Source: an uncultured Candidatus Saccharibacteria bacterium
Lineage (GTDB): Bacteria; Patescibacteriota; Minisyncoccia; UBA6257; 1-14-0-10-44-23
Reading direction: 5' to 3'
NCBI GenBank assembly: GCA_964460325.1
Contig: CAYWPI010000001.1
Location: 11,105-75,104 of the forward strand
DNA length: 64,000 nucleotides
The position numbers and the translations under genes were made by a program. Positions 1 through 64,000 of the stretch are shown here, in pieces. Position 1 is the first letter of the stretch, and each line of letters begins with the position of its first letter. Below the pieces are notes generated by a model that did no database searches, was not told where the DNA came from, and was given only the letters and a program-made list of their open reading frames with translations.

Positions 1-257
1 GCCGCGCTTTTTTAGTCGCACAATAGTACTACTGGCGGTATCCCGTGCGGCCAAAATATGATCCCCGCACGGGGTTCCAGGTTATGCAGAAGAGATACTT
101 TACGCTGCGCTCCAGCGCCACTGGATTAATTAACGGAGATCACAGCATCTCCTCCAAGTCTGCGCGTAAAGAAGAACCGCTGCATAGGAGCGGCATAGCG
201 ATAACCTGCGGTCGCTTACGTAGCCACTCTCAACCAAGCAGAAAATAAGATTCAAAA

Positions 258-279
258 TGCACACGGTGCACCGTGTGCA
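258..279. promoter_or_regulatory. Perfect 22-bp palindrome TGCACACGGTGCACCGTGTGCA downstream of leuS
   Basis: Read directly from the sequence. Function unknown; candidate operator or hairpin. Confidence 0.3.
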
Positions 280-379
280 GAGCACTGCTTTCTCTGCGAT
301 GCCTTTGGTTGCGATGCAGAGAAACCCGCACGCTCGGTGCCTCCTTTGGGGGCGCCGAGCGTAATTTTTTTCAAATAGT

Positions 380-3301
380 TTAAATAATAAAATTAATAAG
401 TCGATTCGATACAAAAATAACTTTCTTGGGAGTGGCACTGAGCCATTTTTTTGTTTCTTCGCGTCCTGTCGCTAATTTCTCCGCATCGGCTTGTGAGATG
501 CCCATTGGTGCCGAAACTTTATCGCGCACTTTTCCATTCACCTGAATAATAAGCTCAAAAGCATCTTCAACAATTAATTTTGCGTCATAAGCTGGCCACT
601 CGCTGACGTGGATACTTGGAGAAGCTTTTAGCTTTAAGCTGTTAGCTGTTAGCTTCTGCCAGAGCTCCTCGGTAAGGTGCGGGGCAAATGGTGCGAGAAT
701 CTGCAGAAATGCTTTCCAGATATCGCTTGGCATTGATTCTTTACTCGCCGCTTCGTTTACAAACACCATCATCGAACTGATTGCGGTGTTAAACGACATT
801 GATTCGATATCCTCTGAGACCTTCTTGATCGTCTTGTGCAGTGATTTTTCCAGGTCAGGGTTCTCCCCTTTTTTCACAACCTTTTCAATTCCGATACGAT
901 AGACGCGCTCCAAGAAACGAGTGCAGCCTAAAATGCCGTGCGGGTCCCAACTGATCGCTTGATTAAACGGTCCCATAAACATCTCATACATGCGGAGTGC
1001 ATCAGCACCAAACTCCGCGATGATATCGTCCGGATTAATGACATTGCCGAGCGACTTACTCATCTTTGAACCGTCCGCGGCGAGCACCATGCCGTGGCTG
1101 GTTCGTTTCTGATACGGCTCGCTTGTTGGCACGAGGCCAAGGTCGCGCAGGAACATATTCCAAAAACGGGAATATAAAAGGTGAAGCACGGTGTGCTCCA
1201 TGCCGCCGTTGTACCAATCCACCGGCATAAAGTATTCGAGCGCCTTCTTGCTCGCAAACTCCTTTTTATTTTTCGGGTCGAGATAGCGCAAGAAGTACCA
1301 TGAAGACCCTGCCCAGTTTGGCATAGTGTCGGTCTCGCGCTTGGCCGGCTTCTTGCACTTCGGGCACTTCACATTCACAAAGCTCTCAATGGCTGAAAGC
1401 GGACTTTCGCCCGTGTCGGTCGGCTGATACTTTTCCACTTTTGGCAGCTTCACGGGCAAGTCTTTTTCTGGAACAGCTACCCAGCCGTCGGTTTCACACT
1501 TAATGAGCGGAATCGGCTCACCCCAATAGCGCTGACGAGAAAATACCCAGTCACGGAGTTTATATTTCACTGTTTTCTTACCGCCGGTAATTTTAATCGC
1601 CTCATCTATAGAGATGAGTGGCTTATTCACTATCGGTAATTTAAACTTTTCAGCGAAAGCTCGGTCACGCTCGTCGTGCTGCGGCACCGCCATAATCGCT
1701 CCCGTTCCATACGTCGAAAGAACATAGTCGGCCACCCATACCGGAATCTCTTGCTTGGTCGCCGGGTTAATCGCCTTGATGCCCTTCAGCTCCACGCCCG
1801 TCTTTCCTTGTCCTGAGCCCGCCGAAGGATCTTTTTCGAAAGCAAGGCGCTCCTCCTCGGGTTTGTTCTTTACGCTCGCGATATACTTTTGAACTTCTCC
1901 AAAGTTAGAGATGAGAGGTCGGAGGTCGGAGATTAGTTTATGCTCAGGAGCAAGCACCATATAGGTTGCTCCAAACAATGTGTCGGGACGGGTAGTAAAT
2001 ACCTTCAGAGAAGGCACTACTTCCTGTAATAGTTCCGGGAATGCGTTTGTACCACCCATGTCGGCTGGCATAAAATGCCCATAATTAGGAAATTGGATCA
2101 ATCTTCCTCCAAGTTCCGCTGCATAAAGCCTTGCGCTTTTTTGATGTCTTTCTTTGTCCTGCTCACCAATAAAAACAACCACTTCGTCGCAGTACTCTTT
2201 GATGTTTTTATCAATAATAAAATCAGACCATAGCCGCTTTTCGGGCGTTGCATCATCGGCAGGTATTTTCGCGGCAGCAACAAGAACCAGCTTCGCAATA
2301 TTTTTTTTACTTTCGCTCAGCCATCGAACTAAAAATGCACCGCCACAGCTGTGCCCGATAAGCACGGTTTGTGCATCGATATTTAGTTTTTCAATTTCAG
2401 CCTTCCATTCTTCATAGTTTGGGCGCCATGCATTCGGCATGACAGGGTTATAAACCTGAATACCTTCTGTAGTGAGTTTTCGGCGCATCCAAGAGATCCA
2501 GTGTTTATCACTATCAGTCTCAACGTTAATAAATGATTCTTTATTCGGTGGACAGCCATGGATCATTACACATTTCGTGATCTTTTTTGTGGCAATCTTA
2601 AAATCAATCTCCACACCTTCGCTCCGGCCAATCCAATTCGTCTGTTGGGTAACCGCTTGGGGAATATAATCTAAACCCTCCAAACCCTTGAGGAGCTTAT
2701 CAGCATACTTCGTGATGGCAATCATCCACTGCTCCTTCTCGCGCTTTTCAACCGGGCCACCGCAGCGATCGCACACGCCGCCGGCCGCCTCTTCGTTAGC
2801 CAGGCCAATCTTATCCTTGGGGCACCAGTTGATATATGTTTTTGCCTTATATGCCAATCCTTTCTCAAAAAACTTCAAAAACATCCACTGCGTCCACTTA
2901 TAATATTCTGGGTCAGTGGTATCGATTTCTCTCTCCCAATCAAAGCCAAAACCCATCGCTTTAAGCTGACGACGGAAGTTGTCAGTATTCTGCTTGGTCG
3001 CCACCGCAGGGTCGATACCCATCTTTATGGCATAGTTTTCGGTCGGCAACCCGAACGCATCCCAGCCGATGGGATATAAAACATTAAAGCCCTCCATACG
3101 GCGTTTGCGCGTGATGATGTCCATCGCAGTCTGCGAACGGACGTGCCCAACGTGCATACCGGCGCCAGACGGATATGGAAACTCAATTAGGCCGTAAAAC
3201 TTCGGCTTTTTACCCCCCGTCTTGGCTTGATAGAGCTTTTTCTTTTCCCAAACGGATTGCCAATGCTTCTCGAAAGTTTTTCTGGCCTCGTTATAATTCA
3301 T
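380..3301 (-). CDS. leuS: Leucyl-tRNA synthetase with an extra inserted alpha/beta-hydrolase (RBBP9/YdeN-like) domain ahead of the CP1 editing domain
   Basis: 973-aa ORF. HIGH motif (HVGH), KMSKS motif, CP1 editing motifs TTRPDTLFGAT and AVPQHDERD. Extra ~188-aa segment (residues ~238-425) carries GHSCGG and YGHF motifs. Confidence 0.9.
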   Translation of the reverse strand: MNYNEARKTFEKHWQSVWEKKKLYQAKTGGKKPKFYGLIEFPYPSGAGMHVGHVRSQTAMDIITRKRRMEGFNVLYPIGWDAFGLPTENYAIKMGIDPAVATKQNTDNFRRQLKAMGFGFDWEREIDTTDPEYYKWTQWMFLKFFEKGLAYKAKTYINWCPKDKIGLANEEAAGGVCDRCGGPVEKREKEQWMIAITKYADKLLKGLEGLDYIPQAVTQQTNWIGRSEGVEIDFKIATKKITKCVMIHGCPPNKESFINVETDSDKHWISWMRRKLTTEGIQVYNPVMPNAWRPNYEEWKAEIEKLNIDAQTVLIGHSCGGAFLVRWLSESKKNIAKLVLVAAAKIPADDATPEKRLWSDFIIDKNIKEYCDEVVVFIGEQDKERHQKSARLYAAELGGRLIQFPNYGHFMPADMGGTNAFPELLQEVVPSLKVFTTRPDTLFGATYMVLAPEHKLISDLRPLISNFGEVQKYIASVKNKPEEERLAFEKDPSAGSGQGKTGVELKGIKAINPATKQEIPVWVADYVLSTYGTGAIMAVPQHDERDRAFAEKFKLPIVNKPLISIDEAIKITGGKKTVKYKLRDWVFSRQRYWGEPIPLIKCETDGWVAVPEKDLPVKLPKVEKYQPTDTGESPLSAIESFVNVKCPKCKKPAKRETDTMPNWAGSSWYFLRYLDPKNKKEFASKKALEYFMPVDWYNGGMEHTVLHLLYSRFWNMFLRDLGLVPTSEPYQKRTSHGMVLAADGSKMSKSLGNVINPDDIIAEFGADALRMYEMFMGPFNQAISWDPHGILGCTRFLERVYRIGIEKVVKKGENPDLEKSLHKTIKKVSEDIESMSFNTAISSMMVFVNEAASKESMPSDIWKAFLQILAPFAPHLTEELWQKLTANSLKLKASPSIHVSEWPAYDAKLIVEDAFELIIQVNGKVRDKVSAPMGISQADAEKLATGREETKKWLSATPKKVIFVSNRLINFII

Positions 3302-3366
3302 GTTAGATAGAAATAAGAAGTATGAAGTAGGAATTATGAATTGAATACATACTTAATTCTTGATTC

Positions 3367-4218
3367 TTAAATCTTAATTCTGAAAACGCGTTCTGCGTTT
3401 TCTTTCACCATCTCCTCTATACGATTATACGAGACGCCGCGGATTTCCGCCATTTTTTGGGCAACCTCAATAACATAAACCGGTTCATTACGCTGGCCTC
3501 GCTTTGACTGCGGGGCGACATACGGTGCGTCGGTTTCAACAAGGATTCTATCCTCTGGAATAAGACGGATGCTCTCGTCATAATCCCGGGCGAACGTAAT
3601 CACGCCGCCGAAGGTGAAATAGAAACCAGCAGCAATCATCTTCTTTGTCGTCTGCGGCGAACCGACGTAAAAATGCGAGATTTTTGGGATATTTTTTAGG
3701 GTTTCATCCGAAAGGATTTCAAGCAGATCCGTATATGCATCGTCACTTCCCTTTGAGGGGCGGCAGTGTATCATAAGCGGCTTGTTTACTGCGACCGCGA
3801 TCCGAGCGTGTTGGACAAATACCTCAATCTGCTTTGCCTTCGTCTTTATCAGATCGGCGGGGCGATAATAGTCCAAACCGCATTCGCCGATCGCTACCAC
3901 TTTCGGATCTTTGGCGAGTTCAAGATAAGTATTTACATCAAAAACCTCTCCACGGCTCGTAAATGCCTTTGCAGCTTCACCGCCACCAAGCTCCTGGCTG
4001 TCGTGATATGACCTTTCCGTATGAGTCGGATGTAAGCCAACCGTTGCATACACGGGTTTATCTTCAAACTCATGCGCCACCTCAATCGCTTTACGCGAAG
4101 TGTCCACCTGTGTGCCAACATTTATAAGGCCAACGCCTGCCTGAAGAGCCCGGCTTATAACCTCCTTATAGTCTTTCTCGAATGCCGCGAAGTGCGCGTG
4201 GGTGTGTGAATCAAACAT
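3367..4218 (-). CDS. tatD: TatD-family metal-dependent hydrolase/DNase
   Basis: The MFDSHTHAHF N-terminus is typical of TatD. The ORF-track start at 4263 is a TTG codon, so the ATG at 4216-4218 is the likelier start. ECGLDY motif present. Confidence 0.8.
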   Translation of the reverse strand: MFDSHTHAHFAAFEKDYKEVISRALQAGVGLINVGTQVDTSRKAIEVAHEFEDKPVYATVGLHPTHTERSYHDSQELGGGEAAKAFTSRGEVFDVNTYLELAKDPKVVAIGECGLDYYRPADLIKTKAKQIEVFVQHARIAVAVNKPLMIHCRPSKGSDDAYTDLLEILSDETLKNIPKISHFYVGSPQTTKKMIAAGFYFTFGGVITFARDYDESIRLIPEDRILVETDAPYVAPQSKRGQRNEPVYVIEVAQKMAEIRGVSYNRIEEMVKENAERVFRIKI

Positions 4219-4289
4219 AGAATTAACTTCATAAGTGTACGTGACTTTGAGTACATTTGACAATTAGTATCAATATCCGCTTTACTTAT

Positions 4290-4715
4290 ACCAGCCTACA
4301 GGGCTGGCGCGTTCAGGTGAGTTTGCGAGGCAGCATTGATTCCCTCTCTCCCTCCCATTCCTGCCCAAACGGATCGCCGTGAAGGCGAACCACTGCCGCC
4401 GCATCTATCTGACGCGCCACCCTGTTTTACATGCCCACAAGCACCCTTCACAGGGTGCGCCGTCCCGGGATTACATCACCCGGCAGCTAAGGAGAACTCT
4501 GTCTTGGGAACTACATCGTGACCTGATTTACTTGGAGGAAATCAGGAAACCAACCCAAGATTGATATAGAGGCTTGAGTGATGTGACGGGGCAGACACCC
4601 CCCCGCAAACGTCGTTCGTCTCCGAAAAATTCTCCTTAGCCTCAACGGTTCTTGGCCGAAAGGCCCGCGAAGTCGAGCCAGCATCCCCTACGGAAGCTGG
4701 CTCGAATTTATTTTC
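4290..4715 (+). ncRNA. Candidate structured non-coding RNA of unknown class
   Basis: A 460-nt gene-free gap between metG and tatD with locally raised GC. Long-range 11-bp inverted repeat GCTAAGGAGAA (~4487) pairing with TTCTCCTTAGC (~4632). Hairpin GAGCCAGC...GCTGGCTC followed by a T-run at ~4683-4715, oriented as a plus-strand terminator. No RNase P, tmRNA or SRP signature recognised. Confidence 0.3.
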
Positions 4716-4722
4716 CAAATAC

Positions 4723-6174
4723 TCAACCTATTCGCGGGAACAGTGAAGTTGCTGGCTTTGAACACAAATACTGCTTTCTTTCTTTATCAACCACAATACA
4801 AGCTTGAATTTTTGCGGCCGTCTCAGGTAAAAACGGCACCAAAAGATATGCGGCAGTAGAAAGCATATAAAGCAAGCTCACTAACGCCGCACCCTGCTCC
4901 GGTGAACCGACAGTAAGCTCCCATGGCTTTTTTGCGTTTACATATCCATCACCATATCCGATCAACTTCCAAATAGCCGCCAACGCATCATGAAAACGCA
5001 AAGACTGCATGTGAACTTCCACAGCCTTCGTTGCCTCTTCGATTGCCGTGGTTGTTCCCGCTTCAATTTTCTGCTCCAAATCAAACGAAAGCGCGCCAAA
5101 CTTTTGCGCCAAAGTCAGCACGCGGCTGGCAAAATTACCCAGCCCGTTCGCAAGATCAGCATTGAAACGCAGTTTAAACTTCTCATCCGTAAAATCTCCG
5201 TCGTCGTCTGAAGGCACTTCGCGCAAAAGATAATAACGGACTGGCTCGACGCCATACTTGGCGACAAGCTCCATCGGATCAATGACGTTACCAATGCTCT
5301 TAGACATCTTGTGACCATCCACTGTTACAAAACCATGCACAAATAGCTTCTTCGGAAGCGGAAGCTTTGCCGAGAGCAAGATAGCGGGCCAATAAACAGC
5401 ATGAAAACGAATGATGTCTTTGCCAATAATATGCAAGTCGGCTGGCCACCGATCGGGAGCCGCAGAGCGATAGACGTTGAGCGCGTCAAACCAAACATAC
5501 ATAATGTGGTGCTCGTCGCCAGGAACCGGAACGCCCCATCCACGTGAGCGGCTTATAGAACGGGAAATGCTTAAATCCTCTAGCCCATGACGGATAAAGG
5601 CAAGTGCTTCATTTTTGCGAAATGCCGGCTCAATAAGATACTCCCCGCTTTGAATAAGCTCCTGCAATTTTTCTTGATAACTCGAAAGCTTAAAAAAGTA
5701 ATTCTCCTCTTCAACCTCCTCCACTGGTCTGCCTGGATGCAAGGGGCACTCACCGCGCTCACTGAGCTCATCCTTGGTATAAAATGCCTCGCAACCAACG
5801 CAATAAAGCCCTTTATAACGCTTTTTATAAATATCGTTACTTGCCTCACAACGCTTCCACAGTTCCTGCGCGGATGCAACGTGATCCGCGCTACTACTGC
5901 GCTGAAACTTGTCTATCGAAACATTGAATACTTTCAGAAAATCCTGAAATGCACCCGCATATTTATCAGTGAGCGCCTTTACGCTCATCCCTTCTTTTTC
6001 TGCCGCCTGAACAATTTTGAGCGAGTTTTCATCGGCGCCGGAAACATAGAACGTATCATCGCCCTTTTGGCGGTGCCAGCGGGCCAAAGTATCGCCCTGC
6101 ACAAATTCAAGCGCATGACCCATGTGCGGTTTGGCGTTAACATAGGGAATGGCGGCAGTGAGGTAGTATTTCAT
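4723..6174 (-). CDS. metG: Methionyl-tRNA synthetase, short form
   Basis: MKYYLTAAIPYVNAKPHMGHA N-terminus (HMGH) and KMSKSIGNVIDP motif. Confidence 0.9.
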   Translation of the reverse strand: MKYYLTAAIPYVNAKPHMGHALEFVQGDTLARWHRQKGDDTFYVSGADENSLKIVQAAEKEGMSVKALTDKYAGAFQDFLKVFNVSIDKFQRSSSADHVASAQELWKRCEASNDIYKKRYKGLYCVGCEAFYTKDELSERGECPLHPGRPVEEVEEENYFFKLSSYQEKLQELIQSGEYLIEPAFRKNEALAFIRHGLEDLSISRSISRSRGWGVPVPGDEHHIMYVWFDALNVYRSAAPDRWPADLHIIGKDIIRFHAVYWPAILLSAKLPLPKKLFVHGFVTVDGHKMSKSIGNVIDPMELVAKYGVEPVRYYLLREVPSDDDGDFTDEKFKLRFNADLANGLGNFASRVLTLAQKFGALSFDLEQKIEAGTTTAIEEATKAVEVHMQSLRFHDALAAIWKLIGYGDGYVNAKKPWELTVGSPEQGAALVSLLYMLSTAAYLLVPFLPETAAKIQACIVVDKERKQYLCSKPATSLFPRIG

Positions 6175-6271
6175 TGGGTAGCTGTGAGCGATTAGCTATA
6201 AGCTTTAAGCTTCTTTAAAAGCATAAGAAAAAATGCCGACTTCCACAAGCTTACAGCTAACAGCTTGTAGC

Positions 6272-7303
6272 TTAAAGCTGGCCTTCTGTCGGCGGTAAAA
6301 CCGGACGATGACTAACCGACCAGTCGCGTAACATCTCTTGCACCAACACCGCAAGGGGCACTGCCAAGATGACGCCAATGAGCCCAAAGATCTTGCCACC
6401 CATAAGAAGCGATACAAGCACAATGACCGGATTAAGATTCGTGCTCTTCCCCATAACAGTCGGAATAAGCAGGTGGCTTTCAATTTGCTGAATAACAATA
6501 AAAAGGACAAGCGTATACAGCCCAAGAGTCACCGATTCAGTTAGCGCAAAAAGCACTGCCATACCGCCTGAAAATATCGGCCCAACGTATGGGATAAGCT
6601 CAAAGGCGCCCGCCAGCATGCCAAGAATAAGACTGTATTTTACGCCCAAAATCCATAAACCGATAAAGACAGCAAGCCCCACAATAAGACTTAGCAGTAA
6701 TTGGCCGCGAAACCATAAACTGATTTTACGCCTAACTCGTTCATAAATCGTGAGTACCTTTTCATGGTGCTGATATGGCAAAACCGTGATTAAAAATTTT
6801 TCAACACCGTCTCGCCCCACGGTAAGATAAAACGAGATAACAAACACGATGGCAGCGAAAAAGAGGCCGCCCAAAAATCGAGAGAAAATAGTGATGATAG
6901 TAATTTTACCGCCAAGAAAACCGGCCGTCACTTCATTTAGTCCCTGAATAAGCCCATCGAACACCCTTGCCCCTTCTTCGCCAAAATTTTGCACAATGGA
7001 ACCCATAAAACCGCCCGAGTTACTCAAGATACTATTAAGTTCCACCAACGCAACGGGAACCAGAAGATAAATAATAATCGCAACAAAAAGAATGGCGATA
7101 ATATAAATTGCCAGCGTGCCCAAAATACGTGGCACATTCTTGCGCTCAAGAAAGCTGACCCATGGATCAAGCGCCGAGGAAATGATAATCGCTAAAAACA
7201 CGGCAACCAAAATTTCGCGGGTCACAAAAAGTGCCGCCACAAGCCCCATCATCGCTAACACCTTCCATAGGGCTCCCCAACTTATTCCTCGGTCTTCAAT
7301 CAT
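6272..7303 (-). CDS. AI-2E family (PerM/YhhT-like) transporter
   Basis: 343 aa with multiple transmembrane segments and AI-2E-like hydrophobic pattern. Confidence 0.7.
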   Translation of the reverse strand: MIEDRGISWGALWKVLAMMGLVAALFVTREILVAVFLAIIISSALDPWVSFLERKNVPRILGTLAIYIIAILFVAIIIYLLVPVALVELNSILSNSGGFMGSIVQNFGEEGARVFDGLIQGLNEVTAGFLGGKITIITIFSRFLGGLFFAAIVFVISFYLTVGRDGVEKFLITVLPYQHHEKVLTIYERVRRKISLWFRGQLLLSLIVGLAVFIGLWILGVKYSLILGMLAGAFELIPYVGPIFSGGMAVLFALTESVTLGLYTLVLFIVIQQIESHLLIPTVMGKSTNLNPVIVLVSLLMGGKIFGLIGVILAVPLAVLVQEMLRDWSVSHRPVLPPTEGQL

Positions 7304-7430
7304 TATAGATATTAAAACACGCCATCGTAGTAACCGTAAACCCCCACACCAAACGTGGAACAGTCTCAGAGTTAGTAGCGGAGCTAGGCCTCCACATGTG
7401 ATGTGGGAGTAAAATATAATTGACCCCGAA

Positions 7431-8702
7431 CTATACGCTTAAGAGCTGCTCAAACTCCTTTTTGTCCTCATAGGGGCCAAGAATCGCCAGATTAAGCCGA
7501 TCATTGGTAAAATACTCAGTTGCCAGCTTTTGGATATCCTCCGCACGAACCGCGTGAATTTTTTTAATTAATTCATCGGTGGTGATGAGCTTTTTAGAAA
7601 GCACCTCCTGCACCCCATAGAAAACGGCCAACGCGTCCGAACCCTCTAATCCAAGCAGCATATTGCCAACATAATGGCTCTTTGCCCGTTCAAGCTCCGC
7701 CGGGCTTACTAACTCTGTTTTAAGCCGGCGGAACTCTTTGAGCATTTCAGTAATGACTGTTTTTGCCTTTGAAAGTTCAAGCCCCGCGGCGGCGGCGAAA
7801 TAACCATGATCGGTATAAAGATCAGCAGACGCCCGAACGTAATACGCAGCGCCGAGTTGTTCTCGCAACAGTTGAAAAAGACGCGAGCTCATTCCTCCGC
7901 CAAGAATATCACCCAATATCTCAAGAGCGAATCGCCGTTTGTCGTGCAAATCAAAGGTCCGAACCCCAAGCACGATATGCGCCTGATCGGACTTTTTGTA
8001 TTTCAACAGCACCTGCGGCGAGGCCTGCTGTTCCTTCACTGCCGACTTACCATGCTTTTTGCCATGCTCCATTTTGCCAAACAGTTCAGTTGCTCGCTTG
8101 ATCATTTTTTTCTCGTCGAACGCGCCGGCAATAACAAACGTAGTGGCTGACGGAACATAATGCTCACTGCGATAGCGCACAATATCCTCACGAGTCATTT
8201 TTGTAATAAGTTCTGGTTCGCCAGCAATATCCCACCCGGCAGGCTGATCGCCATACAGCAAATGCATGAACAGGTCGCCGATTTTGCGTTGCGGCATATC
8301 TTCATACATATGTATCTCTTCGATAATGACACCCTTTTCTTTTTCAATCTCTGCCGCGTCAAAAATGGGGTTGAGATAAAGATCAGCGATAATATCCAGT
8401 GCTTTCTCTCCCTTATCAGCACTCACCTTGGCGTAATAACCAGTATACTCATGACTGGTAAACGCGTTTGATTGAGCACCTAGGCCATCAAGTTCGCCGG
8501 CAATCATACTTGGCTTTGGCCGATTGATGGTGCCCTTAAAACAGAGATGCTCTAAAAAATGCGATATGCCATTGATTCGCTTTTCTTCATACTTACTGCC
8601 CGTTTCAACAAGCGCGAGCACGGTAAGCGCAACGGCATTTTCCTGCGGAACCGTAATAATGCGTAATCCGTTTTCAAGAATAGTCTTATTAAAATGCTGC
8701 AT
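7431..8702 (-). CDS. M16-family zinc peptidase (pitrilysin-like)
   Basis: Inverted zincin motif HFLEH near the N-terminus; 423 aa. Confidence 0.8.
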   Translation of the reverse strand: MQHFNKTILENGLRIITVPQENAVALTVLALVETGSKYEEKRINGISHFLEHLCFKGTINRPKPSMIAGELDGLGAQSNAFTSHEYTGYYAKVSADKGEKALDIIADLYLNPIFDAAEIEKEKGVIIEEIHMYEDMPQRKIGDLFMHLLYGDQPAGWDIAGEPELITKMTREDIVRYRSEHYVPSATTFVIAGAFDEKKMIKRATELFGKMEHGKKHGKSAVKEQQASPQVLLKYKKSDQAHIVLGVRTFDLHDKRRFALEILGDILGGGMSSRLFQLLREQLGAAYYVRASADLYTDHGYFAAAAGLELSKAKTVITEMLKEFRRLKTELVSPAELERAKSHYVGNMLLGLEGSDALAVFYGVQEVLSKKLITTDELIKKIHAVRAEDIQKLATEYFTNDRLNLAILGPYEDKKEFEQLLSV

Positions 8703-8823
8703 GCCAGTTTTCTTTAAATTAATATTTAACTAGAAAATTGAGCACCCCGTGAAATACAAAGTTTATTTCACTGGGGTGGATTCAATCACAAGATGTATTC
8801 CAGCAGTATAAACGAGAATGAAT

Positions 8824-8869
8824 TTTAAAAAAAGACAGCGCCCCGCCACCTCCGAAGAGGGGCGGGGCG
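8824..8869 (-). terminator. Rho-independent terminator of the high-GC cassette gene
   Basis: Hairpin CGCCCCGCC...GGCGGGGCG followed by a T-run on the minus strand. Confidence 0.6.
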
Positions 8870-8894
8870 AGCGGCGACCGCGCAGAGAATCGTG

Positions 8895-9200
8895 TCATCC
8901 CAAGGGAAGGGCACGGAAGAGCTCGGGATTCGAAAGAGCCCAGAGCGTTCCCGCCATGCCCCTCTGCGTCCAGTGGGGACAGACCGGCTTGGAGGGCTCC
9001 TGGCGTATGAGTCGCGAGGAGGTGAACTCACTCTGACGGATCTCGTAGAGGGAAAAGACTCGCTCGGCTCTCCCGGGCTTCGCTTTCTCCGCAGTCCAGC
9101 GCGAAAGTGCGACTGCATCGGATTCAGCCTCGAATTCGATCCGGATTACCGCGGTGCACTTGCCACAGTGATCGATCATGAGCAGGTACTGCATTGGCAC
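8895..9200 (-). CDS. Hypothetical 101-aa protein, high-GC cassette a; possibly YciI-like or Cys-containing
   Basis: Canonical SD GGAGGTG 5 nt before the ATG and its own terminator. Local GC ~60% against a ~45% backbone. Confidence 0.5.
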   Translation of the reverse strand: MPMQYLLMIDHCGKCTAVIRIEFEAESDAVALSRWTAEKAKPGRAERVFSLYEIRQSEFTSSRLIRQEPSKPVCPHWTQRGMAGTLWALSNPELFRALPLG

Positions 9201-9240
9201 CTCCTTGTCGTGACGGCAACCTTGTTATACTCCCGGCGCC

Positions 9241-10614
9241 CTACAGGGTCAATTGCTTATTCAAATATTGATCCAGCTCCGCGATCAACACTCTCTCTTG
9301 CTGCATACTATCCCGGTCACGGACCGTCACAGCCTTATCGTCTATAGAATCAAAATCCACGGTCACGCAAAGCGGTGTGCCGATCTCGTCCTGCCGGCGA
9401 TAACGTTTGCCGATAGACTGCGTTTCATCATATTCACAGACGAATTGCTTTGAAAGATGCGCATAGAGCGGTTTGGCTATCTTTGCAAGCTCGTCCTTTT
9501 TTGAAAGCGGCAAAATGGCAACCTTTACCGGCGCCAACCATTTCGGGAACTTCAAGACGACTCTTGAGTCGTCTTGACCCCGCATAGCCTCCTCAGAGGC
9601 GACGTGGGGTATTCCTTCTTCTGTGTAAGCTTCAAGCAGGGCGACCAAAACCGAACGATCAACACCGAACGAAGGCTCAATAACGTGCGGCAAAAACTTG
9701 CTCTTTTGGTCATCTGGATCGGCATACGTTAAGTCTTGTTTAGAAGCCCCTTGGTGACTCTTTAAATCAAAGTCGCCGCGATAGGCTAAGCCGTACAACT
9801 CTTTGCGGCCAAAAGGATAATCATATTCAATATCCACCGTTCGCTTGGAATAGTGCGCGCGATCTGCATCCGGGATATCAACATAGTGTAACTTATCTGA
9901 GCTGACACCAAGATCATGCAACCATTTTTTCATTTGCATGAGCCAGTGATCAAAGTGCGCCTCCCACTCCTGTTCACGAACAAAATACTCAATCTCCATC
10001 TGCTCGAACTCACGGGTGCGGAAGATGAAGTTACCCGGAGTGATCTCGTTTCGAAACGCCTTTCCGATCTGCGCGATACCAAACGGCAACCGACGACGGG
10101 TCGTATCAAGGATATTCTTAAACTGAACAAACATCGCCTGCGCAGTTTCAGGACGAAAATAAACCGTATTCGCCTTTTCTTCGGCCGGACCAAGAAAGGT
10201 TTTAAGCATTAGGTTGAACTGCTTAGCCTCGGCAAATGAGCTTTTTGCCTTACAGCTCTCGCATGGTCCCTTTGCATCAATCTGATCGGCTCGGAATCGC
10301 GCGTGGCACTTCTTACACTCCACGAGCGGATCGTTAAACGTCGCCAGGTGACCAGAAGCCTCCCACACCTTTGGGTTCATAATAAGCGCCGCATCAATAC
10401 CCACCATATCCGCGCGCTGGCGGACAAAACGGTTCCACCACTCGTCTTTAATGTTCTTCTTCAGCTCCGCGCCAAGCGGACCATAGTCCCAGCTGTTTTG
10501 TAGTCCGCCATATATCTCGCTTCCAGGAAAGATAAAGCCTCTGCGCTTGCAAAGCGAGATTATTTTATCCATTAAGTCCGCGGACTTTACTTTTGATTTT
10601 TTATCATTAACCAT
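9241..10614 (-). CDS. glyQS: Glycyl-tRNA synthetase, class II dimeric type
   Basis: 457 aa. N-terminus MVNDKKSKVKSADLMDKIISLCKRRGFIFPGSEIYGG is typical of GlyRS. Confidence 0.9.
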   Translation of the reverse strand: MVNDKKSKVKSADLMDKIISLCKRRGFIFPGSEIYGGLQNSWDYGPLGAELKKNIKDEWWNRFVRQRADMVGIDAALIMNPKVWEASGHLATFNDPLVECKKCHARFRADQIDAKGPCESCKAKSSFAEAKQFNLMLKTFLGPAEEKANTVYFRPETAQAMFVQFKNILDTTRRRLPFGIAQIGKAFRNEITPGNFIFRTREFEQMEIEYFVREQEWEAHFDHWLMQMKKWLHDLGVSSDKLHYVDIPDADRAHYSKRTVDIEYDYPFGRKELYGLAYRGDFDLKSHQGASKQDLTYADPDDQKSKFLPHVIEPSFGVDRSVLVALLEAYTEEGIPHVASEEAMRGQDDSRVVLKFPKWLAPVKVAILPLSKKDELAKIAKPLYAHLSKQFVCEYDETQSIGKRYRRQDEIGTPLCVTVDFDSIDDKAVTVRDRDSMQQERVLIAELDQYLNKQLTL

Positions 10615-10645
10615 TGGCGTATTTGCTACATGTCACGTGTTATTC

Positions 10646-12364
10646 TTACGGGCTAACCTGCTTGTCTTGCGCATCAAGCGTTGGATCGCTGATTAAGATT
10701 GTCGTAAAAGGGTAGATTTTGTCAAAATACGACGCATCAACAAATAAGTCCATCGCGTTCACTGTTGTTTCTCCAATAAGCGTTGGAAATTGATTAATCT
10801 GATTGCTTGACGGCGTTATCTCCACCTGGAACACCAATCGGACAGGCTCATCAATAATACCCTTGGTAGCATTTATCTTGCCCGCAATCCAGACAAACTC
10901 TTGCGTTCGTTCGTTATATTGGGGCGCGACACCATTTGTCGCAAAATACTTTCCTGTATAACGAACATGCGGGCCCAAGAACGTCTTCAGCGTAACTTCA
11001 TCCATATCAGTCGCCTCGTTGCGCACAACCCAGTGCATAGTAAAAGTGGTTGGTTGACCCACACGAAGCGGCAAGGGGCCGCTGTTGGTAATACCCGAGT
11101 CATCCTTAAAAAACGCATCCACAGCAGGGCGCAACATACCCTTTACTTTTGTCTCAAGCGCAACCGATCCAATGGTTCGCCCTGAAGAAACTTTCGGAGG
11201 AACAGTTGGTGATTCGATTTCAGCAAGCATTTTTAAAACAAAATGCTTATCGCTGATACGCTTGATGGGATAATCAGATTTCACCTTGGCCGAAAAAGAA
11301 ACTGAACCGCTCTCGCCGGGACGAATCACATTAAGATCAGGAACGCGCGCGGCATTCCACTGAATACTTGCGTCCGAAGAGCGATACACGCCCTCATCAG
11401 AATCAATTTCGCTCATATCAAACATATCGCCAATCAACTTGGCAGTAATAATCACGTCTTTAAGCCCCACATCGGTATTATTGCGATAGGTCAGTGTATA
11501 CGAAAGCAAATCTCCAGGCGTGGCAACATAATCCACAGCTCGCTCCACGGTGGCGACAAGCGAAAGGGGCGACGGCGAAAGAGACAGCGAGGCGGTCTTT
11601 TGATTAACCAAATATGCCTTTCCTAGAAACGAAGTATTCACGCCAACCATAAAATCAAAAAAAGCATTATCGGGCCCGGACATGCTTCCTTTTATCGTAA
11701 AACTGCCCTTTGAACCAGCGCGTAAATCGCCGAGCCTCCAGTTTGTCGTTCCTTCATCTGGGGTCAAGGTTGACGAGATAAACGTAAAGCCCCGAGGATA
11801 CTCAAACCCAAGCACCAAATCATAAAAATCAGTATCCGCCTTGTTTTCGTAATCAACCCTTATTTCAAACGTTTCTCCCGCAAATACTTTTTGAGGAAGC
11901 GCAAGATCAAGACTTATGCCAGACTCACCAATACTGATATCTTTGCTGGCTTGCTTTTCAAAGCGCGATCCAAGATTGGTTGGCACATACGAAAGCGCCG
12001 CCCGCAGCTGCACTAAATTATTTTCACCCGAAACTGGCATAATGCGAAACTCTTGATTGGTTACCGTTCCCTTCCCAAGACTTCCCAATGATTTATTAAT
12101 TACGCGCTTACTGGCTGGCTCAGTCATAAAAACCATGCCATCTGGCAAACTTATCGATAACGAAGTTTCTTGCGCCACGCCACTGCCAGTATTACTAATT
12201 GAGACTTTCGCGGTAAATGGAACGCCAATTTGCGCGCTATCGGGCGCGTTTACCACAACTTCAACACCACCCGCTTGGCGAGCTTGATACCATAAATACG
12301 TAATCAAGCTTCCGCCGATCACAAAAAGCACAACAAAAAGAATAATGATTGTTTTCCAGCGCAT
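10646..12364 (-). CDS. Membrane-anchored surface protein with repeated beta-rich domains (DUF11/CARDB-like)
   Basis: N-terminal transmembrane segment and a 572-aa Ser/Thr/Gly-rich repetitive extracellular region. Confidence 0.5.
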   Translation of the reverse strand: MRWKTIIILFVVLFVIGGSLITYLWYQARQAGGVEVVVNAPDSAQIGVPFTAKVSISNTGSGVAQETSLSISLPDGMVFMTEPASKRVINKSLGSLGKGTVTNQEFRIMPVSGENNLVQLRAALSYVPTNLGSRFEKQASKDISIGESGISLDLALPQKVFAGETFEIRVDYENKADTDFYDLVLGFEYPRGFTFISSTLTPDEGTTNWRLGDLRAGSKGSFTIKGSMSGPDNAFFDFMVGVNTSFLGKAYLVNQKTASLSLSPSPLSLVATVERAVDYVATPGDLLSYTLTYRNNTDVGLKDVIITAKLIGDMFDMSEIDSDEGVYRSSDASIQWNAARVPDLNVIRPGESGSVSFSAKVKSDYPIKRISDKHFVLKMLAEIESPTVPPKVSSGRTIGSVALETKVKGMLRPAVDAFFKDDSGITNSGPLPLRVGQPTTFTMHWVVRNEATDMDEVTLKTFLGPHVRYTGKYFATNGVAPQYNERTQEFVWIAGKINATKGIIDEPVRLVFQVEITPSSNQINQFPTLIGETTVNAMDLFVDASYFDKIYPFTTILISDPTLDAQDKQVSP

Positions 12365-12440
12365 GAAAATAAATAACTAATCAGATCACCGAAAACTCTC
12401 GGCAAGATACACGATATATACCTTATTAGTTTAGCATATG

Positions 12441-12962
12441 CTACGTCGCAACGCGGCCAAGGCGATACACACCTTCGATACTGGAAAATGTCTTTACGCA
12501 CCGCATGCAGTAATAATGCGCATCACGACTAGAAAAATACTCTGGATTCTTTGTCTCGCACAATGCGCACGTCGCGTGTCTCGGATCAAAACCCAAAATA
12601 GTTAATATGTGAAGCGCAGAGGGTTTTGCAGAGGCAAGTTCATGCCATAAACGCTCATCAGCGTGATGTTCAGAGGTAAGTGAGCGCACAATCTGACACA
12701 GGCCAATCTGCTCTCTGGAAATGTTCACGTTGCCTCGCGCCGGCAAGGCGTCAACAATCTGAATACCGTTCTTCTCAACCAATCGAACCTGCACGCGACG
12801 CATTGGCTGCAGATAACTTGAAAGACGAGAAGTAATATGCCCAGCGCTGCGCGCCCGTGCCATTATCCGGCCAAGCTCTTTGGTGTATAAAAAAATGCGG
12901 GCGTCGGTTTCGCCAGCAATCTCTCTGTCTAATACAATCGCTTCGGTGAGATATTCGCGCAT
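12441..12962 (-). CDS. recO: DNA repair protein RecO (short)
   Basis: N-terminal OB-fold-like MREYLTEAIVL... and a C-terminal Cys4 zinc-finger pattern. Confidence 0.65.
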   Translation of the reverse strand: MREYLTEAIVLDREIAGETDARIFLYTKELGRIMARARSAGHITSRLSSYLQPMRRVQVRLVEKNGIQIVDALPARGNVNISREQIGLCQIVRSLTSEHHADERLWHELASAKPSALHILTILGFDPRHATCALCETKNPEYFSSRDAHYYCMRCVKTFSSIEGVYRLGRVAT

Positions 12963-13031
12963 GCCTTCAGCATATCACAGGAGCCAAGTCGCGCATGCGC
13001 AACTTGGCTCCGATATTATACTTCCGCCGCT

Positions 13032-13448
13032 CTAACCGGCAGCGAGTTTGTACGCTCGTTCGCTAACGGCCTGCACCAGTCCTTCACCAACCTGGGATCG
13101 TTCGTATGCCATCTGGCATCCGCACATACAATATTCCCGCCTGACGGCCTCCGTGTCAGAGATGGCAATACGCAAGCAGTCGCGCCCATCCTCCGTATCG
13201 CGACGACACAGCTCCGAAACAAGTCGTAGTGGTGAAGCGCCCTGTACTGATCGCACCTTGTGATCATCGACAACCACAATGTCGCGCCGAGGATCGTGCA
13301 TGCAAAGCAAACGACCCCCTTCAACCGTATCGCTTTCCATAAAAACAAAGTGCTGTCGCGGGAAACGTACACCTAGCAATTCTTCGAGTACCTCACGGAA
13401 AGACTCGGTAAGCCCAATCCAGATGACCGTAATCGCCTTCTTGAGCAT
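13032..13448 (-). CDS. Hypothetical 138-aa protein, high-GC cassette b
   Basis: SD AAGGAGGA upstream of the ATG. High GC. C-terminal CMCGC motif. Confidence 0.45.
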   Translation of the reverse strand: MLKKAITVIWIGLTESFREVLEELLGVRFPRQHFVFMESDTVEGGRLLCMHDPRRDIVVVDDHKVRSVQGASPLRLVSELCRRDTEDGRDCLRIAISDTEAVRREYCMCGCQMAYERSQVGEGLVQAVSERAYKLAAG

Positions 13449-13539
13449 CTCATCCTCCTTGCTTGACGCAAAAAATCCACCGGGAACCGTGTTTGTAGAA
13501 ATACAAGCCTTTTACTAAAAAGTCAAGAAACGGATGGCT

Positions 13540-14058
13540 TTACACTCCCTGCGCCTTTGAGCCACGGGCGCGGCGAATCAGTTCGTCGCGCAGCTGTTCT
13601 GCCTCTGCGCGGGACAAAGCCGGAAGTCTTCCCTCGGCGTGCATACCCGATGTTCCTCGGCGGGTTACAAGGGCGCTTGCGCCGGCTGTTTGAATATGCA
13701 AATCGGAGAGCCCAAGAATGCGAGCCAAGATGCCACGATAGATATCCACATTCTGGATGCGCTCATAAGGAATAGTTACGTAACGCTTATAGATAACGCC
13801 TGATTCTTTCCGAAAGCCATTCTCAGTAAGTTCATAGAGAAAGTAACCATACGAAAGCTTCGCCCAGATCCAGCACAGCGCCAGAACGATAATCAGCATG
13901 GGCCAAAACAGATTGAGTGGAATGCTATAGCCTTGCTCCAAGGCCACGACCGCGACGTCGGCAAGTATCCAAAAACGGACAACCACTAAAAATAGTGTCC
14001 AGCGAAATGCCAGTCTTATGAAAAACAGCCAGAGCGCTTTCGGGTCAAGATGCTTCAT
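13540..14058 (-). CDS. Bacterial PH-domain membrane protein (YdbS/YdbT-like)
   Basis: Two transmembrane helices followed by a bPH_2-like domain. Start chosen at MKHLDPK. Confidence 0.55.
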   Translation of the reverse strand: MKHLDPKALWLFFIRLAFRWTLFLVVVRFWILADVAVVALEQGYSIPLNLFWPMLIIVLALCWIWAKLSYGYFLYELTENGFRKESGVIYKRYVTIPYERIQNVDIYRGILARILGLSDLHIQTAGASALVTRRGTSGMHAEGRLPALSRAEAEQLRDELIRRARGSKAQGV

Positions 14059-14082
14059 GATCTGTGATGTTATGTTTTTATT

Positions 14083-14162
14083 GTGCGGGATATTGAATTT
14101 AGTTCGAACCGTGTTCGCGGCGCCGCCCGCCACCGGCGCACGCGAAGGGCGAACCGGTCTTT
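14083..14162. repeat. IR-A left arm: 80-bp perfect inverted repeat
   Basis: Exact reverse complement of 15258-15337, compared by eye. Confidence 0.85.
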
Positions 14163-14265
14163 AACAATTTCAAGTTGTTTTTTGGCGGCAAATTCTTGAT
14201 TTGATTGTATCCTAATTTGCTGAAAAGAAAAGGAACCCTTAACGATCGCGTACTGCGATGGGTTC

Positions 14266-14670
14266 CTACGGGGGCGTTGCAGCCCCAGCTGAAGACGACA
14301 GAGATGGATTCAGTCGTCGGGTTCGGACGAGAGCGAGCAGCGTCAGTAGCTCTTGCGGAGCAACGTATCCACCAAGTTGCTCCACCATCAGTGCGGCCTT
14401 CTCGATGTCTTCCTTGCTGAACTGGCTGGGCGCTTCGGGTCGCAACTGCTTCGCGATGCCATGAAGAGCGCGAGCGTCTTCTTCTGTCTTCCCGCAAGCC
14501 CTTGCAATGGCCAGCAAGGTCTTCAGACGCGGCACGAGTGTGATCGTCTCCTCGATGCGCCGGATCTGCGAGATCGCGATCTTCGCCTTTTCGGCGAGTT
14601 GCTCGCGACTTAGACCTGCTTCCTTGCGCCAAGCCCGAACGGTCGCGCCGACACCTTGAACTTCGTTCAT
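14266..14670 (-). CDS. XRE-family HTH transcriptional regulator
   Basis: HTH signature LSREQLAEKAKIAISQIRRIE. High GC. Start overlaps the upstream ORF stop (ATGA). Confidence 0.6.
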   Translation of the reverse strand: MNEVQGVGATVRAWRKEAGLSREQLAEKAKIAISQIRRIEETITLVPRLKTLLAIARACGKTEEDARALHGIAKQLRPEAPSQFSKEDIEKAALMVEQLGGYVAPQELLTLLALVRTRRLNPSLSSSAGAATPP

Positions 14671-14850
14671 CCGCGTTTCTCCTGAATGAGCTCGTGAATG
14701 GCGCGGATGGACATCACGATCCAGAATCCGCCGACGCCACCGGCAATCGAAGGAACGATCTTGATTCCGATCGCGTACCCGATCGCAGCTACGGTCAGCA
14801 AGACATACGCACCGATCGTGAAGAGCATGGCTGCTTTAGCGGTTTCCATC
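14667..14850 (-). CDS. Small membrane protein (~60 aa)
   Basis: METAKAAMLFTIGAYVLLTVAAIGYAIG... SD AAGGAGGAG. Translationally coupled by TGATG/ATGA overlaps on both sides. Confidence 0.4.
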
Positions 14851-15093
14851 ACTCCTCCTTCTTCTCGTTCGGACGAACGATGATCATGCTCCCCCCGAAG
14901 CCCAGCTTCCATCCTAGGAGCCAAGCGATGATGAGGATCCCGATCGAGATCCCGATGCCCGGCAGGATCGCAGGACGCCCGACGGCCCACAATGGGACGC
15001 CGAAAGCTCCTGCCCACATCAGCACGAAGAAGATGCGGTAGACGACCGCCTCACGCGGACCGAGCTCGTGCACGGTCAAGTTGGCAGGTCCCA
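14850..15093 (-). CDS. Small membrane protein (~81 aa)
   Basis: MGPANLTVHELG... with two transmembrane segments. First gene of a three-gene minus-strand operon. Confidence 0.35.
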
Positions 15094-15257
15094 TGTGTAC
15101 TCCAAGTGCCACAATTGGCCTGCTGAATATGCCACATCTCAAAATAAAAAGCAAATATAAAACAAAAACAGCCCCTTTGGGCCGTTTCTCAAAAATGTTC
15201 TTTTCTTCTTTCCCTCTGATTCGAGCCGATGGATTTCCGGGCTCTTTGGCGGTTTTG

Positions 15258-15337
15258 AAAGACCGGTTCGCCCTTCGCGTGCGCCGGTGGCGGGCGGCGC
15301 CGCGAACACGGTTCGAACTAAATTCAATATCCCGCAC
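15258..15337. repeat. IR-A right arm
   Basis: Reverse complement of 14083-14162. Confidence 0.85.
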
Positions 15338-15406
15338 AAGTCAGAAGATGTCAACGCCTCGCGCCGACTTTGTCGGCGCTCGGCGAGCTGTTGGTACGGC
15401 GGTTTC
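15334..15406. repeat. IR-B left arm: 73-bp perfect inverted repeat, abutting IR-A
   Basis: Exact reverse complement of 16845-16917. Shares GCAC with the end of IR-A. Confidence 0.85.
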
Positions 15407-15449
15407 TCTTAGGGAAAGAAGAAAAGAACATTTTTGAGTTAAATCTCAT

Positions 15450-17255
15450 ATGAAATACATACTGTACGCAAGAAAATCAACAGAAGAAGACGACAGACAA
15501 GTCTTGAGTATTCAGGCGCAACTCGCAGAGTTGCGAGAATTTGCCGCCAAAGAACACCTTGAAATTGTTGCTTCCTTTCAGGAAGCCAAAACCGCCAAAG
15601 AGCCCGGGCGAATTAAATTCGCAGAAATGGTGGCAATGATTGAATCCAAGAAAGCAGACGGAATCATAAGCTGGCACCCCGATCGTCTTGCTCGCAATTC
15701 CGTAGATGGAGGCAAGATTATTCATTTGATCGATCGCGGCTTGATCAAGTCATTAAAATTTCCCACCTTCTGGTTTGAGGCCACCCCACAAGGTGTGTTC
15801 ATGCTCAATATCGCCTTTGGACAGAGTAAATATTTTGTAGATAATTTGCGAGAGAATGTGAAGCGGGGACTACGACAGAAGATCAGAAACGGCATCTGGC
15901 CTGGCTGGGCTCCGGTGGGGTATATTAATAATCCACGAACGCGAGATATTGATGTTGATAGTGAAAAAGCTCCAAAAGTGAAGAAGTTGTTTGAGATGTA
16001 CGCCACCGGAGCATACACACTAAGTTCTCTCGCAAATTGGTGCGTGGAAAATAATCTCAAGGGCAACAGGGAGAAGAAAATATCAATCAGCAATCTGCAG
16101 AGTATTCTACAAAATATTTTCTACGTTGGCCTCATGAGATATCGTGGGGAAATTTTCGAAGGCAAGCACGAGCCACTCATCTCAAAGAAACTTTTTGATG
16201 AAGTCCAAAAAGCGATGAAAAACCGAGGAAAACAGAAACACGTTCGTAAACATCACTTTGCTTTTCTTGGCCTACTCAAATGCGCTTCGTGCGGTTGCTC
16301 CATCACCGGCGAACGTCAGAAGGGTCACAACTATTATCGCTGCACCAAAAAGAAAGGCCCATGCCAAGAAAAGCATTATCTTCGAGAAGAAGATTTATTA
16401 GCTCAAATCAAAAGCATTCTTCAAAAAGTTTCTTTGGGAAGCCACGACACTGAAAGAGTTTTGGCGGCGCTCGCAGGCGAGGAGGCGGAGGCAAAAGAAT
16501 ACTCTCAAAATGAAGTAGGGTTATTAAAATCAAAACTGACAGAAATAGAAGCCAAACTCTCCCGCCTCCTCGACCTGTATCTTGCGAGCGAAATATCCCT
16601 TAGCAAAGAGGAGTTCGCCGCCAAAAAAGAAAGCCTTGTCTTGCAAAAGGCAGAATTAGCTCAGAAAATTAATGATATTGAGCAAAAAGGAGTGTCGTGG
16701 CTCGAACCGGCTCGTGAGTTCGTTCTATCCTTGAATCAAGCCGCGAAACTGCTTGAGAATGGGAACCCAGAATCATTGCCACCATTTCTCAAAGCCATCG
16801 GCTCGAACCACACCCTTCAAAACCGACAAGTCGGTTTTGAGCTGAAACCGCCGTACCAACAGCTCGCCGAGCGCCGACAAAGTCGGCGCGAGGCGTTGAC
16901 ATCTTCTGACTTGTGCCCGGGACAGGAGTCGAACCTGCATGCCTTGCGGCGCTACCACCTCAAGGTAGTGCGTCTGCCATTTCGCCACCCGGGCAAACTT
17001 GCATTAACAATCTCGACGCTTGCAATACAAGGTCGGGACTCCGACCCGGTCATAGCGTCGGATCTGACAACTAATAACTTACAACAAGCAACAAGAACTT
17101 TCAAATCAAAACCGCCCTTGCGGGCGGCAATGAGTTATTTTTCTTTTGTGTCAGCCTCTTTTGCTTCAGCCGGCTTGGTGGCTGCCTTTTTGTCGTTACC
17201 ACGCTCAGCAGACATCTTACGACGAATCGCCTTCCTGCTAATATCTCGGATGTAA
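15450..17255 (+). CDS. Large serine recombinase; the ORF has no in-frame stop and reads through IR-B and tRNA-Leu, so it may be a pseudogene or carry a non-native 3' end
   Basis: YARKST catalytic-serine motif at the N-terminus, resolvase domain, recombinase domain, zinc ribbon CASCGCS...YYRC and a coiled coil. The native end is probably near ~16845. Confidence 0.75.
   Translation: MKYILYARKSTEEDDRQVLSIQAQLAELREFAAKEHLEIVASFQEAKTAKEPGRIKFAEMVAMIESKKADGIISWHPDRLARNSVDGGKIIHLIDRGLIKSLKFPTFWFEATPQGVFMLNIAFGQSKYFVDNLRENVKRGLRQKIRNGIWPGWAPVGYINNPRTRDIDVDSEKAPKVKKLFEMYATGAYTLSSLANWCVENNLKGNREKKISISNLQSILQNIFYVGLMRYRGEIFEGKHEPLISKKLFDEVQKAMKNRGKQKHVRKHHFAFLGLLKCASCGCSITGERQKGHNYYRCTKKKGPCQEKHYLREEDLLAQIKSILQKVSLGSHDTERVLAALAGEEAEAKEYSQNEVGLLKSKLTEIEAKLSRLLDLYLASEISLSKEEFAAKKESLVLQKAELAQKINDIEQKGVSWLEPAREFVLSLNQAAKLLENGNPESLPPFLKAIGSNHTLQNRQVGFELKPPYQQLAERRQSRREALTSSDLCPGQESNLHALRRYHLKVVRLPFRHPGKLALTISTLAIQGRDSDPVIASDLTTNNLQQATRTFKSKPPLRAAMSYFSFVSASFASAGLVAAFLSLPRSADILRRIAFLLISRM
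16845..16917. repeat. IR-B right arm; its last 4 nt overlap the 3' end of tRNA-Leu
   Basis: Reverse complement of 15334-15406. Confidence 0.85.
16914..16994 (-). tRNA. tRNA-Leu(GAG)
   Basis: Manual fold: acceptor GCCCGGG, anticodon loop TTGAGGT, long variable arm, T-loop GGTTCGACTCC. Confidence 0.8.
17100..17128 (-). terminator. rplS terminator
   Basis: Hairpin CCGCCCTTGCGGGCGG followed by a T-run on the minus strand. Confidence 0.55.
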
Positions 17256-17527
17256 TAAATCTTTGAGCGACCCACTTTCTTCGGCGAACTAATAATTTCA
17301 ACCTTACTAATAGCCGGAGAAAAAATAGGAAATGTTTTTTCCACGCCAAGCCCGGCAACAGTTGCGCGCACCGTAAAACTCGCGCCAGCCTCCGTACCGT
17401 GTTTGCGGGCGAGCACTAAACCTTCAAAACGCATCTGGCGCTCTTTATCCCCTTCTTTATACGACTCAAAAACACGCACCGTGGCGCCTGTTTTTATTTT
17501 TTCCATGACTTCTTTTGAAATGGCCAT
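17135..17527 (-). CDS. rplS: 50S ribosomal protein L19
   Basis: The KIYYIRD region matches the L19 family pattern. 130 aa with a basic C-terminal tail. Confidence 0.85.
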   Translation of the reverse strand: MAISKEVMEKIKTGATVRVFESYKEGDKERQMRFEGLVLARKHGTEAGASFTVRATVAGLGVEKTFPIFSPAISKVEIISSPKKVGRSKIYYIRDISRKAIRRKMSAERGNDKKAATKPAEAKEADTKEK

Positions 17528-17653
17528 ATCTGGGGAATATCTAAAAAACTAATTACTGATGTCTCAATGAGATAGAGGGAGTATATAAGAAGCACCGGAC
17601 TCCGTCAAGCCAAGCCCCCGGGGCAGCCACCCGTGTTAAACTAAAGCTATTGT

Positions 17654-18805
17654 ATGAAAACCCTTATCGACGTCCGCCTGCTTGGACGCGGCGCTCATTC
17701 TGGCATCCCCGTATTTGCCAAGGAGACTACCGATCATCTCTTGAGCCAAGGCAAAGATGCATTTGAACTCCTTTATGCCGGCATTAAGAAAAGTCCCTTG
17801 CCGGTATCGTGGCGCACAAACCCTCGCGTCACAATACGCGATTGGCGCATCGCCAACAAAGCGCTTGATCTTGCCAGTACGTTGTTTAACGCGCCAGATA
17901 TCAGCCGTCACACAAAGGCGGATATCATCTTCAGCCCGCATTTCCATAATCTCAACAAGGGCTCTTTGCCACGCGTACTAACCATTCACGATCTTTCGTT
18001 TGCTCACTATCCCACCTTTTTTTCTCCCAAACAACGACTATGGCATTCCATGCAACATTGGCAAAAGCAGATCCAAGAGGCGGATCATCTGATTGCCGTT
18101 TCGCGTTTCACCAAAGAAGACATCATCCAAACATTAGGTATCAAGCCAGAAAAGATATCAGTTGTGTACCCGGGAATCAGCCGCGAATTTCACCCGCTTG
18201 ATCCGCATGACAAGCACCTGCTTCTTTTTCAAAAGAAACACGAGATACACACTCCTTATTTCTTATATTTCGGGGCGCTTGAAGCCCGTAAAAATGTCGT
18301 GCACGTGATACAGGCCTTTGATTTACTGAAAACCAATCCAAAATACAAGGACTACCGATTAATTCTTGCCGGAAGTCCGGGTCACCGTGCGCACGAAATC
18401 GCGCGCGCCGCTTCTCAAAGCCGATCTGCCGCCGCGATCTCCATCATCTCCCGCATTACTGACGAAGAACGAATACTGCTTTATAATGGAGCAGTAGCAT
18501 TTGTGTGTACGTCCTTTTTTGAAGGTTTTGGATTTCCCGTTCTTGAAGCCCAGGCATGCGGCATCCCCGTTATTGCGAGCAATCGCACCACGTTTATTGA
18601 AACGCTTGCGGGTAGCGCGCCACTTGTCAATCCGTGGAGGCCAGCTGAACTCGCCGACGCACTCATAAATCTAGCGACCGATGGGGCCGTTCGCGCGCGC
18701 GCCATCAACCTTGGAACGCAAAACGCCTCGCGATTTAACTGGAGCGATACCGCCAAACATGTCCACGCCATACTTATAAAAACCCATCGTTCATTCTATG
18801 GATAA
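17654..18805 (+). CDS. Glycosyltransferase family 1 (GT4-like)
   Basis: C-terminal GT1 motifs (FGxxxxE...EGFG) and Rossmann-like halves. Confidence 0.7.
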   Translation: MKTLIDVRLLGRGAHSGIPVFAKETTDHLLSQGKDAFELLYAGIKKSPLPVSWRTNPRVTIRDWRIANKALDLASTLFNAPDISRHTKADIIFSPHFHNLNKGSLPRVLTIHDLSFAHYPTFFSPKQRLWHSMQHWQKQIQEADHLIAVSRFTKEDIIQTLGIKPEKISVVYPGISREFHPLDPHDKHLLLFQKKHEIHTPYFLYFGALEARKNVVHVIQAFDLLKTNPKYKDYRLILAGSPGHRAHEIARAASQSRSAAAISIISRITDEERILLYNGAVAFVCTSFFEGFGFPVLEAQACGIPVIASNRTTFIETLAGSAPLVNPWRPAELADALINLATDGAVRARAINLGTQNASRFNWSDTAKHVHAILIKTHRSFYG

Positions 18806-20807
18806 TCGCAAAGATCTCATGGCGGATATCTACCACTCAACCGGACGGCCCGTCGCCCGCCTTTCGCGCGCACCACAACCTTTGCCTCCTGAACCACCTC
18901 GACAGCGAAAAAAAATTATCGCTATTGTCATTGCCATACCTCTGCTTGCGACCATTCTTTTTTATGGCACGCGCGGATTGGTAGTCAAAAAGCTTGCCGC
19001 CCATTCTGCCGAACTCATTGAAGAGCGTATCGCCCAGGCAAAACAAGCACTTATCGCCTTTGATGTGCATAAAGCTCATGACGCGTTCCTTGATATCAAA
19101 CGCATTGTTATCGATCTTGAAAGCGAAGCCTCGCGTTATGGGCTGCTTGGCTTGGCTGAAATTGCCGGAACCTTTTCTTCTCAGCTTGCCGCCGCTCCGC
19201 AGGCGCTTTCCATTATGCACCGACTTTCAGACAGTGTGCTTTCCATTATTGAAACTTCAGAACATATTAAAGCCAATGCGTTTGATCTCATGGTAAACCG
19301 ACAGGGCAAGACGCTCATCACGCATCTTACCAGCCTGCAAGAGAAGGTAGCCAGCCTCGGAGAGATTTTAGAAGAGATGAAAGAGAACGCTTCTTCTCTT
19401 GATTATCCGGTTGGCGATGACGTGTTGGCGTTTCGCGCTCAACTGTATCGCACCGAGCAACTACTTGGCGCGGCCATTGACTGGCTCTCAGACACCAATC
19501 ACGTGGCGGTGATGTTCATGAATCCAAGCGAAATACGACCAGGCGGCGGATTTCCCGGTAGTTATGCGGGTATCACCGTAAGCCGTGGAAATGTGGAAAA
19601 GATTGAGGTAAAAGACATCTATGACCCCGATGGCCAACTTGATATCGCAATCACTCCCCCGAGACAACTGCAACTCATCACCAGTACCTGGGGAGCGCGT
19701 GACGCGAATTGGTTTTTTGATTTTCCCACGTCTGCTCGAAAAATCCTTTATTTCTTAAATGAATCGAAAATATATCGCGAGCAAGATTTGACATTCAGCG
19801 CCCTGCTCGCCATTCATGTCAATGCAGTAAGCGATATTCTTTCAGTCACTGGACCAATTGATCTACCCGAATATCACCTTACCCTCACTGACAAGAATTT
19901 TTTGCATGAAGTGCAGCGTGAGGTACGTAGCGGATTAGATCGGACTGTTGGGGAACCAAAACGCATATTAAAAATACTCACCCCCCTTCTCCTAGAACGA
20001 ATCAGCTTATTAAACGCCGCGCAAAAAGGCGAATTAATTAAACTCATACGACAACGTTTTGCCACTAAAGATATGTTGGTGTATATCGAAGACGCAGTAA
20101 TGCAGACCTACCTTGAAGAGCTTGCGGTAGCCGGCGAGGTGCACCGGGCGCGAGACGGGACCCTCAATGAATACCTTGCCGTAGTAAACGCGAATATTGG
20201 CGGGGGTAAGACCGATGCCGTCATGCGCCAAAGCATCACCCTCAAAAGCCGCATCGACCTTGAGGGAAAAATAAATAACACGCTCACCATTCGTCGCACC
20301 CATAACGGAAAATCAAGCGCCGATACTTGGTACCAAACGACCAACAAAAACTTCTTGCAGATATTCACGCCCCGAGGCAGCAACGCCGTTTTTGCCCGTG
20401 GCGCCGATCCATTGCCAACCATCCCGCAGCCAGGTAACACCGACCATAAAACCGATCGCGACGTTGCGGCAATCGAAAACTCCGTCGAACATCTTGGCGA
20501 ATTTAATCTTAATCAAACGCTCGCGTTCAATAAAACTGTTTTTGCCGGCTGGTTTAATACCGCGCCCGGCGCTACCAAAACATTTGAGCTTCAGTATATC
20601 AATCCGCAAAAGATAAACTACGGTGGCACCACCGATTATGTGTTTGTGTTTGAAAAACAACCAGGTATTGAAACAGCGCTTTCAATCACTATTGATGCTC
20701 CGCCGGAATATAAATGGAAAGAAGAAAACAGCGCCACTTACGCATATGAAACTAGCTCAGCACCTGGTCGCCTTGTTGTGCCACTAACTCTTGTCCCAAT
20801 CCGATAG
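18798..20807 (+). CDS. Large membrane-anchored hypothetical protein (possibly DUF4012-like)
   Basis: N-terminal transmembrane segment. 669 aa. GGGFPGSYAG motif. Confidence 0.4.
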   Translation: MDNRKDLMADIYHSTGRPVARLSRAPQPLPPEPPRQRKKIIAIVIAIPLLATILFYGTRGLVVKKLAAHSAELIEERIAQAKQALIAFDVHKAHDAFLDIKRIVIDLESEASRYGLLGLAEIAGTFSSQLAAAPQALSIMHRLSDSVLSIIETSEHIKANAFDLMVNRQGKTLITHLTSLQEKVASLGEILEEMKENASSLDYPVGDDVLAFRAQLYRTEQLLGAAIDWLSDTNHVAVMFMNPSEIRPGGGFPGSYAGITVSRGNVEKIEVKDIYDPDGQLDIAITPPRQLQLITSTWGARDANWFFDFPTSARKILYFLNESKIYREQDLTFSALLAIHVNAVSDILSVTGPIDLPEYHLTLTDKNFLHEVQREVRSGLDRTVGEPKRILKILTPLLLERISLLNAAQKGELIKLIRQRFATKDMLVYIEDAVMQTYLEELAVAGEVHRARDGTLNEYLAVVNANIGGGKTDAVMRQSITLKSRIDLEGKINNTLTIRRTHNGKSSADTWYQTTNKNFLQIFTPRGSNAVFARGADPLPTIPQPGNTDHKTDRDVAAIENSVEHLGEFNLNQTLAFNKTVFAGWFNTAPGATKTFELQYINPQKINYGGTTDYVFVFEKQPGIETALSITIDAPPEYKWKEENSATYAYETSSAPGRLVVPLTLVPIR

Positions 20808-20834
20808 CGATCAGTGCAAGCTGCTCAACCGCAC

Positions 20835-21575
20835 TCACTCAGCTTTCAGTTCAGCTAATGCCATTTTCAACTCGTCAGAAAGCTCACTGACGCCGACTAT
20901 CTTCTTACCCAACGGAGAAATAAACTCAATTTTTTTCGCATGCAAAAACTGACGCGTGAGCCCAGGCAAACTTCCTTTTTTTCCGTAAAGCTTATCTCCT
21001 ACAACAGCATGCCCTATTGAGGAAAAGTGCACTCTGATTTGATGAGTTCGCCCGGTTTTGGGCTGCACCTCTACCAAGGTCAACGCCTCTTCGCCAAAAC
21101 GATATCGACTCAAAACGCGATATTCCGTCATTGCTTCACGAGTCATCTTACCCCTGAAAACAGTGCGCTTTACTGAGCCGTCAATAATGCTTATGGGTTT
21201 ATTAATAGTGCCGGAATCGGTTTTCATCCTTCCCCATACCAGCGCGACATATGTCTTATGTATTCGTTCTCCGTTTTCCGCAGAAGAACCCCCTCCGGCA
21301 GAAAAAAGTTTCTTTAAATACAGAAACGCTTCTTGGGTTCTGGCAACAACCATCACGCCAGAAGTTTCGCGATCAAGCCGGTGCACAATGCCACCCCGTT
21401 GCGCGGGCGCATCGCCAACATATTTTATCTCGGGATAGCGCAAAGTAAGCCAATCTACTAACGTCTCTTCATTGTGCTTTGCCTCTCCCTTGTGATAAAT
21501 GCCATGGACAAGCCAGCCCGCCGGCTTATCGACAAGGAGCAAGTGCTGGTCTTCATAAAGAATGCGCGGAGTCAT
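20835..21575 (-). CDS. RluA-family pseudouridine synthase
   Basis: Catalytic motif HRLDRETSGVMVVA. Confidence 0.85.
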   Translation of the reverse strand: MTPRILYEDQHLLLVDKPAGWLVHGIYHKGEAKHNEETLVDWLTLRYPEIKYVGDAPAQRGGIVHRLDRETSGVMVVARTQEAFLYLKKLFSAGGGSSAENGERIHKTYVALVWGRMKTDSGTINKPISIIDGSVKRTVFRGKMTREAMTEYRVLSRYRFGEEALTLVEVQPKTGRTHQIRVHFSSIGHAVVGDKLYGKKGSLPGLTRQFLHAKKIEFISPLGKKIVGVSELSDELKMALAELKAE

Positions 21576-21603
21576 TATTACTTAAAATACTATTGCATCG
21601 CAT

Positions 21604-21640
21604 AAAATGAGTTGGGGGTCGGCGCCTGTGCACCGACCCC
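21604..21640 (-). terminator. Terminator of cassette d
   Basis: Hairpin GGGGTCGG...CCGACCCC followed by a T-run on the minus strand. Confidence 0.45.
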
Positions 21641-21657
21641 ACACACGAGCACCGCGT

Positions 21658-21990
21658 TTAGCTCGCCCGGCGAGCCAAACGCTTTTGCGCTCGACGAGAC
21701 TTTCGCTCCCGATGAAGCTTCCGCAACCGCACAAGCGCCCGGCGATGACGCTTCGCGCGCCGGTATCGCTTGCGAGGATCGCTCTTTTTCAGGGTCGCAG
21801 CCGGTGCCACGCGCCAATCGAAGAACCGCAACTTCCCCTGCTCGTATCGGGCATTGCCCTCCACGAGCTCATTCTTGGAAGGGAACCAGCCGCGTCGTTG
21901 GTCGATCAGCAGCGCCACGTCGCCACTTGGAACCAACTGCACAGTACCACTTGCTCCGTCGACCACTCGAGCCCACTGCCGTTGACTCAT
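21658..21990 (-). CDS. Hypothetical ~110-aa protein with an Arg/Lys-rich C-terminal tail, high-GC cassette d
   Basis: SD GGAGGTGG before MSQRQW. High GC. Own terminator. Confidence 0.4.
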   Translation of the reverse strand: MSQRQWARVVDGASGTVQLVPSGDVALLIDQRRGWFPSKNELVEGNARYEQGKLRFFDWRVAPAATLKKSDPRKRYRRAKRHRRALVRLRKLHRERKSRRAQKRLARRAS

Positions 21991-22087
21991 ACCACCTCCT
22001 TCATCTGGTATGCGTTCCCGTCGATCTGACGGAGTCACACCACCTCTTTTAAGTAATAGCAAAAGAAGAGCGGTCTGTAAATTATGG

Positions 22088-22253
22088 GGTGCGCAAAACT
22101 GGAAGAAATTACACTGCCGACCTTTTCAGGGTCAGCGCCAACAAATAATGCACTCCAGTAATTTGTGCGCATTACCGAAATCGAACCAGCGGTTTTTTCA
22201 ATGTTAAAGAACTCACTCAATCAAACCTGGCGACTTTCGTCCACTGAGCCCTG
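22088..22253 (-). other. tRNA-derived fragments or a disrupted tRNA, including a Phe-GAA-like anticodon arm, a D-loop-like GGCTCAGTGG and a T-loop-like GGTTCGATT
   Basis: Manual inspection only. No complete cloverleaf could be folded. The GCGCACA acceptor-like motif occurs three times. Confidence 0.3.
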
Positions 22254-22325
22254 TGCGCGCTGGAGGGATTGAACCTCCGACCTTTTCAATGTCAATGAAA
22301 CGCTCTACCACTGAGCTAAGCGCGC
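22254..22325 (-). tRNA. tRNA-Val(GAC)
   Basis: Manual fold: GCGCGCT acceptor, loop TTGACAT, T-arm GGAGGTTCAATCCCTCC. Confidence 0.8.
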
Positions 22326-22369
22326 AATATATGAGAATCTGAATCTGATATACTATACCGTATACACCT

Positions 22370-22546
22370 ATGAAAAATCAAAACCTTGCGAAAGTTTTTA
22401 ACACACTCGGTATTATCTTGGCAATTTTGGCAATTGTTGCCGCTGCCGGCATATTTTTAAGCATCTTCTTACCCGTGCTTGTTCTGGTTATCTTTACTGT
22501 TATCTGTTTTCAAGTCGCCAGCTACTTTCAAAGAAAAATCTCATAA
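22370..22546 (+). CDS. Small membrane protein (58 aa); not in the ORF track
   Basis: MKNQNLAKVFNTLGIILAILAIVAAAGIFL... followed by a strong terminator hairpin at 22563-22597. Confidence 0.35.
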   Translation: MKNQNLAKVFNTLGIILAILAIVAAAGIFLSIFLPVLVLVIFTVICFQVASYFQRKIS

Positions 22547-22630
22547 ACCGCAGTTCTCTATCCCAAAAGCGCCCCATCAGGGGCGCTTTTGCATTTATAA
22601 GCTTAACTTTTTCGTACTGCTCTGAGTGTT

Positions 22631-23149
22631 TTACTTTCCAAGTGTCTTTGTCCCCGGCGTCCACTCCACCGGGCACAGCTCGCCGGTTTGAAGCGCTTGC
22701 AAGGCACGCAATACTTCTTTGACAGAACGACCGACCGAGTTGTCTGAAACCATCATCCAGCGCAAAAAACCTTCGGGATCAATGATAAACGTTCCCCGCT
22801 GGCTGGCCCCATCGGCCCCCAACACATTGTAATTGGAAGATACTCGTAGGGTTGTATCCGCCAAAATCGGATACTTCACCATCGGTAAGTCTTTGCTAAA
22901 CCACGCCTTGTGGCTATGCTCACTGTCCGTTGAAGCACCAATAATAACCGCTTTGTGCTTTTTAAACTGCGGCTCCAGGTGCGCAAACTCTTTAATCTCT
23001 GTTGGGCACACGAAAGTAAAATCGCGCGGATAAAAGAATAGAACAACCCACTTTCCCTTGAAGTCTTTTAAACTCACATCGTGAAACTCGCCAATGTGAT
23101 ATGCCAGAACGTTACTGAAATCCGGAGCTTTTTCGCCGACTTTGATCAT
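22631..23149 (-). CDS. Peroxiredoxin (AhpC/TSA family)
   Basis: FTFVCPTE peroxidatic-cysteine motif. Confidence 0.85.
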   Translation of the reverse strand: MIKVGEKAPDFSNVLAYHIGEFHDVSLKDFKGKWVVLFFYPRDFTFVCPTEIKEFAHLEPQFKKHKAVIIGASTDSEHSHKAWFSKDLPMVKYPILADTTLRVSSNYNVLGADGASQRGTFIIDPEGFLRWMMVSDNSVGRSVKEVLRALQALQTGELCPVEWTPGTKTLGK

Positions 23150-23284
23150 AAATATAAGATACTAATATACTAATATGCACTAATAATACTAATAAATACG
23201 AATAAATCCAAGACTAACCGCAGATACGAAAGAAGTTAACAGTTGCAGTCTATTTCATCAGAGACTATAACGGGGTAGCACTCA

Positions 23285-23782
23285 CTAGCTCGAAAGGCCT
23301 ACAATAGTAATAAGAAGAATCGCAAAAGCAAAAATACACGGAACTACCACAAGCTGCATTTCTGTCCAAATAATTCCATAACCTCTTTGTATCATACCGA
23401 TCGCCCACGGAAGCAAAAGCAGTGCACCACTTTCAATGAGCCTTGCACTAGAAACTCTAGTGCGCGAATTCACTCCATCGCCCCAAAACCAAACGCCGAA
23501 AATATAAAATAAGACATAAAGTAATACTCCTAACAGGAGCAGAAAACCAATTATAGCAATAATCTTACCGACAATACCCGTTTTAATAACTCTTTTTTTC
23601 TCGGGTGCAATTCCATATGTCATTGAACTAGCCCCAAGTAATAGCAAAATCATTCCAAGAGGCACAAGGGGGACATTTCTCGACAAAATCGAAGCCGAGC
23701 CCTCTTCGTAAAGCGAGAAGGAGATGAAACCCAAAAGTACTATAATAAAACCAAGCAGAAAAAATAGTTTCCTTTTTGTCAT
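23285..23782 (-). CDS. Hypothetical membrane protein
   Basis: Multiple hydrophobic helices. Confidence 0.4.
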   Translation of the reverse strand: MTKRKLFFLLGFIIVLLGFISFSLYEEGSASILSRNVPLVPLGMILLLLGASSMTYGIAPEKKRVIKTGIVGKIIAIIGFLLLLGVLLYVLFYIFGVWFWGDGVNSRTRVSSARLIESGALLLLPWAIGMIQRGYGIIWTEMQLVVVPCIFAFAILLITIVGLSS

Positions 23783-24558
23783 GAATGTAATCGAAAGAAG
23801 TTCTCAAACAATTGAGCCACAACAATAGGACCCGTTCCGCCCGGGGTTGGCGTTACCAACTTTGTCTTCATCGCAATCGCTTTCGCATCCACATCCCCCG
23901 TTGTTTTTCCATCAAGCTGGCCATATCCAAAATCAACCACTACTGCGTTCGGCTTAATGTGCATTTCATTAATAAGATGTGGCACCCCCGTTCCTGTAAC
24001 CACCAAGTCAGCCTCGCGGATAACCGCCTCATCCAACTTTGCCTTGCCAAGCACTGTAAGCTTGATGACCTTATCCATGAGCCAGGCTGCGCAGGGGCGA
24101 CCAATCAGCATGCCCGGGCCAACCACCACCGCTCGCTTACTAGTAAGATCAAACCCCACTTCTTCAAGAATATGCTTAAGTGCTCCGACGGCTGGCGGCA
24201 ATACTTTGGTTGTTTCACCATTCAACACGTCAACATCTTTCTCAATACCAATGGCATTTAACACGGGCACGCGGTCATATTTTTTCGGCAAAGGAAGCTG
24301 AACAATAACCGCACCCACTGATGGGTCGGCAGAAATTCCCCGCACCTGGCGCTCAAGCTCGCCCTGACTAAGTGTTTCCGGCAAGATATGGAGTACAAAG
24401 CGCACACCGAGTTCTTTTGCCACTTTTTCTTTTTGCTTTAGAAAACTAAGCGACGCCTTATCCTCGCCAACCAAAATTGCTGCCAGCACCTTTGTGGGCG
24501 TTTTCCTGGTCTTAAGCTGCTCAATAATTTTTTTCGCAATAGCGTTTCCATCAATCAT
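23779..24558 (-). CDS. folD: Bifunctional methylenetetrahydrofolate dehydrogenase/cyclohydrolase
   Basis: N-terminal pattern MIDGNAIAKKI...AAILVGED and conserved FolD length (259 aa). Confidence 0.85.
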   Translation of the reverse strand: MIDGNAIAKKIIEQLKTRKTPTKVLAAILVGEDKASLSFLKQKEKVAKELGVRFVLHILPETLSQGELERQVRGISADPSVGAVIVQLPLPKKYDRVPVLNAIGIEKDVDVLNGETTKVLPPAVGALKHILEEVGFDLTSKRAVVVGPGMLIGRPCAAWLMDKVIKLTVLGKAKLDEAVIREADLVVTGTGVPHLINEMHIKPNAVVVDFGYGQLDGKTTGDVDAKAIAMKTKLVTPTPGGTGPIVVAQLFENFFRLHS

Positions 24559-24573
24559 ATCTTTAGAATATCA

Positions 24574-24909
24574 CTAAAGAACTTCGTTGATGATATAGCT
24601 TGCCACATAAAGTGCCGCGACAATGCAAGCCACCATAATAATATTTCTTTTTGAAAGCCTGTCGATAAATCGAGCTAACAGATAGTGAATGCCAAATATA
24701 TAGGCAAAAGGCAAAATAAACGCAAGCGGCGTTACCCACGGGGAGAGCAAAATCAGCCTGAACCAGGCAAAATTACTCATCAGCGGATTAAACACCCACT
24801 TGCAGCCAATAAAACACACATACCACGGCAGAGGCACGAAAAGAACGATGGCAACCGTCGTCAGCCACAACCCCTTGGGTTTCCTTTGAATAACTGAAGT
24901 ATTTTCCAT
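24574..24909 (-). CDS. Small membrane protein
   Basis: Hydrophobic 111-aa ORF. Confidence 0.35.
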   Translation of the reverse strand: MENTSVIQRKPKGLWLTTVAIVLFVPLPWYVCFIGCKWVFNPLMSNFAWFRLILLSPWVTPLAFILPFAYIFGIHYLLARFIDRLSKRNIIMVACIVAALYVASYIINEVL

Positions 24910-26130
24910 TTAATAAGGCAAAGGGAATTGCTTACACAATTTTACCACTTCTTTTTTGACTGACTCGGCCGGCTCTTTAAGATCAAACAAGTGATGCATA
25001 AACATTGCAATCAGCTTCATTTGTTTTTCTTTCATACCCCGACTAGTAACTGCCGGCGTGCCAATGCGAACCCCCGACGGCTTAAACGGCTTTTCATCGC
25101 CCGGCACCGAGTTGCGGTTGGCCACAATCCCCGCCTGTTCAAGCATCTGCTGAGCCGCCATGCCGTCTAAGCCCTTATTGCGCATGTCCACTACCAACAA
25201 GTGGCTGTCGGTTCCGCCAGAAACCAAATCAAACCCATATCCAGAAAGTGCCGCCTCAAGCGCCTTCGCGTTTTTCACAATCTGCTTTGCATAAGACCGA
25301 AAGGCCGACTTTTGCATCGCTTCGAACATCCAGGCAATAGCCGCCGTCTGATTATTATGCGGCCCACCCTGCAACCCCGGCATAATCGCCTTATCAATAA
25401 GCTTTGCCAACTCCTCGCCTTTAGTGAAAATAACTGCTCCACGAGGGCCGCGCATTGTTTTATGCGTAGTTGCCATCACCACGTCTGCATACGGAAACGG
25501 ACTGGGATATACGCCGCCGGCAATAAGCCCCGCCACGTGAGAAACGTCAGCAACCAATTTTGCGCCCACCGCATCGGCAATAGCTCGCATCTTTTTAAAA
25601 TCCAACAATCGGCTATATGAGGTGGTGCCCAAAATAATCATCGCTGGCTTATGCAGCTTTGCCAGTTGCGCCACTTCTGCATAATCAATAAGTCCGGTTT
25701 TAGGGCTCACGCCAAATTGCACCGACTTATAAAACGTTCCGGAAAAATTCACCGGATGCCCGTGTGTTAAGTGTCCGCCATCTGCCAGGCGCAATCCCAT
25801 TACCGTATCACCAGGCTTTGCCAGCGCAAAATAAATTGCCAAGTTCGCTGGTGAACCCGAATATGCCTGCACGTTGGCAAACCACTGGCCCTCCTTAAGC
25901 CCAAACACCTTCAAGCCCTCTTTCCGCGCAAGATTCTCAATCTCGTCGCAGAACTCGTTGCCCGGATAATATCGCCGACCCGGATAGCCTTCTGAATATT
26001 TATTAACGAGCGGACTGCCGAGGATTTTCAGCATCTCCGGATCAGCGACATTTTCCGATGGAATCAGATCAATCGTTTCCTGCTGGCGTTTTATCTCCTT
26101 CTTGATGAGTTCATTGAGCTTTTTTGACAT
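24910..26130 (-). CDS. glyA: Serine hydroxymethyltransferase
   Basis: PLP-lysine region VMATTHKTMRGPRG. Confidence 0.9.
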   Translation of the reverse strand: MSKKLNELIKKEIKRQQETIDLIPSENVADPEMLKILGSPLVNKYSEGYPGRRYYPGNEFCDEIENLARKEGLKVFGLKEGQWFANVQAYSGSPANLAIYFALAKPGDTVMGLRLADGGHLTHGHPVNFSGTFYKSVQFGVSPKTGLIDYAEVAQLAKLHKPAMIILGTTSYSRLLDFKKMRAIADAVGAKLVADVSHVAGLIAGGVYPSPFPYADVVMATTHKTMRGPRGAVIFTKGEELAKLIDKAIMPGLQGGPHNNQTAAIAWMFEAMQKSAFRSYAKQIVKNAKALEAALSGYGFDLVSGGTDSHLLVVDMRNKGLDGMAAQQMLEQAGIVANRNSVPGDEKPFKPSGVRIGTPAVTSRGMKEKQMKLIAMFMHHLFDLKEPAESVKKEVVKLCKQFPLPY

Positions 26131-26206
26131 GTTCCAATATTATCACAACTCGCTGTACTTCAAAATCTCACGTAACTTCTTACATCGTATGTAATAAGTT
26201 ACTACT

Positions 26207-26257
26207 TTAAAAAGAAACCGCCCCCAGGTCCGCGTTGGATTGCGCGGCTGGGGGCAG
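26207..26257 (-). terminator. Terminator of the patatin-like gene
   Basis: Hairpin GCCCCCAG...CTGGGGGC followed by TTTCTTTTT on the minus strand. Confidence 0.55.
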
Positions 26258-26287
26258 TATTCGCGATGGGTACCTCGACTCGTCAGC

Positions 26288-27595
26288 CTAGGTCCCATGT
26301 ATGGAGGCGTGGTCGTCTCCGTTGTTTCCCTTCTCTCTGCTGCACGAGAGTACGCGAGCGAGCAAGTCAGGCTTGAGCGGAGGCAGCGACGGCTCTTCCT
26401 CTTCCGGCGGCAGCCGCAGGTGGTACAGGTGAACGCTCAGCTCCCCCTGCAAACCAGCTTCCCGCAGCTTATTCGGATCAGTCGTGAAGGCGCCCACCTC
26501 AGTGTCCCGCCAGGGCAAAATTCCTACCTTGACATCGTCTCGAGCATGAGCTCGGAGAGTTGCGCTATCAAGACGGCTTCGAAGGTTGTGAACGCGCCGC
26601 CTGAGACGGCGCGGGAACGCTCCCATGAGGAACTGGACCACCAAGTACTCGATCGTCCGAAAGGACAGTCGACGTAGCCAGCCGCCAAGCCCCTCAACGC
26701 TACGCCACACGTAACGCCGTAGTCGTTGCTTTCGCAACGCCTTCTTGGAAGTCGAACCTCTCGGGCAGGTGTAGAGTAAGAAGAGCTCCACAATCCAAGA
26801 CGCCACCCTCCCGAGGTAACGGCTGGACGACCTAACCGGCAGCTTAGTCGTCACAATCCTGTTGGGAATAACCAGGATGTGAGTAGGCCGGAAAAGTCGG
26901 ATCACTCGCTCCACCGGGAAGAGATTTCCGAGGGCGCCATCGAAATACTTGCGCCCGTTGATCGTCACATACTTGCCGTACAGCGATCCCGGCAGTGCGG
27001 CACTAGCGATAATCGCAGCGATCGGATCTGGACACTCTTTCACATTCAGCACTACGGACTTGCCCTCCGGCGTGGTCACCTGGACATAGAACTCGCTCGT
27101 GGCGGCCAGGAGCGCCGCTTGGTCAAGCGGGGGGATGCCCAGGGTGGGGTCACCAAACCGGATGAGGCGCTCAAGCCAGTCGATATCGGCCGCCCCCTTA
27201 CGAAAAGGGCGGACGAACTTTTCTCTCTTAAGCCAGCAGCGAATTCGATGCCACAGATCCGCAAAGGAGCTGATGAAATCGTTACGCACACCCCGAAAGG
27301 GACTAATGAATCGACGCGTGGCAAGCGCATCCCAGTAGGAACGTAGCGCCACCTCCGACTGTCCGGCGAGAAAGTACGCCGCGGTGATGGCCCCGGTCGA
27401 GATTCCGAACACCACATCAAACGCCCGGTGTAAACCCATCCTGACCAGAGCTCTCGCCTGACCGGCGCCGAAGACACCGCGCATACCACCAGCAAGCACC
27501 ATGAGAACGCTCTTGAAGTAGCTAATGGTAGCAAGCCTATCACGACGGAGCAGGTCATAGATGACCTCATCCGTCTTGCTAGCCTTGTAAAGCAT
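26288..27595 (-). CDS. Patatin-like phospholipase, high-GC cassette e
   Basis: Oxyanion motif GGMRG (GGxRG), nucleophile elbow GISTGA (GxSxG) and catalytic DGA. ~60% GC. Start chosen at MLYKASK. Confidence 0.75.
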   Translation of the reverse strand: MLYKASKTDEVIYDLLRRDRLATISYFKSVLMVLAGGMRGVFGAGQARALVRMGLHRAFDVVFGISTGAITAAYFLAGQSEVALRSYWDALATRRFISPFRGVRNDFISSFADLWHRIRCWLKREKFVRPFRKGAADIDWLERLIRFGDPTLGIPPLDQAALLAATSEFYVQVTTPEGKSVVLNVKECPDPIAAIIASAALPGSLYGKYVTINGRKYFDGALGNLFPVERVIRLFRPTHILVIPNRIVTTKLPVRSSSRYLGRVASWIVELFLLYTCPRGSTSKKALRKQRLRRYVWRSVEGLGGWLRRLSFRTIEYLVVQFLMGAFPRRLRRRVHNLRSRLDSATLRAHARDDVKVGILPWRDTEVGAFTTDPNKLREAGLQGELSVHLYHLRLPPEEEEPSLPPLKPDLLARVLSCSREKGNNGDDHASIHGT

Positions 27596-27873
27596 AAGGC
27601 CCCCAAAACGGAAAAGGAATTTCGTCGAGCCTGGCAACGAGCCAGCTCGAACTATCCTTACCCTGCAACAAGGCCTAGGGATAGTCAAGACGCCAGGCTA
27701 AGCTAGGCCGGGCATGTATCACTTCCTATCGTTGGTGCGTGTGGATCAAAGTCAACAGACATTGATGGGTGGCGGTCAACTAACCATAATCCAGGCGCCA
27801 CCCGGGGACGGAATGAAATTCCTTCCACGCAATATGAATTAAAGTTTGACCCTTTACGGGCCAAACTTTACTG

Positions 27874-27945
27874 TGCGTGTGGAAGGAATCGAACCTTCGA
27901 CCTTTTCATTATCAGTGAAATGCTCTACCACTGAGCTACACACGC
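27874..27945 (-). tRNA. tRNA-Ile(GAT)
   Basis: Manual fold: GCGTGTG acceptor, loop CTGATAA, T-arm GAAGGTTCGATTCCTTC. Confidence 0.8.
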
Positions 27946-28057
27946 AATATTTACTGTAGAGCATTGAAATGCTCTTCCGGGGTGAGTTACCGAATTATAG
28001 TTTTTTGAACCTCACCCGTCGAGACCTGCTGGCCTCGACCCACTGAGCTACACACGC
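27946..28057 (-). repeat. Upstream tRNA module 1: duplicated tRNA-Ile 5' fragment (18 nt) plus three hairpins (GTCGAG...CTCGAC; GGGTGAG...CTCACCC; CGGAAGAGC...GCTCTAC)
   Basis: Direct comparison with 63694-63803, which has the same architecture and conserved GTCGAGGCCA, ATAATTC and CGGAAGAGC motifs. Confidence 0.6.
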
Positions 28058-28094
28058 AGAATGCTATTTATTTAAGACGAAAATTGTTTCTTGG

Positions 28095-28448
28095 TCAACT
28101 GCTAGTTGCCGCGGTTGAAGTGGGCACAGAAGAAGTTGCAGTCGTACTGCTTGCCGGATTGGCTGATCCTGCCGGCAACACGGGAGCGGTTGTCGTCGCA
28201 GGCACGCTCGGAACTGTTGAAGAACCGCTGGTTGTCGCTGGCCGCAAACCGAGCGCCTCAAAAGCTTTGAAATCAAAGTGCCCAGAGGTATCGTTGGTAC
28301 TCGCTGGTCTTCCAAAAACTCGATATACCTTTTCAGTAAGTCCATTCACTAACGAAACCACATAAATTGAAACACCAACAACAATAATGCTAATGAGCAC
28401 GATCGCGATCATTTCTTTTTTCCGATCAGCAAATTTATGAAGTTTCAT
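28095..28448 (-). CDS. Ser/Thr-rich membrane-anchored small protein
   Basis: N-terminal transmembrane segment and a low-complexity S/T/A/P-rich tail. Confidence 0.4.
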   Translation of the reverse strand: MKLHKFADRKKEMIAIVLISIIVVGVSIYVVSLVNGLTEKVYRVFGRPASTNDTSGHFDFKAFEALGLRPATTSGSSTVPSVPATTTAPVLPAGSANPASSTTATSSVPTSTAATSS

Positions 28449-28560
28449 TCCAGTGAGAAATAGTTGCGATAACGACTTTTATCAAAGCTCATTTTCGGTG
28501 AAATCATAACGTTTATTATATCCCATAACATCGCGCTCAATTTTTCACTCACCCATTTCT

Positions 28561-29085
28561 TTAACGAGTAAATATTTCTCCAGAAGTTCCAAGCGTATAC
28601 CGCGCGTTTTCCGCACGCACCAAGTCAACCGACGAAAGACTCGTGAAATAGGGATGAGCTTCAAATGCTTTCATGAACGCCAAGATATTATCGAACTCCC
28701 CACCCAAAGACATCGTAAAGCGAATACTCCCCGGCTGCCCAACAACACTAGGCGTTTCATTACCAAATGAGAACCCAAGATCAATTGCGTGTTCTTTCGC
28801 GCGTTTTTCGAGCTCACGCGGAAAACCAATGAGTTGATCGCGATTCGGCAGGGCGGCTTCCAGCAAAGCATAATCTGATCTGGCTTGCAGCGCCTCTTTC
28901 TGAAGGTCACTGAATATCAACATTGACTGCGATCGTATTATTGTTTCATCACGCCGCGCCTCAATGCGCCTCATCCGCTTGTTAATATCGAAATTTAAAA
29001 CGATAATAATGACGGCAACCACCACAATGGAGATGGTTGCTGAAAGAAGCTGCTTCATCAGTCTTCGCTTGAAAGAGTCTGGCAT
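28561..29085 (-). CDS. Hypothetical membrane-anchored protein (PilO/GspM-like topology)
   Basis: Single N-terminal transmembrane segment plus a ~130-aa periplasmic domain. Weak call. Confidence 0.35.
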   Translation of the reverse strand: MPDSFKRRLMKQLLSATISIVVVAVIIIVLNFDINKRMRRIEARRDETIIRSQSMLIFSDLQKEALQARSDYALLEAALPNRDQLIGFPRELEKRAKEHAIDLGFSFGNETPSVVGQPGSIRFTMSLGGEFDNILAFMKAFEAHPYFTSLSSVDLVRAENARYTLGTSGEIFTR

Positions 29086-29125
29086 GAGTTCTTGTGTTCT
29101 ATTATATCACAGGCAAAAAAACCTT

Positions 29126-30166
29126 ATGACCGCATCAATCGAACACTATAGCTTTAATGCTCTCGCCACATGGGCACATGGCGATTATCGAAAACTGCAT
29201 GCGCTTTTTACTCAGTACGGCTCATGGCATACCGCTTACCAAAAGAACGCGCACACGGTGGGCGATGCGGACACGTACTGGAAAAAATTAGCACAAAAGA
29301 ATATTCGCCTCGTGCTAGAAACCGATGATGCATTTCCAGAACTATTGCGCGAAATTCCCTGGAAACCTTTTGCGCTGTACGCCATTGGCGCCCCACTTGC
29401 CCCTACGCGGAAAATCGCAGTCGTAGGCACTCGCAAGGCAAGCGCCGCAGGACTAGAAATTGCCAAACGCCTCAGTAGTGAGCTTGCCGCCGCGAGATTG
29501 AGTATTGTAAGTGGGCTGGCATTGGGCATCGACGCAGCGGCGCACGAAGGTGCGTTAGCCGCTTTTGGCAATACCGTCGCCGTACTCGCCTGCGGCCTTG
29601 ACTCAATCTATCCACGGCAAAACGAGCATCTTGCTAATAAAATACTTGCCAGCGGCGGTACCATCGTTACTGAATACCCGCCGGGTTCGCCCGCATTACA
29701 GCAACGCTTTCTTGAACGTAATAGAATCACAAGTGGTTTATGCGAAGGAGTAGTAGTAATTGAGGCTCCCATAAAATCAGGAGTACAATCAACTGCTCGC
29801 TTTGCTATCGAACAAAACCGTGAGGTCTTTGTACTACCCGGAATGGTCACCAACCCAAATTATGCCGGCAGTCATCAATTGATACGCGCAGGCGCACAGC
29901 TTGTCACCAAGAGCGCTGAAATTCTTGAACATCTTGAAATAAAACCAAGGAGCAATCAGACTCTGTTTGCGCAAGGCGGATTTGACAAACTTGAGAAATC
30001 GCACAAAATCATCTTACGCGAGCTCACTGAAAGTGGATTGCCGCTTTCAGTTGATGCGCTCACCGAACGCACAGAAATGACTGCGGCAGAAATCGCAGAA
30101 ATTCTCACTATGCTTACGATTGATGGCATGATCGCGGAAGAAAACGGAACCTATTATATTGCCTAA
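29126..30166 (+). CDS. dprA: DNA processing protein A (DprA/Smf)
   Basis: Rossmann core IAVVGTRKAS...GLALGIDAAAH. Start moved to MTASIEHY to avoid overlap with the upstream ORF. Confidence 0.8.
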   Translation: MTASIEHYSFNALATWAHGDYRKLHALFTQYGSWHTAYQKNAHTVGDADTYWKKLAQKNIRLVLETDDAFPELLREIPWKPFALYAIGAPLAPTRKIAVVGTRKASAAGLEIAKRLSSELAAARLSIVSGLALGIDAAAHEGALAAFGNTVAVLACGLDSIYPRQNEHLANKILASGGTIVTEYPPGSPALQQRFLERNRITSGLCEGVVVIEAPIKSGVQSTARFAIEQNREVFVLPGMVTNPNYAGSHQLIRAGAQLVTKSAEILEHLEIKPRSNQTLFAQGGFDKLEKSHKIILRELTESGLPLSVDALTERTEMTAAEIAEILTMLTIDGMIAEENGTYYIA

Positions 30167-30183
30167 CATCTTAATGAAATATC

Positions 30184-32256
30184 ATGGCAGCAAAATATAC
30201 CCTCATCATCGTTGAATCGCCAACCAAAGCGACAACGATCGGAAAGTTTTTAGATAAAAATTATCGTGTCGAATCTTCATACGGCCACGTGCGCGATCTG
30301 CCCCGAAGTCGATTTGGCATTGATATCGAACACGGCTTTGAGCCCCAATATATCATTCCCGTCAAAGCCCGAAAGCGCGTTACTGAGCTTAAAAAAATAG
30401 CCAGTAAAGCCAGTGCCATTATTCTCGCATCCGATGAAGACCGCGAAGGAGAGGCAATCGCTTGGCACGTGCAGGGTGTGCTTTCTGAGGCCTCCAAAAA
30501 AGAGCCTGGGGTTAACCCGATAGCCGGTAAACCAGTGAGCCGTATTGTATTTCATGAAATAACCAAAGGCGCCATCGAACACGCCATTGCTCACCCGCGC
30601 GAACTTGATATGAATATGGTGAACGCTCAGCAAGCGCGTCGAATTTTGGATCGCCTGGTTGGTTATAAGCTCTCCCCCTTTTTATGGAAAAAAATCGCGA
30701 AAGGACTTTCAGCCGGTCGCGTGCAATCAGTTGCCCTGCGCCTTATTGTTGATCGCGAAAACGAAATCCGCGCTTTTAAACCGGAGGAATTTTGGAGCAT
30801 TACAGCTTTTTTGAAAAAGTCAGAAACGGCTAACGTTCGCATTGAAGCCGCAGTCATCAAAATCGGCGATAAAGCTCTTCAAAAGTTCGATATTCCAAAC
30901 AGCGAGCAGGCAACGCATCTTGTTGACGATTTAAAAACCGCCGATTACAAAGTGGCAAGCGTCAAAAAGACCGAAACTCGGAAAAATCCTCTCCCCCCAT
31001 TTACCACCAGCACGCTTCAGCAAACAGCCAGTAGCCGCCTTGGTTATTCAGCAAAAAAAACCATGATGTTTGCGCAAATGCTCTACGAAAAAGGGCTTAT
31101 TACGTATATGCGCACTGATTCAGTGAATCTTTCCAAAGAGTCGGTTCTTGCCGCCAAAGAGTGGCTGGTACAAGAACTTGGCGCTCGGTATGCCTTGCCC
31201 GAACCACGCATCTTTACGGGTAAATCAAAACTTGCCCAAGAAGCCCATGAAGCCATTCGCCCCACCAAACTCATTCGTGCCGAAGATATCGAAGTGAAAG
31301 AGGAGGCCGAGCGAAAAATATATCGCCTTATCTGGGAACGCTTTGTCGCCAGCCAAATGCCACAAGCTGTTTTTGACGCCACCCAAGTGGACATCACGGC
31401 TCGAGGCAAAATCGAAACCTATACGCTGCGCGCAAATGGCAATACCATGAAGTTTGATGGATATCTTAAAATATACAATCAGAATTTTGAAGAAAAAGAA
31501 ATTCCACCCGTAGCCGAGGCTGATACATTGATTGTCTCTGAAATCAAACCAGAGCAACACTTTACCGAACCACCGTCTCGCTTTACAGAAGCTAGGCTTA
31601 TCAAAACCCTGGAAGAGTATGGTATCGGCCGGCCCTCCACGTATGTGCCCATCATCTCAGTTATCCAAAGCCGCAATTACGTGAAGAAAGAAGGTGGTAG
31701 TTTTCTGCCGACTGAAATCGGTGAAATCGTAAACAAGATTCTTACAAAGAACTTCCCGGAAATTGTCGATATCAACTTTACGGCGACGATGGAAGAAAAA
31801 CTTGACTTGGTTGCTGCTGGCACGGAACGCTGGCAAGAACTGCTTACTAATTTTTACACGCCATTTAACGCCAACTTAGAGGCAAAATATCTTTCGGTTG
31901 ACAAGGAGTTTGAAGATGAAAAAACAAATGAAGTATGCGAAAAATGCGGTAAGCCAATGGTTATTAAATTCGGACGGTTTGGCAAGTTTCTCGCATGCAC
32001 CGGTTTCCCCGACTGCAAAAACGCAAAACCCTATGGCCAAGCCGCTCCCAAAAAGATTGGCTTGAAATGCCCGAAGTGCTCTATCGGCGAAGTAGTAGAA
32101 AAATGGACTCGCAGGGGCCGCAAAAAAATGTTCTGGGGATGCGACCGATATCCTGATTGCGATTTTGCCAGCTGGAACAATCCACTGGAACCGGCACCAG
32201 AGCCAAAACCAAGCAAGCCTAAAAAAACACGTCCGCAAGACAAAAAGCAGATATAA
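30184..32256 (+). CDS. topA: DNA topoisomerase I
   Basis: TOPRIM N-terminus LIIVESPTKA, catalytic region, and C-terminal zinc ribbons. Confidence 0.9.
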   Translation: MAAKYTLIIVESPTKATTIGKFLDKNYRVESSYGHVRDLPRSRFGIDIEHGFEPQYIIPVKARKRVTELKKIASKASAIILASDEDREGEAIAWHVQGVLSEASKKEPGVNPIAGKPVSRIVFHEITKGAIEHAIAHPRELDMNMVNAQQARRILDRLVGYKLSPFLWKKIAKGLSAGRVQSVALRLIVDRENEIRAFKPEEFWSITAFLKKSETANVRIEAAVIKIGDKALQKFDIPNSEQATHLVDDLKTADYKVASVKKTETRKNPLPPFTTSTLQQTASSRLGYSAKKTMMFAQMLYEKGLITYMRTDSVNLSKESVLAAKEWLVQELGARYALPEPRIFTGKSKLAQEAHEAIRPTKLIRAEDIEVKEEAERKIYRLIWERFVASQMPQAVFDATQVDITARGKIETYTLRANGNTMKFDGYLKIYNQNFEEKEIPPVAEADTLIVSEIKPEQHFTEPPSRFTEARLIKTLEEYGIGRPSTYVPIISVIQSRNYVKKEGGSFLPTEIGEIVNKILTKNFPEIVDINFTATMEEKLDLVAAGTERWQELLTNFYTPFNANLEAKYLSVDKEFEDEKTNEVCEKCGKPMVIKFGRFGKFLACTGFPDCKNAKPYGQAAPKKIGLKCPKCSIGEVVEKWTRRGRKKMFWGCDRYPDCDFASWNNPLEPAPEPKPSKPKKTRPQDKKQI

Positions 32257-32295
32257 ACTGGTCTTGTCAGCAATGCGACCATTATCTCGCACGCA

Positions 32296-33987
32296 ATGAA
32301 AAAACTTGATACGCTGCTTAAAGAAAATCCAAAGGTAAGGCGGGCTAGTGAATTTGCCCGTGAAGTGCATCAGGGACAGCGGCGCAAGAATGGCGATCCT
32401 TATTATTACCATCCTCTTGCGGTTGCACACAGCCTTGCCGATTGGGAATTAGACGAAGCAACCATTATTGCCGGCTTTTTGCATGGCCTGCATGAAACTG
32501 GCTCAATCCCGACCGAAAAAATCCGGACAGATTTTGGCGATGAAGTGATCACTCTGCTTGATGGCGTGCGCAATATTCGAAAAATCACCTATCAGGGAGC
32601 AAGCAGAGATGTCGAAACATTCCGCAAATTTATTCTGCAAGTCGGCAAAGACGTTCGCGCAATGCTTATTCAGCTCGCCAGCCGACTGGACAATTTAAAG
32701 CTACTCTATGTTCAAGATACTCAAACGCAACGGCGCGTCGCTCTTGAAACGCTCGAAGTCCACGCACCGCTCGCCTATCGCCTGGGCATGTATAAACTGG
32801 GTGGTGAACTTGAAGATCTCGCCTTCCCTTATCTTTACCCAAAGGAATATAAGTGGATATTAAAAAATCTGAAAGATTTATATGAGACCCGCGAACGTTA
32901 TGTCGAAAAATTGAAAGCGTTGGTGGAGGCAAGTCTTAAGGCACACGGACTTGAACCAGTCGAAATGCATTCGCGCGCCAAGCGATATGCCAGTCTGTAT
33001 AAAAAGTTGCTCAAATACGACATGAAGCTTGACGATATTTATGATCTTGTCGCGCTTCGCATTGTGGTGAATACGGTTGAGGAATGTTATCAGGCGCTTG
33101 AAATTATCAATCGATATTGGCCGCCACACCCGGAAGGATTCGATGATTATATCGAGCACCCAAAACCAAACGGTTACCGCAGCTTGCACGCGAATATTTA
33201 TGGCCCCGAAAAAAAGATAACCGAAATTCAAATTCGCACCAAAGAAATGCATTATGAAGCCGAACTTGGCATTGCGGCGCGTTTTGCCTATGACCGCCTG
33301 AAAGAAAGCCCCCACTATGGCAAAGGCGGTATTGCGGCCACGACAAAGAGCGACTCGTGGATCAGGCGATTATTGCAATGGAGAGCCAATCCAAAACAAG
33401 GCCTTAAAGTGGATATCTTCGACACGAATATTTTGGTTATTAGCCCCAAACAAGAGCTAGTTGAAATTCCTGCTGGTTCCAGCGCACTTGATTATGCATT
33501 TAAAATCCACTCACGACTTGGACTGCGAGCAAAAGAGGCAATTATCAATGGCGCGCCCAAACCAGTTACTACCCCGCTCGCTTTTGGCGACGTGGTGCAG
33601 ATTGTTGAGGATGAAGCGGTAACCCCCACGCCTGAATGGCTCACCCACGTGGTTACTCCACATGCCAAAAGCCACATCAAGTCAGCCTTAGATAAAAAGC
33701 CGATATCACCTGCTATTGCCACACCTCGCGCCTCTGCTGAAAAAAATATTATCAACCTCTATCACACAGCTCAAACAGGTATCTTGCCGGCAATTCTACG
33801 GCTTCTTCATGAATCGGGCGTTATGATTGAAAAAACAAATGTCCTTACCACGGGCGTTATTTCAAAATCTCCAACGATAACGCTTATTACCGGACGCATA
33901 GCAGACCAAGCCAAACTAACCGAAAAACTCAGCTGTATCGCCGGCGTCACCAAGGTTGGCATCAAGCCGTACAAAGCGAAAGACTAA
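32296..33987 (+). CDS. rel: Bifunctional (p)ppGpp synthetase/hydrolase (Rel/SpoT homolog)
   Basis: HD domain (HPLAVA), synthetase domain (RIVVNT...YRSLH) and a TGS-like C-terminus. Confidence 0.85.
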   Translation: MKKLDTLLKENPKVRRASEFAREVHQGQRRKNGDPYYYHPLAVAHSLADWELDEATIIAGFLHGLHETGSIPTEKIRTDFGDEVITLLDGVRNIRKITYQGASRDVETFRKFILQVGKDVRAMLIQLASRLDNLKLLYVQDTQTQRRVALETLEVHAPLAYRLGMYKLGGELEDLAFPYLYPKEYKWILKNLKDLYETRERYVEKLKALVEASLKAHGLEPVEMHSRAKRYASLYKKLLKYDMKLDDIYDLVALRIVVNTVEECYQALEIINRYWPPHPEGFDDYIEHPKPNGYRSLHANIYGPEKKITEIQIRTKEMHYEAELGIAARFAYDRLKESPHYGKGGIAATTKSDSWIRRLLQWRANPKQGLKVDIFDTNILVISPKQELVEIPAGSSALDYAFKIHSRLGLRAKEAIINGAPKPVTTPLAFGDVVQIVEDEAVTPTPEWLTHVVTPHAKSHIKSALDKKPISPAIATPRASAEKNIINLYHTAQTGILPAILRLLHESGVMIEKTNVLTTGVISKSPTITLITGRIADQAKLTEKLSCIAGVTKVGIKPYKAKD

Positions 33988-34928
33988 AGATGAAAAGAGT
34001 CGGCAGCACTTAGCGGCTTAGCATTGTGCGAATCGGTATCAGCCGGTGCATCAGCCGCCGCTGGCATGATAGATTGTGCCTGAGACTGCGCACTAGAAGT
34101 GGCGATTTTATCTAAAATGGCGTGCAGCTCTTCCGGCGAGAAAAATTCGATGGTGATTTTGCCAATGCGCCCGGTTTTTTCAAGTTTTACGCTCGTACCA
34201 AGCGCCTCTTCAAGCTCTTTTTGAATGAGATCCGCCTCTGGATCGGGCATAGCCGGGGCAATCGTGTCCATTGATTTCTTCTTCGCGCCCTTAAAGCCCT
34301 CAATGCGCATACGCAACTCTCTCACGCTTAAATTATTTTTCAGTATATCTTCGAAAAAATTCTGCTGCTGCGCCATATCTTCAACTGAAAGCAGCAACCT
34401 TGCCTGACTTTCCGAAAGCTGGCCGCGACTGAGCGCGTCTTGCATCTGCGTGGGCAGATTTAATAAGCGCATCGTATTAGCAACTGCTTCGCGGCTCTTA
34501 CCAATACGCACCGCAATCTCACGCTGGGTCAGTTTAAACTCATCCTGGAGACGATTATATGCCTTGGCGGCTTCGACTGGATTAAGATTGGCGCGCTGAA
34601 CGTTTTCAACAATCGCCATTTCAAGACGCTCACGATCAAGCTGAACGTTTTTTACAATCGCCGGAATACGCTCAAGCCCCAGGAGCTTACTGGCGCGCAA
34701 TCGGCGCTCACCGGCAATCAGCTCATAGCGAACATTCGTCCCACTCTCGGTCTCCTCAATGATCTTAGTGACTACGAGCGGCTGCAATATGCCAAACTCA
34801 CGGATGGAGTTGGCAAGTTCGCGAAGCTCTTCCTCATTAAAAACCTTGCGCGGCTGGAAAGGATTGACGCTTATCTTATCGACTTCAATAAGATACACGG
34901 GCTCCTGAATTGGAGGATCTTGGATCAT
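33984..34928 (-). CDS. parB: ParB/Spo0J partition protein
   Basis: ParB box GERRLRA and HTH region. Confidence 0.8.
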   Translation of the reverse strand: MIQDPPIQEPVYLIEVDKISVNPFQPRKVFNEEELRELANSIREFGILQPLVVTKIIEETESGTNVRYELIAGERRLRASKLLGLERIPAIVKNVQLDRERLEMAIVENVQRANLNPVEAAKAYNRLQDEFKLTQREIAVRIGKSREAVANTMRLLNLPTQMQDALSRGQLSESQARLLLSVEDMAQQQNFFEDILKNNLSVRELRMRIEGFKGAKKKSMDTIAPAMPDPEADLIQKELEEALGTSVKLEKTGRIGKITIEFFSPEELHAILDKIATSSAQSQAQSIMPAAADAPADTDSHNAKPLSAADSFHL

Positions 34929-35002
34929 ACTAAGAGAACTTTTTTAACTACCTTGATTTTAGCACAAAATAAAGCTTAAATATAGAAACCACACTCAAAG
35001 AC

Positions 35003-35085
35003 GCCGAGGTGGCGGAATGGCAGACGCACAGCACTCAAAATGCTGCGACCGCAAGGTCATGAGGGTTCGACTCCCTCCCTCGGCA
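35003..35085 (+). tRNA. tRNA-Leu(CAA)
   Basis: Manual fold: GCCGAGG acceptor, loop CTCAAAA, long variable arm, T-loop GGTTCGACTCC. Confidence 0.8.
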
Positions 35086-35246
35086 CACTTCGAAAAAGTC
35101 AAAGAGTTATAAGAGATCAGAAGCATCAGCGATGATTGACTCTCCTAACATTACCCTTGACATATAACTGATATTATGATATATAATGTAATAAATCCAA
35201 GCACGACTTTTGGATGGAATCAAACCGTACCTTTGAGGAGGACGAC

Positions 35247-35645
35247 ATGGCAGAGCTCAGAGAAAAAGTCGACGAAAACCCTCAGCGAAGGGCGCTGATG
35301 GACACTCTCGATCGGATCCGTGGACGCGCCCAGTCGCAGTTCGCCAACCCGCTCACGATCGAGCACTACCAACCAGACCCCAGGGAATGGTTTCCGGGGC
35401 ACCACCCATTCTTCTTCATCGCGGAGGTTCGCACGAAGTACTGGCTCGGCATCATCCCGCGCAAGCAGCGCTGGAATCTGTTCGCCATCTATCCGGGGTT
35501 CGCCGGCAGTGCGTACGGACTGAGGGAGATCGACTGCGCCGTATACAATCGCTCCCTGCTCGAGATCGTCAGGGAGGAGGTGCAGAAGTACGCAGACGCC
35601 TTCCAGGCGACTACCATCAACCTCAAGCAGGACTTCGTCTGCTAA
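35247..35645 (+). CDS. Hypothetical 132-aa protein, high-GC cassette f
   Basis: SD GAGGAGG before ATGGCAGAG. High GC. Own terminator. Confidence 0.4.
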   Translation: MAELREKVDENPQRRALMDTLDRIRGRAQSQFANPLTIEHYQPDPREWFPGHHPFFFIAEVRTKYWLGIIPRKQRWNLFAIYPGFAGSAYGLREIDCAVYNRSLLEIVREEVQKYADAFQATTINLKQDFVC

Positions 35646-35666
35646 CACACGCGAACGTCGAATCTA

Positions 35667-35707
35667 TCTGGGTCGGTCCGTAACAGGATCGACCCAGATT
35701 TCTTTTC
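35667..35707 (+). terminator. Terminator of cassette f
   Basis: Hairpin TCTGGGTCG...CGACCCAGA followed by TTTCTTTTC. Confidence 0.6.
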
Positions 35708-35878
35708 TATAAAGAATGATTTGTCACTGAGACTAAGATTTGCTTAAATCTAATGTGTTCATTATGAGAATCCTAAGTTGAGCGCCTATATGAAGCTTAA
35801 AAAAAATTTCTTATTTTATCTGACCGTTGTCATTATGCCACTTATCTTTCTGGCGCTTCTTATCGCCATTATCTTTGT

Positions 35879-36478
35879 TTAATGAAACCCCAGATCGGCT
35901 GGGTTATGATCTCCTGAAATGCGCCCCACCCTGCCCCCTGCTTTTTCAAACTGCTTGCGCAGCTTTGCCACGTCTTTTACCAAATCCCTTGTTTCTTCCG
36001 GAATTTCTTTTTTTATATAACCCTTTGACCAATAATCAATGACTAGCTTGCTGTCACCGAATATTTTTTCAGCGCCAGTTGCAATCGCTATTTGAAGAGC
36101 GAACTTGCAACCCAGCAGTTCGCCATAATTATTCGTTCCTTTCACGTTATATTTTCCGTGCTTGTTAATGTGCGACTTTGGCAGAATAAGCGAAAGCAGG
36201 TCTTTGCCATTCATATCAGTCACACTCACCTCCGTGCCGTCTCCCCGGCCGGTCCCCGCGTCAAAATAAATACCCGCTTCAAGTGTCGGCCTAATTTTCG
36301 ATTCATATTGAGCGCCAGAAGAAAGCCAGGCTTCTGCCTCCTGGCGCGTCATAAACCCCTTAAATCGCGCCATTTTGCCCTTTACAGCCGCTTCACACGC
36401 CTTCCATGAGTCAACCACCGCTTTCTCGCCCGTGGCAAGCAGTATGTATGCATAGAACGAGTTCTTTTTTGATTTCAT
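35879..36478 (-). CDS. rnhA: Ribonuclease H1 with an N-terminal hybrid-binding (viroplasmin-like) domain
   Basis: HBD-like FYAY...GIY...W pattern plus DEDD-like RNase H residues. ATGA overlap with the msrB stop. Confidence 0.6.
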   Translation of the reverse strand: MKSKKNSFYAYILLATGEKAVVDSWKACEAAVKGKMARFKGFMTRQEAEAWLSSGAQYESKIRPTLEAGIYFDAGTGRGDGTEVSVTDMNGKDLLSLILPKSHINKHGKYNVKGTNNYGELLGCKFALQIAIATGAEKIFGDSKLVIDYWSKGYIKKEIPEETRDLVKDVAKLRKQFEKAGGRVGRISGDHNPADLGFH

Positions 36479-36858
36479 TGGGTTTTTTCGAGTTTTAAAC
36501 ACGCGGAGTTAATACAGTACCGCTTCCCACCTCTATCAGCAGGACCGTCATCGAACACGTGGCCCAAGTGACTGCCACAATTTTTGCAATTTACCTCAAC
36601 CCGGCTCATGTCATGACTTTTGTCTTCCCGCAGATCCACATTCTTTCGATTTACCGCATCAGTGAAGCTAGGCCAGCCAGTGCCAGAATCAAACTTTGCA
36701 TCTGAACTAAAAAGCTCATTACCGCACGCTGCACACTGATATATACCCTTCGCCTTCTCGTCGACATACTCACCGCTAAACGGCACCTCGGTTCCCTTTT
36801 GGCGCATAATCCGATATTGATCGGGGGTAAGTTTTTTCTTGAGTTCGTCCTCGTTCAT
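36475..36858 (-). CDS. msrB: Peptide methionine sulfoxide reductase MsrB
   Basis: CxxC...CxxC zinc motifs and a GWPSF-like region. Start chosen at MNEDELKK so the ORF no longer overlaps the tRNA. Confidence 0.85.
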   Translation of the reverse strand: MNEDELKKKLTPDQYRIMRQKGTEVPFSGEYVDEKAKGIYQCAACGNELFSSDAKFDSGTGWPSFTDAVNRKNVDLREDKSHDMSRVEVNCKNCGSHLGHVFDDGPADRGGKRYCINSACLKLEKTQ

Positions 36859-36872
36859 AAAATGATAGTGTG

Positions 36873-36957
36873 CGGAGAGGGTGAGATTCGAACTCACGGT
36901 GGGTTGCCCCACTCCTGTTTTCAAGACAGGTGCGTTAGACCGCTCCGCCACCTCTCC
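36873..36957 (-). tRNA. tRNA-Ser(TGA)
   Basis: Manual fold: GGAGAGG acceptor, loop CTTGAAA, long variable arm. Confidence 0.8.
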
Positions 36958-37046
36958 ATTGGTCTTCTGCCGATAATACCGCAAAAACACAGCGCCCGCC
37001 AAGTGGCGGGCGCCAGACTACACTACTACGTCCCTACTTTCCTACC

Positions 37047-37979
37047 CTACTGCTTTTGAAAAGGTGGATATCGGTCTGGGTCAATGGTTCGCTCAAAACA
37101 GGTGCGGCCGGCCTCGTGCTGCCAATTTTCTGCCGGATACCCATAATAATCAACGGGCACCGTCTTGTTGCCGACATCAGACATCAGCGATGCGGTGGCA
37201 AAAGTTGCACACAATTCAAAGGTAAGCGGCCCAGTAACTGTATACTCATACTCAGCGCCCGTTTCTGGGTCAACCGGCAAACTATATCCGCCGATCGGAT
37301 CTTTTACTTCTTCCAGGGTAACAGGAAGCTTTCGCTTGGCCTGCCAAAAATTAATCACCTGCCACTGCACCTCATTTAGGGCGCTTACTCTTTGCGCATC
37401 AAGGGCAAGCCGGCGATTTTCCGCCGGTGAACCCACAACAAAGAAAGCGCCAACCACAATAACTAATACAAACGCAAGCGTGCCCCACATAAACATTTTG
37501 CGCGCACCCTCTTTTGTCCCTGGTACGCGCCTTAGGTTAAACAGGTAATACCACAAAATAAGGCCGGCAACGAGCAATACCGCAAGTGCCTTAAGCCCGA
37601 ATCGAACCGTTAGCTCGCCCCCAAGAAAACTGTTCACAAGCATAATGAGGTCGACAATAATCGTAACTGCCGCAAGAAAGAGCGTCAGGTAAATCATCAC
37701 TCGGCGAATTCCAATATCACGCTTGGCCGGATTGCGATCAATATCGCGGCTCAAATAACGCATCACCAGCACATAAGCCGGGAACACAACAATGAGGAGT
37801 GAAACGGACCAGCGCATGCCAGCCGTCAGCCCATAGCTATACGCCGTAGCATCCGGAAACCACTTATTGACATACTCCCAAAGCAGGGAAATAACGCTTC
37901 CGGCCGAAAAATAAAGTGCGCCAGTGGCGAATAAATATAAAAAGAAGTCGCGGACACCGCCTTTTTGTGAGTTTTCCAT
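37047..37979 (-). CDS. Hypothetical integral membrane protein
   Basis: At least six transmembrane helices and a C-terminal soluble domain. Confidence 0.4.
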   Translation of the reverse strand: MENSQKGGVRDFFLYLFATGALYFSAGSVISLLWEYVNKWFPDATAYSYGLTAGMRWSVSLLIVVFPAYVLVMRYLSRDIDRNPAKRDIGIRRVMIYLTLFLAAVTIIVDLIMLVNSFLGGELTVRFGLKALAVLLVAGLILWYYLFNLRRVPGTKEGARKMFMWGTLAFVLVIVVGAFFVVGSPAENRRLALDAQRVSALNEVQWQVINFWQAKRKLPVTLEEVKDPIGGYSLPVDPETGAEYEYTVTGPLTFELCATFATASLMSDVGNKTVPVDYYGYPAENWQHEAGRTCFERTIDPDRYPPFQKQ

Positions 37980-38108
37980 CTCGTTAGAAATATTGGTTTA
38001 TAAACGACTATTACGATGACAAGTTCTCTGCAATGTGAACAGTATGGCTTACAGCTTTCGCCCGTTATGTCCAATTTCTAACGGGATCAATATTATTCTA
38101 ATAATACC

Positions 38109-38639
38109 TTATTTCATTATTTTTTTCACGTCTTTTTTCATATGCTCGATATCCTGCTCGATATGCTCAAGGCCCTTGATGTTGCGCCATGATTTTGGTA
38201 AGAACCAACGAATTGGCTTATTACCAAAAAAGATAAAAATCAGCATGATCAGCGAAATAATAATGACGATGTCAAACGTGTTCGGGAACAAATACTGACA
38301 CGCCAACCCGATTTTTTCGCCCGTGCAGTTAAGCAAAAGTCCAAGCTCGTCCACGATAAGACCAATGCCAACGCCAATGCAATAACTGAGAAAATGACGA
38401 ACTCCGTCGTGATTTGTCACCACGCCCACAATGGAAGTGACGGCCAAAATAAACATGCCGTAATAAAAGTGATGAATATGATAGCCTGCCAAAAACACAT
38501 AATAGGGCACAAACAGCGAATACAGGTGTGCCACGGTGAAGGTAACAAGAAACGCAAAAAGAACGTTAAAAAGCATTCGCGGGCTTTCGCGATGCCAATC
38601 ATTGCGCACCACCTTTATAAAACGATTGATAATGCTCAC
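38109..38639 (-). CDS. Hypothetical membrane protein
   Basis: Hydrophobic 176-aa ORF. Confidence 0.4.
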   Translation of the reverse strand: MSIINRFIKVVRNDWHRESPRMLFNVLFAFLVTFTVAHLYSLFVPYYVFLAGYHIHHFYYGMFILAVTSIVGVVTNHDGVRHFLSYCIGVGIGLIVDELGLLLNCTGEKIGLACQYLFPNTFDIVIIISLIMLIFIFFGNKPIRWFLPKSWRNIKGLEHIEQDIEHMKKDVKKIMK

Positions 38640-38718
38640 AGAAAAAGTATATCAAACAATGTGCCCCTACAGTATGTTAGCCACTTAACCAAGCATCAAC
38701 TCAAGTCGACAAATCCCC

Positions 38719-39399
38719 TTACGTTACCCTGCGAACATCTGAAATAATCACGCCATCCTTAAGCGAAATGACCCGTTGCGCTTTACGCGCATACTCCTCT
38801 TCATGCGTGACCATGATAATCGTCTGCCCCATTCGATTGATCTCTAAAAACGCATCCATCACCGGCGCGGCGCTTGCCGAATCAAGATTGGCCGTTGGTT
38901 CATCCGCGAACAGAATCTGAGGCTCATGGGCAATTGCCCGAGCGATTGCCACGCGCTGTTGTTGACCACCTGAAAGTTGAGCTGGTTTGCTGCGAATCTT
39001 GTCAGACAAATTAACTTTTGCCAGCGCCTGCTCTGCTTTCATAAACGCAATCTTGGGGTCCATCCGTTGCACCATCATTGGCAACAATACGTTTTCAAGC
39101 GCGGTAAGCTCTGGCAAAAGCGCATAATCCTGAAACACATAACCAAGCTTGTTCAACCTGAGTGCTGTTTTCTCTAGATCGCCCAATCCGGAAGTTGCGT
39201 GACCATCAATAAAGATCTCGCCGCTGGTTGGCTCATCCAAAAGAGATAATTGATATAAAAGGGTGGATTTCCCGGCACCCGATGGCCCAATAATCGCGAC
39301 AAACTCGCCCGATTGAATGGTCAGATCCAGGTGCTTAAGCACCATGAGTGCAAGCTCACCCTCGCCATATGTTTTGACCAATTTTCGCGCTTCAATCAT
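38719..39399 (-). CDS. ABC transporter ATP-binding protein (MacB/LolD-like)
   Basis: Walker A GPSGAGKST, ABC signature LSGGQQQRV, Walker B. Confidence 0.85.
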   Translation of the reverse strand: MIEARKLVKTYGEGELALMVLKHLDLTIQSGEFVAIIGPSGAGKSTLLYQLSLLDEPTSGEIFIDGHATSGLGDLEKTALRLNKLGYVFQDYALLPELTALENVLLPMMVQRMDPKIAFMKAEQALAKVNLSDKIRSKPAQLSGGQQQRVAIARAIAHEPQILFADEPTANLDSASAAPVMDAFLEINRMGQTIIMVTHEEEYARKAQRVISLKDGVIISDVRRVT

Positions 39400-39416
39400 G
39401 TTTTTGTATGGTTCGA

Positions 39417-40718
39417 CTATCGTCCTAATATAGAATCAAGTGTATTTTTGCGCACAATTAGCTTGGCAGGAATATATCCGGCAATGAGCGTCACAACAAA
39501 CAGAATGATCACGCGAATGGCCGCGCCCATGGGCGTCGCCACTAAGATACCGTCGGAAAACGGAAAGTTAATCGGATTGGCGTCAAAATAAGGCTTAAGC
39601 ACACCAAACGTCAGCAACAGTCCGATGGCTGAACCGATAACCGCATAGACAATTGCCTGAAAAACATACGAAAGCTCAACAACCTTGGGGGGAATGCCAA
39701 TGCCCTTCATAATACCGATCGATTTGCGCTTAGTGACCGCATTAATAAAAATGACAATAAAGATGGTGATCGAGGCAACCACGAGAGCAATGGACGAAAG
39801 CGCATTACCAAGAATCAGAAACGTAGTCTCAATATCGCGCAAGAAAGATGGAATTGCGTCTGCCGATGTCTGCACAAGAGCTGCCGTTGGATCATTGAGA
39901 TAGTCATTCACCTGCGCGACAAGCGTCGGCGCATATGTCGGATCACTCACGGAAATGGCAATTTCCTGATACTGCTCGCGATTTGATGGCAACATGCGAC
40001 GCAACTCCCGGTCAGTCATAAAAAGCCGCGTGGAAACCTCATCTACTTTGCTTTTCACGATACCTTTGACGATAAAGTCTTTCCGGGCGGTTGTTCCTCC
40101 GGTTGTGATGGAAACACGAACGCGCGTACCAACATCAACATCATTCAAAAAATCAAAACCGGGAATATTCACGTCCGAAAACGCAGAATACTTCCGTATC
40201 ATATTGGCGCCAATAAGCACATATCCTTCTTCGTTTGGATCGAGCATTTCGCCATAGCGCACAAACCGGGAAAACCCCGTCATAATCTCTTCTTTCGCAA
40301 CATCCAATCCAACCACCCGAATACCAATTTGATTGGGGCGCTCTCCTTTTGCCGGTAAATCGTTAAGCGTGCCCAGCACCTGACCACTTGCGCCATACCG
40401 GGGCGAAATCGCGGTTACCTCTGGATGATTGTTCAAGAAGCCAATAAGCGCTTGCGAATCTTTAATATAATTTTGCTGAGGAGCAGAGGTGATGATAACA
40501 TCGCCCGAATAACTTTCGTGATACTGCTTAAATGCACCAGAAATAATGCCTGAAAGTAAACCAGAGACAACAACCAAGTTCAAAAACGTAAGCACCATGA
40601 TAAAGGTGATCAGTCCTGTCGTCCACTTGCTTGAGTGCTTAATATTGCGAAGCGCCAAAAACCAGCCAACTCGAATGGCTGTAAGATATTGTTGTGACCA
40701 GCCCAGAAATCGTTTCAT
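39417..40718 (-). CDS. ABC transporter permease (FtsX/MacB-like)
   Basis: N-terminal transmembrane segment, large periplasmic domain, C-terminal FtsX-like helices. Confidence 0.7.
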   Translation of the reverse strand: MKRFLGWSQQYLTAIRVGWFLALRNIKHSSKWTTGLITFIMVLTFLNLVVVSGLLSGIISGAFKQYHESYSGDVIITSAPQQNYIKDSQALIGFLNNHPEVTAISPRYGASGQVLGTLNDLPAKGERPNQIGIRVVGLDVAKEEIMTGFSRFVRYGEMLDPNEEGYVLIGANMIRKYSAFSDVNIPGFDFLNDVDVGTRVRVSITTGGTTARKDFIVKGIVKSKVDEVSTRLFMTDRELRRMLPSNREQYQEIAISVSDPTYAPTLVAQVNDYLNDPTAALVQTSADAIPSFLRDIETTFLILGNALSSIALVVASITIFIVIFINAVTKRKSIGIMKGIGIPPKVVELSYVFQAIVYAVIGSAIGLLLTFGVLKPYFDANPINFPFSDGILVATPMGAAIRVIILFVVTLIAGYIPAKLIVRKNTLDSILGR

Positions 40719-42199
40719 TATTGCTTTTCAATTACCACCACATCCCCTTCCGCCAAGCCGTCAAGAACTTCCACTAATCCATTATTGCCCCGGAGTCCAA
40801 GCTTCACAACGGTTTGCACTCGCTCGTTGCCGCGCAGCACCTTCACCGTTTTCTCACCACCGACCAACGATATCGCTCGAAACGGAATAACGAGCACTTG
40901 TTCTTTTGCTTGCGTCGAAACAATGATATTCGCGGTCATCCCCGATCGAATACGAGCATCGTCGGCATTAAACGCAAAGGTGGTTTTATAGGTTGCCACT
41001 CCATCAATCACCGTTTCCGCCGGATCAATGGCCTTTACGGTAACCGCAAAGGGGTTTTCTGAGCCATACGCGTCCAGTACAACCGTGGCGGGATTACCAA
41101 CCGCCAGCTTGGCAATGTCAATTTCGGGAATATGCGCGGTCACCTCAAGCCCGCCTTCTCCGAGCACGTAATAAACCTGGTCGGTGGCGGTCACCCCCTC
41201 GCCGATACTTTTGCTCTTTGAGGCAATGACGCCACTGATCGGCGCATACAAGGAGGCGTTAGTAAGATTCGCCTGAGCAATCGCGACGGCGGCTCTGGCC
41301 GTTTCCACTTGCGCCTGCGCTGTTTTATAACTCGCCGCACTGGTATTATTTTCAAGCACATTGTTTGTTTTCGCGTCAGCAATCGCTTTGGCATAGCCAG
41401 CCACCTTCGCAACCGCGTCATTAATATCCGCCTGCGCATCTGCAGCTGAGGTGCGATAGGCATTATTTGCGTCACTGGACGAAAGCGTCTTCAACTCTTT
41501 AATAAGCGCAATGGTTACTTGCTGAATAGCAAGCAGGGGCGAATATACCTTTGCCAGCGCAGATTCGATCTCCGTCCTACTTGCGGTTGGTGTTAAATTT
41601 TTAAGGGCGAATACCGTTGTTTCGTATGCGTCTTTCATTTTTTTCAACTCGTCGAGCCTGCCACTGACTGAAGCCTGATCATAAATACTTTTTACGGTAT
41701 CGTTCGTTGTTTGCGCAAGGTTAAGCACCTCACCCAAGCCAGCAAGGGCATCCGAATAGGCAGTCGCAAGCGTCTGCTCGTTTTTGATTCTCGTGTCTCC
41801 CACGCTTTGGCCGGCATTGCTGAGCGCAACCTGCATCGCGGCAAGCTCCGCCTCGGCCTGAATCACTTTTTGTCGCAAATCACCCGCATTGAGCGTGGCG
41901 AGCAATTGACCCTTGACCACCGCATCTCCTACTTCAGCCTTCAACGTCGCAATCGTACCGGCAGACTCAAACCGCAGTGAAGCTGCATTTTTAGGCCTCA
42001 CTGTTCCCGTCGCTGTCACCGTTTCCACCACATCCCCCCGACTGACCGTTATAAACTCATCAGCAATCTCTGTTCCTCCTTTTACCACCTGATATCCCAA
42101 AATCACCACCAATGCGACAAGCGGCCAAAAGAGCCACTTCTTTCGATAGAATGCCTTTAAAAAATTTTTCATAAACAATATTTGAATAGATTGCCACAA
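40718..42199 (-). CDS. HlyD/MacA-family periplasmic adaptor (membrane-fusion protein)
   Basis: N-terminal anchor, long Ala/Gln-rich coiled coil, beta-barrel C-terminus. Forms an operon with the ABC pair. Confidence 0.65.
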   Translation of the reverse strand: MWQSIQILFMKNFLKAFYRKKWLFWPLVALVVILGYQVVKGGTEIADEFITVSRGDVVETVTATGTVRPKNAASLRFESAGTIATLKAEVGDAVVKGQLLATLNAGDLRQKVIQAEAELAAMQVALSNAGQSVGDTRIKNEQTLATAYSDALAGLGEVLNLAQTTNDTVKSIYDQASVSGRLDELKKMKDAYETTVFALKNLTPTASRTEIESALAKVYSPLLAIQQVTIALIKELKTLSSSDANNAYRTSAADAQADINDAVAKVAGYAKAIADAKTNNVLENNTSAASYKTAQAQVETARAAVAIAQANLTNASLYAPISGVIASKSKSIGEGVTATDQVYYVLGEGGLEVTAHIPEIDIAKLAVGNPATVVLDAYGSENPFAVTVKAIDPAETVIDGVATYKTTFAFNADDARIRSGMTANIIVSTQAKEQVLVIPFRAISLVGGEKTVKVLRGNERVQTVVKLGLRGNNGLVEVLDGLAEGDVVVIEKQ

Positions 42200-42280
42200 T
42201 GTCTACTGGCGCACCTGCCAGGATCAGAAAGGCAATGTGCGGTCATTCTACCATAAAAATGTGATATAATACAAAGCAAT

Positions 42281-42679
42281 ATGGCTGAAAACATTAACGC
42301 CTTCGAACAAGAAATAAAAGAACTTGAGGCGAAGCTTGAGGCAAAGAAAAAAGAGATGGCGGCTTCTGGCACTGAAGCACAAGAGAGGCATCTTTTTAAA
42401 ACGGTTCTTCGTGAACACACCGGGCACGAACCGGTCGCCCCCTCTCCACTGCCCACTCCGGCGACTGGCTCGCAAGCGTCCGGGTCGATTGCTGTTTCTC
42501 CTGCTGACGAACAAAAAATCGACAACTTGATTTCACACGCGTTCACCAAGGGCATCAGTTCTGCCATCCATGAAGCACGCAAGATGAATATCCCTTTTTT
42601 GGTTGATATGCTTCATGACCGGCTTGCGGATGAGTACTATCAGAAATTACTCGAGGCTCGGAAGATAAGCACCGAATAA
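42281..42679 (+). CDS. Hypothetical coiled-coil protein
   Basis: N-terminal heptad-like EIKELEAKLEAKKKE region. Confidence 0.35.
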   Translation: MAENINAFEQEIKELEAKLEAKKKEMAASGTEAQERHLFKTVLREHTGHEPVAPSPLPTPATGSQASGSIAVSPADEQKIDNLISHAFTKGISSAIHEARKMNIPFLVDMLHDRLADEYYQKLLEARKISTE

Positions 42680-42687
42680 CTGTCATC

Positions 42688-45156
42688 ATGCCAATCATCT
42701 GGGGGATAATCACATTAATCAGTTGTATTGGTTTTATTGGTTTTATTGTTTTTTTTCTTATCCTTAGCCGTTTTCGGCAGCGAGGTGAACTCTCGCATTC
42801 GCTTGGCCTTGCCCTACTGCGCGTCCAATTGCCTCGCGCCCAAAAAGAAGAAGACAAAGGGGGCATGAGATCAACCGCGAACGATCTTCGAGAAAAGATC
42901 GCGGTTATGGAACAGGTGTATTCGCAGTTTGCCAACATCACCGAACACGGCCTGCACGCCTGGTTTTATGGCACTCCGTTCTTTTCTCTTGAAATTGTTG
43001 TTCCGCATGTGGGGCAAGAGGTCATTTTTTATTGTGCCGTACCCCGCAAATATGCCAGCGCCACCGAAAAGCTTATTCAGGGCGTATATCCAGACGCCAC
43101 CATCGAACCCGTGAAGGATTACACTATTTTCCAACCGGAAAGCAGTGTTTCGGCGGCCTATGCGCGCGGAAAAAGCAAGTTTTTGCCACTTAAGACATAT
43201 CAAACCATGGATGCAGATCCCCTAGGCAGCATTATTAATGCGTTTTCAAAAGTTTCCCATGATGGAGAAGGATTGGCACTACAAATCGTTTCTCGTCGCG
43301 CCGAAAGTCTTTGGAACACAAGGCTCATCCGACTCACTCGGTACTTGCGCGAAGGCAAGCCGCTGCACCGCGCATTAAAGGAAGCCAACAAATCGGAACT
43401 GCTTCGCGCGGCGCAGGGCAATAAAAGCGAGGAAAAAAGAAAACAGGAGGAGTATGAAAAACAAGCGGTGAATGAAACGCTTGTCGATATGGTTAATAAA
43501 AAAGCTCAGAAAATATTATTCGAGACTAACATTCGCATTGTCGCCGCGGCGAAAGATAAATCACGCGCCGACACCCTTCTCCAAGAGCTCGCCACGCCAT
43601 TTGCCCAATATATGATCGGTGACACCAATGGCATTACGTTTTCTAAAGTGAGTGGTCGTTCTCTGCAGCGGCTTGTCTATCAATTTTCATTCCGTACGCC
43701 CGACCCAGCCACGCCACTCATCCTTTCCTCAGAAGAACTTGCCAGCATCGCGCACCTGCCCAACACCGTCATTGGCGCCAGTCACCTGGCCGCAATCAAG
43801 GCTAAACAAGCACCCGTTCCGTTCAATATCCCCCGTACCGGATTACTGCTTGGCGTGAACACATTCCGGGGCACGGAAACGGAAATTCGGATGGCTGAAG
43901 ATGATCGTGCGCGCCATTTTTACATCATTGGGCAGACCGGGACCGGTAAGACATATTTTATGCGCAACATGATTATTCAAGACATTGAAGCCGGCAATGG
44001 CGTTTGCTTTATTGATCCGCATGGCGACATGTGCGAAGACATTCTGGGGACCATTCCCGCCAGCCGCATTGAAGACGTGATCTATTTTAACCCGGGAGAC
44101 GTGAGCCGTCCGATGGGCATGAACATGCTGGAATACGACCCTAAGTTTCCGGAACAAAAAACATTTATCATCAATGAACTGCTTGAGATTTTCAACAAAC
44201 TTTATGACATGAAAACTGCCGGAGGACCAATGTTTGAACAGTACTTCAGAAACGCCACCGCGCTGGTTATGGATGATATTCCAAGCGGCAACACGCTTTT
44301 AGAAATCAACCGGGTGTTTGTTGATAAAAAATTCAGGGATTATAAGCTTTCGCGCACTACCAACCCGCTGGTAAAAATCTTCTGGCGCGACATTGCCGAA
44401 AAAGCCGGCGGCGAGGCAAGCTTGCAAAACATTGTCCCCTATATCAGCTCCAAGTTTGACTCGTTCCTTTCAAATGAAATCATGCGGCCGATTGTGGCTC
44501 AAGAAAAATCTGCTTTCCGCTTGCGCGATGTGATGGACAGCAAAAAAATACTGCTGGTTAACTTAAGCAAAGGCCGCCTGGGCGAACTGAACAGCTCGCT
44601 TATTGGCCTTATCCTTGTCGGCAAGATTTTGATGGCGGCGTTTTCCCGCGTGGATATCCCAGAAAAAGATCGAAAGAGCTTTTATCTCTATATTGATGAG
44701 TTCCAAAACGTCACCACTAATTCTATTGAAACCATTCTCTCTGAAGCGCGTAAATATAAACTTTCGCTCACCATCGCCCACCAGTTTATCGCCCAGCTTG
44801 AAGAAGACACCTCAAAATCAGTATTCGGCAACGTGGGCTCGATGGCCGCATTCCGTGTTGGCGCAGAAGATGGTGAGTTTTTGGAAAAGCAGTTCGCGCC
44901 TACTTTTAATCAAAATGACCTCATCAATATTGATAATCGCAACTGCTACGTAAAGCTGCTCATTAACGGCACTACGGCTTTGCCGTTTTCCATGCGCACC
45001 GTGGCTGGCAAGCAGACCAATCCCGAACTGGCCGCCAAAGCTAAAGAGTATTCCCGTTTAGCATTTGGAAGAGATCGACAAGATGTTGAAAAAGAAGTAA
45101 TGGAAAAATTCGCGGCACTGGACAAGACGGCACAAAAACCAGTGTCTCCATTTTAA
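42688..45156 (+). CDS. Membrane-anchored P-loop ATPase (TraG/VirD4-like or DUF87/HerA-FtsK-like)
   Basis: N-terminal transmembrane segments, Walker A GQTGTGKT, Walker B LYIDEFQ. 822 aa. Confidence 0.5.
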   Translation: MPIIWGIITLISCIGFIGFIVFFLILSRFRQRGELSHSLGLALLRVQLPRAQKEEDKGGMRSTANDLREKIAVMEQVYSQFANITEHGLHAWFYGTPFFSLEIVVPHVGQEVIFYCAVPRKYASATEKLIQGVYPDATIEPVKDYTIFQPESSVSAAYARGKSKFLPLKTYQTMDADPLGSIINAFSKVSHDGEGLALQIVSRRAESLWNTRLIRLTRYLREGKPLHRALKEANKSELLRAAQGNKSEEKRKQEEYEKQAVNETLVDMVNKKAQKILFETNIRIVAAAKDKSRADTLLQELATPFAQYMIGDTNGITFSKVSGRSLQRLVYQFSFRTPDPATPLILSSEELASIAHLPNTVIGASHLAAIKAKQAPVPFNIPRTGLLLGVNTFRGTETEIRMAEDDRARHFYIIGQTGTGKTYFMRNMIIQDIEAGNGVCFIDPHGDMCEDILGTIPASRIEDVIYFNPGDVSRPMGMNMLEYDPKFPEQKTFIINELLEIFNKLYDMKTAGGPMFEQYFRNATALVMDDIPSGNTLLEINRVFVDKKFRDYKLSRTTNPLVKIFWRDIAEKAGGEASLQNIVPYISSKFDSFLSNEIMRPIVAQEKSAFRLRDVMDSKKILLVNLSKGRLGELNSSLIGLILVGKILMAAFSRVDIPEKDRKSFYLYIDEFQNVTTNSIETILSEARKYKLSLTIAHQFIAQLEEDTSKSVFGNVGSMAAFRVGAEDGEFLEKQFAPTFNQNDLINIDNRNCYVKLLINGTTALPFSMRTVAGKQTNPELAAKAKEYSRLAFGRDRQDVEKEVMEKFAALDKTAQKPVSPF

Positions 45157-45376
45157 TCTCTGCCGCGACGCAATCTCATACACCGCAGACAAGCCGGAGA
45201 CAAAAAAGCCCCGATCGTAGTTCACGGGACTGTTTTGCGGTTGGAAAGGCCACTCTACTCTAGCCATAAAGCAGGATGCGGTCTCTCTTCTCCTGGGGAA
45301 CTTGCAATGGCAAGTTCCGAGTAACCTGGGGGGTTACACTACTTATGACGACCAAGAAGCGTATTTATGACACGAC

Positions 45377-45799
45377 TTAAAGCTTGAGATGAAAAACATT
45401 TGTATCTTTTATCGTAAAACCAAGCTTCCTATATAAACTATGAGCCGCTTTCCGATCAGGGCGACTTGTAAGCGCCACCTTTCTAACATTTTCTTTTTTA
45501 CCGATATCGATAAGCTCCTTCATCAGTCTCTCGCCCAGTCCACGCCCTCGATATCTTTCATCAACCACCAGATCCTCAATCATCGCCTTTGTCCCAATAA
45601 TCTGCCTCATAAGAATTAAACTTGCGGTCCCAATAAGCTTCTTCTTATCGAACAAGCCAAGCAGATACACATTCTTATCCTTCAATATTGATTTAAGCTG
45701 AGAATCAGTTAATACCTTATCTGGACTTAGTTGAGCAATCAATCCATTAAATTCTGGCACAAGCCCCTTTTTGAATCGTGTAATACGCAAAAGCTGCAT
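45377..45799 (-). CDS. GNAT-family N-acetyltransferase
   Basis: RGRGLGERLMKELI acetyl-CoA-binding motif. Start moved to MQLLRIT to avoid an 86-nt overlap. Confidence 0.65.
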   Translation of the reverse strand: MQLLRITRFKKGLVPEFNGLIAQLSPDKVLTDSQLKSILKDKNVYLLGLFDKKKLIGTASLILMRQIIGTKAMIEDLVVDERYRGRGLGERLMKELIDIGKKENVRKVALTSRPDRKAAHSLYRKLGFTIKDTNVFHLKL

Positions 45800-45803
45800 A
45801 TCA

Positions 45804-46532
45804 TTATTTTCTCTCTGGACCATTGTATTCCACATCGCCTTCCTCAAACCGGCGGTAGGGTTTTTCATTTTCGATTTCCTCAACAACATGCGCCATCATG
45901 CCCGGCATGCGGCCAAGAGCAAAAAACGCCTTGCCCAGCTTGGGTGAAAATCCCATCGTAACCAAAATTGCCGCCACAGCACCATCAATATTCAGCGGCA
46001 ACGTTTTCCCGCTTTGAGCCGCAAGCTCCTTTTCAATGAGCAGGGCTTTTTTAATAACCAAATCATTCACTTGTGCCTGCGCCGCGCGAACAAACAGCGC
46101 CGCTGTGCGCGGATCACTTTCTTTATAAATCTTATGTCCATAGCCGGCCAAGCGCTCTTTGTTTGCCAATGCGGCCGATACAATCTCTTTCGCCTCAGCA
46201 GAACGCATAAACAGCTCCATAGCTGCCTCAATGGCGCCGCCGTGATAATCGCCAATTGCCAGCAAATCAGCCGCCAGAGCCGCGTTTACGCTGTTTCCCG
46301 TGCTTGCCACCACGCGGCCCACAAACGCCGAAGGCACCTCAACGCCGTGTTCGATACAGGCAAGCAAACAAGCGCTTAACACCTCACTCTCACCTGGCTT
46401 TGGCATTCGCCCCAAAAGAAGCAAAAAGATGCCGTCAATAAAGCCATGCTCGGCGATTAATTGAGTAAGCTTCTGCCCGCGAATATACAATTCGCCGTCT
46501 TTGTGTGTGCTAATTTTTGTTTTCCACCGCAT
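45804..46532 (-). CDS. Citrate-synthase-like short protein (citryl-CoA lyase-like)
   Basis: Citrate synthase signature GYGHKIYKESDPR and an HGG motif in DYHGGAIEAA. Only 242 aa. Confidence 0.55.
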   Translation of the reverse strand: MRWKTKISTHKDGELYIRGQKLTQLIAEHGFIDGIFLLLLGRMPKPGESEVLSACLLACIEHGVEVPSAFVGRVVASTGNSVNAALAADLLAIGDYHGGAIEAAMELFMRSAEAKEIVSAALANKERLAGYGHKIYKESDPRTAALFVRAAQAQVNDLVIKKALLIEKELAAQSGKTLPLNIDGAVAAILVTMGFSPKLGKAFFALGRMPGMMAHVVEEIENEKPYRRFEEGDVEYNGPERK

Positions 46533-46602
46533 AGAGTAATCGCGAAAAATGCGAAAAAGAGTAATAATGCGAATGAGTCCTCTATACTATAAACTCTTGC
46601 CC

Positions 46603-47499
46603 TTAACTTAACAACTTTTTAAGTATTTCAGGGATGTCTTCAATGGTATCGCTGACGTGAATACCAGCGTCTTTCAAAGCTTTAATTTTCGACTCATATC
46701 CGCCTTTGCCCTTGCTTACAATCGCTCCCGCGTGCCCAAGCACCACTCCTTGTGCAAGCTTTTCAGTGAACCTGCCACCCACAATCGCCACAATTGGCTT
46801 GGTAAATCTTCCTGCTTTAATAAAATCCGCGACATCCTCTTCATAAGTTCCGCCAACCTCACCAAACATGACAATAGCTTTTGTCTCCGCATCTTGCTCA
46901 AAAAGCGGCAGGAGATCGACATAATCAGAGCCGGCAATAATGTCACCCCCAATACCAACGGCCGTGCTTTGGCCAAGGCCGGCGCGCGTAAGCGCGTTGG
47001 CAAGCTCTGCCACCATGCCGCCGCTTTTTGAAATAACCCCAATGGGCCCTGGAATAAACACCCGGCTGATTTCTCCGCTGCCCACACTGCCAACCTTGCC
47101 AAGCCCCGGAGAGATAATACCCACCGATGCGGGGCCAATAATGCGGGCGCCCATCTTGCGCGCCGTTGCCACCATAATCGAGCTGTCGCGCGGGGGCACA
47201 TATTCCGTAAGAATATTAATAAGCTTAATGCCCGCCTCAAGCGCTTCCAGCGCTGCATTTTTCACAAACTGGGGCGGCACCACGATAAGCGATAAGTTCA
47301 CCTCTGGGTGCGCCACAAGCGCCTCTTTAACGGAGTTATAAACGGGAATAGAATCCATATACTGCCCGCCCTTGCCCGGCGTCACACCACAAAGCACAGC
47401 AGTTCCATATTTCACCATCTCCCGGCACGCGCGCGAACCTTCTGTACCCGTAATGCCCTGAATGAGCACTTTTGTGTTTTTATCAACCAAGATCGCCAT
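46603..47499 (-). CDS. sucD: Succinyl-CoA synthetase alpha-like subunit (CoA-binding; phosphohistidine loop GHAGAI)
   Basis: Typical SucD motifs across 298 aa. Confidence 0.85.
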   Translation of the reverse strand: MAILVDKNTKVLIQGITGTEGSRACREMVKYGTAVLCGVTPGKGGQYMDSIPVYNSVKEALVAHPEVNLSLIVVPPQFVKNAALEALEAGIKLINILTEYVPPRDSSIMVATARKMGARIIGPASVGIISPGLGKVGSVGSGEISRVFIPGPIGVISKSGGMVAELANALTRAGLGQSTAVGIGGDIIAGSDYVDLLPLFEQDAETKAIVMFGEVGGTYEEDVADFIKAGRFTKPIVAIVGGRFTEKLAQGVVLGHAGAIVSKGKGGYESKIKALKDAGIHVSDTIEDIPEILKKLLS

Positions 47500-47531
47500 G
47501 TTGTTTGTTGTCAGTTGTTAGTTGTTAGTTG
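47500..47531 (-). promoter_or_regulatory. CAA/AAC-repeat leader between sucC stop and sucD start, with no Shine-Dalgarno sequence
   Basis: mRNA-sense CAACTAACAACTAACAACTGACAACAAACAAC immediately 5' of the ATG. A 20-nt core reappears inside sucC at 48196-48215. Confidence 0.35.
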
Positions 47532-48614
47532 TTAGTTCGTCTGCGGTGGCTTTATGCCACGATATGCCAAATCAACCACATACTGCGCGGTTTTTATCAT
47601 CGGCGTCTCACTACCATAGATATAAAACTCAAATCCCTCTTTTGCGGCAAACTCTTTTAGCATCACAATCGCTTCTTGCGTGCGCGGGCCGCCACGGCGG
47701 ATAACAAACGGAAAATTCGGTTTTGGGCTCACGTGCCGCAAGCCTTCCACAAACCCGCTCATGGTTTCATAAATATCCGTAAAGTTCGCTGTGCCGCCAA
47801 TCACCCAGCACGCCTTAATGCCGGGTTGAGCAAACACCTGCTTCGTAAGTTCAGTCACCACCTCTTTGGGCGGATTGCCGGAATACTCGGTATAATTTGC
47901 CGGCTTGCCGCCGGCTAACAGCAAGGCATCCATATTAATAAGCGAGGCGCCGCCGCCAGAAGCAATAACCGCAATATCGCCGCCCATTTGCTCCACACTG
48001 CGCCGTTTGCCCATATCAACCTTTGCATCACCCGCAAACAGCTTGCCGTCTTTTGTTTTAAGAATGGGGTTAATTTCAGCCACGGTCGCCTTCTCCTCAT
48101 TAAAAAGCTTCCAAAGCTTCATAACAATATCCGCCACACCAGGAATGTCTTCGCTTTGAAATCCCGCCGCCCTTAATTCCTGTTGTACGTTGTCAGTTGT
48201 TAGTTGTTGAAGCACGTCAATCGCATACACATACGCGTCATGAATGCCGCTGCCGCCCTTGGGACTTATAGCAAGCACGGGACCACGGCGCTTAGTGTCA
48301 TAACTGAATGACACATAAAATTCACCGGCCACGTCTGCCAGCTGCTCCACCAGTACTTTTTCAACCTTTTCGCCCTGAATTTCACCGCTAAGAAGTTTTA
48401 AAATAGCATCATTCAGTTCTTGTCCAGTCCGCGCGATAATAATCCCGCCTGCCTTTTTCCGATCAGTGGCCCGCACCTGAGCCTTGACGATGACTGGTAG
48501 CCTAATAGACGAGTGGTTAATTAGTGAACTTGCTGAATCCAAAACTTGCCGCGGCAAAAGCGGAATGTCATATTTGGCAAAAATCTCTTTTCCTTCGTAT
48601 TCAAACAGCTTCAT
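47532..48614 (-). CDS. sucC: Succinyl-CoA synthetase beta-like subunit (ATP-grasp)
   Basis: MKLFEYEGKEIFAKY ATP-grasp N-terminus. 360 aa. Confidence 0.8.
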   Translation of the reverse strand: MKLFEYEGKEIFAKYDIPLLPRQVLDSASSLINHSSIRLPVIVKAQVRATDRKKAGGIIIARTGQELNDAILKLLSGEIQGEKVEKVLVEQLADVAGEFYVSFSYDTKRRGPVLAISPKGGSGIHDAYVYAIDVLQQLTTDNVQQELRAAGFQSEDIPGVADIVMKLWKLFNEEKATVAEINPILKTKDGKLFAGDAKVDMGKRRSVEQMGGDIAVIASGGGASLINMDALLLAGGKPANYTEYSGNPPKEVVTELTKQVFAQPGIKACWVIGGTANFTDIYETMSGFVEGLRHVSPKPNFPFVIRRGGPRTQEAIVMLKEFAAKEGFEFYIYGSETPMIKTAQYVVDLAYRGIKPPQTN

Positions 48615-48640
48615 TGTGGTAAGAAATGAAAAGTAAAAAG

Positions 48641-48871
48641 TTATCGATCCTCAATGTGCTTCTTCCCCCAATGCACCCGGTTCCAGATACGCTCATGGAT
48701 ATAATAAGCAACAAGCCCGACAAAGAAAATGGTAATACTGAAGCGCAAAGACTGCGCAACATCACGTGTTTCGTAATACAAGATGCAAAAACTGATGACT
48801 GAAGCGATTATCTTCCAACTGAAAGCTTTGAGTATGGAACGGCCGTGGCTCTCAAGAAAACGGTGAAACAT
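48641..48871 (-). CDS. Small membrane protein
   Basis: 76-aa hydrophobic ORF. Confidence 0.3.
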   Translation of the reverse strand: MFHRFLESHGRSILKAFSWKIIASVISFCILYYETRDVAQSLRFSITIFFVGLVAYYIHERIWNRVHWGKKHIEDR

Positions 48872-48909
48872 ACGGTCATTTTACCACAATAAGAGCGCGC
48901 GTGCCCGAA

Positions 48910-49149
48910 TTATCGCCCCCGAACATCAATAAGAAGCTGCCTAAATTCGGCAACACTTTCTTTAAACGCCGGATACACGCCAATCATATTAAGCACCCAG
49001 CCGATAATGACCAAAATAATCGCCGCACCAACAATACTGCCAAGCCCCTGAAAGGTGCCGCGCACAAAAGATCGCCATGGGCTGGTAAGCGCCCGGTCAA
49101 TCCGCGCCAAGTGCTTATTCATCTCAGCCTGATCTTTGTCGATTTCCAT
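48910..49149 (-). CDS. Small membrane protein
   Basis: 79 aa with a C-terminal transmembrane helix. Confidence 0.35.
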   Translation of the reverse strand: MEIDKDQAEMNKHLARIDRALTSPWRSFVRGTFQGLGSIVGAAIILVIIGWVLNMIGVYPAFKESVAEFRQLLIDVRGR

Positions 49150-49252
49150 CTACTAATAATAACAGAAATAAGCGGTTAATTAAATAAAAACGCTTTCTGT
49201 GGGGTTGATGAGCGAAGTGGCTTGCACTGAGCAAGCGAAGCGAGTCGAAGTG

Positions 49253-49323
49253 TGGACCTAGCCGGAATCGAACCGGCACTTCGTCCATGCCATGGACGCA
49301 CACTACCACTATGTTATAGGCCC
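49253..49323 (-). tRNA. tRNA-Ala(GGC)
   Basis: Manual fold: G3:U70 identity pair, loop ATGGCAT, T-loop GGTTCGATTCC. Confidence 0.75.
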
Positions 49324-49578
49324 ATTAAATTAAACTCACACAATCTAATCGAATAACCTGAATAGTATCATATATTCCTCATAAATTTTCAACTCACTCG
49401 ATTTCACTCAATAAAACAATGCATTAAGGCGCAATGAGTTTAATTATTAGAAAATAAATTATAATTTCGTCAACTTGGCAGAATATAATAGATTATGCAA
49501 AGATAATAAAAGAACCGGGCCGGTAAACCGCCAGCCCAAAACGTACATGGGGTAACCACCCCAGAAGGAGTATCCCCC

Positions 49579-50223
49579 ATGTCAGAGAAGATGAGCAGTT
49601 GGCAACTCCCGATCTTCACGTTCGTTATCCTGGCAATCGGAATCATGCTCGGCGTGATGATCACCGCCACCGAGTACAATCCGAACGCTCCCAAGCGGTT
49701 CACCCCCGGCGCCAAGCCCGTGCCGACCACTGCGACAGACTACGGCGCGTTCCTGATCGCAGATTATGACGAGCAGGGGCCCGGCAAACCGTCGTGGCAC
49801 CGCGCTCGCGTGGCCGGCGTGCCAGCGTGGACGCACGAGGAGGCAGACAACCACTTCAGGCGCGACGATCCGAACGTGATGATCCTCGAGGAAGAATGGG
49901 TAAGACGCTTTGGCTACCAAGCAGAGCTCAAGGATATCAAGGCTGCGCCATCGTGCTGTATCCCGAATGGGAAGCTCGTCGACGAGAACAGCCGAGACTT
50001 CATCATCGAATTTGAGGTTCGCCCGTCCATCGAAGAGGCGGCCCCTGCTCCAGAATACGTCGGAGACGCACCGCCTGCAGAATTCCGTGAGGTCGGAACT
50101 GGCAAAACACTGAATCCGATCGAGGAGCTCGAAGAGAAATTGAGGAGCGAGGGGTGGACAATCACCCGCAATCCCCCCGACGATTCCGAGAGTGCCGACT
50201 CAACAGCCGAAGATGGGCCCTAA
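49579..50223 (+). CDS. Hypothetical membrane-anchored 214-aa protein, high-GC cassette g
   Basis: SD GAAGGAG. Single N-terminal transmembrane segment. High GC. Own terminator. Preceded by a ~200-nt extremely AT-rich tract. Confidence 0.45.
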   Translation: MSEKMSSWQLPIFTFVILAIGIMLGVMITATEYNPNAPKRFTPGAKPVPTTATDYGAFLIADYDEQGPGKPSWHRARVAGVPAWTHEEADNHFRRDDPNVMILEEEWVRRFGYQAELKDIKAAPSCCIPNGKLVDENSRDFIIEFEVRPSIEEAAPAPEYVGDAPPAEFREVGTGKTLNPIEELEEKLRSEGWTITRNPPDDSESADSTAEDGP

Positions 50224-50242
50224 CGCCCATCTCAACGCACAA

Positions 50243-50280
50243 CGCCCCGCGAGGTCTTCCTCGCGGGGCGCGTTCTTTTT
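50243..50280 (+). terminator. Terminator of cassette g
   Basis: Hairpin CGCCCCGCGAGG...CCTCGCGGGGCG followed by TTCTTTTT. Confidence 0.65.
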
Positions 50281-50297
50281 CAAGACCACAAAACTTC

Positions 50298-50528
50298 TTA
50301 AGCAACTGTCACAACCGGCTTTTTCACAAAGTGCTTTACGATAAGCAGAAGCGTTGCCAGACCAACTAAGACATAGAAAGCGCGCAGAATGAACTCACTC
50401 TCGCCGCTCAATGTCCACAGGAAATCGTAATCAAACACTCCAATACTGCCGAGATTGAGACCGGCGATTGCGATGATGATTCGAGAGACTAAGTTAAGTA
50501 TTTTCATTGTATTTACTTGAACTGCCAA
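50298..50528 (-). CDS. Small membrane protein
   Basis: 76 aa with two transmembrane helices. Confidence 0.3.
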   Translation of the reverse strand: MAVQVNTMKILNLVSRIIIAIAGLNLGSIGVFDYDFLWTLSGESEFILRAFYVLVGLATLLLIVKHFVKKPVVTVA

Positions 50529-50544
50529 AAACGACCTTTACGAC

Positions 50545-53500
50545 TTAGTACCCTGCTGACTTAATAATACTCTCCGCTGTCTCATTCGCCGGGCACCTGA
50601 AGCTTTTTGAACCACCACATTTAGTACAATCAACCACTACAACCGGGAGCTGTGTGCAAGTAGCGCCAGCGGTCGCTGGATTATATGTTGCACGTCCTCG
50701 TTCATCAAGAGCATCTGCCAGACCGGGAGTGTATGGGATACCGCGCGAACGCAAAGTCGAGGCAAAATTTTTACATATTGTACATGTTCCCGGCTTCGCT
50801 GGTATATTACCAAACTCACCACCCCTCCCATATATTGTTATCGCACACTTACAACCAGCTCCAACGACCGGTGATGATTGCACAGGAGGCTGCTCTAAGC
50901 AACCACACTTCCCATCTGGCATTACTCCACAACGCCCACCCGCAGAAGTACACTTTTTCTGAGTACAGATTGAATTCTTTGCATTCCTATACTCCGGGGT
51001 CTTTATCGCCTCAGAAATCGGGACACCACCCCACGTCATGTTGCCCGCTCGATCCAGAACGATACCCATTTCATCCGCCTTAACTTCACAGCCTATAGGA
51101 TATTTTAACGACGTTGAAGGCGGTTGCAGTGGCGACTTCGGCTCCCGATAAGGAGTTGTCGGACTTTTAGTTTGCGGAGTTGTAGCTGGACTTCCTCCCG
51201 TCGAACCACCATCTGGCGTGACCGGAGGTTGTGTTGCTGGCGGCGGCGGACTACCACAGGCACATCCATCGCCACTCACAGTTGACTGACAAATACCAGC
51301 GGTACAATTAAGACCCTTCTTTGAACAGGCTGCGCTCGGCGAAACTCCGCCACAATCACCCCATGTTTCTTCAATGGAAATTAAGAAATTAATTTGCGTC
51401 TGAGTTAATCCGGCATCCTCTCCGTTCTCAGTTATTTGCTCTGGAGATGGACAGTTCCCTTTATCGTGGGGGACAAGTTTATCAATAAACTCTTGAGCCC
51501 GCTGAACATTCTCAGGTGAGTATCTAAGACAAGTGTTTACTTTCTCGCCAATCACACCCGGATCAATAACACCAGGGAAGTCAAACGGTTCATCTAAACC
51601 AAGCGGAGGCAAATCAGTTGGCTCACTAGGCTCTGGGGATACAAATGGCGGGTATTCTTCTCCATCCGAAATTTCTGGATCGGCAGGATTGACCGCAGGA
51701 ATATCAGGGAATTCAGAAGAATCAGGCGGTGTTAATGGCGCGCACATACATCCACCGCCGGCACTATTACTGCAAGACCCACCGGATTTGGCACAACTCC
51801 CAGAACATTCTCCCGTCGAACCCTTGCCAGTAACCCAATTCAATAATCTTTCCCAGAAGGTTGTATCATGACACGTATCTCCCGGCTCAAGCACAGGTGC
51901 AGCTGTCGGCGCATCGACTACAGGGGGTTGAGAGTCGTCATTTGAATCTGGCGAGGCGGTCGGGGCAGTAGGGGCTGAAGCTGGCGCAGCTGATCCGTTA
52001 CAGCTGCATGTAATAACATATTTCCCGTTTTGCAAAGTTGGTGATGACGGCGCACACTTCCCAGCAGAACAAGCCTTTGTATCTGTTGAACAAACAGCAC
52101 CTAATGCACCAGAGGCTATATTATCTGCAACAGCCTCTTTTTCCTTTTCCAAACGCTGAGTTTCACTGTTTAAATTCGTAACAAGGCTTGGCACCTGATT
52201 CCTTGCAACCTCAAGCCCACGATTATAATCACCGTTGCCGAGTTGAGTTATTTGTTGATTAATACTAGTAATTGATGCCGTAATTTGATTGAGAAGGTTT
52301 AATTGCTCATCAAGTTTTGCATTACCAACCCGAGTACAAGAACCCGCTTTGTCAGTTCCAACAACAGGCGGAACGGTAGGCACAACAGGAATCGGGGCAG
52401 GTTCGGTCGGTGTTACTGGTACAACAGGAGCAACTGGTTGCTCGCCAGTTGATTGCGGTACTGCTCCTGCTGGCACATTGCCATCACTAGCTCTATCAGG
52501 CGTAGAACCACCACAGCATTCAATTGAATACTGCAAATAACCACTTGCGGTCGTCCGCTTTACCAATACAGCTGGCCCACACTGACCACCTCCAGAGCAT
52601 TGTGCCGCTGGATCGCCGCCGCACATAAAATCTTTCGCGCTCGCCAACGCCTTCACGAGATTGTCATAAGTTGGTTTTATTCTCTGCGCAGCAAACCGCG
52701 CCTGCTCATCAGCTGACATCGACTGGCTTTTTTCACCTAAATACTGATAAAGCGCATTGAGCTCTAATAATGGATCAGTTACTGAAGGTGTAATTGTTTT
52801 TTGACACACTCTGGGCGCAGTTATATTCAAATCAGCACCTTCGGGATTCTGCGGAAGCCCGTCATTATTCCCGAAAATAGTCCCAAACACCTTCGCGCGA
52901 AATGCCGCTGCAAACTTTGATGGAAGGCTTAATATGCTGTCAGATGCTGATGCCGGAGCATCAGCCCCGCTACCACTACCCGCACCAGTCGATCCACCAG
53001 TGCCGGGAGTTGAACCACCTCCGCTAGTACCACCAGACCCAGCCGAACCTCCGTCTTTTACGGAATTCGTAATCCCGCACGCCATAGTCCAGTTGTAATT
53101 CACCTCAACCGCCGCCTCAACATTAACAGTAATCTTAACTGAATCACCCGAACCGCTCTGCTTAGCCTGTGTAACATACGCACCTTCATCACTCGAATCA
53201 TCCCCAGTATAAGTGCAGGCACCAATACTATATGTTAACTCCGTACCACACGGCTTACAGTTAGTCTCCTTCCCGTCATTGGGACACGAAACATCACAGG
53301 CGATAATCTTATTTTTTGCAGCACTCTCTGCATTAGCATTTGCACTCTCACAAGCCGACTTCTGCGCCGCTTCAAGCATTTCTCGAAACTCCCCTTGTAC
53401 GCGATTAATAAATTGCACACCATTTTCATATTGAGTCGTTTTGTTTGCACACTCAGTTCTGCAACTGATAATTGGGTAGGTAGACTGAGGACCGGCAACA

Positions 53501-55023
53501 TTTTCACATACAGTATACGCATCTTCACAAGCACCTGTTCCATGAGTAAGCGTCTGCGAAGCGCTGCCTGACCCCGTTACTGATTCAGCATTGCTTCCAG
53601 TCTTTGTTGTCGCAGGGCATGATGGCCCTTGAGTTGGCTCTGGCACTGGCGAACCAGTCACCTCCTGACATCCACAGGTCGGCACGGTAACTGCCTCATA
53701 TCCTCCCGTATCACCGCCAACCCACCGCCGATCTGATTGAGTTCCCGCAACACAGGTTCCCGCCGCACCACTAGAGGTGGTGCACTCGCCGCCACACTCA
53801 GAACGCTGAGCACACTCATCTCCACCACCAGTTGCCGTTGTGCCACTCGGAAGTTCACTGTCGGGCTTGCCACCAAACACATCATCGAAAAAGGAGGTAA
53901 TGTTTCGTAAAACATTCACGATGCCGTTGGTCACCACGCTAAGAGCGGTTGTGCGAGCATCAGGAACCGTAAAAACACCAACCTGGGTCTCAAGGTCAAC
54001 ACGACCCAACACATTATTGGCTGTCTTCACTGCAATTTCATCAATCAAATCACCCGCTTTTGTAACATGCAGCTCGGTAATGGTTCCTGTTTGAGTTTCG
54101 GCAAAAACTTGTTCCCCAGAAATAGTGGCAAAAACTTGTTCCCCAGAAATAATACGCGGAGCCACTTGGAAAGGAACACAATCAGAGCCGCATGCTTGCT
54201 GATCAGCATAAGCTTCTGCGGTTGTGGGCAATAAGATAACCTGCAACCTTTGTCCACTTACGGGATCCACGGTTTGCGTGTCTGCCGTTACCACATTCGT
54301 TGTTTGAGCGGGCACCCAAATCTGCAAAGCTGATTTCACTTGTGGAACAGAGGCGGCGGGAGCAGTTGTTACGCGTTGACCGGTTCCTGCATCTGCCGTT
54401 GGCTGCCTATCAATCACCGGTTCAGTTGTTACCCCGCTGGGAAGTTGCGGATCAGAAACAATGGGCGGCAGAGGATCTATAAGCGCTTGAATATTAGGAA
54501 CTTCCACAATTTTCGTCGCTCCGCCGGACACCGCCGAACCGCTCATCCACGCATCGATAAGACTTTTTGCATTTGCCCCCGGATCATATGGCTGGGTAAC
54601 AATACCCGCACCAGATCCCTTCGAATTACTAGGTGGTGTCACTGTTGAACCAGAGCCACCGGCTTGAGTTGCTCCTCCATCGTTACCTGTTACGTTTTGC
54701 GAACCAGAGCCTGATGGCTGAGTATAGCTTGGAAGGTCAGGCGTGAAATGAGGAAGAATCGGCTCTACTTCGAAATAAATACCACCCGGCTCTTGATCAT
54801 TTTTTCGTTCTTCATAAAAACTAGTTCCACTGGTATCCGCCATGTTGCCTCCCGCTCCGCCTTGATACACTTGAGCCAGCTGACTTGAGCCAACGATATC
54901 GGCCGGAATCACTGGGAGCATTCCCGTGACCAAAGCGAGTGCCGCAACCGGAAGCACAAGTCGAACAATATGTCGCATCATTGATATGTAAATAAAGTGT
55001 AAAGATAAAGAAGAGCTCCTCAA
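50545..55023 (-). CDS. Giant secreted Cys-, Gly- and Thr-rich surface protein (1492 aa)
   Basis: Signal peptide or N-terminal transmembrane segment. Numerous Cys-rich segments. Internal 27-nt perfect tandem duplication at ~54098-54151 (ISGEQVFA x2). Confidence 0.65.
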   Translation of the reverse strand: MRSSSLSLHFIYISMMRHIVRLVLPVAALALVTGMLPVIPADIVGSSQLAQVYQGGAGGNMADTSGTSFYEERKNDQEPGGIYFEVEPILPHFTPDLPSYTQPSGSGSQNVTGNDGGATQAGGSGSTVTPPSNSKGSGAGIVTQPYDPGANAKSLIDAWMSGSAVSGGATKIVEVPNIQALIDPLPPIVSDPQLPSGVTTEPVIDRQPTADAGTGQRVTTAPAASVPQVKSALQIWVPAQTTNVVTADTQTVDPVSGQRLQVILLPTTAEAYADQQACGSDCVPFQVAPRIISGEQVFATISGEQVFAETQTGTITELHVTKAGDLIDEIAVKTANNVLGRVDLETQVGVFTVPDARTTALSVVTNGIVNVLRNITSFFDDVFGGKPDSELPSGTTATGGGDECAQRSECGGECTTSSGAAGTCVAGTQSDRRWVGGDTGGYEAVTVPTCGCQEVTGSPVPEPTQGPSCPATTKTGSNAESVTGSGSASQTLTHGTGACEDAYTVCENVAGPQSTYPIISCRTECANKTTQYENGVQFINRVQGEFREMLEAAQKSACESANANAESAAKNKIIACDVSCPNDGKETNCKPCGTELTYSIGACTYTGDDSSDEGAYVTQAKQSGSGDSVKITVNVEAAVEVNYNWTMACGITNSVKDGGSAGSGGTSGGGSTPGTGGSTGAGSGSGADAPASASDSILSLPSKFAAAFRAKVFGTIFGNNDGLPQNPEGADLNITAPRVCQKTITPSVTDPLLELNALYQYLGEKSQSMSADEQARFAAQRIKPTYDNLVKALASAKDFMCGGDPAAQCSGGGQCGPAVLVKRTTASGYLQYSIECCGGSTPDRASDGNVPAGAVPQSTGEQPVAPVVPVTPTEPAPIPVVPTVPPVVGTDKAGSCTRVGNAKLDEQLNLLNQITASITSINQQITQLGNGDYNRGLEVARNQVPSLVTNLNSETQRLEKEKEAVADNIASGALGAVCSTDTKACSAGKCAPSSPTLQNGKYVITCSCNGSAAPASAPTAPTASPDSNDDSQPPVVDAPTAAPVLEPGDTCHDTTFWERLLNWVTGKGSTGECSGSCAKSGGSCSNSAGGGCMCAPLTPPDSSEFPDIPAVNPADPEISDGEEYPPFVSPEPSEPTDLPPLGLDEPFDFPGVIDPGVIGEKVNTCLRYSPENVQRAQEFIDKLVPHDKGNCPSPEQITENGEDAGLTQTQINFLISIEETWGDCGGVSPSAACSKKGLNCTAGICQSTVSGDGCACGSPPPPATQPPVTPDGGSTGGSPATTPQTKSPTTPYREPKSPLQPPSTSLKYPIGCEVKADEMGIVLDRAGNMTWGGVPISEAIKTPEYRNAKNSICTQKKCTSAGGRCGVMPDGKCGCLEQPPVQSSPVVGAGCKCAITIYGRGGEFGNIPAKPGTCTICKNFASTLRSRGIPYTPGLADALDERGRATYNPATAGATCTQLPVVVVDCTKCGGSKSFRCPANETAESIIKSAGY

Positions 55024-55161
55024 CCCTTGTATTTATTTTACGGCAATAGCAACCATCACACAACCGCCCCCGTGTGCATAAACGGGTCGCTTTACCAAAG
55101 CACTCATTTCCGATAAGCTATCAGCTATTGGCCTCACCCGCAGACCGGCGCGGTGGCCGAG

Positions 55162-55251
55162 GGAGGCGTGTCAGAGTGGTCGAATGAGCCAGTTTCGAAA
55201 ACTGGTAGACTCGAAAGGGTCTCGAAGGTTCGAATCCTTCCGCCTCCGCCA
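55162..55251 (+). tRNA. tRNA-Ser(CGA) with encoded CCA
   Basis: Manual fold: GGAGGCG acceptor, loop TTCGAAA, long variable arm. Confidence 0.8.
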
Positions 55252-55253
55252 AT

Positions 55254-55283
55254 TCAAAAACCGCCCCTGTAGGCGGTTTTTGA
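55254..55283. terminator. Bidirectional terminator
   Basis: Hairpin AAAAACCGCCCCTGTAGGCGGTTTTT. Confidence 0.65.
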
Positions 55284-55302
55284 ATAATGTTATGTAAGAA
55301 AA

Positions 55303-55473
55303 CTATTTGGCCGCACCCATAATGCGGAACATCTTGGTGCCGCACACTTCGCAAGTTCCCGTCATCGCCCGGCGCTCCTTACCGCCCTTGCCCTGCATAG
55401 CCACTTCGGTCGCATTGGCCATCTTGCGATCCTTTGCCTTGCACTTTACACAGTATCCAGTTACGTCTGCCAT
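55303..55473 (-). CDS. Small zinc-ribbon protein (56 aa); not in the ORF track
   Basis: MADVTGYCVKCKAKDRKM...GTCEVCGTKMFRIMGAAK with two CxxC pairs. Terminator immediately downstream. Confidence 0.45.
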   Translation of the reverse strand: MADVTGYCVKCKAKDRKMANATEVAMQGKGGKERRAMTGTCEVCGTKMFRIMGAAK

Positions 55474-55714
55474 AATTTTGAAAAACAGATGACAAGTGAC
55501 AATTGACCTTTGACGGGAGCAAACCCGATAAGTTCACACTGCCAGATGCCAGTCGTTAGTTATTAAAGGTTATTTATTATTCGACCGATTATTACTATTA
55601 CAGTACCATAAAGTCAATGAAATGCAACGTTTGACCATTATTTCTATTTTGTGTTGTAATTTAAGAGCATAAGACGTCCCCGCCAGACGCCTGCGGCGCA
55701 GGAATAGAAAATAA

Positions 55715-55786
55715 GCCCTCGTAGCTCAATGGATAGAGCTACTCCGTCCTAAGGAGAAGATAACTGTTCGATTCAGTTCGAGGGCA
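55715..55786 (+). tRNA. tRNA-Arg(CCT)
   Basis: Manual fold: GCCCTCG acceptor, loop GTCCTAA, T-arm AACTGTTCGATTCAGTT. Confidence 0.75.
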
Positions 55787-55914
55787 CCCATAGCTCAAAG
55801 CTGATGCCTCCTGGGTCGGCTTTCTCACCTTGCGTTGAAGTAGATGAGAGCTGCCCCGCCCTAAGGCACACCTGACTGCTCAAATCAAGTCCAGAAACAC
55901 AGAAAGAATCGTCT

Positions 55915-55955
55915 TAAAGCAAAATAGTTACGGCGGCCTCAAAATGAGGCCGCCG
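55915..55955 (-). terminator. Terminator of cassette h
   Basis: 10-bp hairpin CGGCGGCCTC...GAGGCCGCCG followed by a T-run on the minus strand. Confidence 0.55.
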
Positions 55956-55971
55956 GAAGACACTTCCCGAA

Positions 55972-56190
55972 TTAATCCGGGATTGCGGCTGCTTTCGGAA
56001 TCCAGCGCATGACCGCGCCAGGATGATTATCATAACGAATCCCGAAATGCTTGGGAGCTACTGCGACGACTCTGGCTCTTCCTCCCGCCCACAAACCATC
56101 GGGATGCTCCCTCACCGTTACATGGTCGTGAAGAACAACGTCAAACTGAAACCGAAACACGAGCTGAACTTCCTTTGTCCTGCTTTCCAT
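55972..56190 (-). CDS. Hypothetical ~72-aa protein, high-GC cassette h
   Basis: SD GGAGGATGA before MESRTKEV. High GC. Own terminator. Abuts the truncated 3' end of the pyruvate-kinase-like gene. Confidence 0.3.
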   Translation of the reverse strand: MESRTKEVQLVFRFQFDVVLHDHVTVREHPDGLWAGGRARVVAVAPKHFGIRYDNHPGAVMRWIPKAAAIPD

Positions 56191-56260
56191 TACCTCATCC
56201 TCCAGTGGCCTGACCTGAATGTATCGAAATGTTCGCCTTAAATCAACCACCTTCGTCTTG

Positions 56261-57061
56261 TTAACCCAACACCCGCACGCGGCGCTTCCCTTCATGTCGC
56301 TCCGCCTCACTGACAATCTTCTCCATTATGGTTACCGCCTCAACTGGATACTTGCCACGTGCCGTCTCTTCTGAAAGCATTACGCCATCTGCGCCACCTA
56401 AAATCGCATACGCGACATCCGAAACCTCCGCTCGAGTCGGCGCCGGATTTTCCACCATTGAAAGCAACATCTGCGTGGCGACAATAACAGGCTTCTTGGC
56501 CTTATGCGCGGTCTTAATTATGCGCTGTTGAGCAAACGGAATTGTTTCAAGCGGAATTTCATTCCCCAAATCGCCACGGGCCACCATCACCGCATCACTC
56601 GCTTTTATAATTGCCCGCAAGTCATCAAGCGCCGCCTGCCGCTCTATCTTGGCGATAATGGGAATGCGCACTCCCCGCTTTTTCATTTCCGCCCGAAGCA
56701 ATTCAATGTCCCGCGCACTGCCCACATACGACATTGCCACATAATCAACCTTATGCGCCACGCCAAAATCAAGATCGGCCAAATCTTTTTGCGTTAAAAT
56801 CGCGTCACCGCCTTTAAAATGATGCCCACCAGCGTCTTGCATACGCGGCCCAGACAAGTCCTGTATAATTGGAATGCGCCTGCCCGCATCTTCAGCCGCT
56901 TGTCGGATAGTTTTAATATAATGCGCATGTTCTTCATACGTCCCCCAGGAAAAGTTAAGTCGCGCCACATCCATCTGATGCGCGACAAGCAGACGCATTA
57001 CTTCAATATGCTGCGTGGCAGGACCGATCGTCGCAATGATTTGAGCCGCTGAATGTTTCAT
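56261..57061 (-). CDS. Pyruvate-kinase-like protein, barrel (A) domain only, lacking the B and C domains
   Basis: PK motifs MVARGDLG and MLSEETA. Only 266 aa. Confidence 0.65.
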
Positions 57062-57069
57062 ATGATTTA

Positions 57070-58314
57070 TTATACTCCCTGCGCTTTTTCAATCGCGCAC
57101 AACCGATTATATTTTGCCATGCGCTCTGCCGGCCGAGGCGCGCCAGCCTTAATACCAAAACAGCCAAACGCAACGGCAAGATCAGCAATAAAATCATCCA
57201 TTGTTTCGCCGCTGCGATGGCTGACCACGCAATGAATATGATGCGCTCGCGCCAACGCGATAGCTTCTATTGTTTCTGAAACAGTGCCAATTTGGTTTGG
57301 TTTTATGATAATGCCGCCAATGCTTTTTTCGCCGATTGCCTTTTTTAGCCGGCCGACATTGGTCACCGTTAAATCGTCGCCGATCACAAGCAAACTGGGG
57401 TATTGGGCCGCCAGGCGCGCAAATCGACCAAAGTCTTCTTCCGCAAACGGGTCTTCGATCGAAAGCAGATTAAAATCTTTCATAAGTCCCGCATACATAC
57501 CAAAAAACTCGTCTTCGCTTACCGCTTTCCCATCCACGGCATACTTTTTGCCGTCATAAAAGGAAGAGGCGGCAACGTCCAAAGCAAAGCGCACCTTGTT
57601 TTCATAATGCAGTTCGCGCGCCACTGAGGCAAGCAACTCAAGCGGCAGCCGAGCAGAGGCAACATCTAAAGCAAAACCACCCTCATCGCCGGAGACGAGC
57701 GCCCGTTCGCCAAACTCATTTTTTATCTTTCGTTCCAAAGCCGCCTGCATCGCAATGCCAATCTCAAGCGCCTGAGCCACCGAATCAATCATCGGCACCA
57801 CGTGATATTCCTGAAATGCCAAGCGGCTTTTCGCGTGCTTACCACCATTAATAAGGTTCATGTAAAGATACGGTAGTGGCCGTGAGGATTGGATTACGGC
57901 AAGCGAGCGAAGATATGCAAACACCGGCACGCCCTGACATTGCGCCGCCGCCTTGGCCGCCGCCACGCTCACGCCGATAAGCGCGTTGCCACCCAACACG
58001 CTCTTGTTGTCCGTTCCATCTTTTTCAATCAGCACATCATCTATCTTTTTTTGCGCGCTCACTGGCTGACCAATAAGAAGCGGGGCGATGATATTATTTA
58101 CATTGGCAATTGCCTTAAACACGCCCTTACCATTGGCATATGCCGCATCGCCATCACGAAGCTCGTACGCCTCGTGCGCGCCTGTACTTGCACCCGAAGG
58201 AACCATGCATTCGCCCACCTTACCATCGGCAACCACACGCACCGAGATCGTAGGAACGCCCCGTGAATCGCGCACCTCGCGCGCCGTAATCGATTGAATT
58301 CGCGCATCCATCAT
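57070..58314 (-). CDS. eno: Enolase
   Basis: SHRSGETED-like motif SHRSGETMD. 414 aa. Confidence 0.9.
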
Positions 58315-58315
58315 A

Positions 58316-59584
58316 TTATTGCGCCTCCAACATGATCATTAAATCTGAAACATTTGCGCCTGTCGCGCCAGTATAGATAAGATCGCCCGTCTGAGAAAGC
58401 GCGGTCATCGCATCAAACCGCCGAATATGTTTCACCATATCAAGACCAGCCTTTTTTGCTCGCACGAGCGTACCAGCGTCTACTATACCTCCGGCGGCAT
58501 CACTATTATCCTTACCATCAGAAGCAAATGAAATAAACACCTGCTGCGGTTTCAATTTTGTCGCCATCGTAAGCGCCAAGTGCTGATTACGCCCACCTGA
58601 TCCGTGCGTAGTATTTACAACTAATCGAGGCTCACCACCAGCCAACACCGCGTGCTTGGGCCGACTGCTATGCATAAACTCTTCATCAAGCAAATCTATC
58701 TCGTCATACACCTTAGTTGAAAGCACAAGCGCCTTATACCCAAGTTCACCGCCGCGACGCTCCATCGCCTCAATTGCATTTACATTTGAAACTAAAATAT
58801 GGTTAGTAGTCCGTTCAAAATATTTATTTTCTTTGACGGTTTCTAACAGCCGATACGAGCCAAGATTATATTTATCAACAATGCGCTGCGCGTCTTTCAC
58901 TGTTGTCTTATCAAAATAGGTTGGCCCGGAAGCGATAATCTCTGGATGCTTACCAGGAACATCGGAAAAGACCAATCCAAATACGCGCGCCGGATACAGC
59001 AACTTAGCCAATCCACCGCCTTTTATGAGTGACAGGTGCTTGCGCACAATATTTAGCTCGTGAATAGTACCTGACGACTTAAGAAACGCGTTATACAGCG
59101 CCGCCCCCTGATCGCACTCATCCTCCGGCCAACATGTCAGTGCCGAGCCGCCGCCAGAGACAATCACCAGCACAATATCTTTTTCTGTGATGCCATTGGC
59201 AATCTCAATCAAACGTTTACTGGCAGCAATATTCGCCTCGGTCGGGCGCGGGTGCGTGCCAGCAAACATCTCAATGCGCTTTGACTGACCGCCTCCAATA
59301 CTAATTACCACGCCGCCGCTAATGCGGTCACCCAATATTGATTCAATTGTTTCCGCGGCTTTGGCCGCCGCCTTACCAAAACCAAACACAAGAACACGCC
59401 CTACTCCCCTGAGTGAAATAGCCTCATCCTGAATCGTCAGTTTATCTCCGGAAAGCTTAATTGCACCGCGAATAATAGTTTCCGTGTCAATTGCCGAAAG
59501 CCCCGCCTCCATAATGTGCAACCCATGCTCGCGAATTGGCGTAGTCGCAATCTCTTTGAAGTTCTGTATCCACGTTTTACTCAT
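58316..59584 (-). CDS. Glycerate 2-kinase (MOFRL family)
   Basis: DUF4147/MOFRL architecture. N-terminal Gly-rich loop VFGFGKAA. Confidence 0.7.
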   Translation of the reverse strand: MSKTWIQNFKEIATTPIREHGLHIMEAGLSAIDTETIIRGAIKLSGDKLTIQDEAISLRGVGRVLVFGFGKAAAKAAETIESILGDRISGGVVISIGGGQSKRIEMFAGTHPRPTEANIAASKRLIEIANGITEKDIVLVIVSGGGSALTCWPEDECDQGAALYNAFLKSSGTIHELNIVRKHLSLIKGGGLAKLLYPARVFGLVFSDVPGKHPEIIASGPTYFDKTTVKDAQRIVDKYNLGSYRLLETVKENKYFERTTNHILVSNVNAIEAMERRGGELGYKALVLSTKVYDEIDLLDEEFMHSSRPKHAVLAGGEPRLVVNTTHGSGGRNQHLALTMATKLKPQQVFISFASDGKDNSDAAGGIVDAGTLVRAKKAGLDMVKHIRRFDAMTALSQTGDLIYTGATGANVSDLMIMLEAQ

Positions 59585-60585
59585 AGTGCAACAAGATTGA
59601 CTGGCTTGCCGGCGATAAATCCCTTAATACTTTCCGCGGTTAACCCCAGAATGCGTTGTACCGCCTCTTTGGAATAAAAGGCAATGTGCGGGGTCACAAT
59701 AACGTTTGGCATGTCTAAAAGCATATAATCGTTTAACAGCGTCTTAAAATTGCGCGGATGATCTGCGGAAGCGGTCAAATGAATTTCTTCTTTAAGTTCG
59801 CGCTCGCCTTCAAGCACATCAAGCCCCGCGCCCGCCAATATGCCATTTTTAAGCACCTCCACCAACGCTTCAGTCTCCACAATTTCACCGCGAGCCGTAT
59901 TAATAAGATAGGCGCCCTTCTTGATAAACCGCATATTCTCTTTATTGAGCAGGTGATGCGTGTCGGGCAAATACGGCACGTGAATAGAGATAATGTCAGA
60001 AGCAGAAAGTAGTTCAATAAGCGGCACATATTCAAACCCAGCCTCTTCCGCCAGCGCCATATCCGGCCGCGGATCACAACCAAGAATTTTCATATGAAAC
60101 GCGTTGGCAAGCTTTACCATCTCGCGGCCAATCTTGCCCACACCGATAATGCCAAGCGTCTTTCCTTCAAGATCAAACCCCTGCAACTGATCAATACTGA
60201 AGTCACCCTGTGTTTTAAGCTGCTGATGCGCTGCTTCAATTTTGCGCGAGAATGAAAAGATCAGCCCAAACGCGAACTCTGCCACCGTTCGACTGCCATA
60301 CGTTGGCGCATTGGCAACCAGAATGCCTTTTTCTTTCGCATAGGCGCAATCCACGTTATCATAACCCGTTGAGCGCGCGACAATAAGCTTCACATTCGGC
60401 AACTGCTCAAGCACTTCCTTGCTGGCAGTTGAATTTATGAAAAGAGAAATAATATCAGCATCCTTTGCTTTGCTTGCCGTTTGCACGTTCAAATCCTCTT
60501 CAAAATAATCCACCGGTACGCCGACAAGCAACCGCTCTAAACTTTCCCGCTCCACCCCTGAAATGCCAAAAACAGATACTTTCAT
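59581..60585 (-). CDS. D-isomer-specific 2-hydroxyacid dehydrogenase (glycerate/hydroxypyruvate reductase-like)
   Basis: NAD-binding GIIGVGKIG and a catalytic His region. Confidence 0.8.
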   Translation of the reverse strand: MKVSVFGISGVERESLERLLVGVPVDYFEEDLNVQTASKAKDADIISLFINSTASKEVLEQLPNVKLIVARSTGYDNVDCAYAKEKGILVANAPTYGSRTVAEFAFGLIFSFSRKIEAAHQQLKTQGDFSIDQLQGFDLEGKTLGIIGVGKIGREMVKLANAFHMKILGCDPRPDMALAEEAGFEYVPLIELLSASDIISIHVPYLPDTHHLLNKENMRFIKKGAYLINTARGEIVETEALVEVLKNGILAGAGLDVLEGERELKEEIHLTASADHPRNFKTLLNDYMLLDMPNVIVTPHIAFYSKEAVQRILGLTAESIKGFIAGKPVNLVAL

Positions 60586-60697
60586 GTTTTTGCATATTAT
60601 AGCACATCGCCCTCCTATATTCAGCTAAAAACTTTGATTTTTAAACTCGCTTGTTGTAAGTTGTTAGATGTCAGCAACAAGAAAATTATTGCACCAC

Positions 60698-60768
60698 GGG
60701 CGCTTCGTTCAATGGTAGGACTGCTGTCTCCAAAACAGCTGACGTGGGTTCGATTCCTACAGCGCCCG
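60698..60768 (+). tRNA. tRNA-Trp(CCA)
   Basis: Manual fold: GGGCGCT acceptor, loop CTCCAAA, T-loop GGGTTCGATTCC. Confidence 0.75.
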
Positions 60769-62862
60769 CCTTCGTTTTATTCTCAAACGGCTAAGCAGAA
60801 ATAATCCTCCAAGTACGCCGAAGGCAACTCTCCCGTACCGGTATATGCGAGTGCCATTATTTTCGTTCCCGCCAGACGAGTCAACGGCCGAGGCGACAAA
60901 CGGAATACGTTCTTCTTGTGGCGCAACATCACCTTCGTCAGCGGCTTCTTCTGCCGGCACTGCCTGCGGCACATCTTCTGCCACAGGTGCTTTTGCAATT
61001 ACCGGAGCTGTTGCGACACTTGTAACCTCAACTGGTTCACTGACCGCCTCTACCACAACCCTTGCCCCTTTCTTCACTTCAATCACCTCTTTTTTATCGT
61101 TTGTATCGCTCGTATTGTTATCCGCCTTCGGCTCTACTTTTCTAAACGAACTCATCAACTCTGGCCACGAGCGGTGCAGCGCGGCTGGAATCGCATAAGA
61201 AGTTGCCCACAGCCTGTTTTCATCTGAAGCAGACTGTTCGCCAAACCCACCATCATCTTCTTGCTCTGCCGCAAGCGCATCATCTGCGCCAGTAAGCGCG
61301 CCATCAAGCGCCTGCAGTGCCCAGCTTAATGAATAGATATTGCCAAATCCTCCGTCATCATTTTGAGCGGCCAGAATATAATCTTCAGCGCGAAGCAGCG
61401 CCGCATCAACCCCCTCAATGCCGCGCAAGGGCGCGAGCGCCTGCATAGCCGCCGCCGTTAAATCAACACCAATCCAAGCGCCGGAAGACTTTTGTCGGCT
61501 CAATAAAAATGAAACTGTTTTTGCAATCATTTCATCACTGCTCTTATACCCGGCTTTCATGAGTACCAATAATGCGAAGATGTCGTCATTTTCCAGCCCC
61601 GCATCGCCAAACTGCTCACCATCAAACTCACGAGTAATGCGATCGATATAATCCACCTTAGTGTCGGTGTATGGGTTAATGCCCACCGTCATCAACGCAA
61701 GCGCCCGCCGCTCATTATCAGTCAGCGAAGCGGAATCTGAAAGCGATTTATCAAGCAAATACTCTTTCACCTTTGTAAGCCCCGTTTGCGCCTGCGCATT
61801 GCCAGCTCGCGCAGCTGCTTTTAATGCGATCGCCGCCCAATCGGTATACATCTTTTCGCCAAATCCGCCATCGCCACTTTGAAAATGCAGCAGAAAATCA
61901 ACCGCATCACCAAGATCAAACTCTGGCTTTTCTTCTGTTTCTGGCTCTGCCTGTATTATGCTGCCGCCCGTACTGTTGTTATTATTCGCGCCGTTGTCAG
62001 AAGCGGCAGCCATCGGTGTTATCGTAAGCGACGGACTTTGCACGAAATTACCATCTTTGCGGGCGTATAAAACAACGGGATCTGCGGTGGTAATTGCCAG
62101 CGTATATGTTCCGTCGTTATTGACCGCAAAATCGTTAGCGCCGCTTATCAAATGGCTTTGCGCCGACGGCTTCCAAACAGGATTCCAGCTCTCGTCATAA
62201 CCAAACTCCTGCACAGTCAGCACCACGCTTTCACCAACCGCCGGAGAAGCACTACTCACTGAAAGCTTGAGCGGCGCACTGTTTAATACCACCAGCACCT
62301 GATCGCCGGATGTTAATGCGTATTTATTAAGCGCCGTTTCGCCATATGCAAGATTTGAAAACCAGCCCCAATACCAGCCATTTGCATTGTCATTCGTAAT
62401 ACCATTTATCGAATCTAAAAACGCGTCGGAACCCCACCAAGACCACGTGCTGGAAACGTGCGCCTGACTCACAGCGCAATAAGCAGTTAACGCCATCGTG
62501 CCGGCGCCATCGCTGTCACACGGGATCGTATTCACGTCGCCAGAAAAAAGCTCTGTACTGCTTGCCTTGATAGTTAAGTGAATCAAGGCCGACGATGAAG
62601 CCTCTTCAGCGCGCGCGCTGCCCGCAACAGAAAAAATGATAATCGCCGCAACCAACACGACACATCGCAGTAAACTCTTCTTATATTCGAACATATGCAA
62701 ATTGATTTTAAAATAAAAACTTCTACAGAAGTTGTAGAAGTCCCGAAAAAGATGGTTCGACTTTTCCTGCTCGGGAACTTCTAGAGCCCATCTCAAAATA
62801 TATTGAGATAAACTCTGTCGATATGAAGATCGGGCTTGTGACATTTTAAAAATGTCCATCAC
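60757..62862 (-). CDS. Secreted surface protein with prenyltransferase/terpene-cyclase-like alpha/alpha-toroid repeats (DGGFG) and a C-terminal transmembrane anchor
   Basis: Repeated QxxDGGFG motifs. N-terminal signal/transmembrane segment. C-terminal hydrophobic anchor plus a basic tail. The last 12 nt overlap the tRNA-Trp 3' end. Confidence 0.5.
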   Translation of the reverse strand: MMDIFKMSQARSSYRQSLSQYILRWALEVPEQEKSNHLFRDFYNFCRSFYFKINLHMFEYKKSLLRCVVLVAAIIIFSVAGSARAEEASSSALIHLTIKASSTELFSGDVNTIPCDSDGAGTMALTAYCAVSQAHVSSTWSWWGSDAFLDSINGITNDNANGWYWGWFSNLAYGETALNKYALTSGDQVLVVLNSAPLKLSVSSASPAVGESVVLTVQEFGYDESWNPVWKPSAQSHLISGANDFAVNNDGTYTLAITTADPVVLYARKDGNFVQSPSLTITPMAAASDNGANNNNSTGGSIIQAEPETEEKPEFDLGDAVDFLLHFQSGDGGFGEKMYTDWAAIALKAAARAGNAQAQTGLTKVKEYLLDKSLSDSASLTDNERRALALMTVGINPYTDTKVDYIDRITREFDGEQFGDAGLENDDIFALLVLMKAGYKSSDEMIAKTVSFLLSRQKSSGAWIGVDLTAAAMQALAPLRGIEGVDAALLRAEDYILAAQNDDGGFGNIYSLSWALQALDGALTGADDALAAEQEDDGGFGEQSASDENRLWATSYAIPAALHRSWPELMSSFRKVEPKADNNTSDTNDKKEVIEVKKGARVVVEAVSEPVEVTSVATAPVIAKAPVAEDVPQAVPAEEAADEGDVAPQEERIPFVASAVDSSGGNENNGTRIYRYGRVAFGVLGGLFLLSRLRIKRRRAL

Positions 62863-63091
62863 CGTTGCGGCACAGCGGAGGAATTCTCGCCCTTCGTAGT
62901 CTTGACGAAGAACGGGTCACCTCACTTCCACATATCAAACGTATGTACTTACTTCTCTACCCTACCACCCCCAAAAAATTGAGCAAGTGGATAACACAAA
63001 ACCCGCCAAAGGCGGGTTTTGCTGAATACTAAATCTTAGCTTCCTTATGCGCCGTATGTTTTCCGTTCGGCAAGCTCAGGATGCACACACG

Positions 63092-63262
63092 CTATATTTT
63101 AGCTTCTTTGTGAGCCGTGTGTTTTCGGCACTGGCTGCAGAACTTGGAAAGAGCGATTTTGCGCTCCACAAGCTTTTTGTTCTTACGCGTGTAATAATTA
63201 CTGCTCTTGCACACCGTGCAGCGAAGCTTTATTTGGTTTTTGTTGCGCTTTGAGTCAGACAT
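63092..63262 (-). CDS. rpmG: 50S ribosomal protein L33; not in the ORF track
   Basis: MSDSKRNKNQIKLRCTVCKSSNYYTRKNKKLVERKIALSKFCSQCRKHTAHKEAKI matches the L33 family pattern. Confidence 0.85.
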   Translation of the reverse strand: MSDSKRNKNQIKLRCTVCKSSNYYTRKNKKLVERKIALSKFCSQCRKHTAHKEAKI

Positions 63263-63396
63263 ATGAAGAAAGTGCGTAGTTAGTAGTTGGTAGTGCGTAG
63301 CAAGGGGGCGATGCGAATCATTATACTTAAAAGCCCAAAAAAGGCAAGGCTATAGACTTTTATTCAAAATTCACTAGAATGATTCAATACATCAAT

Positions 63397-63677
63397 GCCG
63401 ATGTAGCTCAGCTGGTAGAGCAACTCCATGGTGGCTCGCAAAGCCCGCCCATTACGTAAGTAATTACGTAATGAATCCCGAATAACGGTTAATATCCCAA
63501 CAAAGTCAGGGCAAGATCCTTCGGCTTCGCTCAGGACAAGACCGTAGCGTCAATTGACGCTCGAACGACTGACAAGGGCTCCGATGCTTGAGATGCGGAG
63601 AAGATACAGTCTAGCCCTTTATGTAAATAGAGGTGTAAGCGAAGGAGTAGGTCGCCGGTTCAATTCCGGCCATCGGC
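63397..63677 (+). tRNA. tRNA interrupted by a group I intron; tentatively tRNA-Thr(GGT) if the splice site is between positions 36 and 37
   Basis: 5' exon GCCGATGTAGCTCAGCTGGTAGAGCAACTCCATGGT. 3' exon AAGGAGTAGGTCGCCGGTTCAATTCCGGCCATCGGCT. The exons fold into a cloverleaf. Anticodon assignment is uncertain. Confidence 0.6.
63433..63640 (+). other. Group I intron (~208 nt, no ORF)
   Basis: P-like GACCGTAGCGTCAATTG, R-like CGAACGACTGACAAGG, S-like AAGATACAGTCTAG (P7 pairing GACTG/CAGTC). 5' exon ends in U and the intron ends in G. Confidence 0.55.
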
Positions 63678-63693
63678 TCACAATTAAATAGCA

Positions 63694-63803
63694 GCTACCA
63701 CCTTAGCTCAGTTGGGTCGAGGCCACCAGGCCGAGACGGGCGAACCGCCTGAGCGTCATAATTCAAAGTTCGCCCCGGAAGAGCTTGCTCTACCGACGAT
63801 ATT
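63694..63803 (+). repeat. Upstream tRNA module 2: duplicated 18-nt 5' fragment of tRNA-Thr(TGT) plus conserved hairpins
   Basis: CCACCTTAGCTCAGTTGG, then GTCGAGGCCACCAGGCCGAGAC, then GGGCGAAC...GTTCGCCC, then CGGAAGAGCTTGCTCTAC. Same organisation as 27946-28057. Confidence 0.6.
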
Positions 63804-63876
63804 GCCACCTTAGCTCAGTTGGTAGAGCAACACTTTTGTAAAGTGAAGGTCCCCGGTTCAAGTCCGGGAGGTGGCT
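63804..63876 (+). tRNA. tRNA-Thr(TGT)
   Basis: Manual fold: GCCACCT acceptor, loop TTTGTAA, T-arm CCCGGTTCAAGTCCGGG. Confidence 0.8.
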
Positions 63877-63965
63877 CAAATGATCTTGAACCGGAAACCC
63901 GGTTGCCGCTCAAGTGGCGGCATTGCGATTTCTAAGTGCTCAAAATCTCGCACAGAAATCGGGAA

Positions 63966-63987
63966 CAAGTCCGGGAGGTGGCTCAAA
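63966..63987 (+). repeat. 22-nt direct repeat of the tRNA-Thr(TGT) 3' end (CAAGTCCGGGAGGTGGCTCAAA)
   Basis: Identical to 63859-63880. Separated from the tRNA by ~85 nt of hairpin-rich sequence. Confidence 0.7.
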
Positions 63988-64000
63988 ATAGGATTGACAA

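What the first reader, a model, noticed from the sequence alone, without database searches (positions are those of the whole stretch)
2027..2590. RBBP9/YdeN-like alpha/beta-hydrolase domain inserted into leucyl-tRNA synthetase ahead of the editing domain
Between the conserved NWIGRSEGVE segment and the CP1 editing-domain motif TTRPDT, LeuRS carries an extra ~188 aa. It contains an IGHSCGG nucleophile elbow and a C-terminal YGHF motif, which is the pattern of the small RBBP9/YdeN serine-hydrolase family. It has no intein features. A serine esterase fused into an aminoacyl-tRNA synthetase could act as an additional aminoacyl-ester (editing or trans-editing-like) hydrolase, or it could be an unrelated moonlighting domain. 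No such LeuRS architecture is known to me.
Basis: partly seen in the sequence, partly recalled or inferred. Interest (0 to 1): 0.7.

Follow-up and report, generated by a model that had tools for sequence, protein, structure and literature searches.

The report
Serine hydrolase nested inside leucyl-tRNA synthetase
A complete small serine-hydrolase enzyme with intact catalytic residues sits in frame inside a surface loop of an essential protein-synthesis enzyme (leucyl-tRNA synthetase) of an uncultivated ultra-small bacterium, and many related bacteria carry similar nested enzymes that the literature I could search does not describe.

Summary
The 973-aa LeuRS (window 380..3301, minus strand) carries a 193-aa insert (aa 238-430, window 2012..2590). 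The insert is an RBBP9/YdeN-type alpha/beta hydrolase: Pfam PF06821 scores 56 bits against a cutoff of 22, the AlphaFold model has pLDDT 93, and Foldseek gives TM about 0.8 to YdeN and RBBP9. The triad Ser318/Asp382/His409 and an HG oxyanion motif are intact. The insert lies inside the first beta-hairpin of the CP1 editing domain, not ahead of the domain. The LeuRS motifs (HIGH, KMSKS, TTRPDT, GTG..HDERD) are intact.

The acquisition looks recent. Orthologues with 86% protein identity (81-82% nucleotide) have 8 residues at this site, and insert GC3 is 0.38 against 0.56 for the host gene.

The architecture is not unique. About 35 of the 120 nearest LeuRS clusters, where named all candidate-phyla-radiation (CPR) bacteria, carry nested Ser_hydrolase domains, at five or more sites across the data. 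Others carry NUDIX, Ham1 or DUF559. The same hydrolase is also nested in UvrB and a glycosyltransferase.

Best reading: an autonomous, active hydrolase riding on LeuRS. A tRNA-editing helper is not supported but not excluded. I found no description in the papers searched.

The parts
380..3301 (-). Leucyl-tRNA synthetase CDS, 973 aa plus stop, one continuous reading frame through the insert
   Evidence: TIGR00396 scores 905 bits against a 548 cutoff. Pfam finds PF00133, PF13603 and PF08264. The full-length AF2 model has pLDDT 85.9 and pTM 0.77.
2012..2590 (-). Nested RBBP9/YdeN-type alpha/beta-hydrolase domain (aa 238-430)
   Evidence: PF06821 scores above its gathering score. AF2 gives pLDDT 93.4. 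Foldseek gives TM ~0.8 to 1uxo and 7oex. It is 43-49% identical over its full length to stand-alone ~190-aa CPR/DPANN proteins. GC3 is 0.378 against 0.563 for the rest of the gene.
2552..2560 (-). HGC motif (aa 248-250), inferred oxyanion-hole HG motif of the hydrolase
   Evidence: H, G and C are invariant in 107 family members. HG is kept in all 20 type-B nested copies and H-G in all 16 type-A nested copies; the Cys varies. The oxyanion-hole role is inferred from general alpha/beta-hydrolase knowledge.
2339..2356 (-). Nucleophile elbow GHSCGG (aa 316-321); catalytic Ser318 at 2348..2350
   Evidence: Aligned to RBBP9 Ser75. The Ser is invariant in 107/107 family members and in all 36 nested copies examined.
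2156..2158 (-). Catalytic acid Asp382
   Evidence: Aligned to RBBP9 Asp138 (counted residue by residue). This family column is E in 100 and D in 3 of 107 members. D or E is present in all nested copies.
2075..2077 (-). Catalytic His409 in the YGHF motif (aa 407-410, 2072..2083)
   Evidence: Aligned to RBBP9 His165. Invariant in 107/107 family members and in all nested copies.
2591..2638 (-). Host strand NWIGRSEGVEIDFKIA (aa 222-237): linker and first strand of the CP1 hairpin, left border of the insert
   Evidence: Alignment with the empty-site orthologues. It is a strand (226-237) in the AF2 model. Nucleotide identity to L001/L002 is 89-92% up to the junction.
1979..2011 (-). Host strand SLKVF plus the threonine-rich editing motif TTRPDT (aa 431-441), right border of the insert
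   Evidence: It aligns to T. thermophilus LeuRS I243-T252. Residues 431-436 form a strand in the AF2 model.
1664..1708 (-). CP1 editing-site motif GTGAIMAVPQHDERD (aa 532-546), intact
3143..3154 (-). HIGH signature (HVGH, aa 50-53) of the synthetic site
1052..1066 (-). KMSKS signature (aa 746-750) of the synthetic site

Best explanation
The segment is a whole stand-alone-type RBBP9/YdeN serine hydrolase gene, without its start and stop codons, inserted in frame into the tip of the first beta-hairpin of the LeuRS CP1 editing domain. The result is one 973-aa polypeptide with two independently folded enzymes. One is a normal LeuRS whose synthetic and editing motifs are untouched. The other is a Ser318/Asp382/His409 hydrolase hanging from a surface loop. 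I infer that the hydrolase works as an autonomous enzyme on small acyl substrates. By analogy with RBBP9 these are most likely aminoacyl or peptidyl groups with a free alpha-amine. I infer that it uses LeuRS only as a permissive, constitutively expressed carrier. The insertion is recent and foreign to this lineage. It is one instance of a recurrent habit of CPR/Patescibacteria in which small hydrolases (Ser_hydrolase, NUDIX, Ham1/ITPase) become nested in loops of large housekeeping proteins, above all LeuRS. Shown: the architecture, fold, catalytic residues, empty site in orthologues, compositional anomaly, and recurrence at several sites and in several hosts. Inferred: catalytic activity, substrate class, independence from LeuRS function, and direction of the event (gain rather than loss).
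For: Identity and integrity of the domain. Whole-gene boundaries: similarity to stand-alone proteins runs from their residue ~3 to ~190. In the full-length model the domain sits between strands 226-237 and 431-436 with linkers of 5 and 2 residues. LeuRS is intact: HIGH, KMSKS, TTRPDT and GTG..HDERD are present, and the equivalog score is far above cutoff. Recent gain: the five nearest LeuRS clusters lack the insert; BLASTP segment identity is 75-85%, 86.5% for P0122 with the insert removed. At DNA level the empty site reads EIDFK-TTAGDA[V/I]R-VFTTRPDT. A GC3 trough of 0.38-0.40 lies exactly over the insert, against 0.51-0.71 in most of the host (falling to 0.44 at its 3' end) and 0.60-0.63 in the empty-site orthologues; Fisher p=4e-6. 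The left flank is 89-92% identical to the orthologues right up to the junction. Function is retained when nested: all 16 'type A' and all 20 'type B' LeuRS-nested copies keep H-G, Ser, acid and His. Not LeuRS-specific: nested copies occur at five or more LeuRS sites, and also in UvrB (P0260) and a GT2 glycosyltransferase (P0243). NUDIX, Ham1 and DUF559 occupy the same LeuRS loops. Nested copies are polyphyletic; many have stand-alone nearest neighbours at 56-70% identity. Substrate analogy: RBBP9 is a serine aminopeptidase that needs a free alpha-amine (PMC8866121).
Against: LeuRS is by far the commonest host: at least 6, and by position probably 11, of the 17 long proteins among the best 150 hits. 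A purely neutral carrier model does not predict that. The window's insert is closest (59-60% identity) to copies nested at a different LeuRS site (P0139, P0209), and no stand-alone protein exceeds 49%. This suggests a LeuRS-resident sublineage with its own derived pocket residues (AAAK instead of APWK, I141, D145), which could reflect co-adaptation with LeuRS. GC3 as low as the insert's occurs in 7% of 193-codon windows of the 64-kb region, mostly in one gene. Only one contig carries this exact protein, and reads could not be checked.
Confidence: 0.6

Rival explanations
1. Cis-acting proofreading helper. The nested serine hydrolase is a second hydrolytic site serving LeuRS. It would deacylate mischarged or unwanted aminoacyl-tRNA(Leu), aminoacyl-adenylate or released aminoacyl esters next to the CP1 editing pocket.
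For: The insert is 5 residues upstream of the TTRPDT editing motif, inside CP1. RBBP9, the only member of this family with biochemistry I could find, requires a free alpha-amine (PMC8866121). It is also reported to hydrolyse the valyl ester valacyclovir, an aminoacyl ester of a nucleoside analogue; I saw only the title of Shenoy 2020, cited in PMC7730578. LeuRS is the predominant host of nested copies. The triad is conserved in every LeuRS-nested copy, including the old, divergent type-B clade. The window's copy belongs to a sublineage seen only inside LeuRS, with altered pocket residues.
Against: The CP1 editing motifs are intact, so no editing function is visibly missing. Orthologues with 86% protein identity lack the domain. 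The domain occurs at five or more LeuRS positions with necessarily different geometry. It also occurs in UvrB and a glycosyltransferase. NUDIX, Ham1 and DUF559, which have no link to aminoacyl esters, occupy the same loops. Most family members are stand-alone 190-aa proteins with no conserved tRNA-related neighbourhood.
Confidence: 0.15
2. Selfish or mobile in-frame element. The hydrolase module is a parasite-like insertion that spreads between permissive loops of conserved essential genes, ecologically like an intein, and persists because precise excision is rare and disruption is lethal. Its enzymatic activity would be irrelevant to the host, or would be used for its own processing.
For: Patchy distribution among close relatives and foreign composition. 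Hosts are conserved housekeeping genes such as LeuRS and UvrB. Boundaries match the whole gene exactly. The nearest relatives sit at another site of other LeuRS genes. A DUF559 (Vsr-like endonuclease) domain occupies the same hairpin in P0236.
Against: There is no Hint/intein match, and no Cys/Ser/Thr...His-Asn splice-junction pattern at the borders (junction sequences). No terminal inverted or direct repeats exceed chance. This insert has no endonuclease. The catalytic triad and HG motif are conserved in all 36 nested copies, including an old clade, which indicates selection for enzymatic function. Stand-alone copies are far more numerous than nested ones.
Confidence: 0.15
3. Artefact. The insert results from a chimeric metagenome assembly or a mis-joined contig, and no such protein exists.
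For: This exact protein is known from a single contig of a single source, and it was not retrievable in the contig index. The composition differs from the flanks.
Against: Both junctions are in frame. The insert starts and ends exactly at the domain borders, at the tip of a beta-hairpin. About 35 independently assembled LeuRS clusters from many samples show the same kind of architecture, including other site-1 type-A inserts (P0127, P0183, P0224). A random chimera would not give this.
Confidence: 0.03

Closest known systems
RBBP9 / YdeN serine hydrolases (Pfam PF06821; PDB 2qs9, 7oex, 1uxo)
   Same: Same fold (Foldseek TM ~0.8). Same Ser-Asp-His triad at aligned positions. Same size (~190 aa). 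The Pfam score is above the gathering score.
   Different: Those proteins are free-standing. This copy is nested inside another enzyme. It belongs to a CPR/DPANN subfamily with invariant HGC and GHSCG motifs. Sequence identity is only 18-24% to the solved structures. The residue aligned to RBBP9 Tyr99 is Ala, and the one aligned to Glu108 is Pro with acidic residues nearby, so substrate recognition may differ.
LeuRS CP1 editing domain (Pfam PF13603), itself a hydrolytic domain inserted into the Rossmann fold
   Same: A hydrolase module nested in LeuRS through a two-strand connection. The new insert makes this a two-level nesting (core > CP1 > hydrolase).
   Different: CP1 has a different fold and uses no serine nucleophile. 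It is universal in LeuRS and is coupled to tRNA translocation. The new domain is sporadic, recently acquired and homologous to free-standing enzymes. A 2026 survey reported PF13603 as an insert only, with zero host events among 213 (PMC13114784). In this protein it is the host.
Inteins in conserved housekeeping proteins
   Same: In-frame, patchily distributed insertions at conserved sites of essential genes (LeuRS, UvrB). Compositionally foreign.
   Different: No Hint domain, splice-junction residues or homing endonuclease in this insert. The insert is a conserved metabolic-type enzyme and presumably stays in the mature protein.
Free-standing trans-editing deacylases (AlaX, YbaK/ProX, Dtd) and synthetases with appended enzyme domains (for example NCBIfam NF040702, IleRS with a GNAT domain, listed)
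   Same: The concept of an extra catalytic module associated with an aminoacyl-tRNA synthetase. Possible action on aminoacyl esters.
   Different: No homology to AlaX, YbaK or Dtd was detected (no such family). The module is inserted internally rather than appended. A link to tRNA is not demonstrated.
Other nested-domain LeuRS proteins of CPR bacteria found here (for example P0127, P0183, P0224 at the same hairpin; P0139, P0209 at the end of CP1; P0216 'Candidatus Kerfeldbacteria')
   Same: Same host and same hydrolase family. Three of them use the same hairpin site. The triad is conserved in all.
   Different: The window's copy is only 38-43% identical to the other site-1 type-A copies, but 59-60% identical to copies at a different site. 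It is the only member of its close LeuRS clade (86% protein identity to the nearest, P0122) that has an insert.

Membership tests
Pfam PF06821 Ser_hydrolase (RBBP9/YdeN) | Profile score above the curated gathering score | tested here: met
   56.2 bits against 22, E=5.5e-15, aa 264-411.
Pfam PF06821 Ser_hydrolase (RBBP9/YdeN) | Compact ~190-aa alpha/beta-hydrolase fold superimposable on YdeN/RBBP9 | tested here: met
   AF2 pLDDT 93.4. Foldseek gives 1uxo TM 0.80/0.83 and 7oex TM 0.80-0.84, E~1e-10.
Pfam PF06821 Ser_hydrolase (RBBP9/YdeN) | GxSxG nucleophile, acidic residue and His at the positions of RBBP9 Ser75/Asp138/His165 | tested here: met
   Ser318, Asp382 and His409 by residue-level alignment. 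Conserved across 107 relatives.
Pfam PF06821 Ser_hydrolase (RBBP9/YdeN) | Serine-dependent hydrolase activity | not testable with these tools
   Needs activity-based probe labelling or esterase/aminopeptidase assays of wild type against S318A.
Bacterial-type leucyl-tRNA synthetase (TIGR00396 leuS_bact) | Equivalog model score above the curated cutoff | tested here: met
   905.3 bits against 548.4.
Bacterial-type leucyl-tRNA synthetase (TIGR00396 leuS_bact) | Class I HIGH and KMSKS signatures | tested here: met
   HVGH at aa 50-53 and KMSKS at aa 746-750.
Bacterial-type leucyl-tRNA synthetase (TIGR00396 leuS_bact) | CP1 editing motifs (threonine-rich TTRPDT; GTG...HD.RD with the conserved Asp) | tested here: met
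   aa 436-441 and aa 532-546, aligned to T. thermophilus LeuRS 247-252 and its GTGAIMAVPAHDQRD motif.
Intein (Hint superfamily) | Hint-domain blocks; Cys/Ser/Thr at insert residue 1; His-Asn followed by Cys/Ser/Thr at the C-terminal junction | tested here: not met
   No Hint or intein family at E<=0.1. The insert begins ..KIA|TKKIT and ends QEVVP|SLKVF. Its fold is an alpha/beta hydrolase.
Transposon / IS-like mobile DNA | Terminal inverted repeats and/or target-site duplication at the borders | tested here: not met
   Only short chance-level repeats, none at both borders.
tRNA trans-editing deacylases (AlaX, YbaK/ProX, Dtd) | Homology to one of these families | tested here: not met
   No such Pfam or NCBIfam match for the protein or the insert.
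tRNA trans-editing deacylases (AlaX, YbaK/ProX, Dtd) | Deacylation of aminoacyl-tRNA | not testable with these tools
   Needs deacylation assays with Leu-, Ile-, Nva- and Met-tRNA(Leu).

The most novel reading that the evidence does not exclude
CPR bacteria have a lineage of serine-hydrolase modules that lives inside LeuRS and relocates in frame between permissive loops of LeuRS and other essential proteins. In LeuRS it may have been co-opted as a second, serine-based hydrolytic site acting on aminoacyl esters (aa-tRNA, aa-AMP or their breakdown products). Together with the nested NUDIX and Ham1 domains, this would make LeuRS a scaffold for a 'sanitising' multi-enzyme. It would be a previously unrecognised mode of synthetase evolution and of domain mobility.
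Probability: 0.15. Interest if true: 0.85.

Novelty: new variant of a known kind. Interest (0 to 1): 0.66.

Why it matters
Aminoacyl-tRNA synthetases are textbook examples of stepwise domain accretion, but I know of no described case of a catalytic enzyme domain nested inside the bacterial LeuRS editing domain. Here a complete serine hydrolase with intact catalytic residues sits in a CP1 hairpin. An empty-site orthologue with 86% protein identity is available, which gives a natural before-and-after pair for testing how an essential enzyme tolerates a 190-aa insertion. The wider pattern found here is that Ser_hydrolase, NUDIX, Ham1 and DUF559 domains are nested at five or more LeuRS sites, and also in UvrB and a glycosyltransferase. 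It suggests that genome-reduced CPR bacteria repeatedly pack small hydrolases into loops of large housekeeping proteins. That bears on how reduced genomes organise genes, on annotation (those deposited proteins that carry a name are called plain LeuRS or tRNA ligase, so the hydrolases go uncounted), and on protein engineering (naturally validated permissive insertion sites in LeuRS). If the hydrolase acts on aminoacyl esters, it would add a new kind of proofreading chemistry to a synthetase.

Tried and rejected
1. Intein or Hint element: rejected. There is no profile match and no junction residues.

2. Transposon-like insertion: no terminal repeats or target duplication.

3. Swap of a LeuRS segment with a foreign allele that already carried the insert: not supported. 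The left flank is 89-92% identical to the empty-site orthologues up to the junction. The first 20 codons after the insert are 82-86% identical and have host-like GC3. A variable patch at codons 451-510 is not contiguous with the insert. The nearest insert relatives sit at another site.

4. Stand-alone paralogue in the window, or in the two orthologous contigs: none found.

5. Gene neighbourhood of stand-alone homologues as a clue to function: no conserved context, and only one case with a NUDIX gene about 1 kb away.

6. Combined alignment of LeuRS plus stand-alone hydrolases for structure prediction (A3): the short proteins were misaligned, so I discarded it and used a LeuRS-only alignment, A4.

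7. The word-indexed homologue search with the insert did not return the long nested proteins, not even the query's own protein. It cannot be used to count nested copies. Nested copies were found through the full-length LeuRS search and the exhaustive representative search.

8. The genome-contig scan did not recover the source genome or close relatives (best 59%), so the organism is placed only as CPR/Patescibacteria, from the names of LeuRS relatives.

9. Distance between Ser318 and the editing or synthetic sites: not obtainable, because model coordinates are not exposed.

10. Literature searches for LeuRS plus Patescibacteria/CPR, NUDIX, domain insertion, and PF06821 found no description of this architecture.
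Full report
**1. What is there**

The minus-strand ORF 380..3301 encodes a 973-aa protein. It is a bacterial-type leucyl-tRNA synthetase. TIGR00396 leuS_bact scores 905 bits against a cutoff of 548. Pfam finds PF00133, the LeuRS editing domain PF13603 and the anticodon-binding domain PF08264.

- NWIGRSEGVE at aa 222-231
- GHSCGG at aa 316-321
- YGHF at aa 407-410
- TTRPDT at aa 436-441

The reported coordinates 2027..2590 correspond to aa 238-425. Alignment with relatives that lack the segment shows the full insert is aa 238-430, window 2012..2590.

**2. Identity of the insert**

- Pfam PF06821 (Ser_hydrolase, the RBBP9/YdeN family) matches aa 264-411 with E=5.5e-15 and 56 bits, against a gathering score of 22.
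- phmmer against PDB sequences finds B. subtilis YdeN (1uxo, E=5e-8) and human RBBP9 (2qs9/7oex/9fcr, E~1e-5).
- The insert modelled alone, with 106 homologues, gives pLDDT 93.4 and pTM 0.90 with a beta-alpha-beta pattern.
- Foldseek against the PDB puts YdeN and RBBP9 on top (TM 0.77-0.84, E~1e-10), well ahead of other alpha/beta hydrolases.
- Residue-level alignment places Ser318, Asp382 and His409 on RBBP9 Ser75, Asp138 and His165.
- In 107 family members the Ser and His are invariant. The acid column is Glu in 100 members and Asp in 3. An N-terminal HGC motif (aa 248-250) is invariant; I infer it is the oxyanion-hole HG motif.
- No intein or Hint family appears even at E<=0.1.

**3. Where exactly it sits**

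It is inside that domain.
- The PF13603 profile match resumes at profile position 22 immediately after the insert.
- Against T. thermophilus LeuRS the site corresponds to residues ~235-243. This is the tip of the hairpin between the entering linker strand and the strand that carries T247/T248/T252.
- In the full-length AlphaFold model (pLDDT 85.9, pTM 0.77) the hydrolase is a folded unit between strands 226-237 and 431-436, with linkers of only 5 and 2 residues.
- The host is otherwise intact: HIGH (HVGH 50-53), KMSKS (746-750), TTRPDT and GTGAIMAVPQHDERD are all present.

**4. It is a recent, foreign acquisition**

- The full-length search shows the five nearest LeuRS clusters (P0122-P0126) have no insert. 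BLASTP segment identity is 75-85%, and 86.5% for P0122 with the insert removed.
- I fetched the DNA of two of them, L001 and L002. Their leuS genes are 81-82% identical to the window's host sequence.
- At this site they read EIDFK-TTAGDA(V/I)R-VFTTRPDT, which is 8 residues where the window has 197.
- Third-position GC is 0.378 in the insert and 0.563 in the rest of the gene. In 96-codon steps a trough of 0.38-0.40 lies exactly over aa 241-432, against 0.51-0.71 in most of the host (0.44 in the last 100 codons). Fisher p=4e-6.
- The insert-free orthologues have GC3 of 0.60-0.63.
- Caveat: windows this low make up 7% of all 193-codon windows in the 64 kb, mostly from one unusual 1492-aa gene.
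- The left flank is 89-92% identical to the orthologues right up to the junction. The first ~20 codons after the insert are 82-86% identical. So the hydrolase alone was inserted, not a larger LeuRS segment.
- No terminal repeats or target duplication are present.
- Parsimony over the close clade, together with the composition, favours gain over repeated precise loss.

**5. It is not unique**

Of the 120 best LeuRS clusters, 33 carry PF06821 in the precomputed Pfam column. My own HMM adds two more, P0166 and P0167. About 25 carry NUDIX (PF00293), four carry Ham1/ITPase (PF01725), and one carries a DUF559/Vsr-like endonuclease. Those that carry an organism name are almost all candidate-phyla-radiation (CPR) bacteria.

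Mapping the domains against LeuRS landmarks gives at least five insertion sites:
- before the NWIG motif
- the NWIG-TTRPDT hairpin (this window's site)
- the end of CP1, between GTGAIM and RDW
- after RDW
- a position near residue 720-880

The hairpin hosts several kinds of insert:
- 'type A' hydrolases that resemble stand-alone proteins (the window, P0127, P0183, and two tandem copies in P0224)
- a divergent 'type B' hydrolase clade (20 clusters examined)
- Ham1 (P0153, P0179, P0225)
- DUF559 (P0236)

An exhaustive search of 1.84 billion representatives with the insert found 1373 relatives at E<=1e-3. The list of the best 150 is mostly ~190-aa stand-alone proteins. Seventeen of them are longer than 400 aa. 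Of the ten I scanned, six are LeuRS, one is UvrB with the hydrolase between its helicase domains (P0260), and one is a GT2 glycosyltransferase with the hydrolase between two glycosyltransferase segments (P0243). Five more of the 17 look like LeuRS by the position of the match. GTDB genomes show nested copies in Doudnabacteria, Peribacteria and Gracilibacteria.

**6. Relationships of the window's copy**

- Its best matches are the nested copies of P0209 and P0139 (59-60% identity). Those sit at the end of CP1, not in the hairpin.
- The other hairpin type-A copies are only 38-43% identical.
- No stand-alone protein exceeds 49%, even in a profile search built from the three sequences. That word-indexed tool does miss long proteins, so it speaks only for stand-alone ones.
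- The three share derived residues at otherwise near-invariant family positions: A54, AAAK instead of APWK, I141 and D145. The W-to-A change falls on the column aligned to RBBP9 Tyr99, a substrate-contacting residue.
- The hosts of these three are 47-59% identical.
- Other nested copies have stand-alone nearest neighbours at 56-70% identity. Nesting has therefore happened many times independently.

**7. Is the nested enzyme functional?**

All 16 type-A and all 20 type-B LeuRS-nested copies keep the H-G motif, the nucleophile Ser in an xHSxG elbow, the acidic residue and the His. Type B is old enough to be only about 25-33% identical to the window's copy. Retention of the whole catalytic apparatus points to purifying selection on hydrolase chemistry in the nested state. 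Activity itself was not testable.

**8. Mechanism: best explanation and rivals**

*Best explanation (confidence 0.6): two enzymes on one chain.* The hydrolase works autonomously on small acyl substrates, and LeuRS is a permissive carrier. The substrate class is inferred from RBBP9. RBBP9 is a serine aminopeptidase that strictly needs a free alpha-amine (PMC8866121). It is also reported as a valacyclovir (valine ester) hydrolase; I saw only the title of Shenoy 2020, cited in PMC7730578.

*Editing-helper reading (0.15).* For it: the biochemistry above, the position inside CP1, and the strong preference for LeuRS as host. Against it:
- the CP1 motifs are intact
- orthologues with 86% protein identity lack the insert
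- the positions within LeuRS are multiple and geometrically different
- non-LeuRS hosts exist
- unrelated NUDIX, Ham1 and DUF559 domains use the same loops

*Selfish-element reading (0.15).* For it: patchiness, foreign composition, essential hosts and exact whole-gene borders. Against it: there are no splicing or mobility motifs, and the catalytic residues are strictly conserved.

*Assembly artefact (0.03).* Very unlikely, given in-frame, domain-exact borders at a hairpin tip and dozens of independent parallels.

**9. Comparison with what is known**

- The domain is a member of PF06821. All three sequence and structure criteria were met; activity was not testable.
- The host is a bona fide bacterial LeuRS.
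- It is not an intein, not a transposon and not a homologue of the known trans-editing factors.
- A 2026 survey of domain insertions lists the LeuRS editing domain as a pure insert that never hosts another domain, with 213 events and zero host events (PMC13114784). Here it is a host.
- Searches of the held literature found no description of hydrolase, NUDIX or Ham1 domains nested in LeuRS.
- Of the deposited proteins, those that carry any name are called 'leucyl-tRNA synthetase', 'leucine--tRNA ligase' or 'class I tRNA ligase family protein'; most carry no name.

**10. Verdict**

This is a real, well-defined feature. The case is a new, recently formed example of an apparently undescribed but widespread CPR architecture.

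Novelty: a new variant of a known kind (a synthetase with an accessory domain, or nested domain insertion). Interest is moderately high (0.66). The natural filled-site and empty-site pair, and the recurrent nesting of several hydrolase families, make the question experimentally tractable. The function is still unknown.

Noticed in passing
P0145, P0153, P0176, P0179, P0225, P0136 (LeuRS relatives): CPR LeuRS proteins of up to 1524 aa carry up to three nested enzyme domains at once. P0179 has Ham1 in the hairpin (250-432), then NUDIX (595-709) and Ser_hydrolase (803-966) at the end of CP1. NUDIX-only and Ham1+NUDIX versions also exist.
   Followed up: partly
P0260 (796 aa) and P0243 (508 aa): The same hydrolase family is nested inside UvrB, between the UvrB_inter and Helicase_C domains. 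It also sits between two glycosyltransferase-2 segments.
   Followed up: partly
P0015, P0020, P0065, P0066, P0085 (~326 aa): These are free-standing fusions of Ser_hydrolase (N-terminal) with a MutT-like NUDIX domain. In one stand-alone locus a NUDIX gene lies about 1 kb downstream (L083-L085). This hints that the two hydrolases work together.
   Followed up: partly
P0236 (949 aa): A DUF559/MTES Vsr-like endonuclease domain (aa 264-381) occupies the same LeuRS hairpin as the window's hydrolase. It may be a homing-endonuclease-like insertion.
   Followed up: no
L005, L006, L007 (Peribacteria, Patescibacteria, Gracilibacteria LeuRS): A divergent hydrolase domain lies upstream of the NWIG motif, which is yet another insertion site.
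   Followed up: no
window 1808..1831 (-), aa 491-498 of LeuRS: There is an extra 8-aa segment, DPSAGSGQ, absent from the close orthologues. It is the only stretch with pLDDT<50. It lies in a patch (codons 451-510) that is only 60-76% identical to the orthologues.
   Followed up: partly
window 50545..55023 (-): A 1492-aa ORF with no Pfam match has the lowest GC3 in the window (0.37). It may be a foreign or fast-evolving large surface protein.
   Followed up: no
window 15450..17255 (+) and 16914..16994 (-): A large serine recombinase ORF has its Resolvase, Recombinase and Zn-ribbon domains only in aa 4-321. Its long ORF tail overlaps a tRNA call on the opposite strand. This may be an integrase next to a tRNA attachment site.
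   Followed up: no
window 3302..3366 versus L001 1680..2162: In the orthologous contig L001 a 160-aa gene with no Pfam hit lies between TatD and leuS. The window has only a 65-bp spacer there.
   Followed up: no
window 42688..45156 (+), 18798..20807 (+): A type IV secretion coupling-protein-like ATPase and a DUF4012 protein are present, in line with CPR-type gene content.
   Followed up: no

Follow-up and report, generated by a model that had tools for sequence, protein, structure and literature searches.

The minus strand carries every large ORF between positions 380 and 15337 of the 64,000-nt stretch of DNA analysed here (the window), and in the window the genome is tightly packed apart from one ORF-poor spacer of 504 nt (4219–4722) that separates metG from tatD. 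metG (4723–6174, minus strand; Pfam tRNA-synt_1g, 2e-95) encodes methionyl-tRNA synthetase (MetRS), and tatD (3367–4218, minus strand; Pfam TatD_DNase, 4e-71) encodes a TatD-family hydrolase of 283 aa, starting with the ATG at 4218, whose exact protein is already recorded as a called TatD gene. Exact-protein look-up with the window TatD retrieved only L161, an identical contig assembled from SRR15237813 and without added variation, and the same look-up with the window MetRS retrieved no record. The GC content of the spacer reaches 0.605 at 4300–4499, against 0.43–0.51 on either side, bearing out the initial annotation, which had noted a gene-free region of ~420 nt in a 460-nt gap with raised GC amid the minus-strand run. 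A consensus scan places a minus-strand promoter-like site for tatD at 4263–4234. The other long gaps of the window hold small ORFs or ordinary terminators, and an enrichment of CCCTCCC, which would have hinted at further C-rich RNA genes, was not found in the window. We rejected a mobile-element origin: the phage and plasmid collections show no similarity to the spacer, and the spacer has no direct repeats.

Signals for a separate transcription unit lie on the plus strand. A predicted sigma-70-type promoter has a −35 box TTGACA (4257–4262), read in the sequence and kept in relatives, and, after an 18-nt spacer, a −10-like box TTTACT (4281–4286, a 4/6 consensus match). This −10 box is the weakest of the family, relatives having CATAAT, GATAAT or TATAAT at a spacing of N16–17. 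Transcription is predicted to start at ~4293. At the opposite end is a predicted intrinsic terminator (4673–4714, plus strand), in which 4673–4682 pairs with 4696–4705 and a further 3 bp form inside. The hairpin arms span 4670–4686 and 4692–4708 around a core stem of 10 bp, the U-tract TTTATTTT follows at 4707–4714 (plus strand), and the stem starts with CGAGCC, conserved across the family. The same object had been annotated initially as an 8-bp plus-strand terminator hairpin at 4683–4715, with its U-tract correctly on the plus strand and its size and start slightly off. A simple consensus terminator scan makes no call at 4673–4714, probably because the stem is interrupted. These bounds delimit a predicted transcript of ~420 nt (4293–4714, plus strand), considered an ncRNA from its fold z-score and the lack of a conserved frame, that is divergent from tatD and convergent with metG, its predicted 3′ end falling 8 nt short of the metG stop codon.

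Compared with shuffles, the window RNA has a fold z-score of −6.8 to −7.2 on the plus strand and −4.0 to −4.3 on the minus strand. The several GC hairpins first noticed in the gap are predicted, and the plus strand folds far better than its shuffles. Both the minimum free energy (MFE) and centroid folds are predicted to be multi-branched and nested. In the 5′ domain (4298–4425), the MFE and centroid folds alike show a long closing stem with interruptions, ACAGGGCUGGCGCGU.../...ACGCGCCACCCUGU, that encloses a small hairpin (4371–4391) and an extensive C/U-rich loop. Within these limits lies an exposed pyrimidine/C-rich tract, TTCCCTCTCTCCCTCCCATTCCTGCCCAAAC (4340–4370), which includes CCUCC and CUGCCCA and has a predicted unpaired probability above 0.6. 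A hairpin GCACCCU-UCAC-AGGGUGC, predicted from the MFE and centroid folds of the window sequence, follows at 4441–4458. Helix B joins GCCGU (4459–4463) to ACGGU (4645–4649), and its 5′ strand is followed by the hairpin CCGGG-AUUACAUCA-CCCGG (4465–4483). As read from folds, an analogue of helix B (CCGUC ... GACG) flanks a hairpin beside helix A in L081, L162 and L163, and is a local hairpin in L164, L166 and L175.

Helix A, found both as an inverted repeat and in the MFE and centroid folds, is formed by GCUAAGGAGAA (4486–4496) and UUCUCCUUAGC (4630–4640), the latter preceded by a CGAAAAA junction (4623–4629). Its interior (4503–4622) contains a long hairpin CUUGGG.../...CCCAAG (4503–4559), with CCUGAUUU/AAAUCAGG at 4522–4546, and a helix GAGGC/GUCUC (4569–4573 with 4618–4622) that encloses GAGUGAUGU/ACGUCGUUC and the hairpin CGGGG-CAGACACCC-CCCCG (4587–4605). 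The GAGUGAUGU/ACGUCGUUC pairing uses three G-U pairs, possible on the plus strand only. In relatives, the interior likewise has at least two hairpins, one with a C-rich loop, and A-rich junctions at both ends (..CGAAAA before the 3′ strand). Between helix B and the terminator stands a small hairpin GGCC-GAAA-GGCC (4654–4665; MFE and centroid folds, within the region of the covariance model described below), and a hairpin occupies the equivalent position in L164, L166, L175, L173 and L172. A length of 420 nt combined with a multi-junction architecture is unusual for a base-pairing sRNA.

We assembled 160 MetRS-anchored loci and, from related CPR (Parcubacteria-like) assemblies, 14 syntenic spacers. 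Searching the 160 loci with the spacer (blastn and nhmmer) gave no match, none of the 14 syntenic spacers has BLAST similarity to that of the window, and comparison therefore proceeded by synteny and structure. The window and 13/13 related spacers, as well as L177, have a TTGAC(A/G/T) hexamer with the same orientation; it lies mostly 38–41 nt from the TatD ATG, and the opposite strand almost never has one. Extended to TTGAC(A)-N16–18 and a −10-like box, the promoter is found in the same antisense orientation in 15 spacers (the window and 14 relatives), and all 14 related spacers likewise end in a promoter-strand hairpin and U-tract preceded by a GC-rich body. On the strand of the RNA, fold z-scores span about −4 to −9.5; they reach −5 or lower in 8/10 members, and in 9/10 they are more negative than on the other strand.

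The inverted repeat that had drawn attention to the locus, GCTAAGGAGAA (4486–4496) and TTCTCCTTAGC (4630–4640), is present and perfect, its 11-nt arms being 100% complementary with 133 nt between them, and compensatory changes occur in it across relatives. Perfect inverted repeats of at least 11 nt arise in 21/1000 dinucleotide shuffles of the spacer. Homologous helices, with GGA-anchored strands, were located in eight distinct family members. Across these, 97.7% of cells are paired and both sides have changed in 8/11 pairs, pairing counts that are inflated because the strands were picked by complementarity; independent MFE folds of every member still recover the helix. The covariation score is 0.711 vs 0.274 in shuffles (0/500). 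The terminator stem is 100% paired in seven sequences, with both sides changed in 5/9 pairs, so that covariation, the check originally proposed for the hairpins, favours both helices. The G-U pairs of helix A are uninformative as a strand test, the two G-U and two A-C cells being symmetric between strands; it is the promoter, the U-tract and the z-scores that assign the strand. A third comparison comes from L166 and L175, which are 70% identical and have 91 common pairs, of which 11 are compensatory and none is broken.

A covariance model (R1) built from the 3′ tails of four relatives, with the window excluded, matches the window at 4632–4717 on the plus strand (23.7 bits, E ~3e-5), the best match in the 64 kb; the seed was limited to these four because MAFFT alignment of the 3′ tails misaligned the window. 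An nhmmer profile match to the window copy has E = 0.014. A single-sequence covariance model of the window 5′ domain (R2) matched none of 17 related loci. In layout this domain is similar to the complete small RNA of L177 or L174; given the R2 result, it is only layout and short motifs that suggest its tie to the small C-rich RNAs. Intermediate relatives have RNAs of 110–150 nt, mostly a stem around a CCUCCUCCCUCCC- or CUGCCUCC...CCAACCCUCCC-type loop plus a terminator; RNA length thus varies about four-fold among relatives, from ~110 to 420 nt. GGA/AGGAAAC purine motifs recur among family members. In distant CPR, metG and tatD are 0–50 nt apart and the RNA gene is absent at the locus. Judged by these comparisons, the family is evolving fast, and all that can still be recognised is its helices, its 3′ tail and a handful of short motifs.

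Known RNA families do not account for the spacer. Rfam 15 gave no match in the window at gathering thresholds, in 4150–4800 (651 nt, E up to 10) or in ten related loci, the search returning chance-level matches only (Entero_OriR, 19 bits; DUF3800-XI, 12.5 bits), and ARAGORN called no gene, neither tRNA nor tmRNA, in 3500–5500. RNase P RNA, tmRNA and 6S RNA, offered as identities by the initial annotation, therefore find no support in the window and ten relatives, permissive thresholds included, and the cmscan run that it recommended matched no family. RNase P RNA (types A/B) had been suggested by GGAGGAAAUCAGG, and was rejected because that segment is a local hairpin and the Rfam models (P4 pseudoknot core, CR-I to CR-V) are unmatched. 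An SRP-like string in L162, CCGGAAGGAAGCA, raised SRP RNA (4.5S or large bacterial, with helix 8 and its GNRA loop); there is no Rfam match, and we rejected this identity because the string does not form a hairpin but supplies one side of the long-range, covarying helix A. The tRNA-like domain and tag frame of a tmRNA were found by neither ARAGORN nor Rfam. There is no evidence that the spacer RNA is 6S RNA: the Rfam model is unmatched and the predicted fold, being multi-branched, lacks the long irregular rod and large central bubble of that RNA. A riboswitch or T-box leader likewise has no Rfam match, and no plus-strand gene lies downstream of the RNA because metG is convergent. Coding tests were equally negative: Pfam matches none of six spacer ORFs, and in six-frame peptide comparison the matches between close pairs hop frames while the window ORFs match nothing.

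The spacer thus has what is generically expected of an independent sRNA gene, namely an intergenic position, its own promoter and intrinsic terminator, both kept in relatives, and no conserved reading frame. We consider it very probable, from sequence comparison, that it is an independent structured ncRNA gene of ~420 nt on the plus strand, belonging to an undescribed RNA family that occupies the metG-tatD spacer in one Parcubacteria-like CPR sub-clade. The independently terminated, antisense-oriented structured RNA proposed at the outset is upheld by the conservation of its promoter and terminator in the plus orientation in all related spacers, by the compensatory changes in helix A and by the R1 match on the plus strand, and with the Rfam candidates gone it is the "novel RNA" option that stands.

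What the RNA does is a more tentative matter. Exposed C/U-rich tracts (CCUCC, CUGCCCA) are predicted to be the constant feature of this clade-restricted family. CUGCC and CCUCC motifs are common to the window, L166, L175, L173, L174, L001, L019, L084 and L177, and the 17-nt pure pyrimidine run of the window tract is reached in 12/1000 shuffles (p ~0.012). In nearly all members, C-rich sequence makes up the longest stretches predicted to be unpaired, a tendency to be read against a composition in which C exceeds G, so that leftover unpaired bases tend to C anyway. By analogy with cuckoo/ar14, 6C and RoxS, the RNA could be a trans-acting riboregulator with the pyrimidine tract as seed, a function we put somewhat below even chances, as we do the combined account, RNA gene plus C/U-tract riboregulator. 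Under it, the sigma-70-type promoter (−35 box at 4257–4262) would drive a folded ncRNA (~4293–4714) antisense-oriented to both neighbours, whose helices would serve as a scaffold displaying one or more single-stranded C/U-rich tracts, here 4340–4370. The tracts would pair in trans with purine- or G-rich sites of other transcripts and alter their translation or stability, and the extra 3′ domain (helix A and its hairpins), common to the closest relatives, might add stability or binding sites. Shine-Dalgarno (SD) sequences seem scarce in this genome, an SD-like motif preceding ~5/48 window genes; a simple mechanism of anti-SD blocking is weakened accordingly and would find few evident targets. 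Scanning the 64 kb for duplexes with the C-rich loop turned up no convincing site at a start codon.

Other readings of the same data are less probable. A plus-strand structured RNA might bind or sequester a protein or the ribosome, as a scaffold or decoy like 6S/Ms1 (RNA polymerase) or CsrB (CsrA), or as a partner of S1, KH-domain proteins or Rho. Members of 190–420 nt with multi-helix junctions and A-rich junction strands, scaffold helices that covary, the recurrent GGA/AGGAAAC motifs and the small pool of ribosome-binding-site targets in an SD-poor genome would all suit such a role, which we nonetheless find rather doubtful: neither 6S, CsrB/RsmZ nor any other protein-binding RNA family is matched in Rfam, the fold lacks the 6S-type rod and central bubble, the shortest relatives (110–150 nt) are plain stem-loop sRNAs, sequence and length turn over very rapidly and the locus has no linked gene that would be a candidate partner. 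A role in cis is improbable. It would make the RNA a convergent antisense unit inserted into an ancestral metG-tatD-leuS operon, blocking or processing metG read-through by polymerase collision or dsRNA cleavage and so uncoupling tatD-leuS from metG. The 0–50 nt between metG and tatD in distant CPR, the 8 nt between the RNA terminator and the metG stop and the promoter-like site of tatD itself are consistent with this, and the metG-sense side of the terminator hairpin is without a U-tract, so that a transcript reading through from metG would be antisense to the RNA over its full length. Yet the RNA overlaps neither coding sequence, interference needs no conserved intramolecular helices of the kind that compensatory changes keep here, and the conserved exposed C-rich motifs would go unexplained.

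Neutral drift of GC-rich hairpins, between a promoter-like box and a terminator hairpin that serve the neighbours, would require no functional RNA at all, and would fit lengths of 190 to 540 nt among close relatives, fast sequence turnover and the lack of BLAST similarity. We regard it as very improbable in view of compensatory changes in three independent comparisons (helix A, the terminator stem and L166/L175), a promoter and terminator orientation kept in 15 spacers, and plus-strand z-scores of about −4 to −9.5 in an otherwise tightly packed genome. Scarcely credible, to us, is a highly divergent housekeeping RNA (RNase P, tmRNA, SRP or 6S RNA) missed by the Rfam models. CPR RNAs are often divergent, and the size, within the RNase P/tmRNA range, had prompted the earlier suggestion; against this stand the null results of Rfam (E up to 10 on 651 nt and ten relatives) and ARAGORN, a length that varies from ~110 to 420 nt, the absence of the gene at the locus in most CPR and the absence, among relatives, of universally conserved core nucleotides. 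Just as remote is the idea that the spacer codes for a small (proline-rich) protein, or that its minus strand forms a structured leader for tatD-leuS. ORFs of 41–61 aa exist on both strands, and the second unit of L019 and L001 begins with an ATG at the predicted start site, with MANQGRA common to both. However, no frame is kept, close pairs switching frames and window ORFs matching nothing, Pfam is negative and indels are not multiples of three; as for a leader, it is the plus strand that has the promoter, the U-tract and the better z-scores, and Rfam finds no T-box or other leader.

Under the reading we prefer, that of a structured ncRNA gene, the locus stands out: with CPR genomes so tiny and gene-dense, it is conspicuous that two housekeeping genes are separated by a non-coding gene of 500 nt. 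Our literature search for regulatory RNAs described in CPR/Patescibacteria found nothing specific. The locus would represent an RNA family supported by covariation, bounded by promoter and terminator and missed by current Rfam models, whose gene appears to have grown from ~110 to ~420 nt inside a narrow clade with only helices and a pyrimidine-rich motif kept. It offers a test case for groundwater and soil CPR metatranscriptomes and a candidate new Rfam entry. A bolder proposal, which we think unlikely, is that the family goes beyond plain base-pairing sRNAs and forms a novel class of structured, modular RNAs restricted to one CPR lineage that translates mostly without Shine-Dalgarno sequences. 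Its conserved CUGCC(U/C)CC or CCUCCC tracts would then contact either a G-rich part of the translation apparatus or a pyrimidine-binding protein. One candidate for the G-rich part is the near-universal 16S rRNA stretch GGGAGGCAGCAG, complementary to CUGCCUCC. If so, the RNA would be a ribosome- or RNP-directed regulator that expanded to 420 nt as domains were added to a core of 110 nt.

Long structured RNAs described elsewhere offer partial parallels. OLE, GOLLD, ROOL, raiA and HEARO share with the spacer RNA a GC-rich long intergenic region in an AT-richer genome, many covarying helices and a function that is not known; they have many invariant nucleotides across phyla, whereas the spacer family occupies a narrow clade, varies in size, has few conserved positions and lacks an Rfam match. 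6S and Ms1 are alike in size (180–300 nt), poor primary-sequence conservation and detection mainly via structure, and differ in their rod with a central bubble and in the four-fold length range seen here among close relatives.

The 6C sRNA of Actinobacteria binds mRNAs via C-rich loops (PMC6486639), and both 6C and the RoxS/RsaE sRNAs of Firmicutes are structured RNAs whose exposed C-rich loops base-pair to several mRNAs at G-rich sites (PMC6486639, PMC5419742). Those RNAs are 60–120 nt long with two to three hairpins, in contrast to up to 420 nt for the spacer RNA, which has a CU-rich motif (CCUCC, CUGCCCA) in place of a simple run of C, and the 6C and RoxS-RsaE models of Rfam are unmatched in the window and relatives. 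The host of 6C is also rich in leaderless mRNAs.

Another precedent is given by the cuckoo/ar14 sRNAs, in which CCUCCUCCC loops are carried on stems that vary by compensatory mutations; similarity of the stems is lost beyond the genus, while the unpaired, C/U-rich, anti-SD-like loops stay constant (PMC4615179, PMC10746234). The cuckoo/alpha-r14 RNAs of Alphaproteobacteria (CcsR1-4 / RSs0680, NfeR1) share with the spacer family independent transcription (predicted here), modular hairpins and varying stems, and the relatives L084 and L019 contain CCUCCUCCCUCCC. The motif CCTCCTCCC of cuckoo is absent from 4200–4730, the window RNA has 420 nt with nested long-range helices as against 2–4 adjacent cuckoo hairpins, and it comes from another phylum, without an Rfam match and in an apparently SD-poor host. 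Considered as a cuckoo-type seed, the tract containing CCUCC is predicted to be unpaired; few genes of the window are preceded by an SD motif, however, and the 64 kb yielded no target. Should the seed idea hold, C-rich-loop riboregulation would reach a third, very distant lineage, in a genome that apparently uses few Shine-Dalgarno sequences, and would raise the question of what the motif targets there.

The metG–tatD spacer lies in a minus-strand run of housekeeping genes, assigned from ORFs and Pfam: LeuRS (380–3301), TatD (3367–4218), MetRS (4723–6174), an AI-2E transporter (6272–7303) and an M16 peptidase (7431–8702). TatD starts at the ATG at 4218 (its 283-aa product is recorded as a called gene), so the non-coding spacer spans 4219–4722 (504 nt). 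The LeuRS is 973 aa long, with a Ser_hydrolase/alpha-beta hydrolase domain inserted at residues 264–411 (Pfam PF06821, 5.5e-15); LeuRS is shorter in relatives (794–822 aa; L162, L019), which may mean that only the window's lineage has the insertion.

By MetRS similarity the window belongs to Patescibacteria/CPR; among named proteins, the closest are those of candidates in the Parcubacteria group (Liptonbacteria, 64%; Harrisonbacteria, 61%). We gathered syntenic, MetRS-anchored loci from related CPR assemblies (L-numbers), with MetRS identities of 84–56%: L162, L163, L164, L166–L171, L172 and L081/L082 (81–84%); L173 (77%), L174 (75%) and L175; L019 and L001 (72–73%); L177 (67%); L084/L004 (61%); and L085 (56%). 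The order peptidase–AI-2E–MetRS–spacer–TatD–LeuRS is kept in all of them. TatD follows MetRS by 0–50 nt in CPR with MetRS of ~50% identity, so that, judged by synteny, the long spacer was inserted in one sub-clade only. A Logan contig, L161, matches the window exactly and so contributes no variation; blastn and nhmmer found no similarity to the window spacer among 160 loci. L002 (MetRS 61%) carries a 1.2-kb ORF-poor stretch after MetRS (5516–6718) with several antisense hairpin and U-tract units.

The initial annotation had proposed an antisense structured RNA at 4290–4715, and the features it described are all present, among them raised GC (0.605 at 4300–4499 versus 0.43–0.51 around), an 11-bp inverted repeat (GCTAAGGAGAA, 4486–4496; TTCTCCTTAGC, 4630–4640; perfect complements with 133 nt between arms) and a terminator-type hairpin (stem 4673–4682 with 4696–4705, then TTTATTTT on the plus strand). 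Repeats as long arise in 21 of 1000 shuffles. The spacer folds at −173 kcal/mol on the plus strand (z = −6.8; minus strand z = −4.0), and the antisense orientation has the more negative z-score in 9/10 members. Two other window spacers that fold much better than shuffles, 8703–8894 (z ~−7.4) and 35646–35878 (z −3.7 to −5.7), prove on inspection to be strong terminators of the ordinary hairpin and U-tract type, serving adjacent genes.

Read antisense to MetRS and TatD, every spacer shares one layout: a TTGAC(A) hexamer, mostly 38–41 nt from the TatD ATG; a −10-like hexamer 16–18 nt beyond (for example, CATAAT, GATAAT or TATAAT; TTTACT in the window, where the predicted boxes lie at 4257–4262 and 4281–4286); a GC-rich body; and a strong hairpin with a U-tract adjoining the MetRS stop codon. 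The opposite strand of these spacers is almost without TTGAC. Predicted transcripts measure ~110 nt (L084), 150 nt (L177), 190–250 nt (L163, L081, L162, L174), 300–350 nt (L172, L173, L164, L166, L175) and 424 nt (window). The L019 and L001 spacers (5450–5945 and 5450–5987, minus strand of the loci) hold two units in tandem, and a −10-like box and a hairpin with U-tract belong to each; the second begins with ATGGCCAATCAGGG exactly at the predicted start site, and both copies could be read as MANQGRA before later indels break the frame. The L172 spacer (3947–4386, minus strand) has a perfect inverted repeat with ~27-nt arms (GACCCCGCACCTATTGAGGAGG...CCTCCTCAATAGGTGCGGGGTTGAC) just upstream of the RNA promoter, giving a second TTGAC hexamer upstream of the −35 box.

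The window RNA is predicted to begin with a 5' domain (4298–4425), in which a long stem with interruptions closes a large loop that contains the tract UUCCCUCUCUCCCUCCCAUUCCUGCCCAAAC (4340–4370) and a small hairpin. Two hairpins (4441–4458 and 4465–4483) would come next, along with a short helix B (4459–4463 with 4645–4649) and helix A, the long-range pairing of 4486–4496 with 4630–4640. Helix A would enclose a long hairpin (4503–4559) and a second helix (4569–4622) with a C-rich hairpin loop and three G-U pairs, followed by a CGAAAAA junction; a GAAA hairpin (4654–4665) and the terminator (4673–4714) form the 3' end. Support from relatives extends to helix A, to the junction motif, to where the small 3' hairpin sits and to the terminator. 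A single-sequence model of the 5' domain found no homologue in related loci; in layout, with a stem that closes a CU-rich loop, it resembles the entire small RNA of L177 and L174.

When each member with MetRS of at least 77% identity is folded independently, its MFE structure contains a long-range helix with an invariant GGA as anchor, and the window version is exactly the 11-bp repeat. Aligning eight distinct versions in register (strands joined by an artificial A6 linker) yields standard pairs in 97.7% of cells, a figure biased upward because strands were picked by complementarity. That choice weighs less on how many distinct pair types occur at fixed positions, and 8/11 pairs have changed on both sides. 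The covariation score of 0.711 (0.274 in shuffles; 0/500 reach 0.711) collapses on a one-column slide of the partner. A 3'-tail covariance model seeded from L164, L166, L175 and L173 only, leaving the window out, matches window 4632–4717 on the plus strand (23.7 bits, E ~3e-5, best in the window), together with L162 and L081, and nothing in 60 more distant loci. The alignment that this yields has a 100% paired terminator stem, with 5/9 pairs doubly changed; L166 and L175 (70% identical) have 91 consensus pairs in common, 11 compensatory and 0 broken. These comparisons show the spacer to hold a putative plus-strand gene, separately promoted and terminated, in which compensatory change preserves the helices. 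We are confident that the gene and RNA family are real, and a neutral spacer is very unlikely.

RNase P RNA, tmRNA and 6S RNA, the named candidates of the initial annotation, lack support, as do SRP RNA, T-box, riboswitch and known sRNA families: Rfam 15 has no match in the gap (651 nt, E up to 10) or in the spacers of related loci, and ARAGORN finds neither tRNA nor tmRNA in the gap region. Rfam matches across the 64 kb are ten tRNAs only; the 466 nt between two tRNA genes (55162–55248 and 55715–55786) have no long ORF, no Rfam match and an unremarkable fold (55249–55714, z ~−1.7). A housekeeping RNA diverged beyond such models is highly improbable. The same low standing goes to a small protein gene or minus-strand leader; a coding reading is rejected on six-frame spacer peptides that match between close pairs only and hop between frames, window ORFs that match none of the related peptides, and six spacer ORFs without Pfam hits. 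A mobile element is likewise rejected, with no similarity to phage and plasmid records and no direct repeats.

In almost all members, C-rich stretches are the longest segments predicted to be unpaired: UUCCCUCUCUCCCUCCCAUUCCU (window), CCUCCUCCCUCCCUCCCUCCCCU (L084), ACCUCCUGCCCAACCCUCCCAUCCCCC (L001), CCUCCUGCCAACCCUCCCAA (L019), C8 (L081), ACCCCCCUCA (L162) and AACCCUGCCCA (L166); the L177 loop contains CUGCCUGCCUCCACCAACCCUCCCUCCC. The window RNA has a pure pyrimidine run of 17 nt, matched in 12/1000 shuffles. Elsewhere in the window we saw neither CCCTCCC enrichment nor a second gene of similar kind. L084 (4435–4624) and L177 (3004–3238) share the loop motif CUGCCUCC, with CUGCCCA at window 4361–4367; by its sequence, this motif would pair with GGGAGGCAGCAG, a near-universal stretch of 16S rRNA that the EUB338 probe targets. 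For a motif rich in C, such complementarity may arise by chance, and the window contains no 16S gene.

We tentatively favour a seed mechanism, in which the helices would display pyrimidine-rich single strands that pair with purine- or G-rich sites in other RNAs. It is supported by precedents in cuckoo/ar14, 6C and RoxS, the last a further case of a C-rich-loop riboregulator. The cuckoo/ar14 family carries CCUCCUCCC loops on stems that compensatory mutation has made diverge, and ntrB is silenced by NfeR1 at the ribosome-binding site (PMC4615179, PMC10746234); in the 6C sRNA, C-rich loops are what contacts the mRNAs (PMC6486639). The inference is tempered by composition, as an excess of C over G alone leaves C unpaired. 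SD-like motifs (GGAG/GAGG/AGGA within 20 nt upstream of the start) precede about 5/48 long window ORFs, which would leave few targets for a plain anti-SD mechanism. Many genes have a TATAAT-like or −10-like box 6–10 nt ahead of the ATG ('gctataatatgcaaaaacATG', 'gtgataatattggaacATG'; genes examined include minus-strand 59581–60585, 56261–57061, 24910–26130 and 38109–38639), which suggests that initiation is largely SD-less and near-leaderless. A protein- or ribosome-binding scaffold is unlikely; an RNA directed at the ribosome or an RNP, in a lineage poor in SD motifs, is a minority reading that would be considerably more interesting if true. Less likely than the scaffold is an antisense insulator that acts in cis on metG read-through, in whose favour the terminator lies beside the MetRS stop codon.

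Literature searches on structured or small RNAs of CPR/Patescibacteria yielded no description of such a family, and with no Rfam match either, the family is new. Its kind is already known, namely sRNA genes that lie between coding genes and carry C-rich loops; what is unusual about the window family is that sizes vary four-fold and that the long-range helices are nested.

Follow-up and report, generated by a model that had tools for sequence, protein, structure and literature searches.

The GC-rich gene units scattered through a 64,000-nt stretch of bacterial DNA (referred to as the window) are probably horizontally acquired accessory genes, which occupy a few hypervariable hotspots of insertion in a conserved CPR backbone. 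Most of these hotspots lie immediately 3' of a tRNA gene (tRNA-Leu(gag), tRNA-Val(gac), tRNA-Ile(gat) and tRNA-Leu(caa)), and the units most likely come from a mobile gene pool among CPR bacteria, unsampled and richer in GC, rather than from a sampled cellular high-GC donor. The window itself appears to be a conserved stretch of chromosome from a Parcubacteria/Paceibacteria-type (CPR) bacterium, and its gene order (M16-GlyRS-h572-RecO-tRNA-Leu(gag)-…-RluA-tRNA-Val(gac)-…-SHMT-tRNA-Ile(gat)) is common to about 30 related Parcubacteria genomes.

Composition, translation signals and terminators

The initial annotation described eight islands (referred to as c1 to c8) of ~58–63% GC on a ~45% backbone. 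The GC content computed over the whole window is instead 48.6%, and five of the eight islands fall within the proposed range, namely c1 (8895–9200, GC 0.60), c4 (21658–21990, 0.62), c5 (26288–27595, 0.59), c6 (35247–35645, 0.59) and c7 (49579–50223, 0.59), whilst c2 (13032–13448, 0.54), c3 (14163–15257, 0.55) and c8 (55972–56190, 0.525) lie below it. Third-position GC (GC3) is a better discriminator of the cassettes than overall GC. Host genes have a GC3 of 0.487±0.043 with a maximum of 0.55 (n=45 in the window), against 0.64–0.80 (z 3.5–7.4) for the six outlying islands: c1 (0.72), the c3 genes (0.64–0.80), c4 (0.66), c5 (0.68), c6 (0.80) and c7 (0.72). GC3 is host-like in c2 (0.55, z 1.4) and in c8 (0.51, z 0.5), and the latter, in which the C-fraction of NNY codons is 0.26, does not belong to the GC-rich class. 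The codon usage of the cassettes is foreign to the host, with marked differences for ATC (0.82 vs 0.29), TAC (0.79 vs 0.18), TTC (0.79 vs 0.24) and AAG (0.85 vs 0.45), and with an NNY C-fraction of 0.60–1.0 compared to a host maximum of 0.55.

A canonical Shine-Dalgarno (SD) sequence precedes seven of the eight islands but only one of ~45 host genes, enolase (57070–58314), in agreement with the earlier observation that host genes mostly lack one. GGAGG or AGGAG is located 4–8 nt ahead of the start of c1, c2, c3a, c3b, c4, c6, c7 and c8; the exception to the SD attributed to every island is the patatin gene c5, which has no canonical SD upstream of its start. SD and GC3-outlier status are associated (Fisher p=4.5e-6) in a table that took c3x, which has a GGAG core only, as SD-led, and the association is weaker once c3x is left out. 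The two traits are separable, because c5 has only the GC-richness and c2 and c8 only the SD. About a third of host genes carry a −10-like box 6–11 nt before the ATG, and many look leaderless. In a survey, SD-led ORFs in GC islands reached 32% vs 13–24% for compositional control motifs, a modest excess that was not replicated in a second, phylogenetically mixed genome set; an enrichment only modestly above controls counts against the acquisition reading.

The strong GC-rich terminator ascribed to each unit is found 3' of c1, c3, c5, c6, c7 and c8 as a hairpin followed by a T-run, whereas c4 has a strong hairpin with a weak T-run and c2 an imperfect hairpin only. These downstream hairpins are unrelated terminators with T-runs, and all-against-all comparison (blastn-short) of the cassettes with 150–250 nt flanks gave chance matches of 11–13 nt only. 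The suggested attC-like boundary motif is therefore not borne out, and neither is a single cassette family, as the units share no protein or DNA similarity and c2 and c8 are not compositional outliers.

Insertion sites and the recombinase islet

Five of the eight islands were said to lie within ~300 nt of a tRNA gene, and the measured distances are 263 nt for c4 (tRNA-Val), 278 nt for c5 (tRNA-Ile), 161 nt for c6 (tRNA-Leu(caa)), 256 nt for c7 (tRNA-Ala) and 184 nt for c8 (tRNA-Arg). Such proximity is unlikely by chance, with a binomial probability of ~5e-4 (about 10% of the window being ≤300 nt from a tRNA), or ~4e-3 with intergenic regions alone counted. c4, c5 and c6 are 3' of their tRNAs and share their orientation, c8 is 3' of tRNA-Arg and c7 5' of tRNA-Ala. 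The recombinase islet directly adjoins tRNA-Leu(gag), and c1 has no tRNA neighbour.

Four of the insertions (c1, the c2-c3-recombinase islet, c4 and c5) sit exactly at junctions that are empty (≤98 nt) in some relatives. The M16|GlyRS gap, the site of c1, spans −17 to +98 nt in 10 of 11 relatives vs 538 nt in the window; the RecO|tRNA-Leu(gag) junction is 63 nt in L042, 3950 nt in the window and up to 5.3 kb elsewhere; the RluA|tRNA-Val(gac) gap at the c4 site is 3–9 nt in L016, L017, L025 and L036 vs 677 nt; and the SHMT|tRNA-Ile(gat) gap at the c5 site is 46 nt in L007 vs 1742 nt. In further relatives these junctions reach 1.3–5.3 kb, with non-homologous content that is often SD-led and GC-rich. 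Together with the foreign codon usage, the empty junctions uphold the earlier proposal of repeated acquisition of self-contained units. The relatives compared are distant, with core proteins 36–84% identical (for the closest, 59% for the best TopA and 44–46% for DUF4012), and at such distance gain in the window lineage and loss elsewhere cannot be separated for any single site.

The minus-strand unit c1 (8827–9206) consists of an SD (AAGGAGG, 9200–9206), a coding sequence for a 99-aa ORFan singleton (8895–9194) and a terminator hairpin with T-run (8827–8869), inserted between the M16 peptidase and GlyRS genes. c4 (21615–22000, minus strand) has its SD (AGGAGG) at 21995–22000, a coding sequence at 21658–21990 for a 110-aa protein with an Arg-rich tail, and a hairpin at 21615–21640. 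c5 (26209–27595, minus strand; terminator 26209–26255) encodes a divergent patatin-like phospholipase, and its product (26288–27595) matches PF01734 with E=2e-19 and 70.9 bits (gathering cut-off 27.7); its similarity to anti-phage phospholipase effectors is weak and confined to the N-terminus. c7 (49515–50278, plus strand), which is divergent from tRNA-Ala(ggc) (49252–49323), combines a structured leader (49515–49563), an SD at ~49565–49570, a coding sequence (49579–50223) for a 214-aa ORFan with an N-terminal TM helix and an acidic domain, and a terminator (50243–50270) with T-run. c8 (55928–56205, minus strand) is an SD-led 72-aa gene (55972–56190) with a hairpin at 55928–55958, between a pyruvate-kinase-like gene and tRNA-Arg(cct).

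The tRNA scan and repeat comparison also located degenerate tRNA-Val-like fragments (22108–22258) following tRNA-Val(gac) (22253–22325) and duplicated 5' fragments (27962–28058) upstream of tRNA-Ile(gat) (27873–27945), both on the minus strand. Part of the tRNA-Ile 3' end (11 nt) recurs 128 nt downstream, and other tRNA-end repeats nearby are short and weak. A search of the distal cassette ends found no att-type repeats duplicating the tRNA. c1, c4, c5, c6 and c7 have neither an integrase nor a transposase beside them, nor any att-type direct repeats, and c8 has no integrase or recombinase; the absence at c1 and c4–c7 would count against acquisition.

The RecO to tRNA-Leu(gag) islet (12963–16912) measures 3950 nt and contains c2, a bPH_2 gene, the inverted repeat (IR)-bounded c3 segment and a large serine recombinase. 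c2 (13032–13448, minus strand) is an SD-led 138-aa ORFan singleton of marginally atypical composition. Homologues of c2 and of the bPH gene are absent from the relatives' gaps. The arms of IR-A (87 nt, 98% complementary; 14081–14167 and 15253–15339) enclose the c3 operon with its terminator (14223–15094, minus strand), delineated by ORFs, profile matches and GC3. As originally annotated, the segment contains three genes, which encode an 81-aa membrane protein (14849–15094, GC3 0.80), a 60-aa membrane protein (14667–14849, GC3 0.69) and an XRE-type HTH protein (14266–14670, GC3 0.64), followed by the terminator hairpin (14223–14267). The right arm of IR-A abuts the left arm of IR-B (15334–15406; the two span 15253–15406), whose right arm (16844–16916; 73 nt, 100%) is at the 3' end of the recombinase gene.

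The recombinase (15450–16916, plus strand; phrog_95 integrase, E=8e-80) has host-like GC, and its ORF continues through the antisense of tRNA-Leu(gag) (16913–16994, minus strand), the hotspot anchor conserved in the relatives' gene order. It lies at one end of the islet, the only unit with such a gene, and is the sole recombinase among the scanned ORFs (part of the long ORFs). The enzyme is 75% identical to one beside tRNA-Leu(gag) in L029, in which the flanking core proteins are just 38–60% identical; by this protein comparison, the recombinase is mobile. L029 has the same double inverted-repeat architecture with different cargo, and a Logan unitig (L090, 1155 nt) stops at the inverted repeats of the c3 segment.

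Conservation of the whole c6 unit across genomes

c6 (35157–35699, plus strand) follows tRNA-Leu(caa) (35003–35086, plus strand) and comprises a −35 element (35157–35162), a −10 element (35180–35187), a 5' stem-loop (35195–35215), an SD (GAGGAGG, 35235–35241), a 132-aa coding sequence (35247–35645) and a terminator (35666–35699). The whole unit, from promoter to terminator, is conserved in 7 other contigs and the 5' hairpin shows covariation, so the notion that the cassettes are promoter-less fails at least for c6. The protein evolves with a dN/dS of 0.08–0.48 at a synonymous divergence at or near saturation (dS 0.6–2.2). c6 is the only cassette family with relatives, 8 among 5.8e9 proteins, which are found in different contexts with a flank/backbone GC of 0.34–0.50, the longer contigs bearing CPR-type genes; the contig of L088 begins at the gene, with no upstream flank, and that of L173 has a 35-nt downstream stub only. 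Of the eight loci (the window counted), four follow tRNA-Leu(caa) and one follows tRNA-Arg(tct). The ParB-tRNA-Leu(caa) pair is conserved in L131, L091 and L103 with another gene after the tRNA.

The family has a gene GC of 0.52–0.59 and a GC3 of 0.61–0.80, and in L087 the c6 copy (GC3 0.73) resides among host genes of 0.24–0.26. Enrichment is restricted to third positions: first- and second-position GC match the host, and the promoter and UTR conserved with the gene are rich in AT (GC 0.32–0.46). Selection acting on the coding region would account for this pattern no less well than a GC-rich donor genome does.

Source, alternative explanations and relation to known systems

The earlier suggestion of a high-GC donor, such as an actinobacterial host, found no candidate. 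Direct recent capture from one high-GC cellular donor, for example the host organism of an episymbiont, is a rather improbable account, even though the cassettes favour the codons of a moderately GC-rich, SD-using bacterium (AAG, GAG, ATC, TTC, TAC and CTC/CTG), DprA is present, and the window's hotspot insertions are nearly all GC-rich, unlike the relatives' hotspot gaps, whose average GC is about equal to the backbone, a hint that the source may be lineage-specific. Had a sampled high-GC lineage donated the DNA recently, clear homologues would be expected, yet c4 returned only itself in an exhaustive HMMER search of 1.84e9 representatives, c7 likewise gave only a self-match, c5 has no relative at E<1e-10 (best plasmid-collection matches 26–27% identical), each cassette protein is a singleton when 15e9 sequences are grouped at 90% identity, and the c6 relatives whose flanks can be read (all except L088) are without exception in AT-richer DNA. 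Phage, plasmid and IMG/VR searches for any cassette were negative or remote and gave no donor or mobile element, a failure that would also weigh against acquisition. An assembly chimera or contamination, raised at the outset and consistent with the sharp compositional boundaries, can be given almost no credence. A second assembly (Logan, SRR15237813) is 99.99% identical over 25214–36909, including both boundaries of c5 and c6, and the c5 junctions are reproduced in L089; the c1, c2, c3a, c3b and c7 proteins are recorded in NCBI as well as in Logan assemblies (c4 in NCBI only; the exact c8 sequence is not in the protein collection checked). In addition, the cassettes fit intergenic slots precisely, with the terminator facing the next host promoter, and the same hotspots hold analogous islets in ~30 unrelated MAGs.

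Selection offers another route to the same composition. The units may be accessory genes resident in CPR genomes, with G/C-ending codons and an SD kept by selection or GC-biased gene conversion rather than left over from a donor, an explanation we regard as unlikely. On this view a class of small genes would have an expression regime of its own, leadered and SD-dependent. It accounts for a c6 GC3 of 0.61–0.80 in hosts of ~0.25–0.5 despite the near-saturated dS, for the third-position-only enrichment beside an AT-rich promoter and UTR, and for two syntenic genes, one in L071 and one in L077, which lie between tRNA-Ile and tRNA-Val and are only 34% identical yet both have a GC3 of 0.90–0.97. The 5' stem-loop, strong SD and strong terminator resemble the design of a stable, well-translated mRNA, and the host ribosome can use an SD, since native SD-led genes exist (enolase in the window, HU in L001). 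However, these same native genes have host-like GC3, SD and GC-richness are separable, the junctions show turnover, being empty in some relatives and filled with non-homologous content in others, and translational selection is weak in the clade, as EF-Tu and ribosomal proteins of 7 relatives show a GC3 shift of at most ~+0.07. The EF-Tu and ribosomal protein codon data largely refute the narrower proposal of highly expressed native genes with codon bias and SD due to translational optimisation only, which is very improbable. C-ending NNY codons are a classic signature of translational selection, and in Patescibacteria the ribosomal proteins, tuf and groS are picked out by island predictors that work on composition (PMC12455944), but EF-Tu of the relatives has an NNY C-fraction of 0.36–0.59 with GC3 raised by 0.01–0.07, the ribosomal proteins show no shift, enolase and peroxiredoxin of the window have host-like codon composition, the AAG/GAG preference is no expression signature, and the cassette genes are absent from the relatives.

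Published context comes from a survey of 125 aquifer Patescibacteria genomes, in which HGT contributed up to 13% of genome length and most individual transfers were from Patescibacteria to Patescibacteria (PMC12455944). As to mechanism, likely insertion machinery remains at one hotspot, where the large serine recombinase abuts tRNA-Leu(gag) beside the IR-bounded cargo c3. The recombinase-less units probably either arrived through a recombinase acting in trans, or entered by homologous recombination of conserved flanks after DNA uptake (DprA), or are what is left of decayed elements. Because a unit brings its own expression signals (promoter and 5' stabilising stem-loop established for c6 only, SD and intrinsic terminator in most units), it would be expressible at any landing site and would leave its neighbours undisturbed. 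Translation of the units is leadered and SD-dependent and favours G/C-ending codons, whereas most core genes of the host lack an SD, are often leaderless and favour A/T-ending codons.

Overall, self-contained accessory units at HGT hotspots are of a kind already known, here tiny, GC-rich and SD-led. Classical tRNA-associated genomic islands are a known class and are usually AT-richer than their host. Like these, and like the chromosomal HGT hotspots reportedly described by Oliveira et al. in Nat Commun in 2017, the window has accessory genes in a few core intervals, many at or beside tRNA 3' ends, with atypical composition, content that varies among (distant) relatives, empty sites in some, and one interval with a site-specific recombinase next to a tRNA. 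The units differ in being tiny (0.4–1.7 kb, mostly one gene), GC-richer than the host, mostly without integrase or recognisable att repeats, and SD-led in an SD-less/leaderless core genome. Phage 'morons', reportedly introduced by Juhala, Hendrix and colleagues in 2000, follow the same logic of autonomous expression, each being a single extra gene with its own promoter, terminator and a composition unlike its neighbours; c6 is the clearest parallel, and most other units have terminators. Unlike morons, the units are outside any prophage, among GlyRS, RecO, RluA, SHMT, ParB and tRNA genes, and PHROGs matches in the window were limited to HTH regulators and the recombinase, with no phage carrying the units found.

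Integron gene cassettes are likewise small, mostly single-gene and ORFan-rich, but this identity was rejected: the window has no attC-like boundary, IntI, attI or tandem array, its only recombinase among the scanned ORFs is of the serine type, the units are scattered among housekeeping genes across 47 kb, and c6 brings a promoter of its own. The c3 segment (1.1 kb within 87-nt IRs) beside a serine recombinase gene that is itself within 73-nt IRs next to a tRNA, a layout repeated in L029, resembles serine-invertase and large-serine-recombinase modules. It differs from Hin/Gin-type segments in that its IRs far exceed hix/gix-type sites in length and show no sequence conservation between the window and L029, and in that the enzyme belongs to the large (integrase-type) class.

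A more speculative reading, to which we attach little probability, is that Paceibacteria-type CPR bacteria maintain two expression regimes. One would be that of a core genome without SDs or leaders and biased to A/T-ending codons; in the other, tiny, self-contained, SD-led units with G/C-ending codons would circulate with their composition actively maintained, not inherited from a donor, and be slotted beside tRNAs by a dedicated system, the recombinase with its IR-bounded exchangeable cargo in the window and L029. If true, this would amount to a cassette-exchange platform that is functionally analogous to integrons yet unrelated to them.

Variable junctions in a conserved backbone

The window has a GC content of 48.6% and ten dispersed tRNA genes, and its gene set (including LeuRS, MetRS, GlyRS, RecO, FolD, SHMT, DprA, TopA, RelA/SpoT, ParB, enolase and a DUF4012 protein) comprises housekeeping genes of the kind usual in CPR bacteria. 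Relatives of the DUF4012 protein come from MAGs labelled Harrisonbacteria, Paceibacteria, Colwellbacteria, Jorgensenbacteria and similar; its top match reaches just 44–46% identity and that of TopA in metagenomes 59%, and the lineage is therefore poorly sampled.

LeuRS (380–3301, minus strand) contains a serine-hydrolase/alpha-beta-hydrolase domain (PF06821, residues 264–411, E=5.5e-15) inserted between its catalytic and editing parts. A giant secreted protein of 1492 aa (50545–55023, minus strand), rich in Cys, Gly, Ser, Thr and Pro, has an inverted codon-position composition (GC2 0.55, GC3 0.37). Closely upstream of a 701-aa ORF (60757–62862), a candidate AdoCbl riboswitch (62788–62956, minus strand) covers the full Rfam model with a sub-threshold score (38 bits, E=0.002; gathering score 50).

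The gene order M16 peptidase-GlyRS-h572-RecO-tRNA-Leu(gag)-h130-GT4-DUF4012-RluA-tRNA-Val(gac)…FolD-SHMT-tRNA-Ile(gat) is common to around 30 DUF4012-anchored relatives, a set that serves for comparing the junctions that hold c1 to c5 in the window and does not reach the c7 and c8 sites. The variable junctions in this backbone are exactly those filled by cassettes in the window (the islands are numbered c1–c8, of which c3 is a three-gene segment, c3a, c3b and c3x, and c5 encodes a patatin). The M16/GlyRS gap measures −17 to +98 nt in 10 of 11 relatives (at most 1268 nt, with three Shine-Dalgarno (SD)-led ORFs, in contig L007) and 538 nt in the window, where it holds c1. Between RecO and tRNA-Leu(gag), relatives range from 63 nt (L042) to 5.3 kb, and the 3950 nt of the window contain c2, a bPH_2 gene, c3 and a serine recombinase. 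The RluA/tRNA-Val(gac) gap is 3–9 nt in four relatives, up to 3 kb in others and 677 nt in the window, with c4, and the SHMT/tRNA-Ile(gat) gap extends from 46 nt (L007) to 2.5 kb, with 1742 nt and the patatin c5 in the window.

Junction occupants vary by genome and none is homologous to those of the window, but several are likewise small, SD-led, GC-rich and located 3' of the same tRNAs (L010 6764–7111; L033 8591–9091; L032 7032–7340; L029 8483–8881). A further such pair, with one copy in each of two syntenic genomes (L071 13013–13357 and L077 13774–14262; GC3, the GC content of third codon positions, 0.90 and 0.97), is flanked by tRNA-Ile(gat) and tRNA-Val(gac); its copies are 34% identical, compared with mostly 60–88% in tblastx segments along the loci. 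The ParB-tRNA-Leu(caa) arrangement is kept in the nearest TopA relatives, with another gene 3' of the tRNA. The proximity to tRNA genes described for five islands in the initial annotation holds, at distances of 161–278 nt. On this comparative sequence evidence, the variable junctions are hotspots of horizontal gene transfer (HGT) and the cassettes accessory insertions.

Survey-wide statistics provide weaker support than synteny. Across 1.12 Mb from DUF4012-anchored relatives, GC islands make up 9.8% of the sequence and contain 32% of the SD-led ORFs, compared with 13–24% for composition-matched control motifs; the enrichment was not replicated in a phylogenetically mixed TopA set, and in small-sample subsets spurious ORFs in DNA of high GC act as a confounder. 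Proximity to tRNA genes in relatives (7 of 26 against 4.0 expected) gave P=0.10.

Partial tRNA copies occur at several sites. A degenerate tRNA-Val-like copy (22108–22258) lies between tRNA-Val and c4, and duplicated 5' fragments of tRNA-Ile (27962–28058; 19 nt, 100%) lie upstream of tRNA-Ile. Several exact part-copies of 18–21 nt surround tRNA-Thr(tgt) (63804–63877) over 63404–63984, including a 19-nt direct repeat of its 3' end (63966–63984); these look like an att-type scar or a further hotspot at the window edge, and a weak Rfam match to a tmRNA 3' end (63653–63670) is probably one of these fragments.

The recombinase islet at tRNA-Leu(gag)

The c3 segment (14168–15252) contains three co-oriented genes, in agreement with the initial annotation, and is flanked by 87-nt inverted repeats of 98% identity. 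It adjoins a large serine recombinase gene bounded by perfect 73-nt inverted repeats, the distal of which abuts the 3' end of tRNA-Leu(gag). The recombinase ORF (15450–17255, plus strand) remains open across the antisense of this tRNA (16913–16994, minus strand), as does its counterpart in the related contig L029 (2240–3835); in both, the read-through adds around 100 residues past the region matching the integrase profile.

The double inverted-repeat layout recurs in L029, likewise at tRNA-Leu(gag), and the L029 recombinase is 75% identical to that of the window, compared with 38–60% for flanking core proteins. Its islet cargo is different and not GC-rich, and a more distant recombinase occupies the same position in a third contig, L027. 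An independent unitig stops at the inverted repeats of the c3 segment, and either orientation fits. Based on these sequence features, the islet resembles a mobile element that targets tRNA-Leu(gag), by an insertion mechanism that we infer, with cargo that may be exchangeable or invertible.

The nested inverted repeats span 14081–16916 in the window and 683–3745 in L029, with conserved architecture but not conserved repeat sequence. Short inverted copies of the recombinase 5' region lie within the ends of the c3 segment (14163–14196, 15188–15215 and 15237–15257), and L029 also carries a C-terminal recombinase fragment (139–702). Truncated N-terminal fragments of about 120 aa, 71% identical to the window recombinase, are found in two IMG/VR contigs predicted to be viral (L174 60–410 and L175 4–354), where they adjoin transposase or zinc-ribbon-like genes.

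Composition and expression signals of the cassettes

The GC contents of the c1–c8 intervals are 0.60, 0.54, 0.55, 0.62, 0.59, 0.59, 0.59 and 0.525 against 0.486 for the window, although GC3 is the cleaner measure of island composition. Host GC3 is 0.487±0.043 with a maximum of 0.55 (45 genes), whereas it reaches 0.72 in c1 (8895–9194), 0.64–0.80 in the c3 genes, 0.66 in c4 (21658–21990), 0.68 in c5, 0.80 in c6 (35247–35645) and 0.72 in c7 (49579–50223), corresponding to z scores of 3.5–7.4. The proposed enrichment is thus uneven: these six are outliers, but c2 (0.55) and c8 (0.51) lie within the range of the 45 host genes. Cassettes differ strongly from host genes in their codon fractions (ATC 0.82 vs 0.29; TAC 0.79 vs 0.18; TTC 0.79 vs 0.24; AAG 0.85 vs 0.45; CTC+CTG 0.66 vs 0.28), and the C-fraction of NNY codons is 0.60–1.0 in cassettes and ≤0.55 in host genes.

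A GGAGG/AGGAG motif lies 4–8 nt 5' of the start in c1, c2, c3a, c3b, c4, c6, c7 and c8. The contrast drawn earlier between SD-led cassettes and host genes mostly lacking such motifs therefore stands except for the c5 patatin start, which has none, and for enolase, the sole host gene start with one. SD presence is strongly associated with GC3-outlier status (Fisher p=4.5e-6, counting c3x, with a GGAG core only, as SD-led). In about one third of host genes a −10-like hexamer ends 6–11 nt 5' of the ATG, which suggests that leaderless or near-leaderless mRNAs are the norm for core genes; starts with a TATAAT-like box and no SD include those of 56261–57061, 48641–48871, 24910–26130 and 59581–60585. 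GC-rich hairpin terminators follow most cassettes, although not every one as had been proposed.

The cassettes have no mutual protein or DNA similarity and no common boundary motif when all are compared; they therefore form a class by architecture and not by sequence, and they are not an integron-like family. An XRE-type HTH (c3a) and the divergent patatin (c5) are the only domains identified by search, an Rfam scan finds only tRNAs in or near the islands, and whole-island RNA folding is unremarkable for c1 and only moderately favourable for c4. All cassette proteins found in the collection are singletons or near-singletons at 90% identity, and the exact c8 sequence is absent from it. c7 matches only itself among 5.8e9 clusters, as does c4 in an exhaustive HMMER scan of 1.84e9 representatives, and c5 has no match below E=1e-10.

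Only the c6 family has relatives, eight in number with 55–69% identity. Where their contigs are long enough, CPR-type genes are present (among them sortase, RNase Y, Obg and sugar epimerases); the backbone or flank GC is 0.34–0.50 except in L088 (which begins at the gene) and L173 (with only a 35-nt downstream stub). The c6 gene is always GC-richer (GC 0.52–0.59, GC3 0.61–0.80), most extremely in L087, with a GC3 of 0.73 against 0.24–0.26 in neighbouring genes. Homology reaches past the coding sequence: the −35/−10 promoter, the SD, the terminator hairpin and a leader some 55 nt long are all conserved. c6, at least, is not promoter-less. The 5' stem-loop of the leader has compensatory changes in 3 of 8 pairs, and a dN/dS of 0.08–0.48 shows the predicted protein to be under purifying selection.

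The genomic context of c6 varies: the gene lies 3' of tRNA-Leu(caa) in the window and L173, of a partial tRNA in L171 and of tRNA-Arg(tct) in L001. In L004 tRNA-Leu(caa), the tRNA that precedes c6 in the window, lies 1.4 kb upstream of the gene and is followed by a compound islet (3541–5399) made up of a low-GC GIY-YIG gene (GC3 0.28), a 52-aa ORF, another GC-rich SD-led gene (4265–4636, GC3 0.85) and then the c6 homologue.

Origin of the cassettes and implications

High expression cannot explain the cassette composition: in seven relatives EF-Tu has only a modest rise in C-ending NNY codons and a GC3 increase of 0.01–0.07, ribosomal proteins show no shift, and the enolase and peroxiredoxin of the window have host-like codon use. 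A chimeric or contaminated assembly, raised in the initial annotation, is unlikely in view of a second assembly that is 99.99% identical over 25214–36909, including both boundaries of c5 and c6, and of analogous islets at the same junctions in unrelated MAGs. Acquisition from a high-GC donor, possibly a host organism, is not demonstrable; since the proteins are ORFans or limited to CPR-like contigs, a sampled cellular donor lacks support. A less likely reading is that selection or biased gene conversion keeps GC3 high. The c6 pattern fits it: GC3 alone is elevated while GC1 and GC2 stay at host levels, the promoter and leader that are conserved and travel with the gene are AT-rich, and the enrichment persists in very AT-rich hosts.

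The overall pattern initially described is real and statistically solid, and the best interpretation is that the units are accessory genes gained by HGT, which bring expression signals of their own and occupy mostly tRNA-flanking hotspots of a conserved CPR backbone.

The genomes of CPR/Patescibacteria are very small and streamlined, and to our knowledge the ways in which they acquire new functions are poorly understood. Earlier work has described HGT and genomic islands in Patescibacteria (PMC12455944); new here are the map of hotspots at fine scale, the difference between accessory and core genes in SD and codon use, and the recombinase module bounded by inverted repeats. The backbone map reveals a handful of precisely defined junctions that are empty or occupied depending on the genome, one of which still houses a mobile serine recombinase. 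Because core genes mostly lack an SD and look leaderless, a strong SD together with G/C-ending codons is a practical marker of accessory genes in these genomes, of use when calling genes, detecting HGT or choosing expression signals in genetic tools for CPR bacteria. Should the composition turn out to be selected and not inherited, this would suggest that accessory genes have a translation regime of their own.
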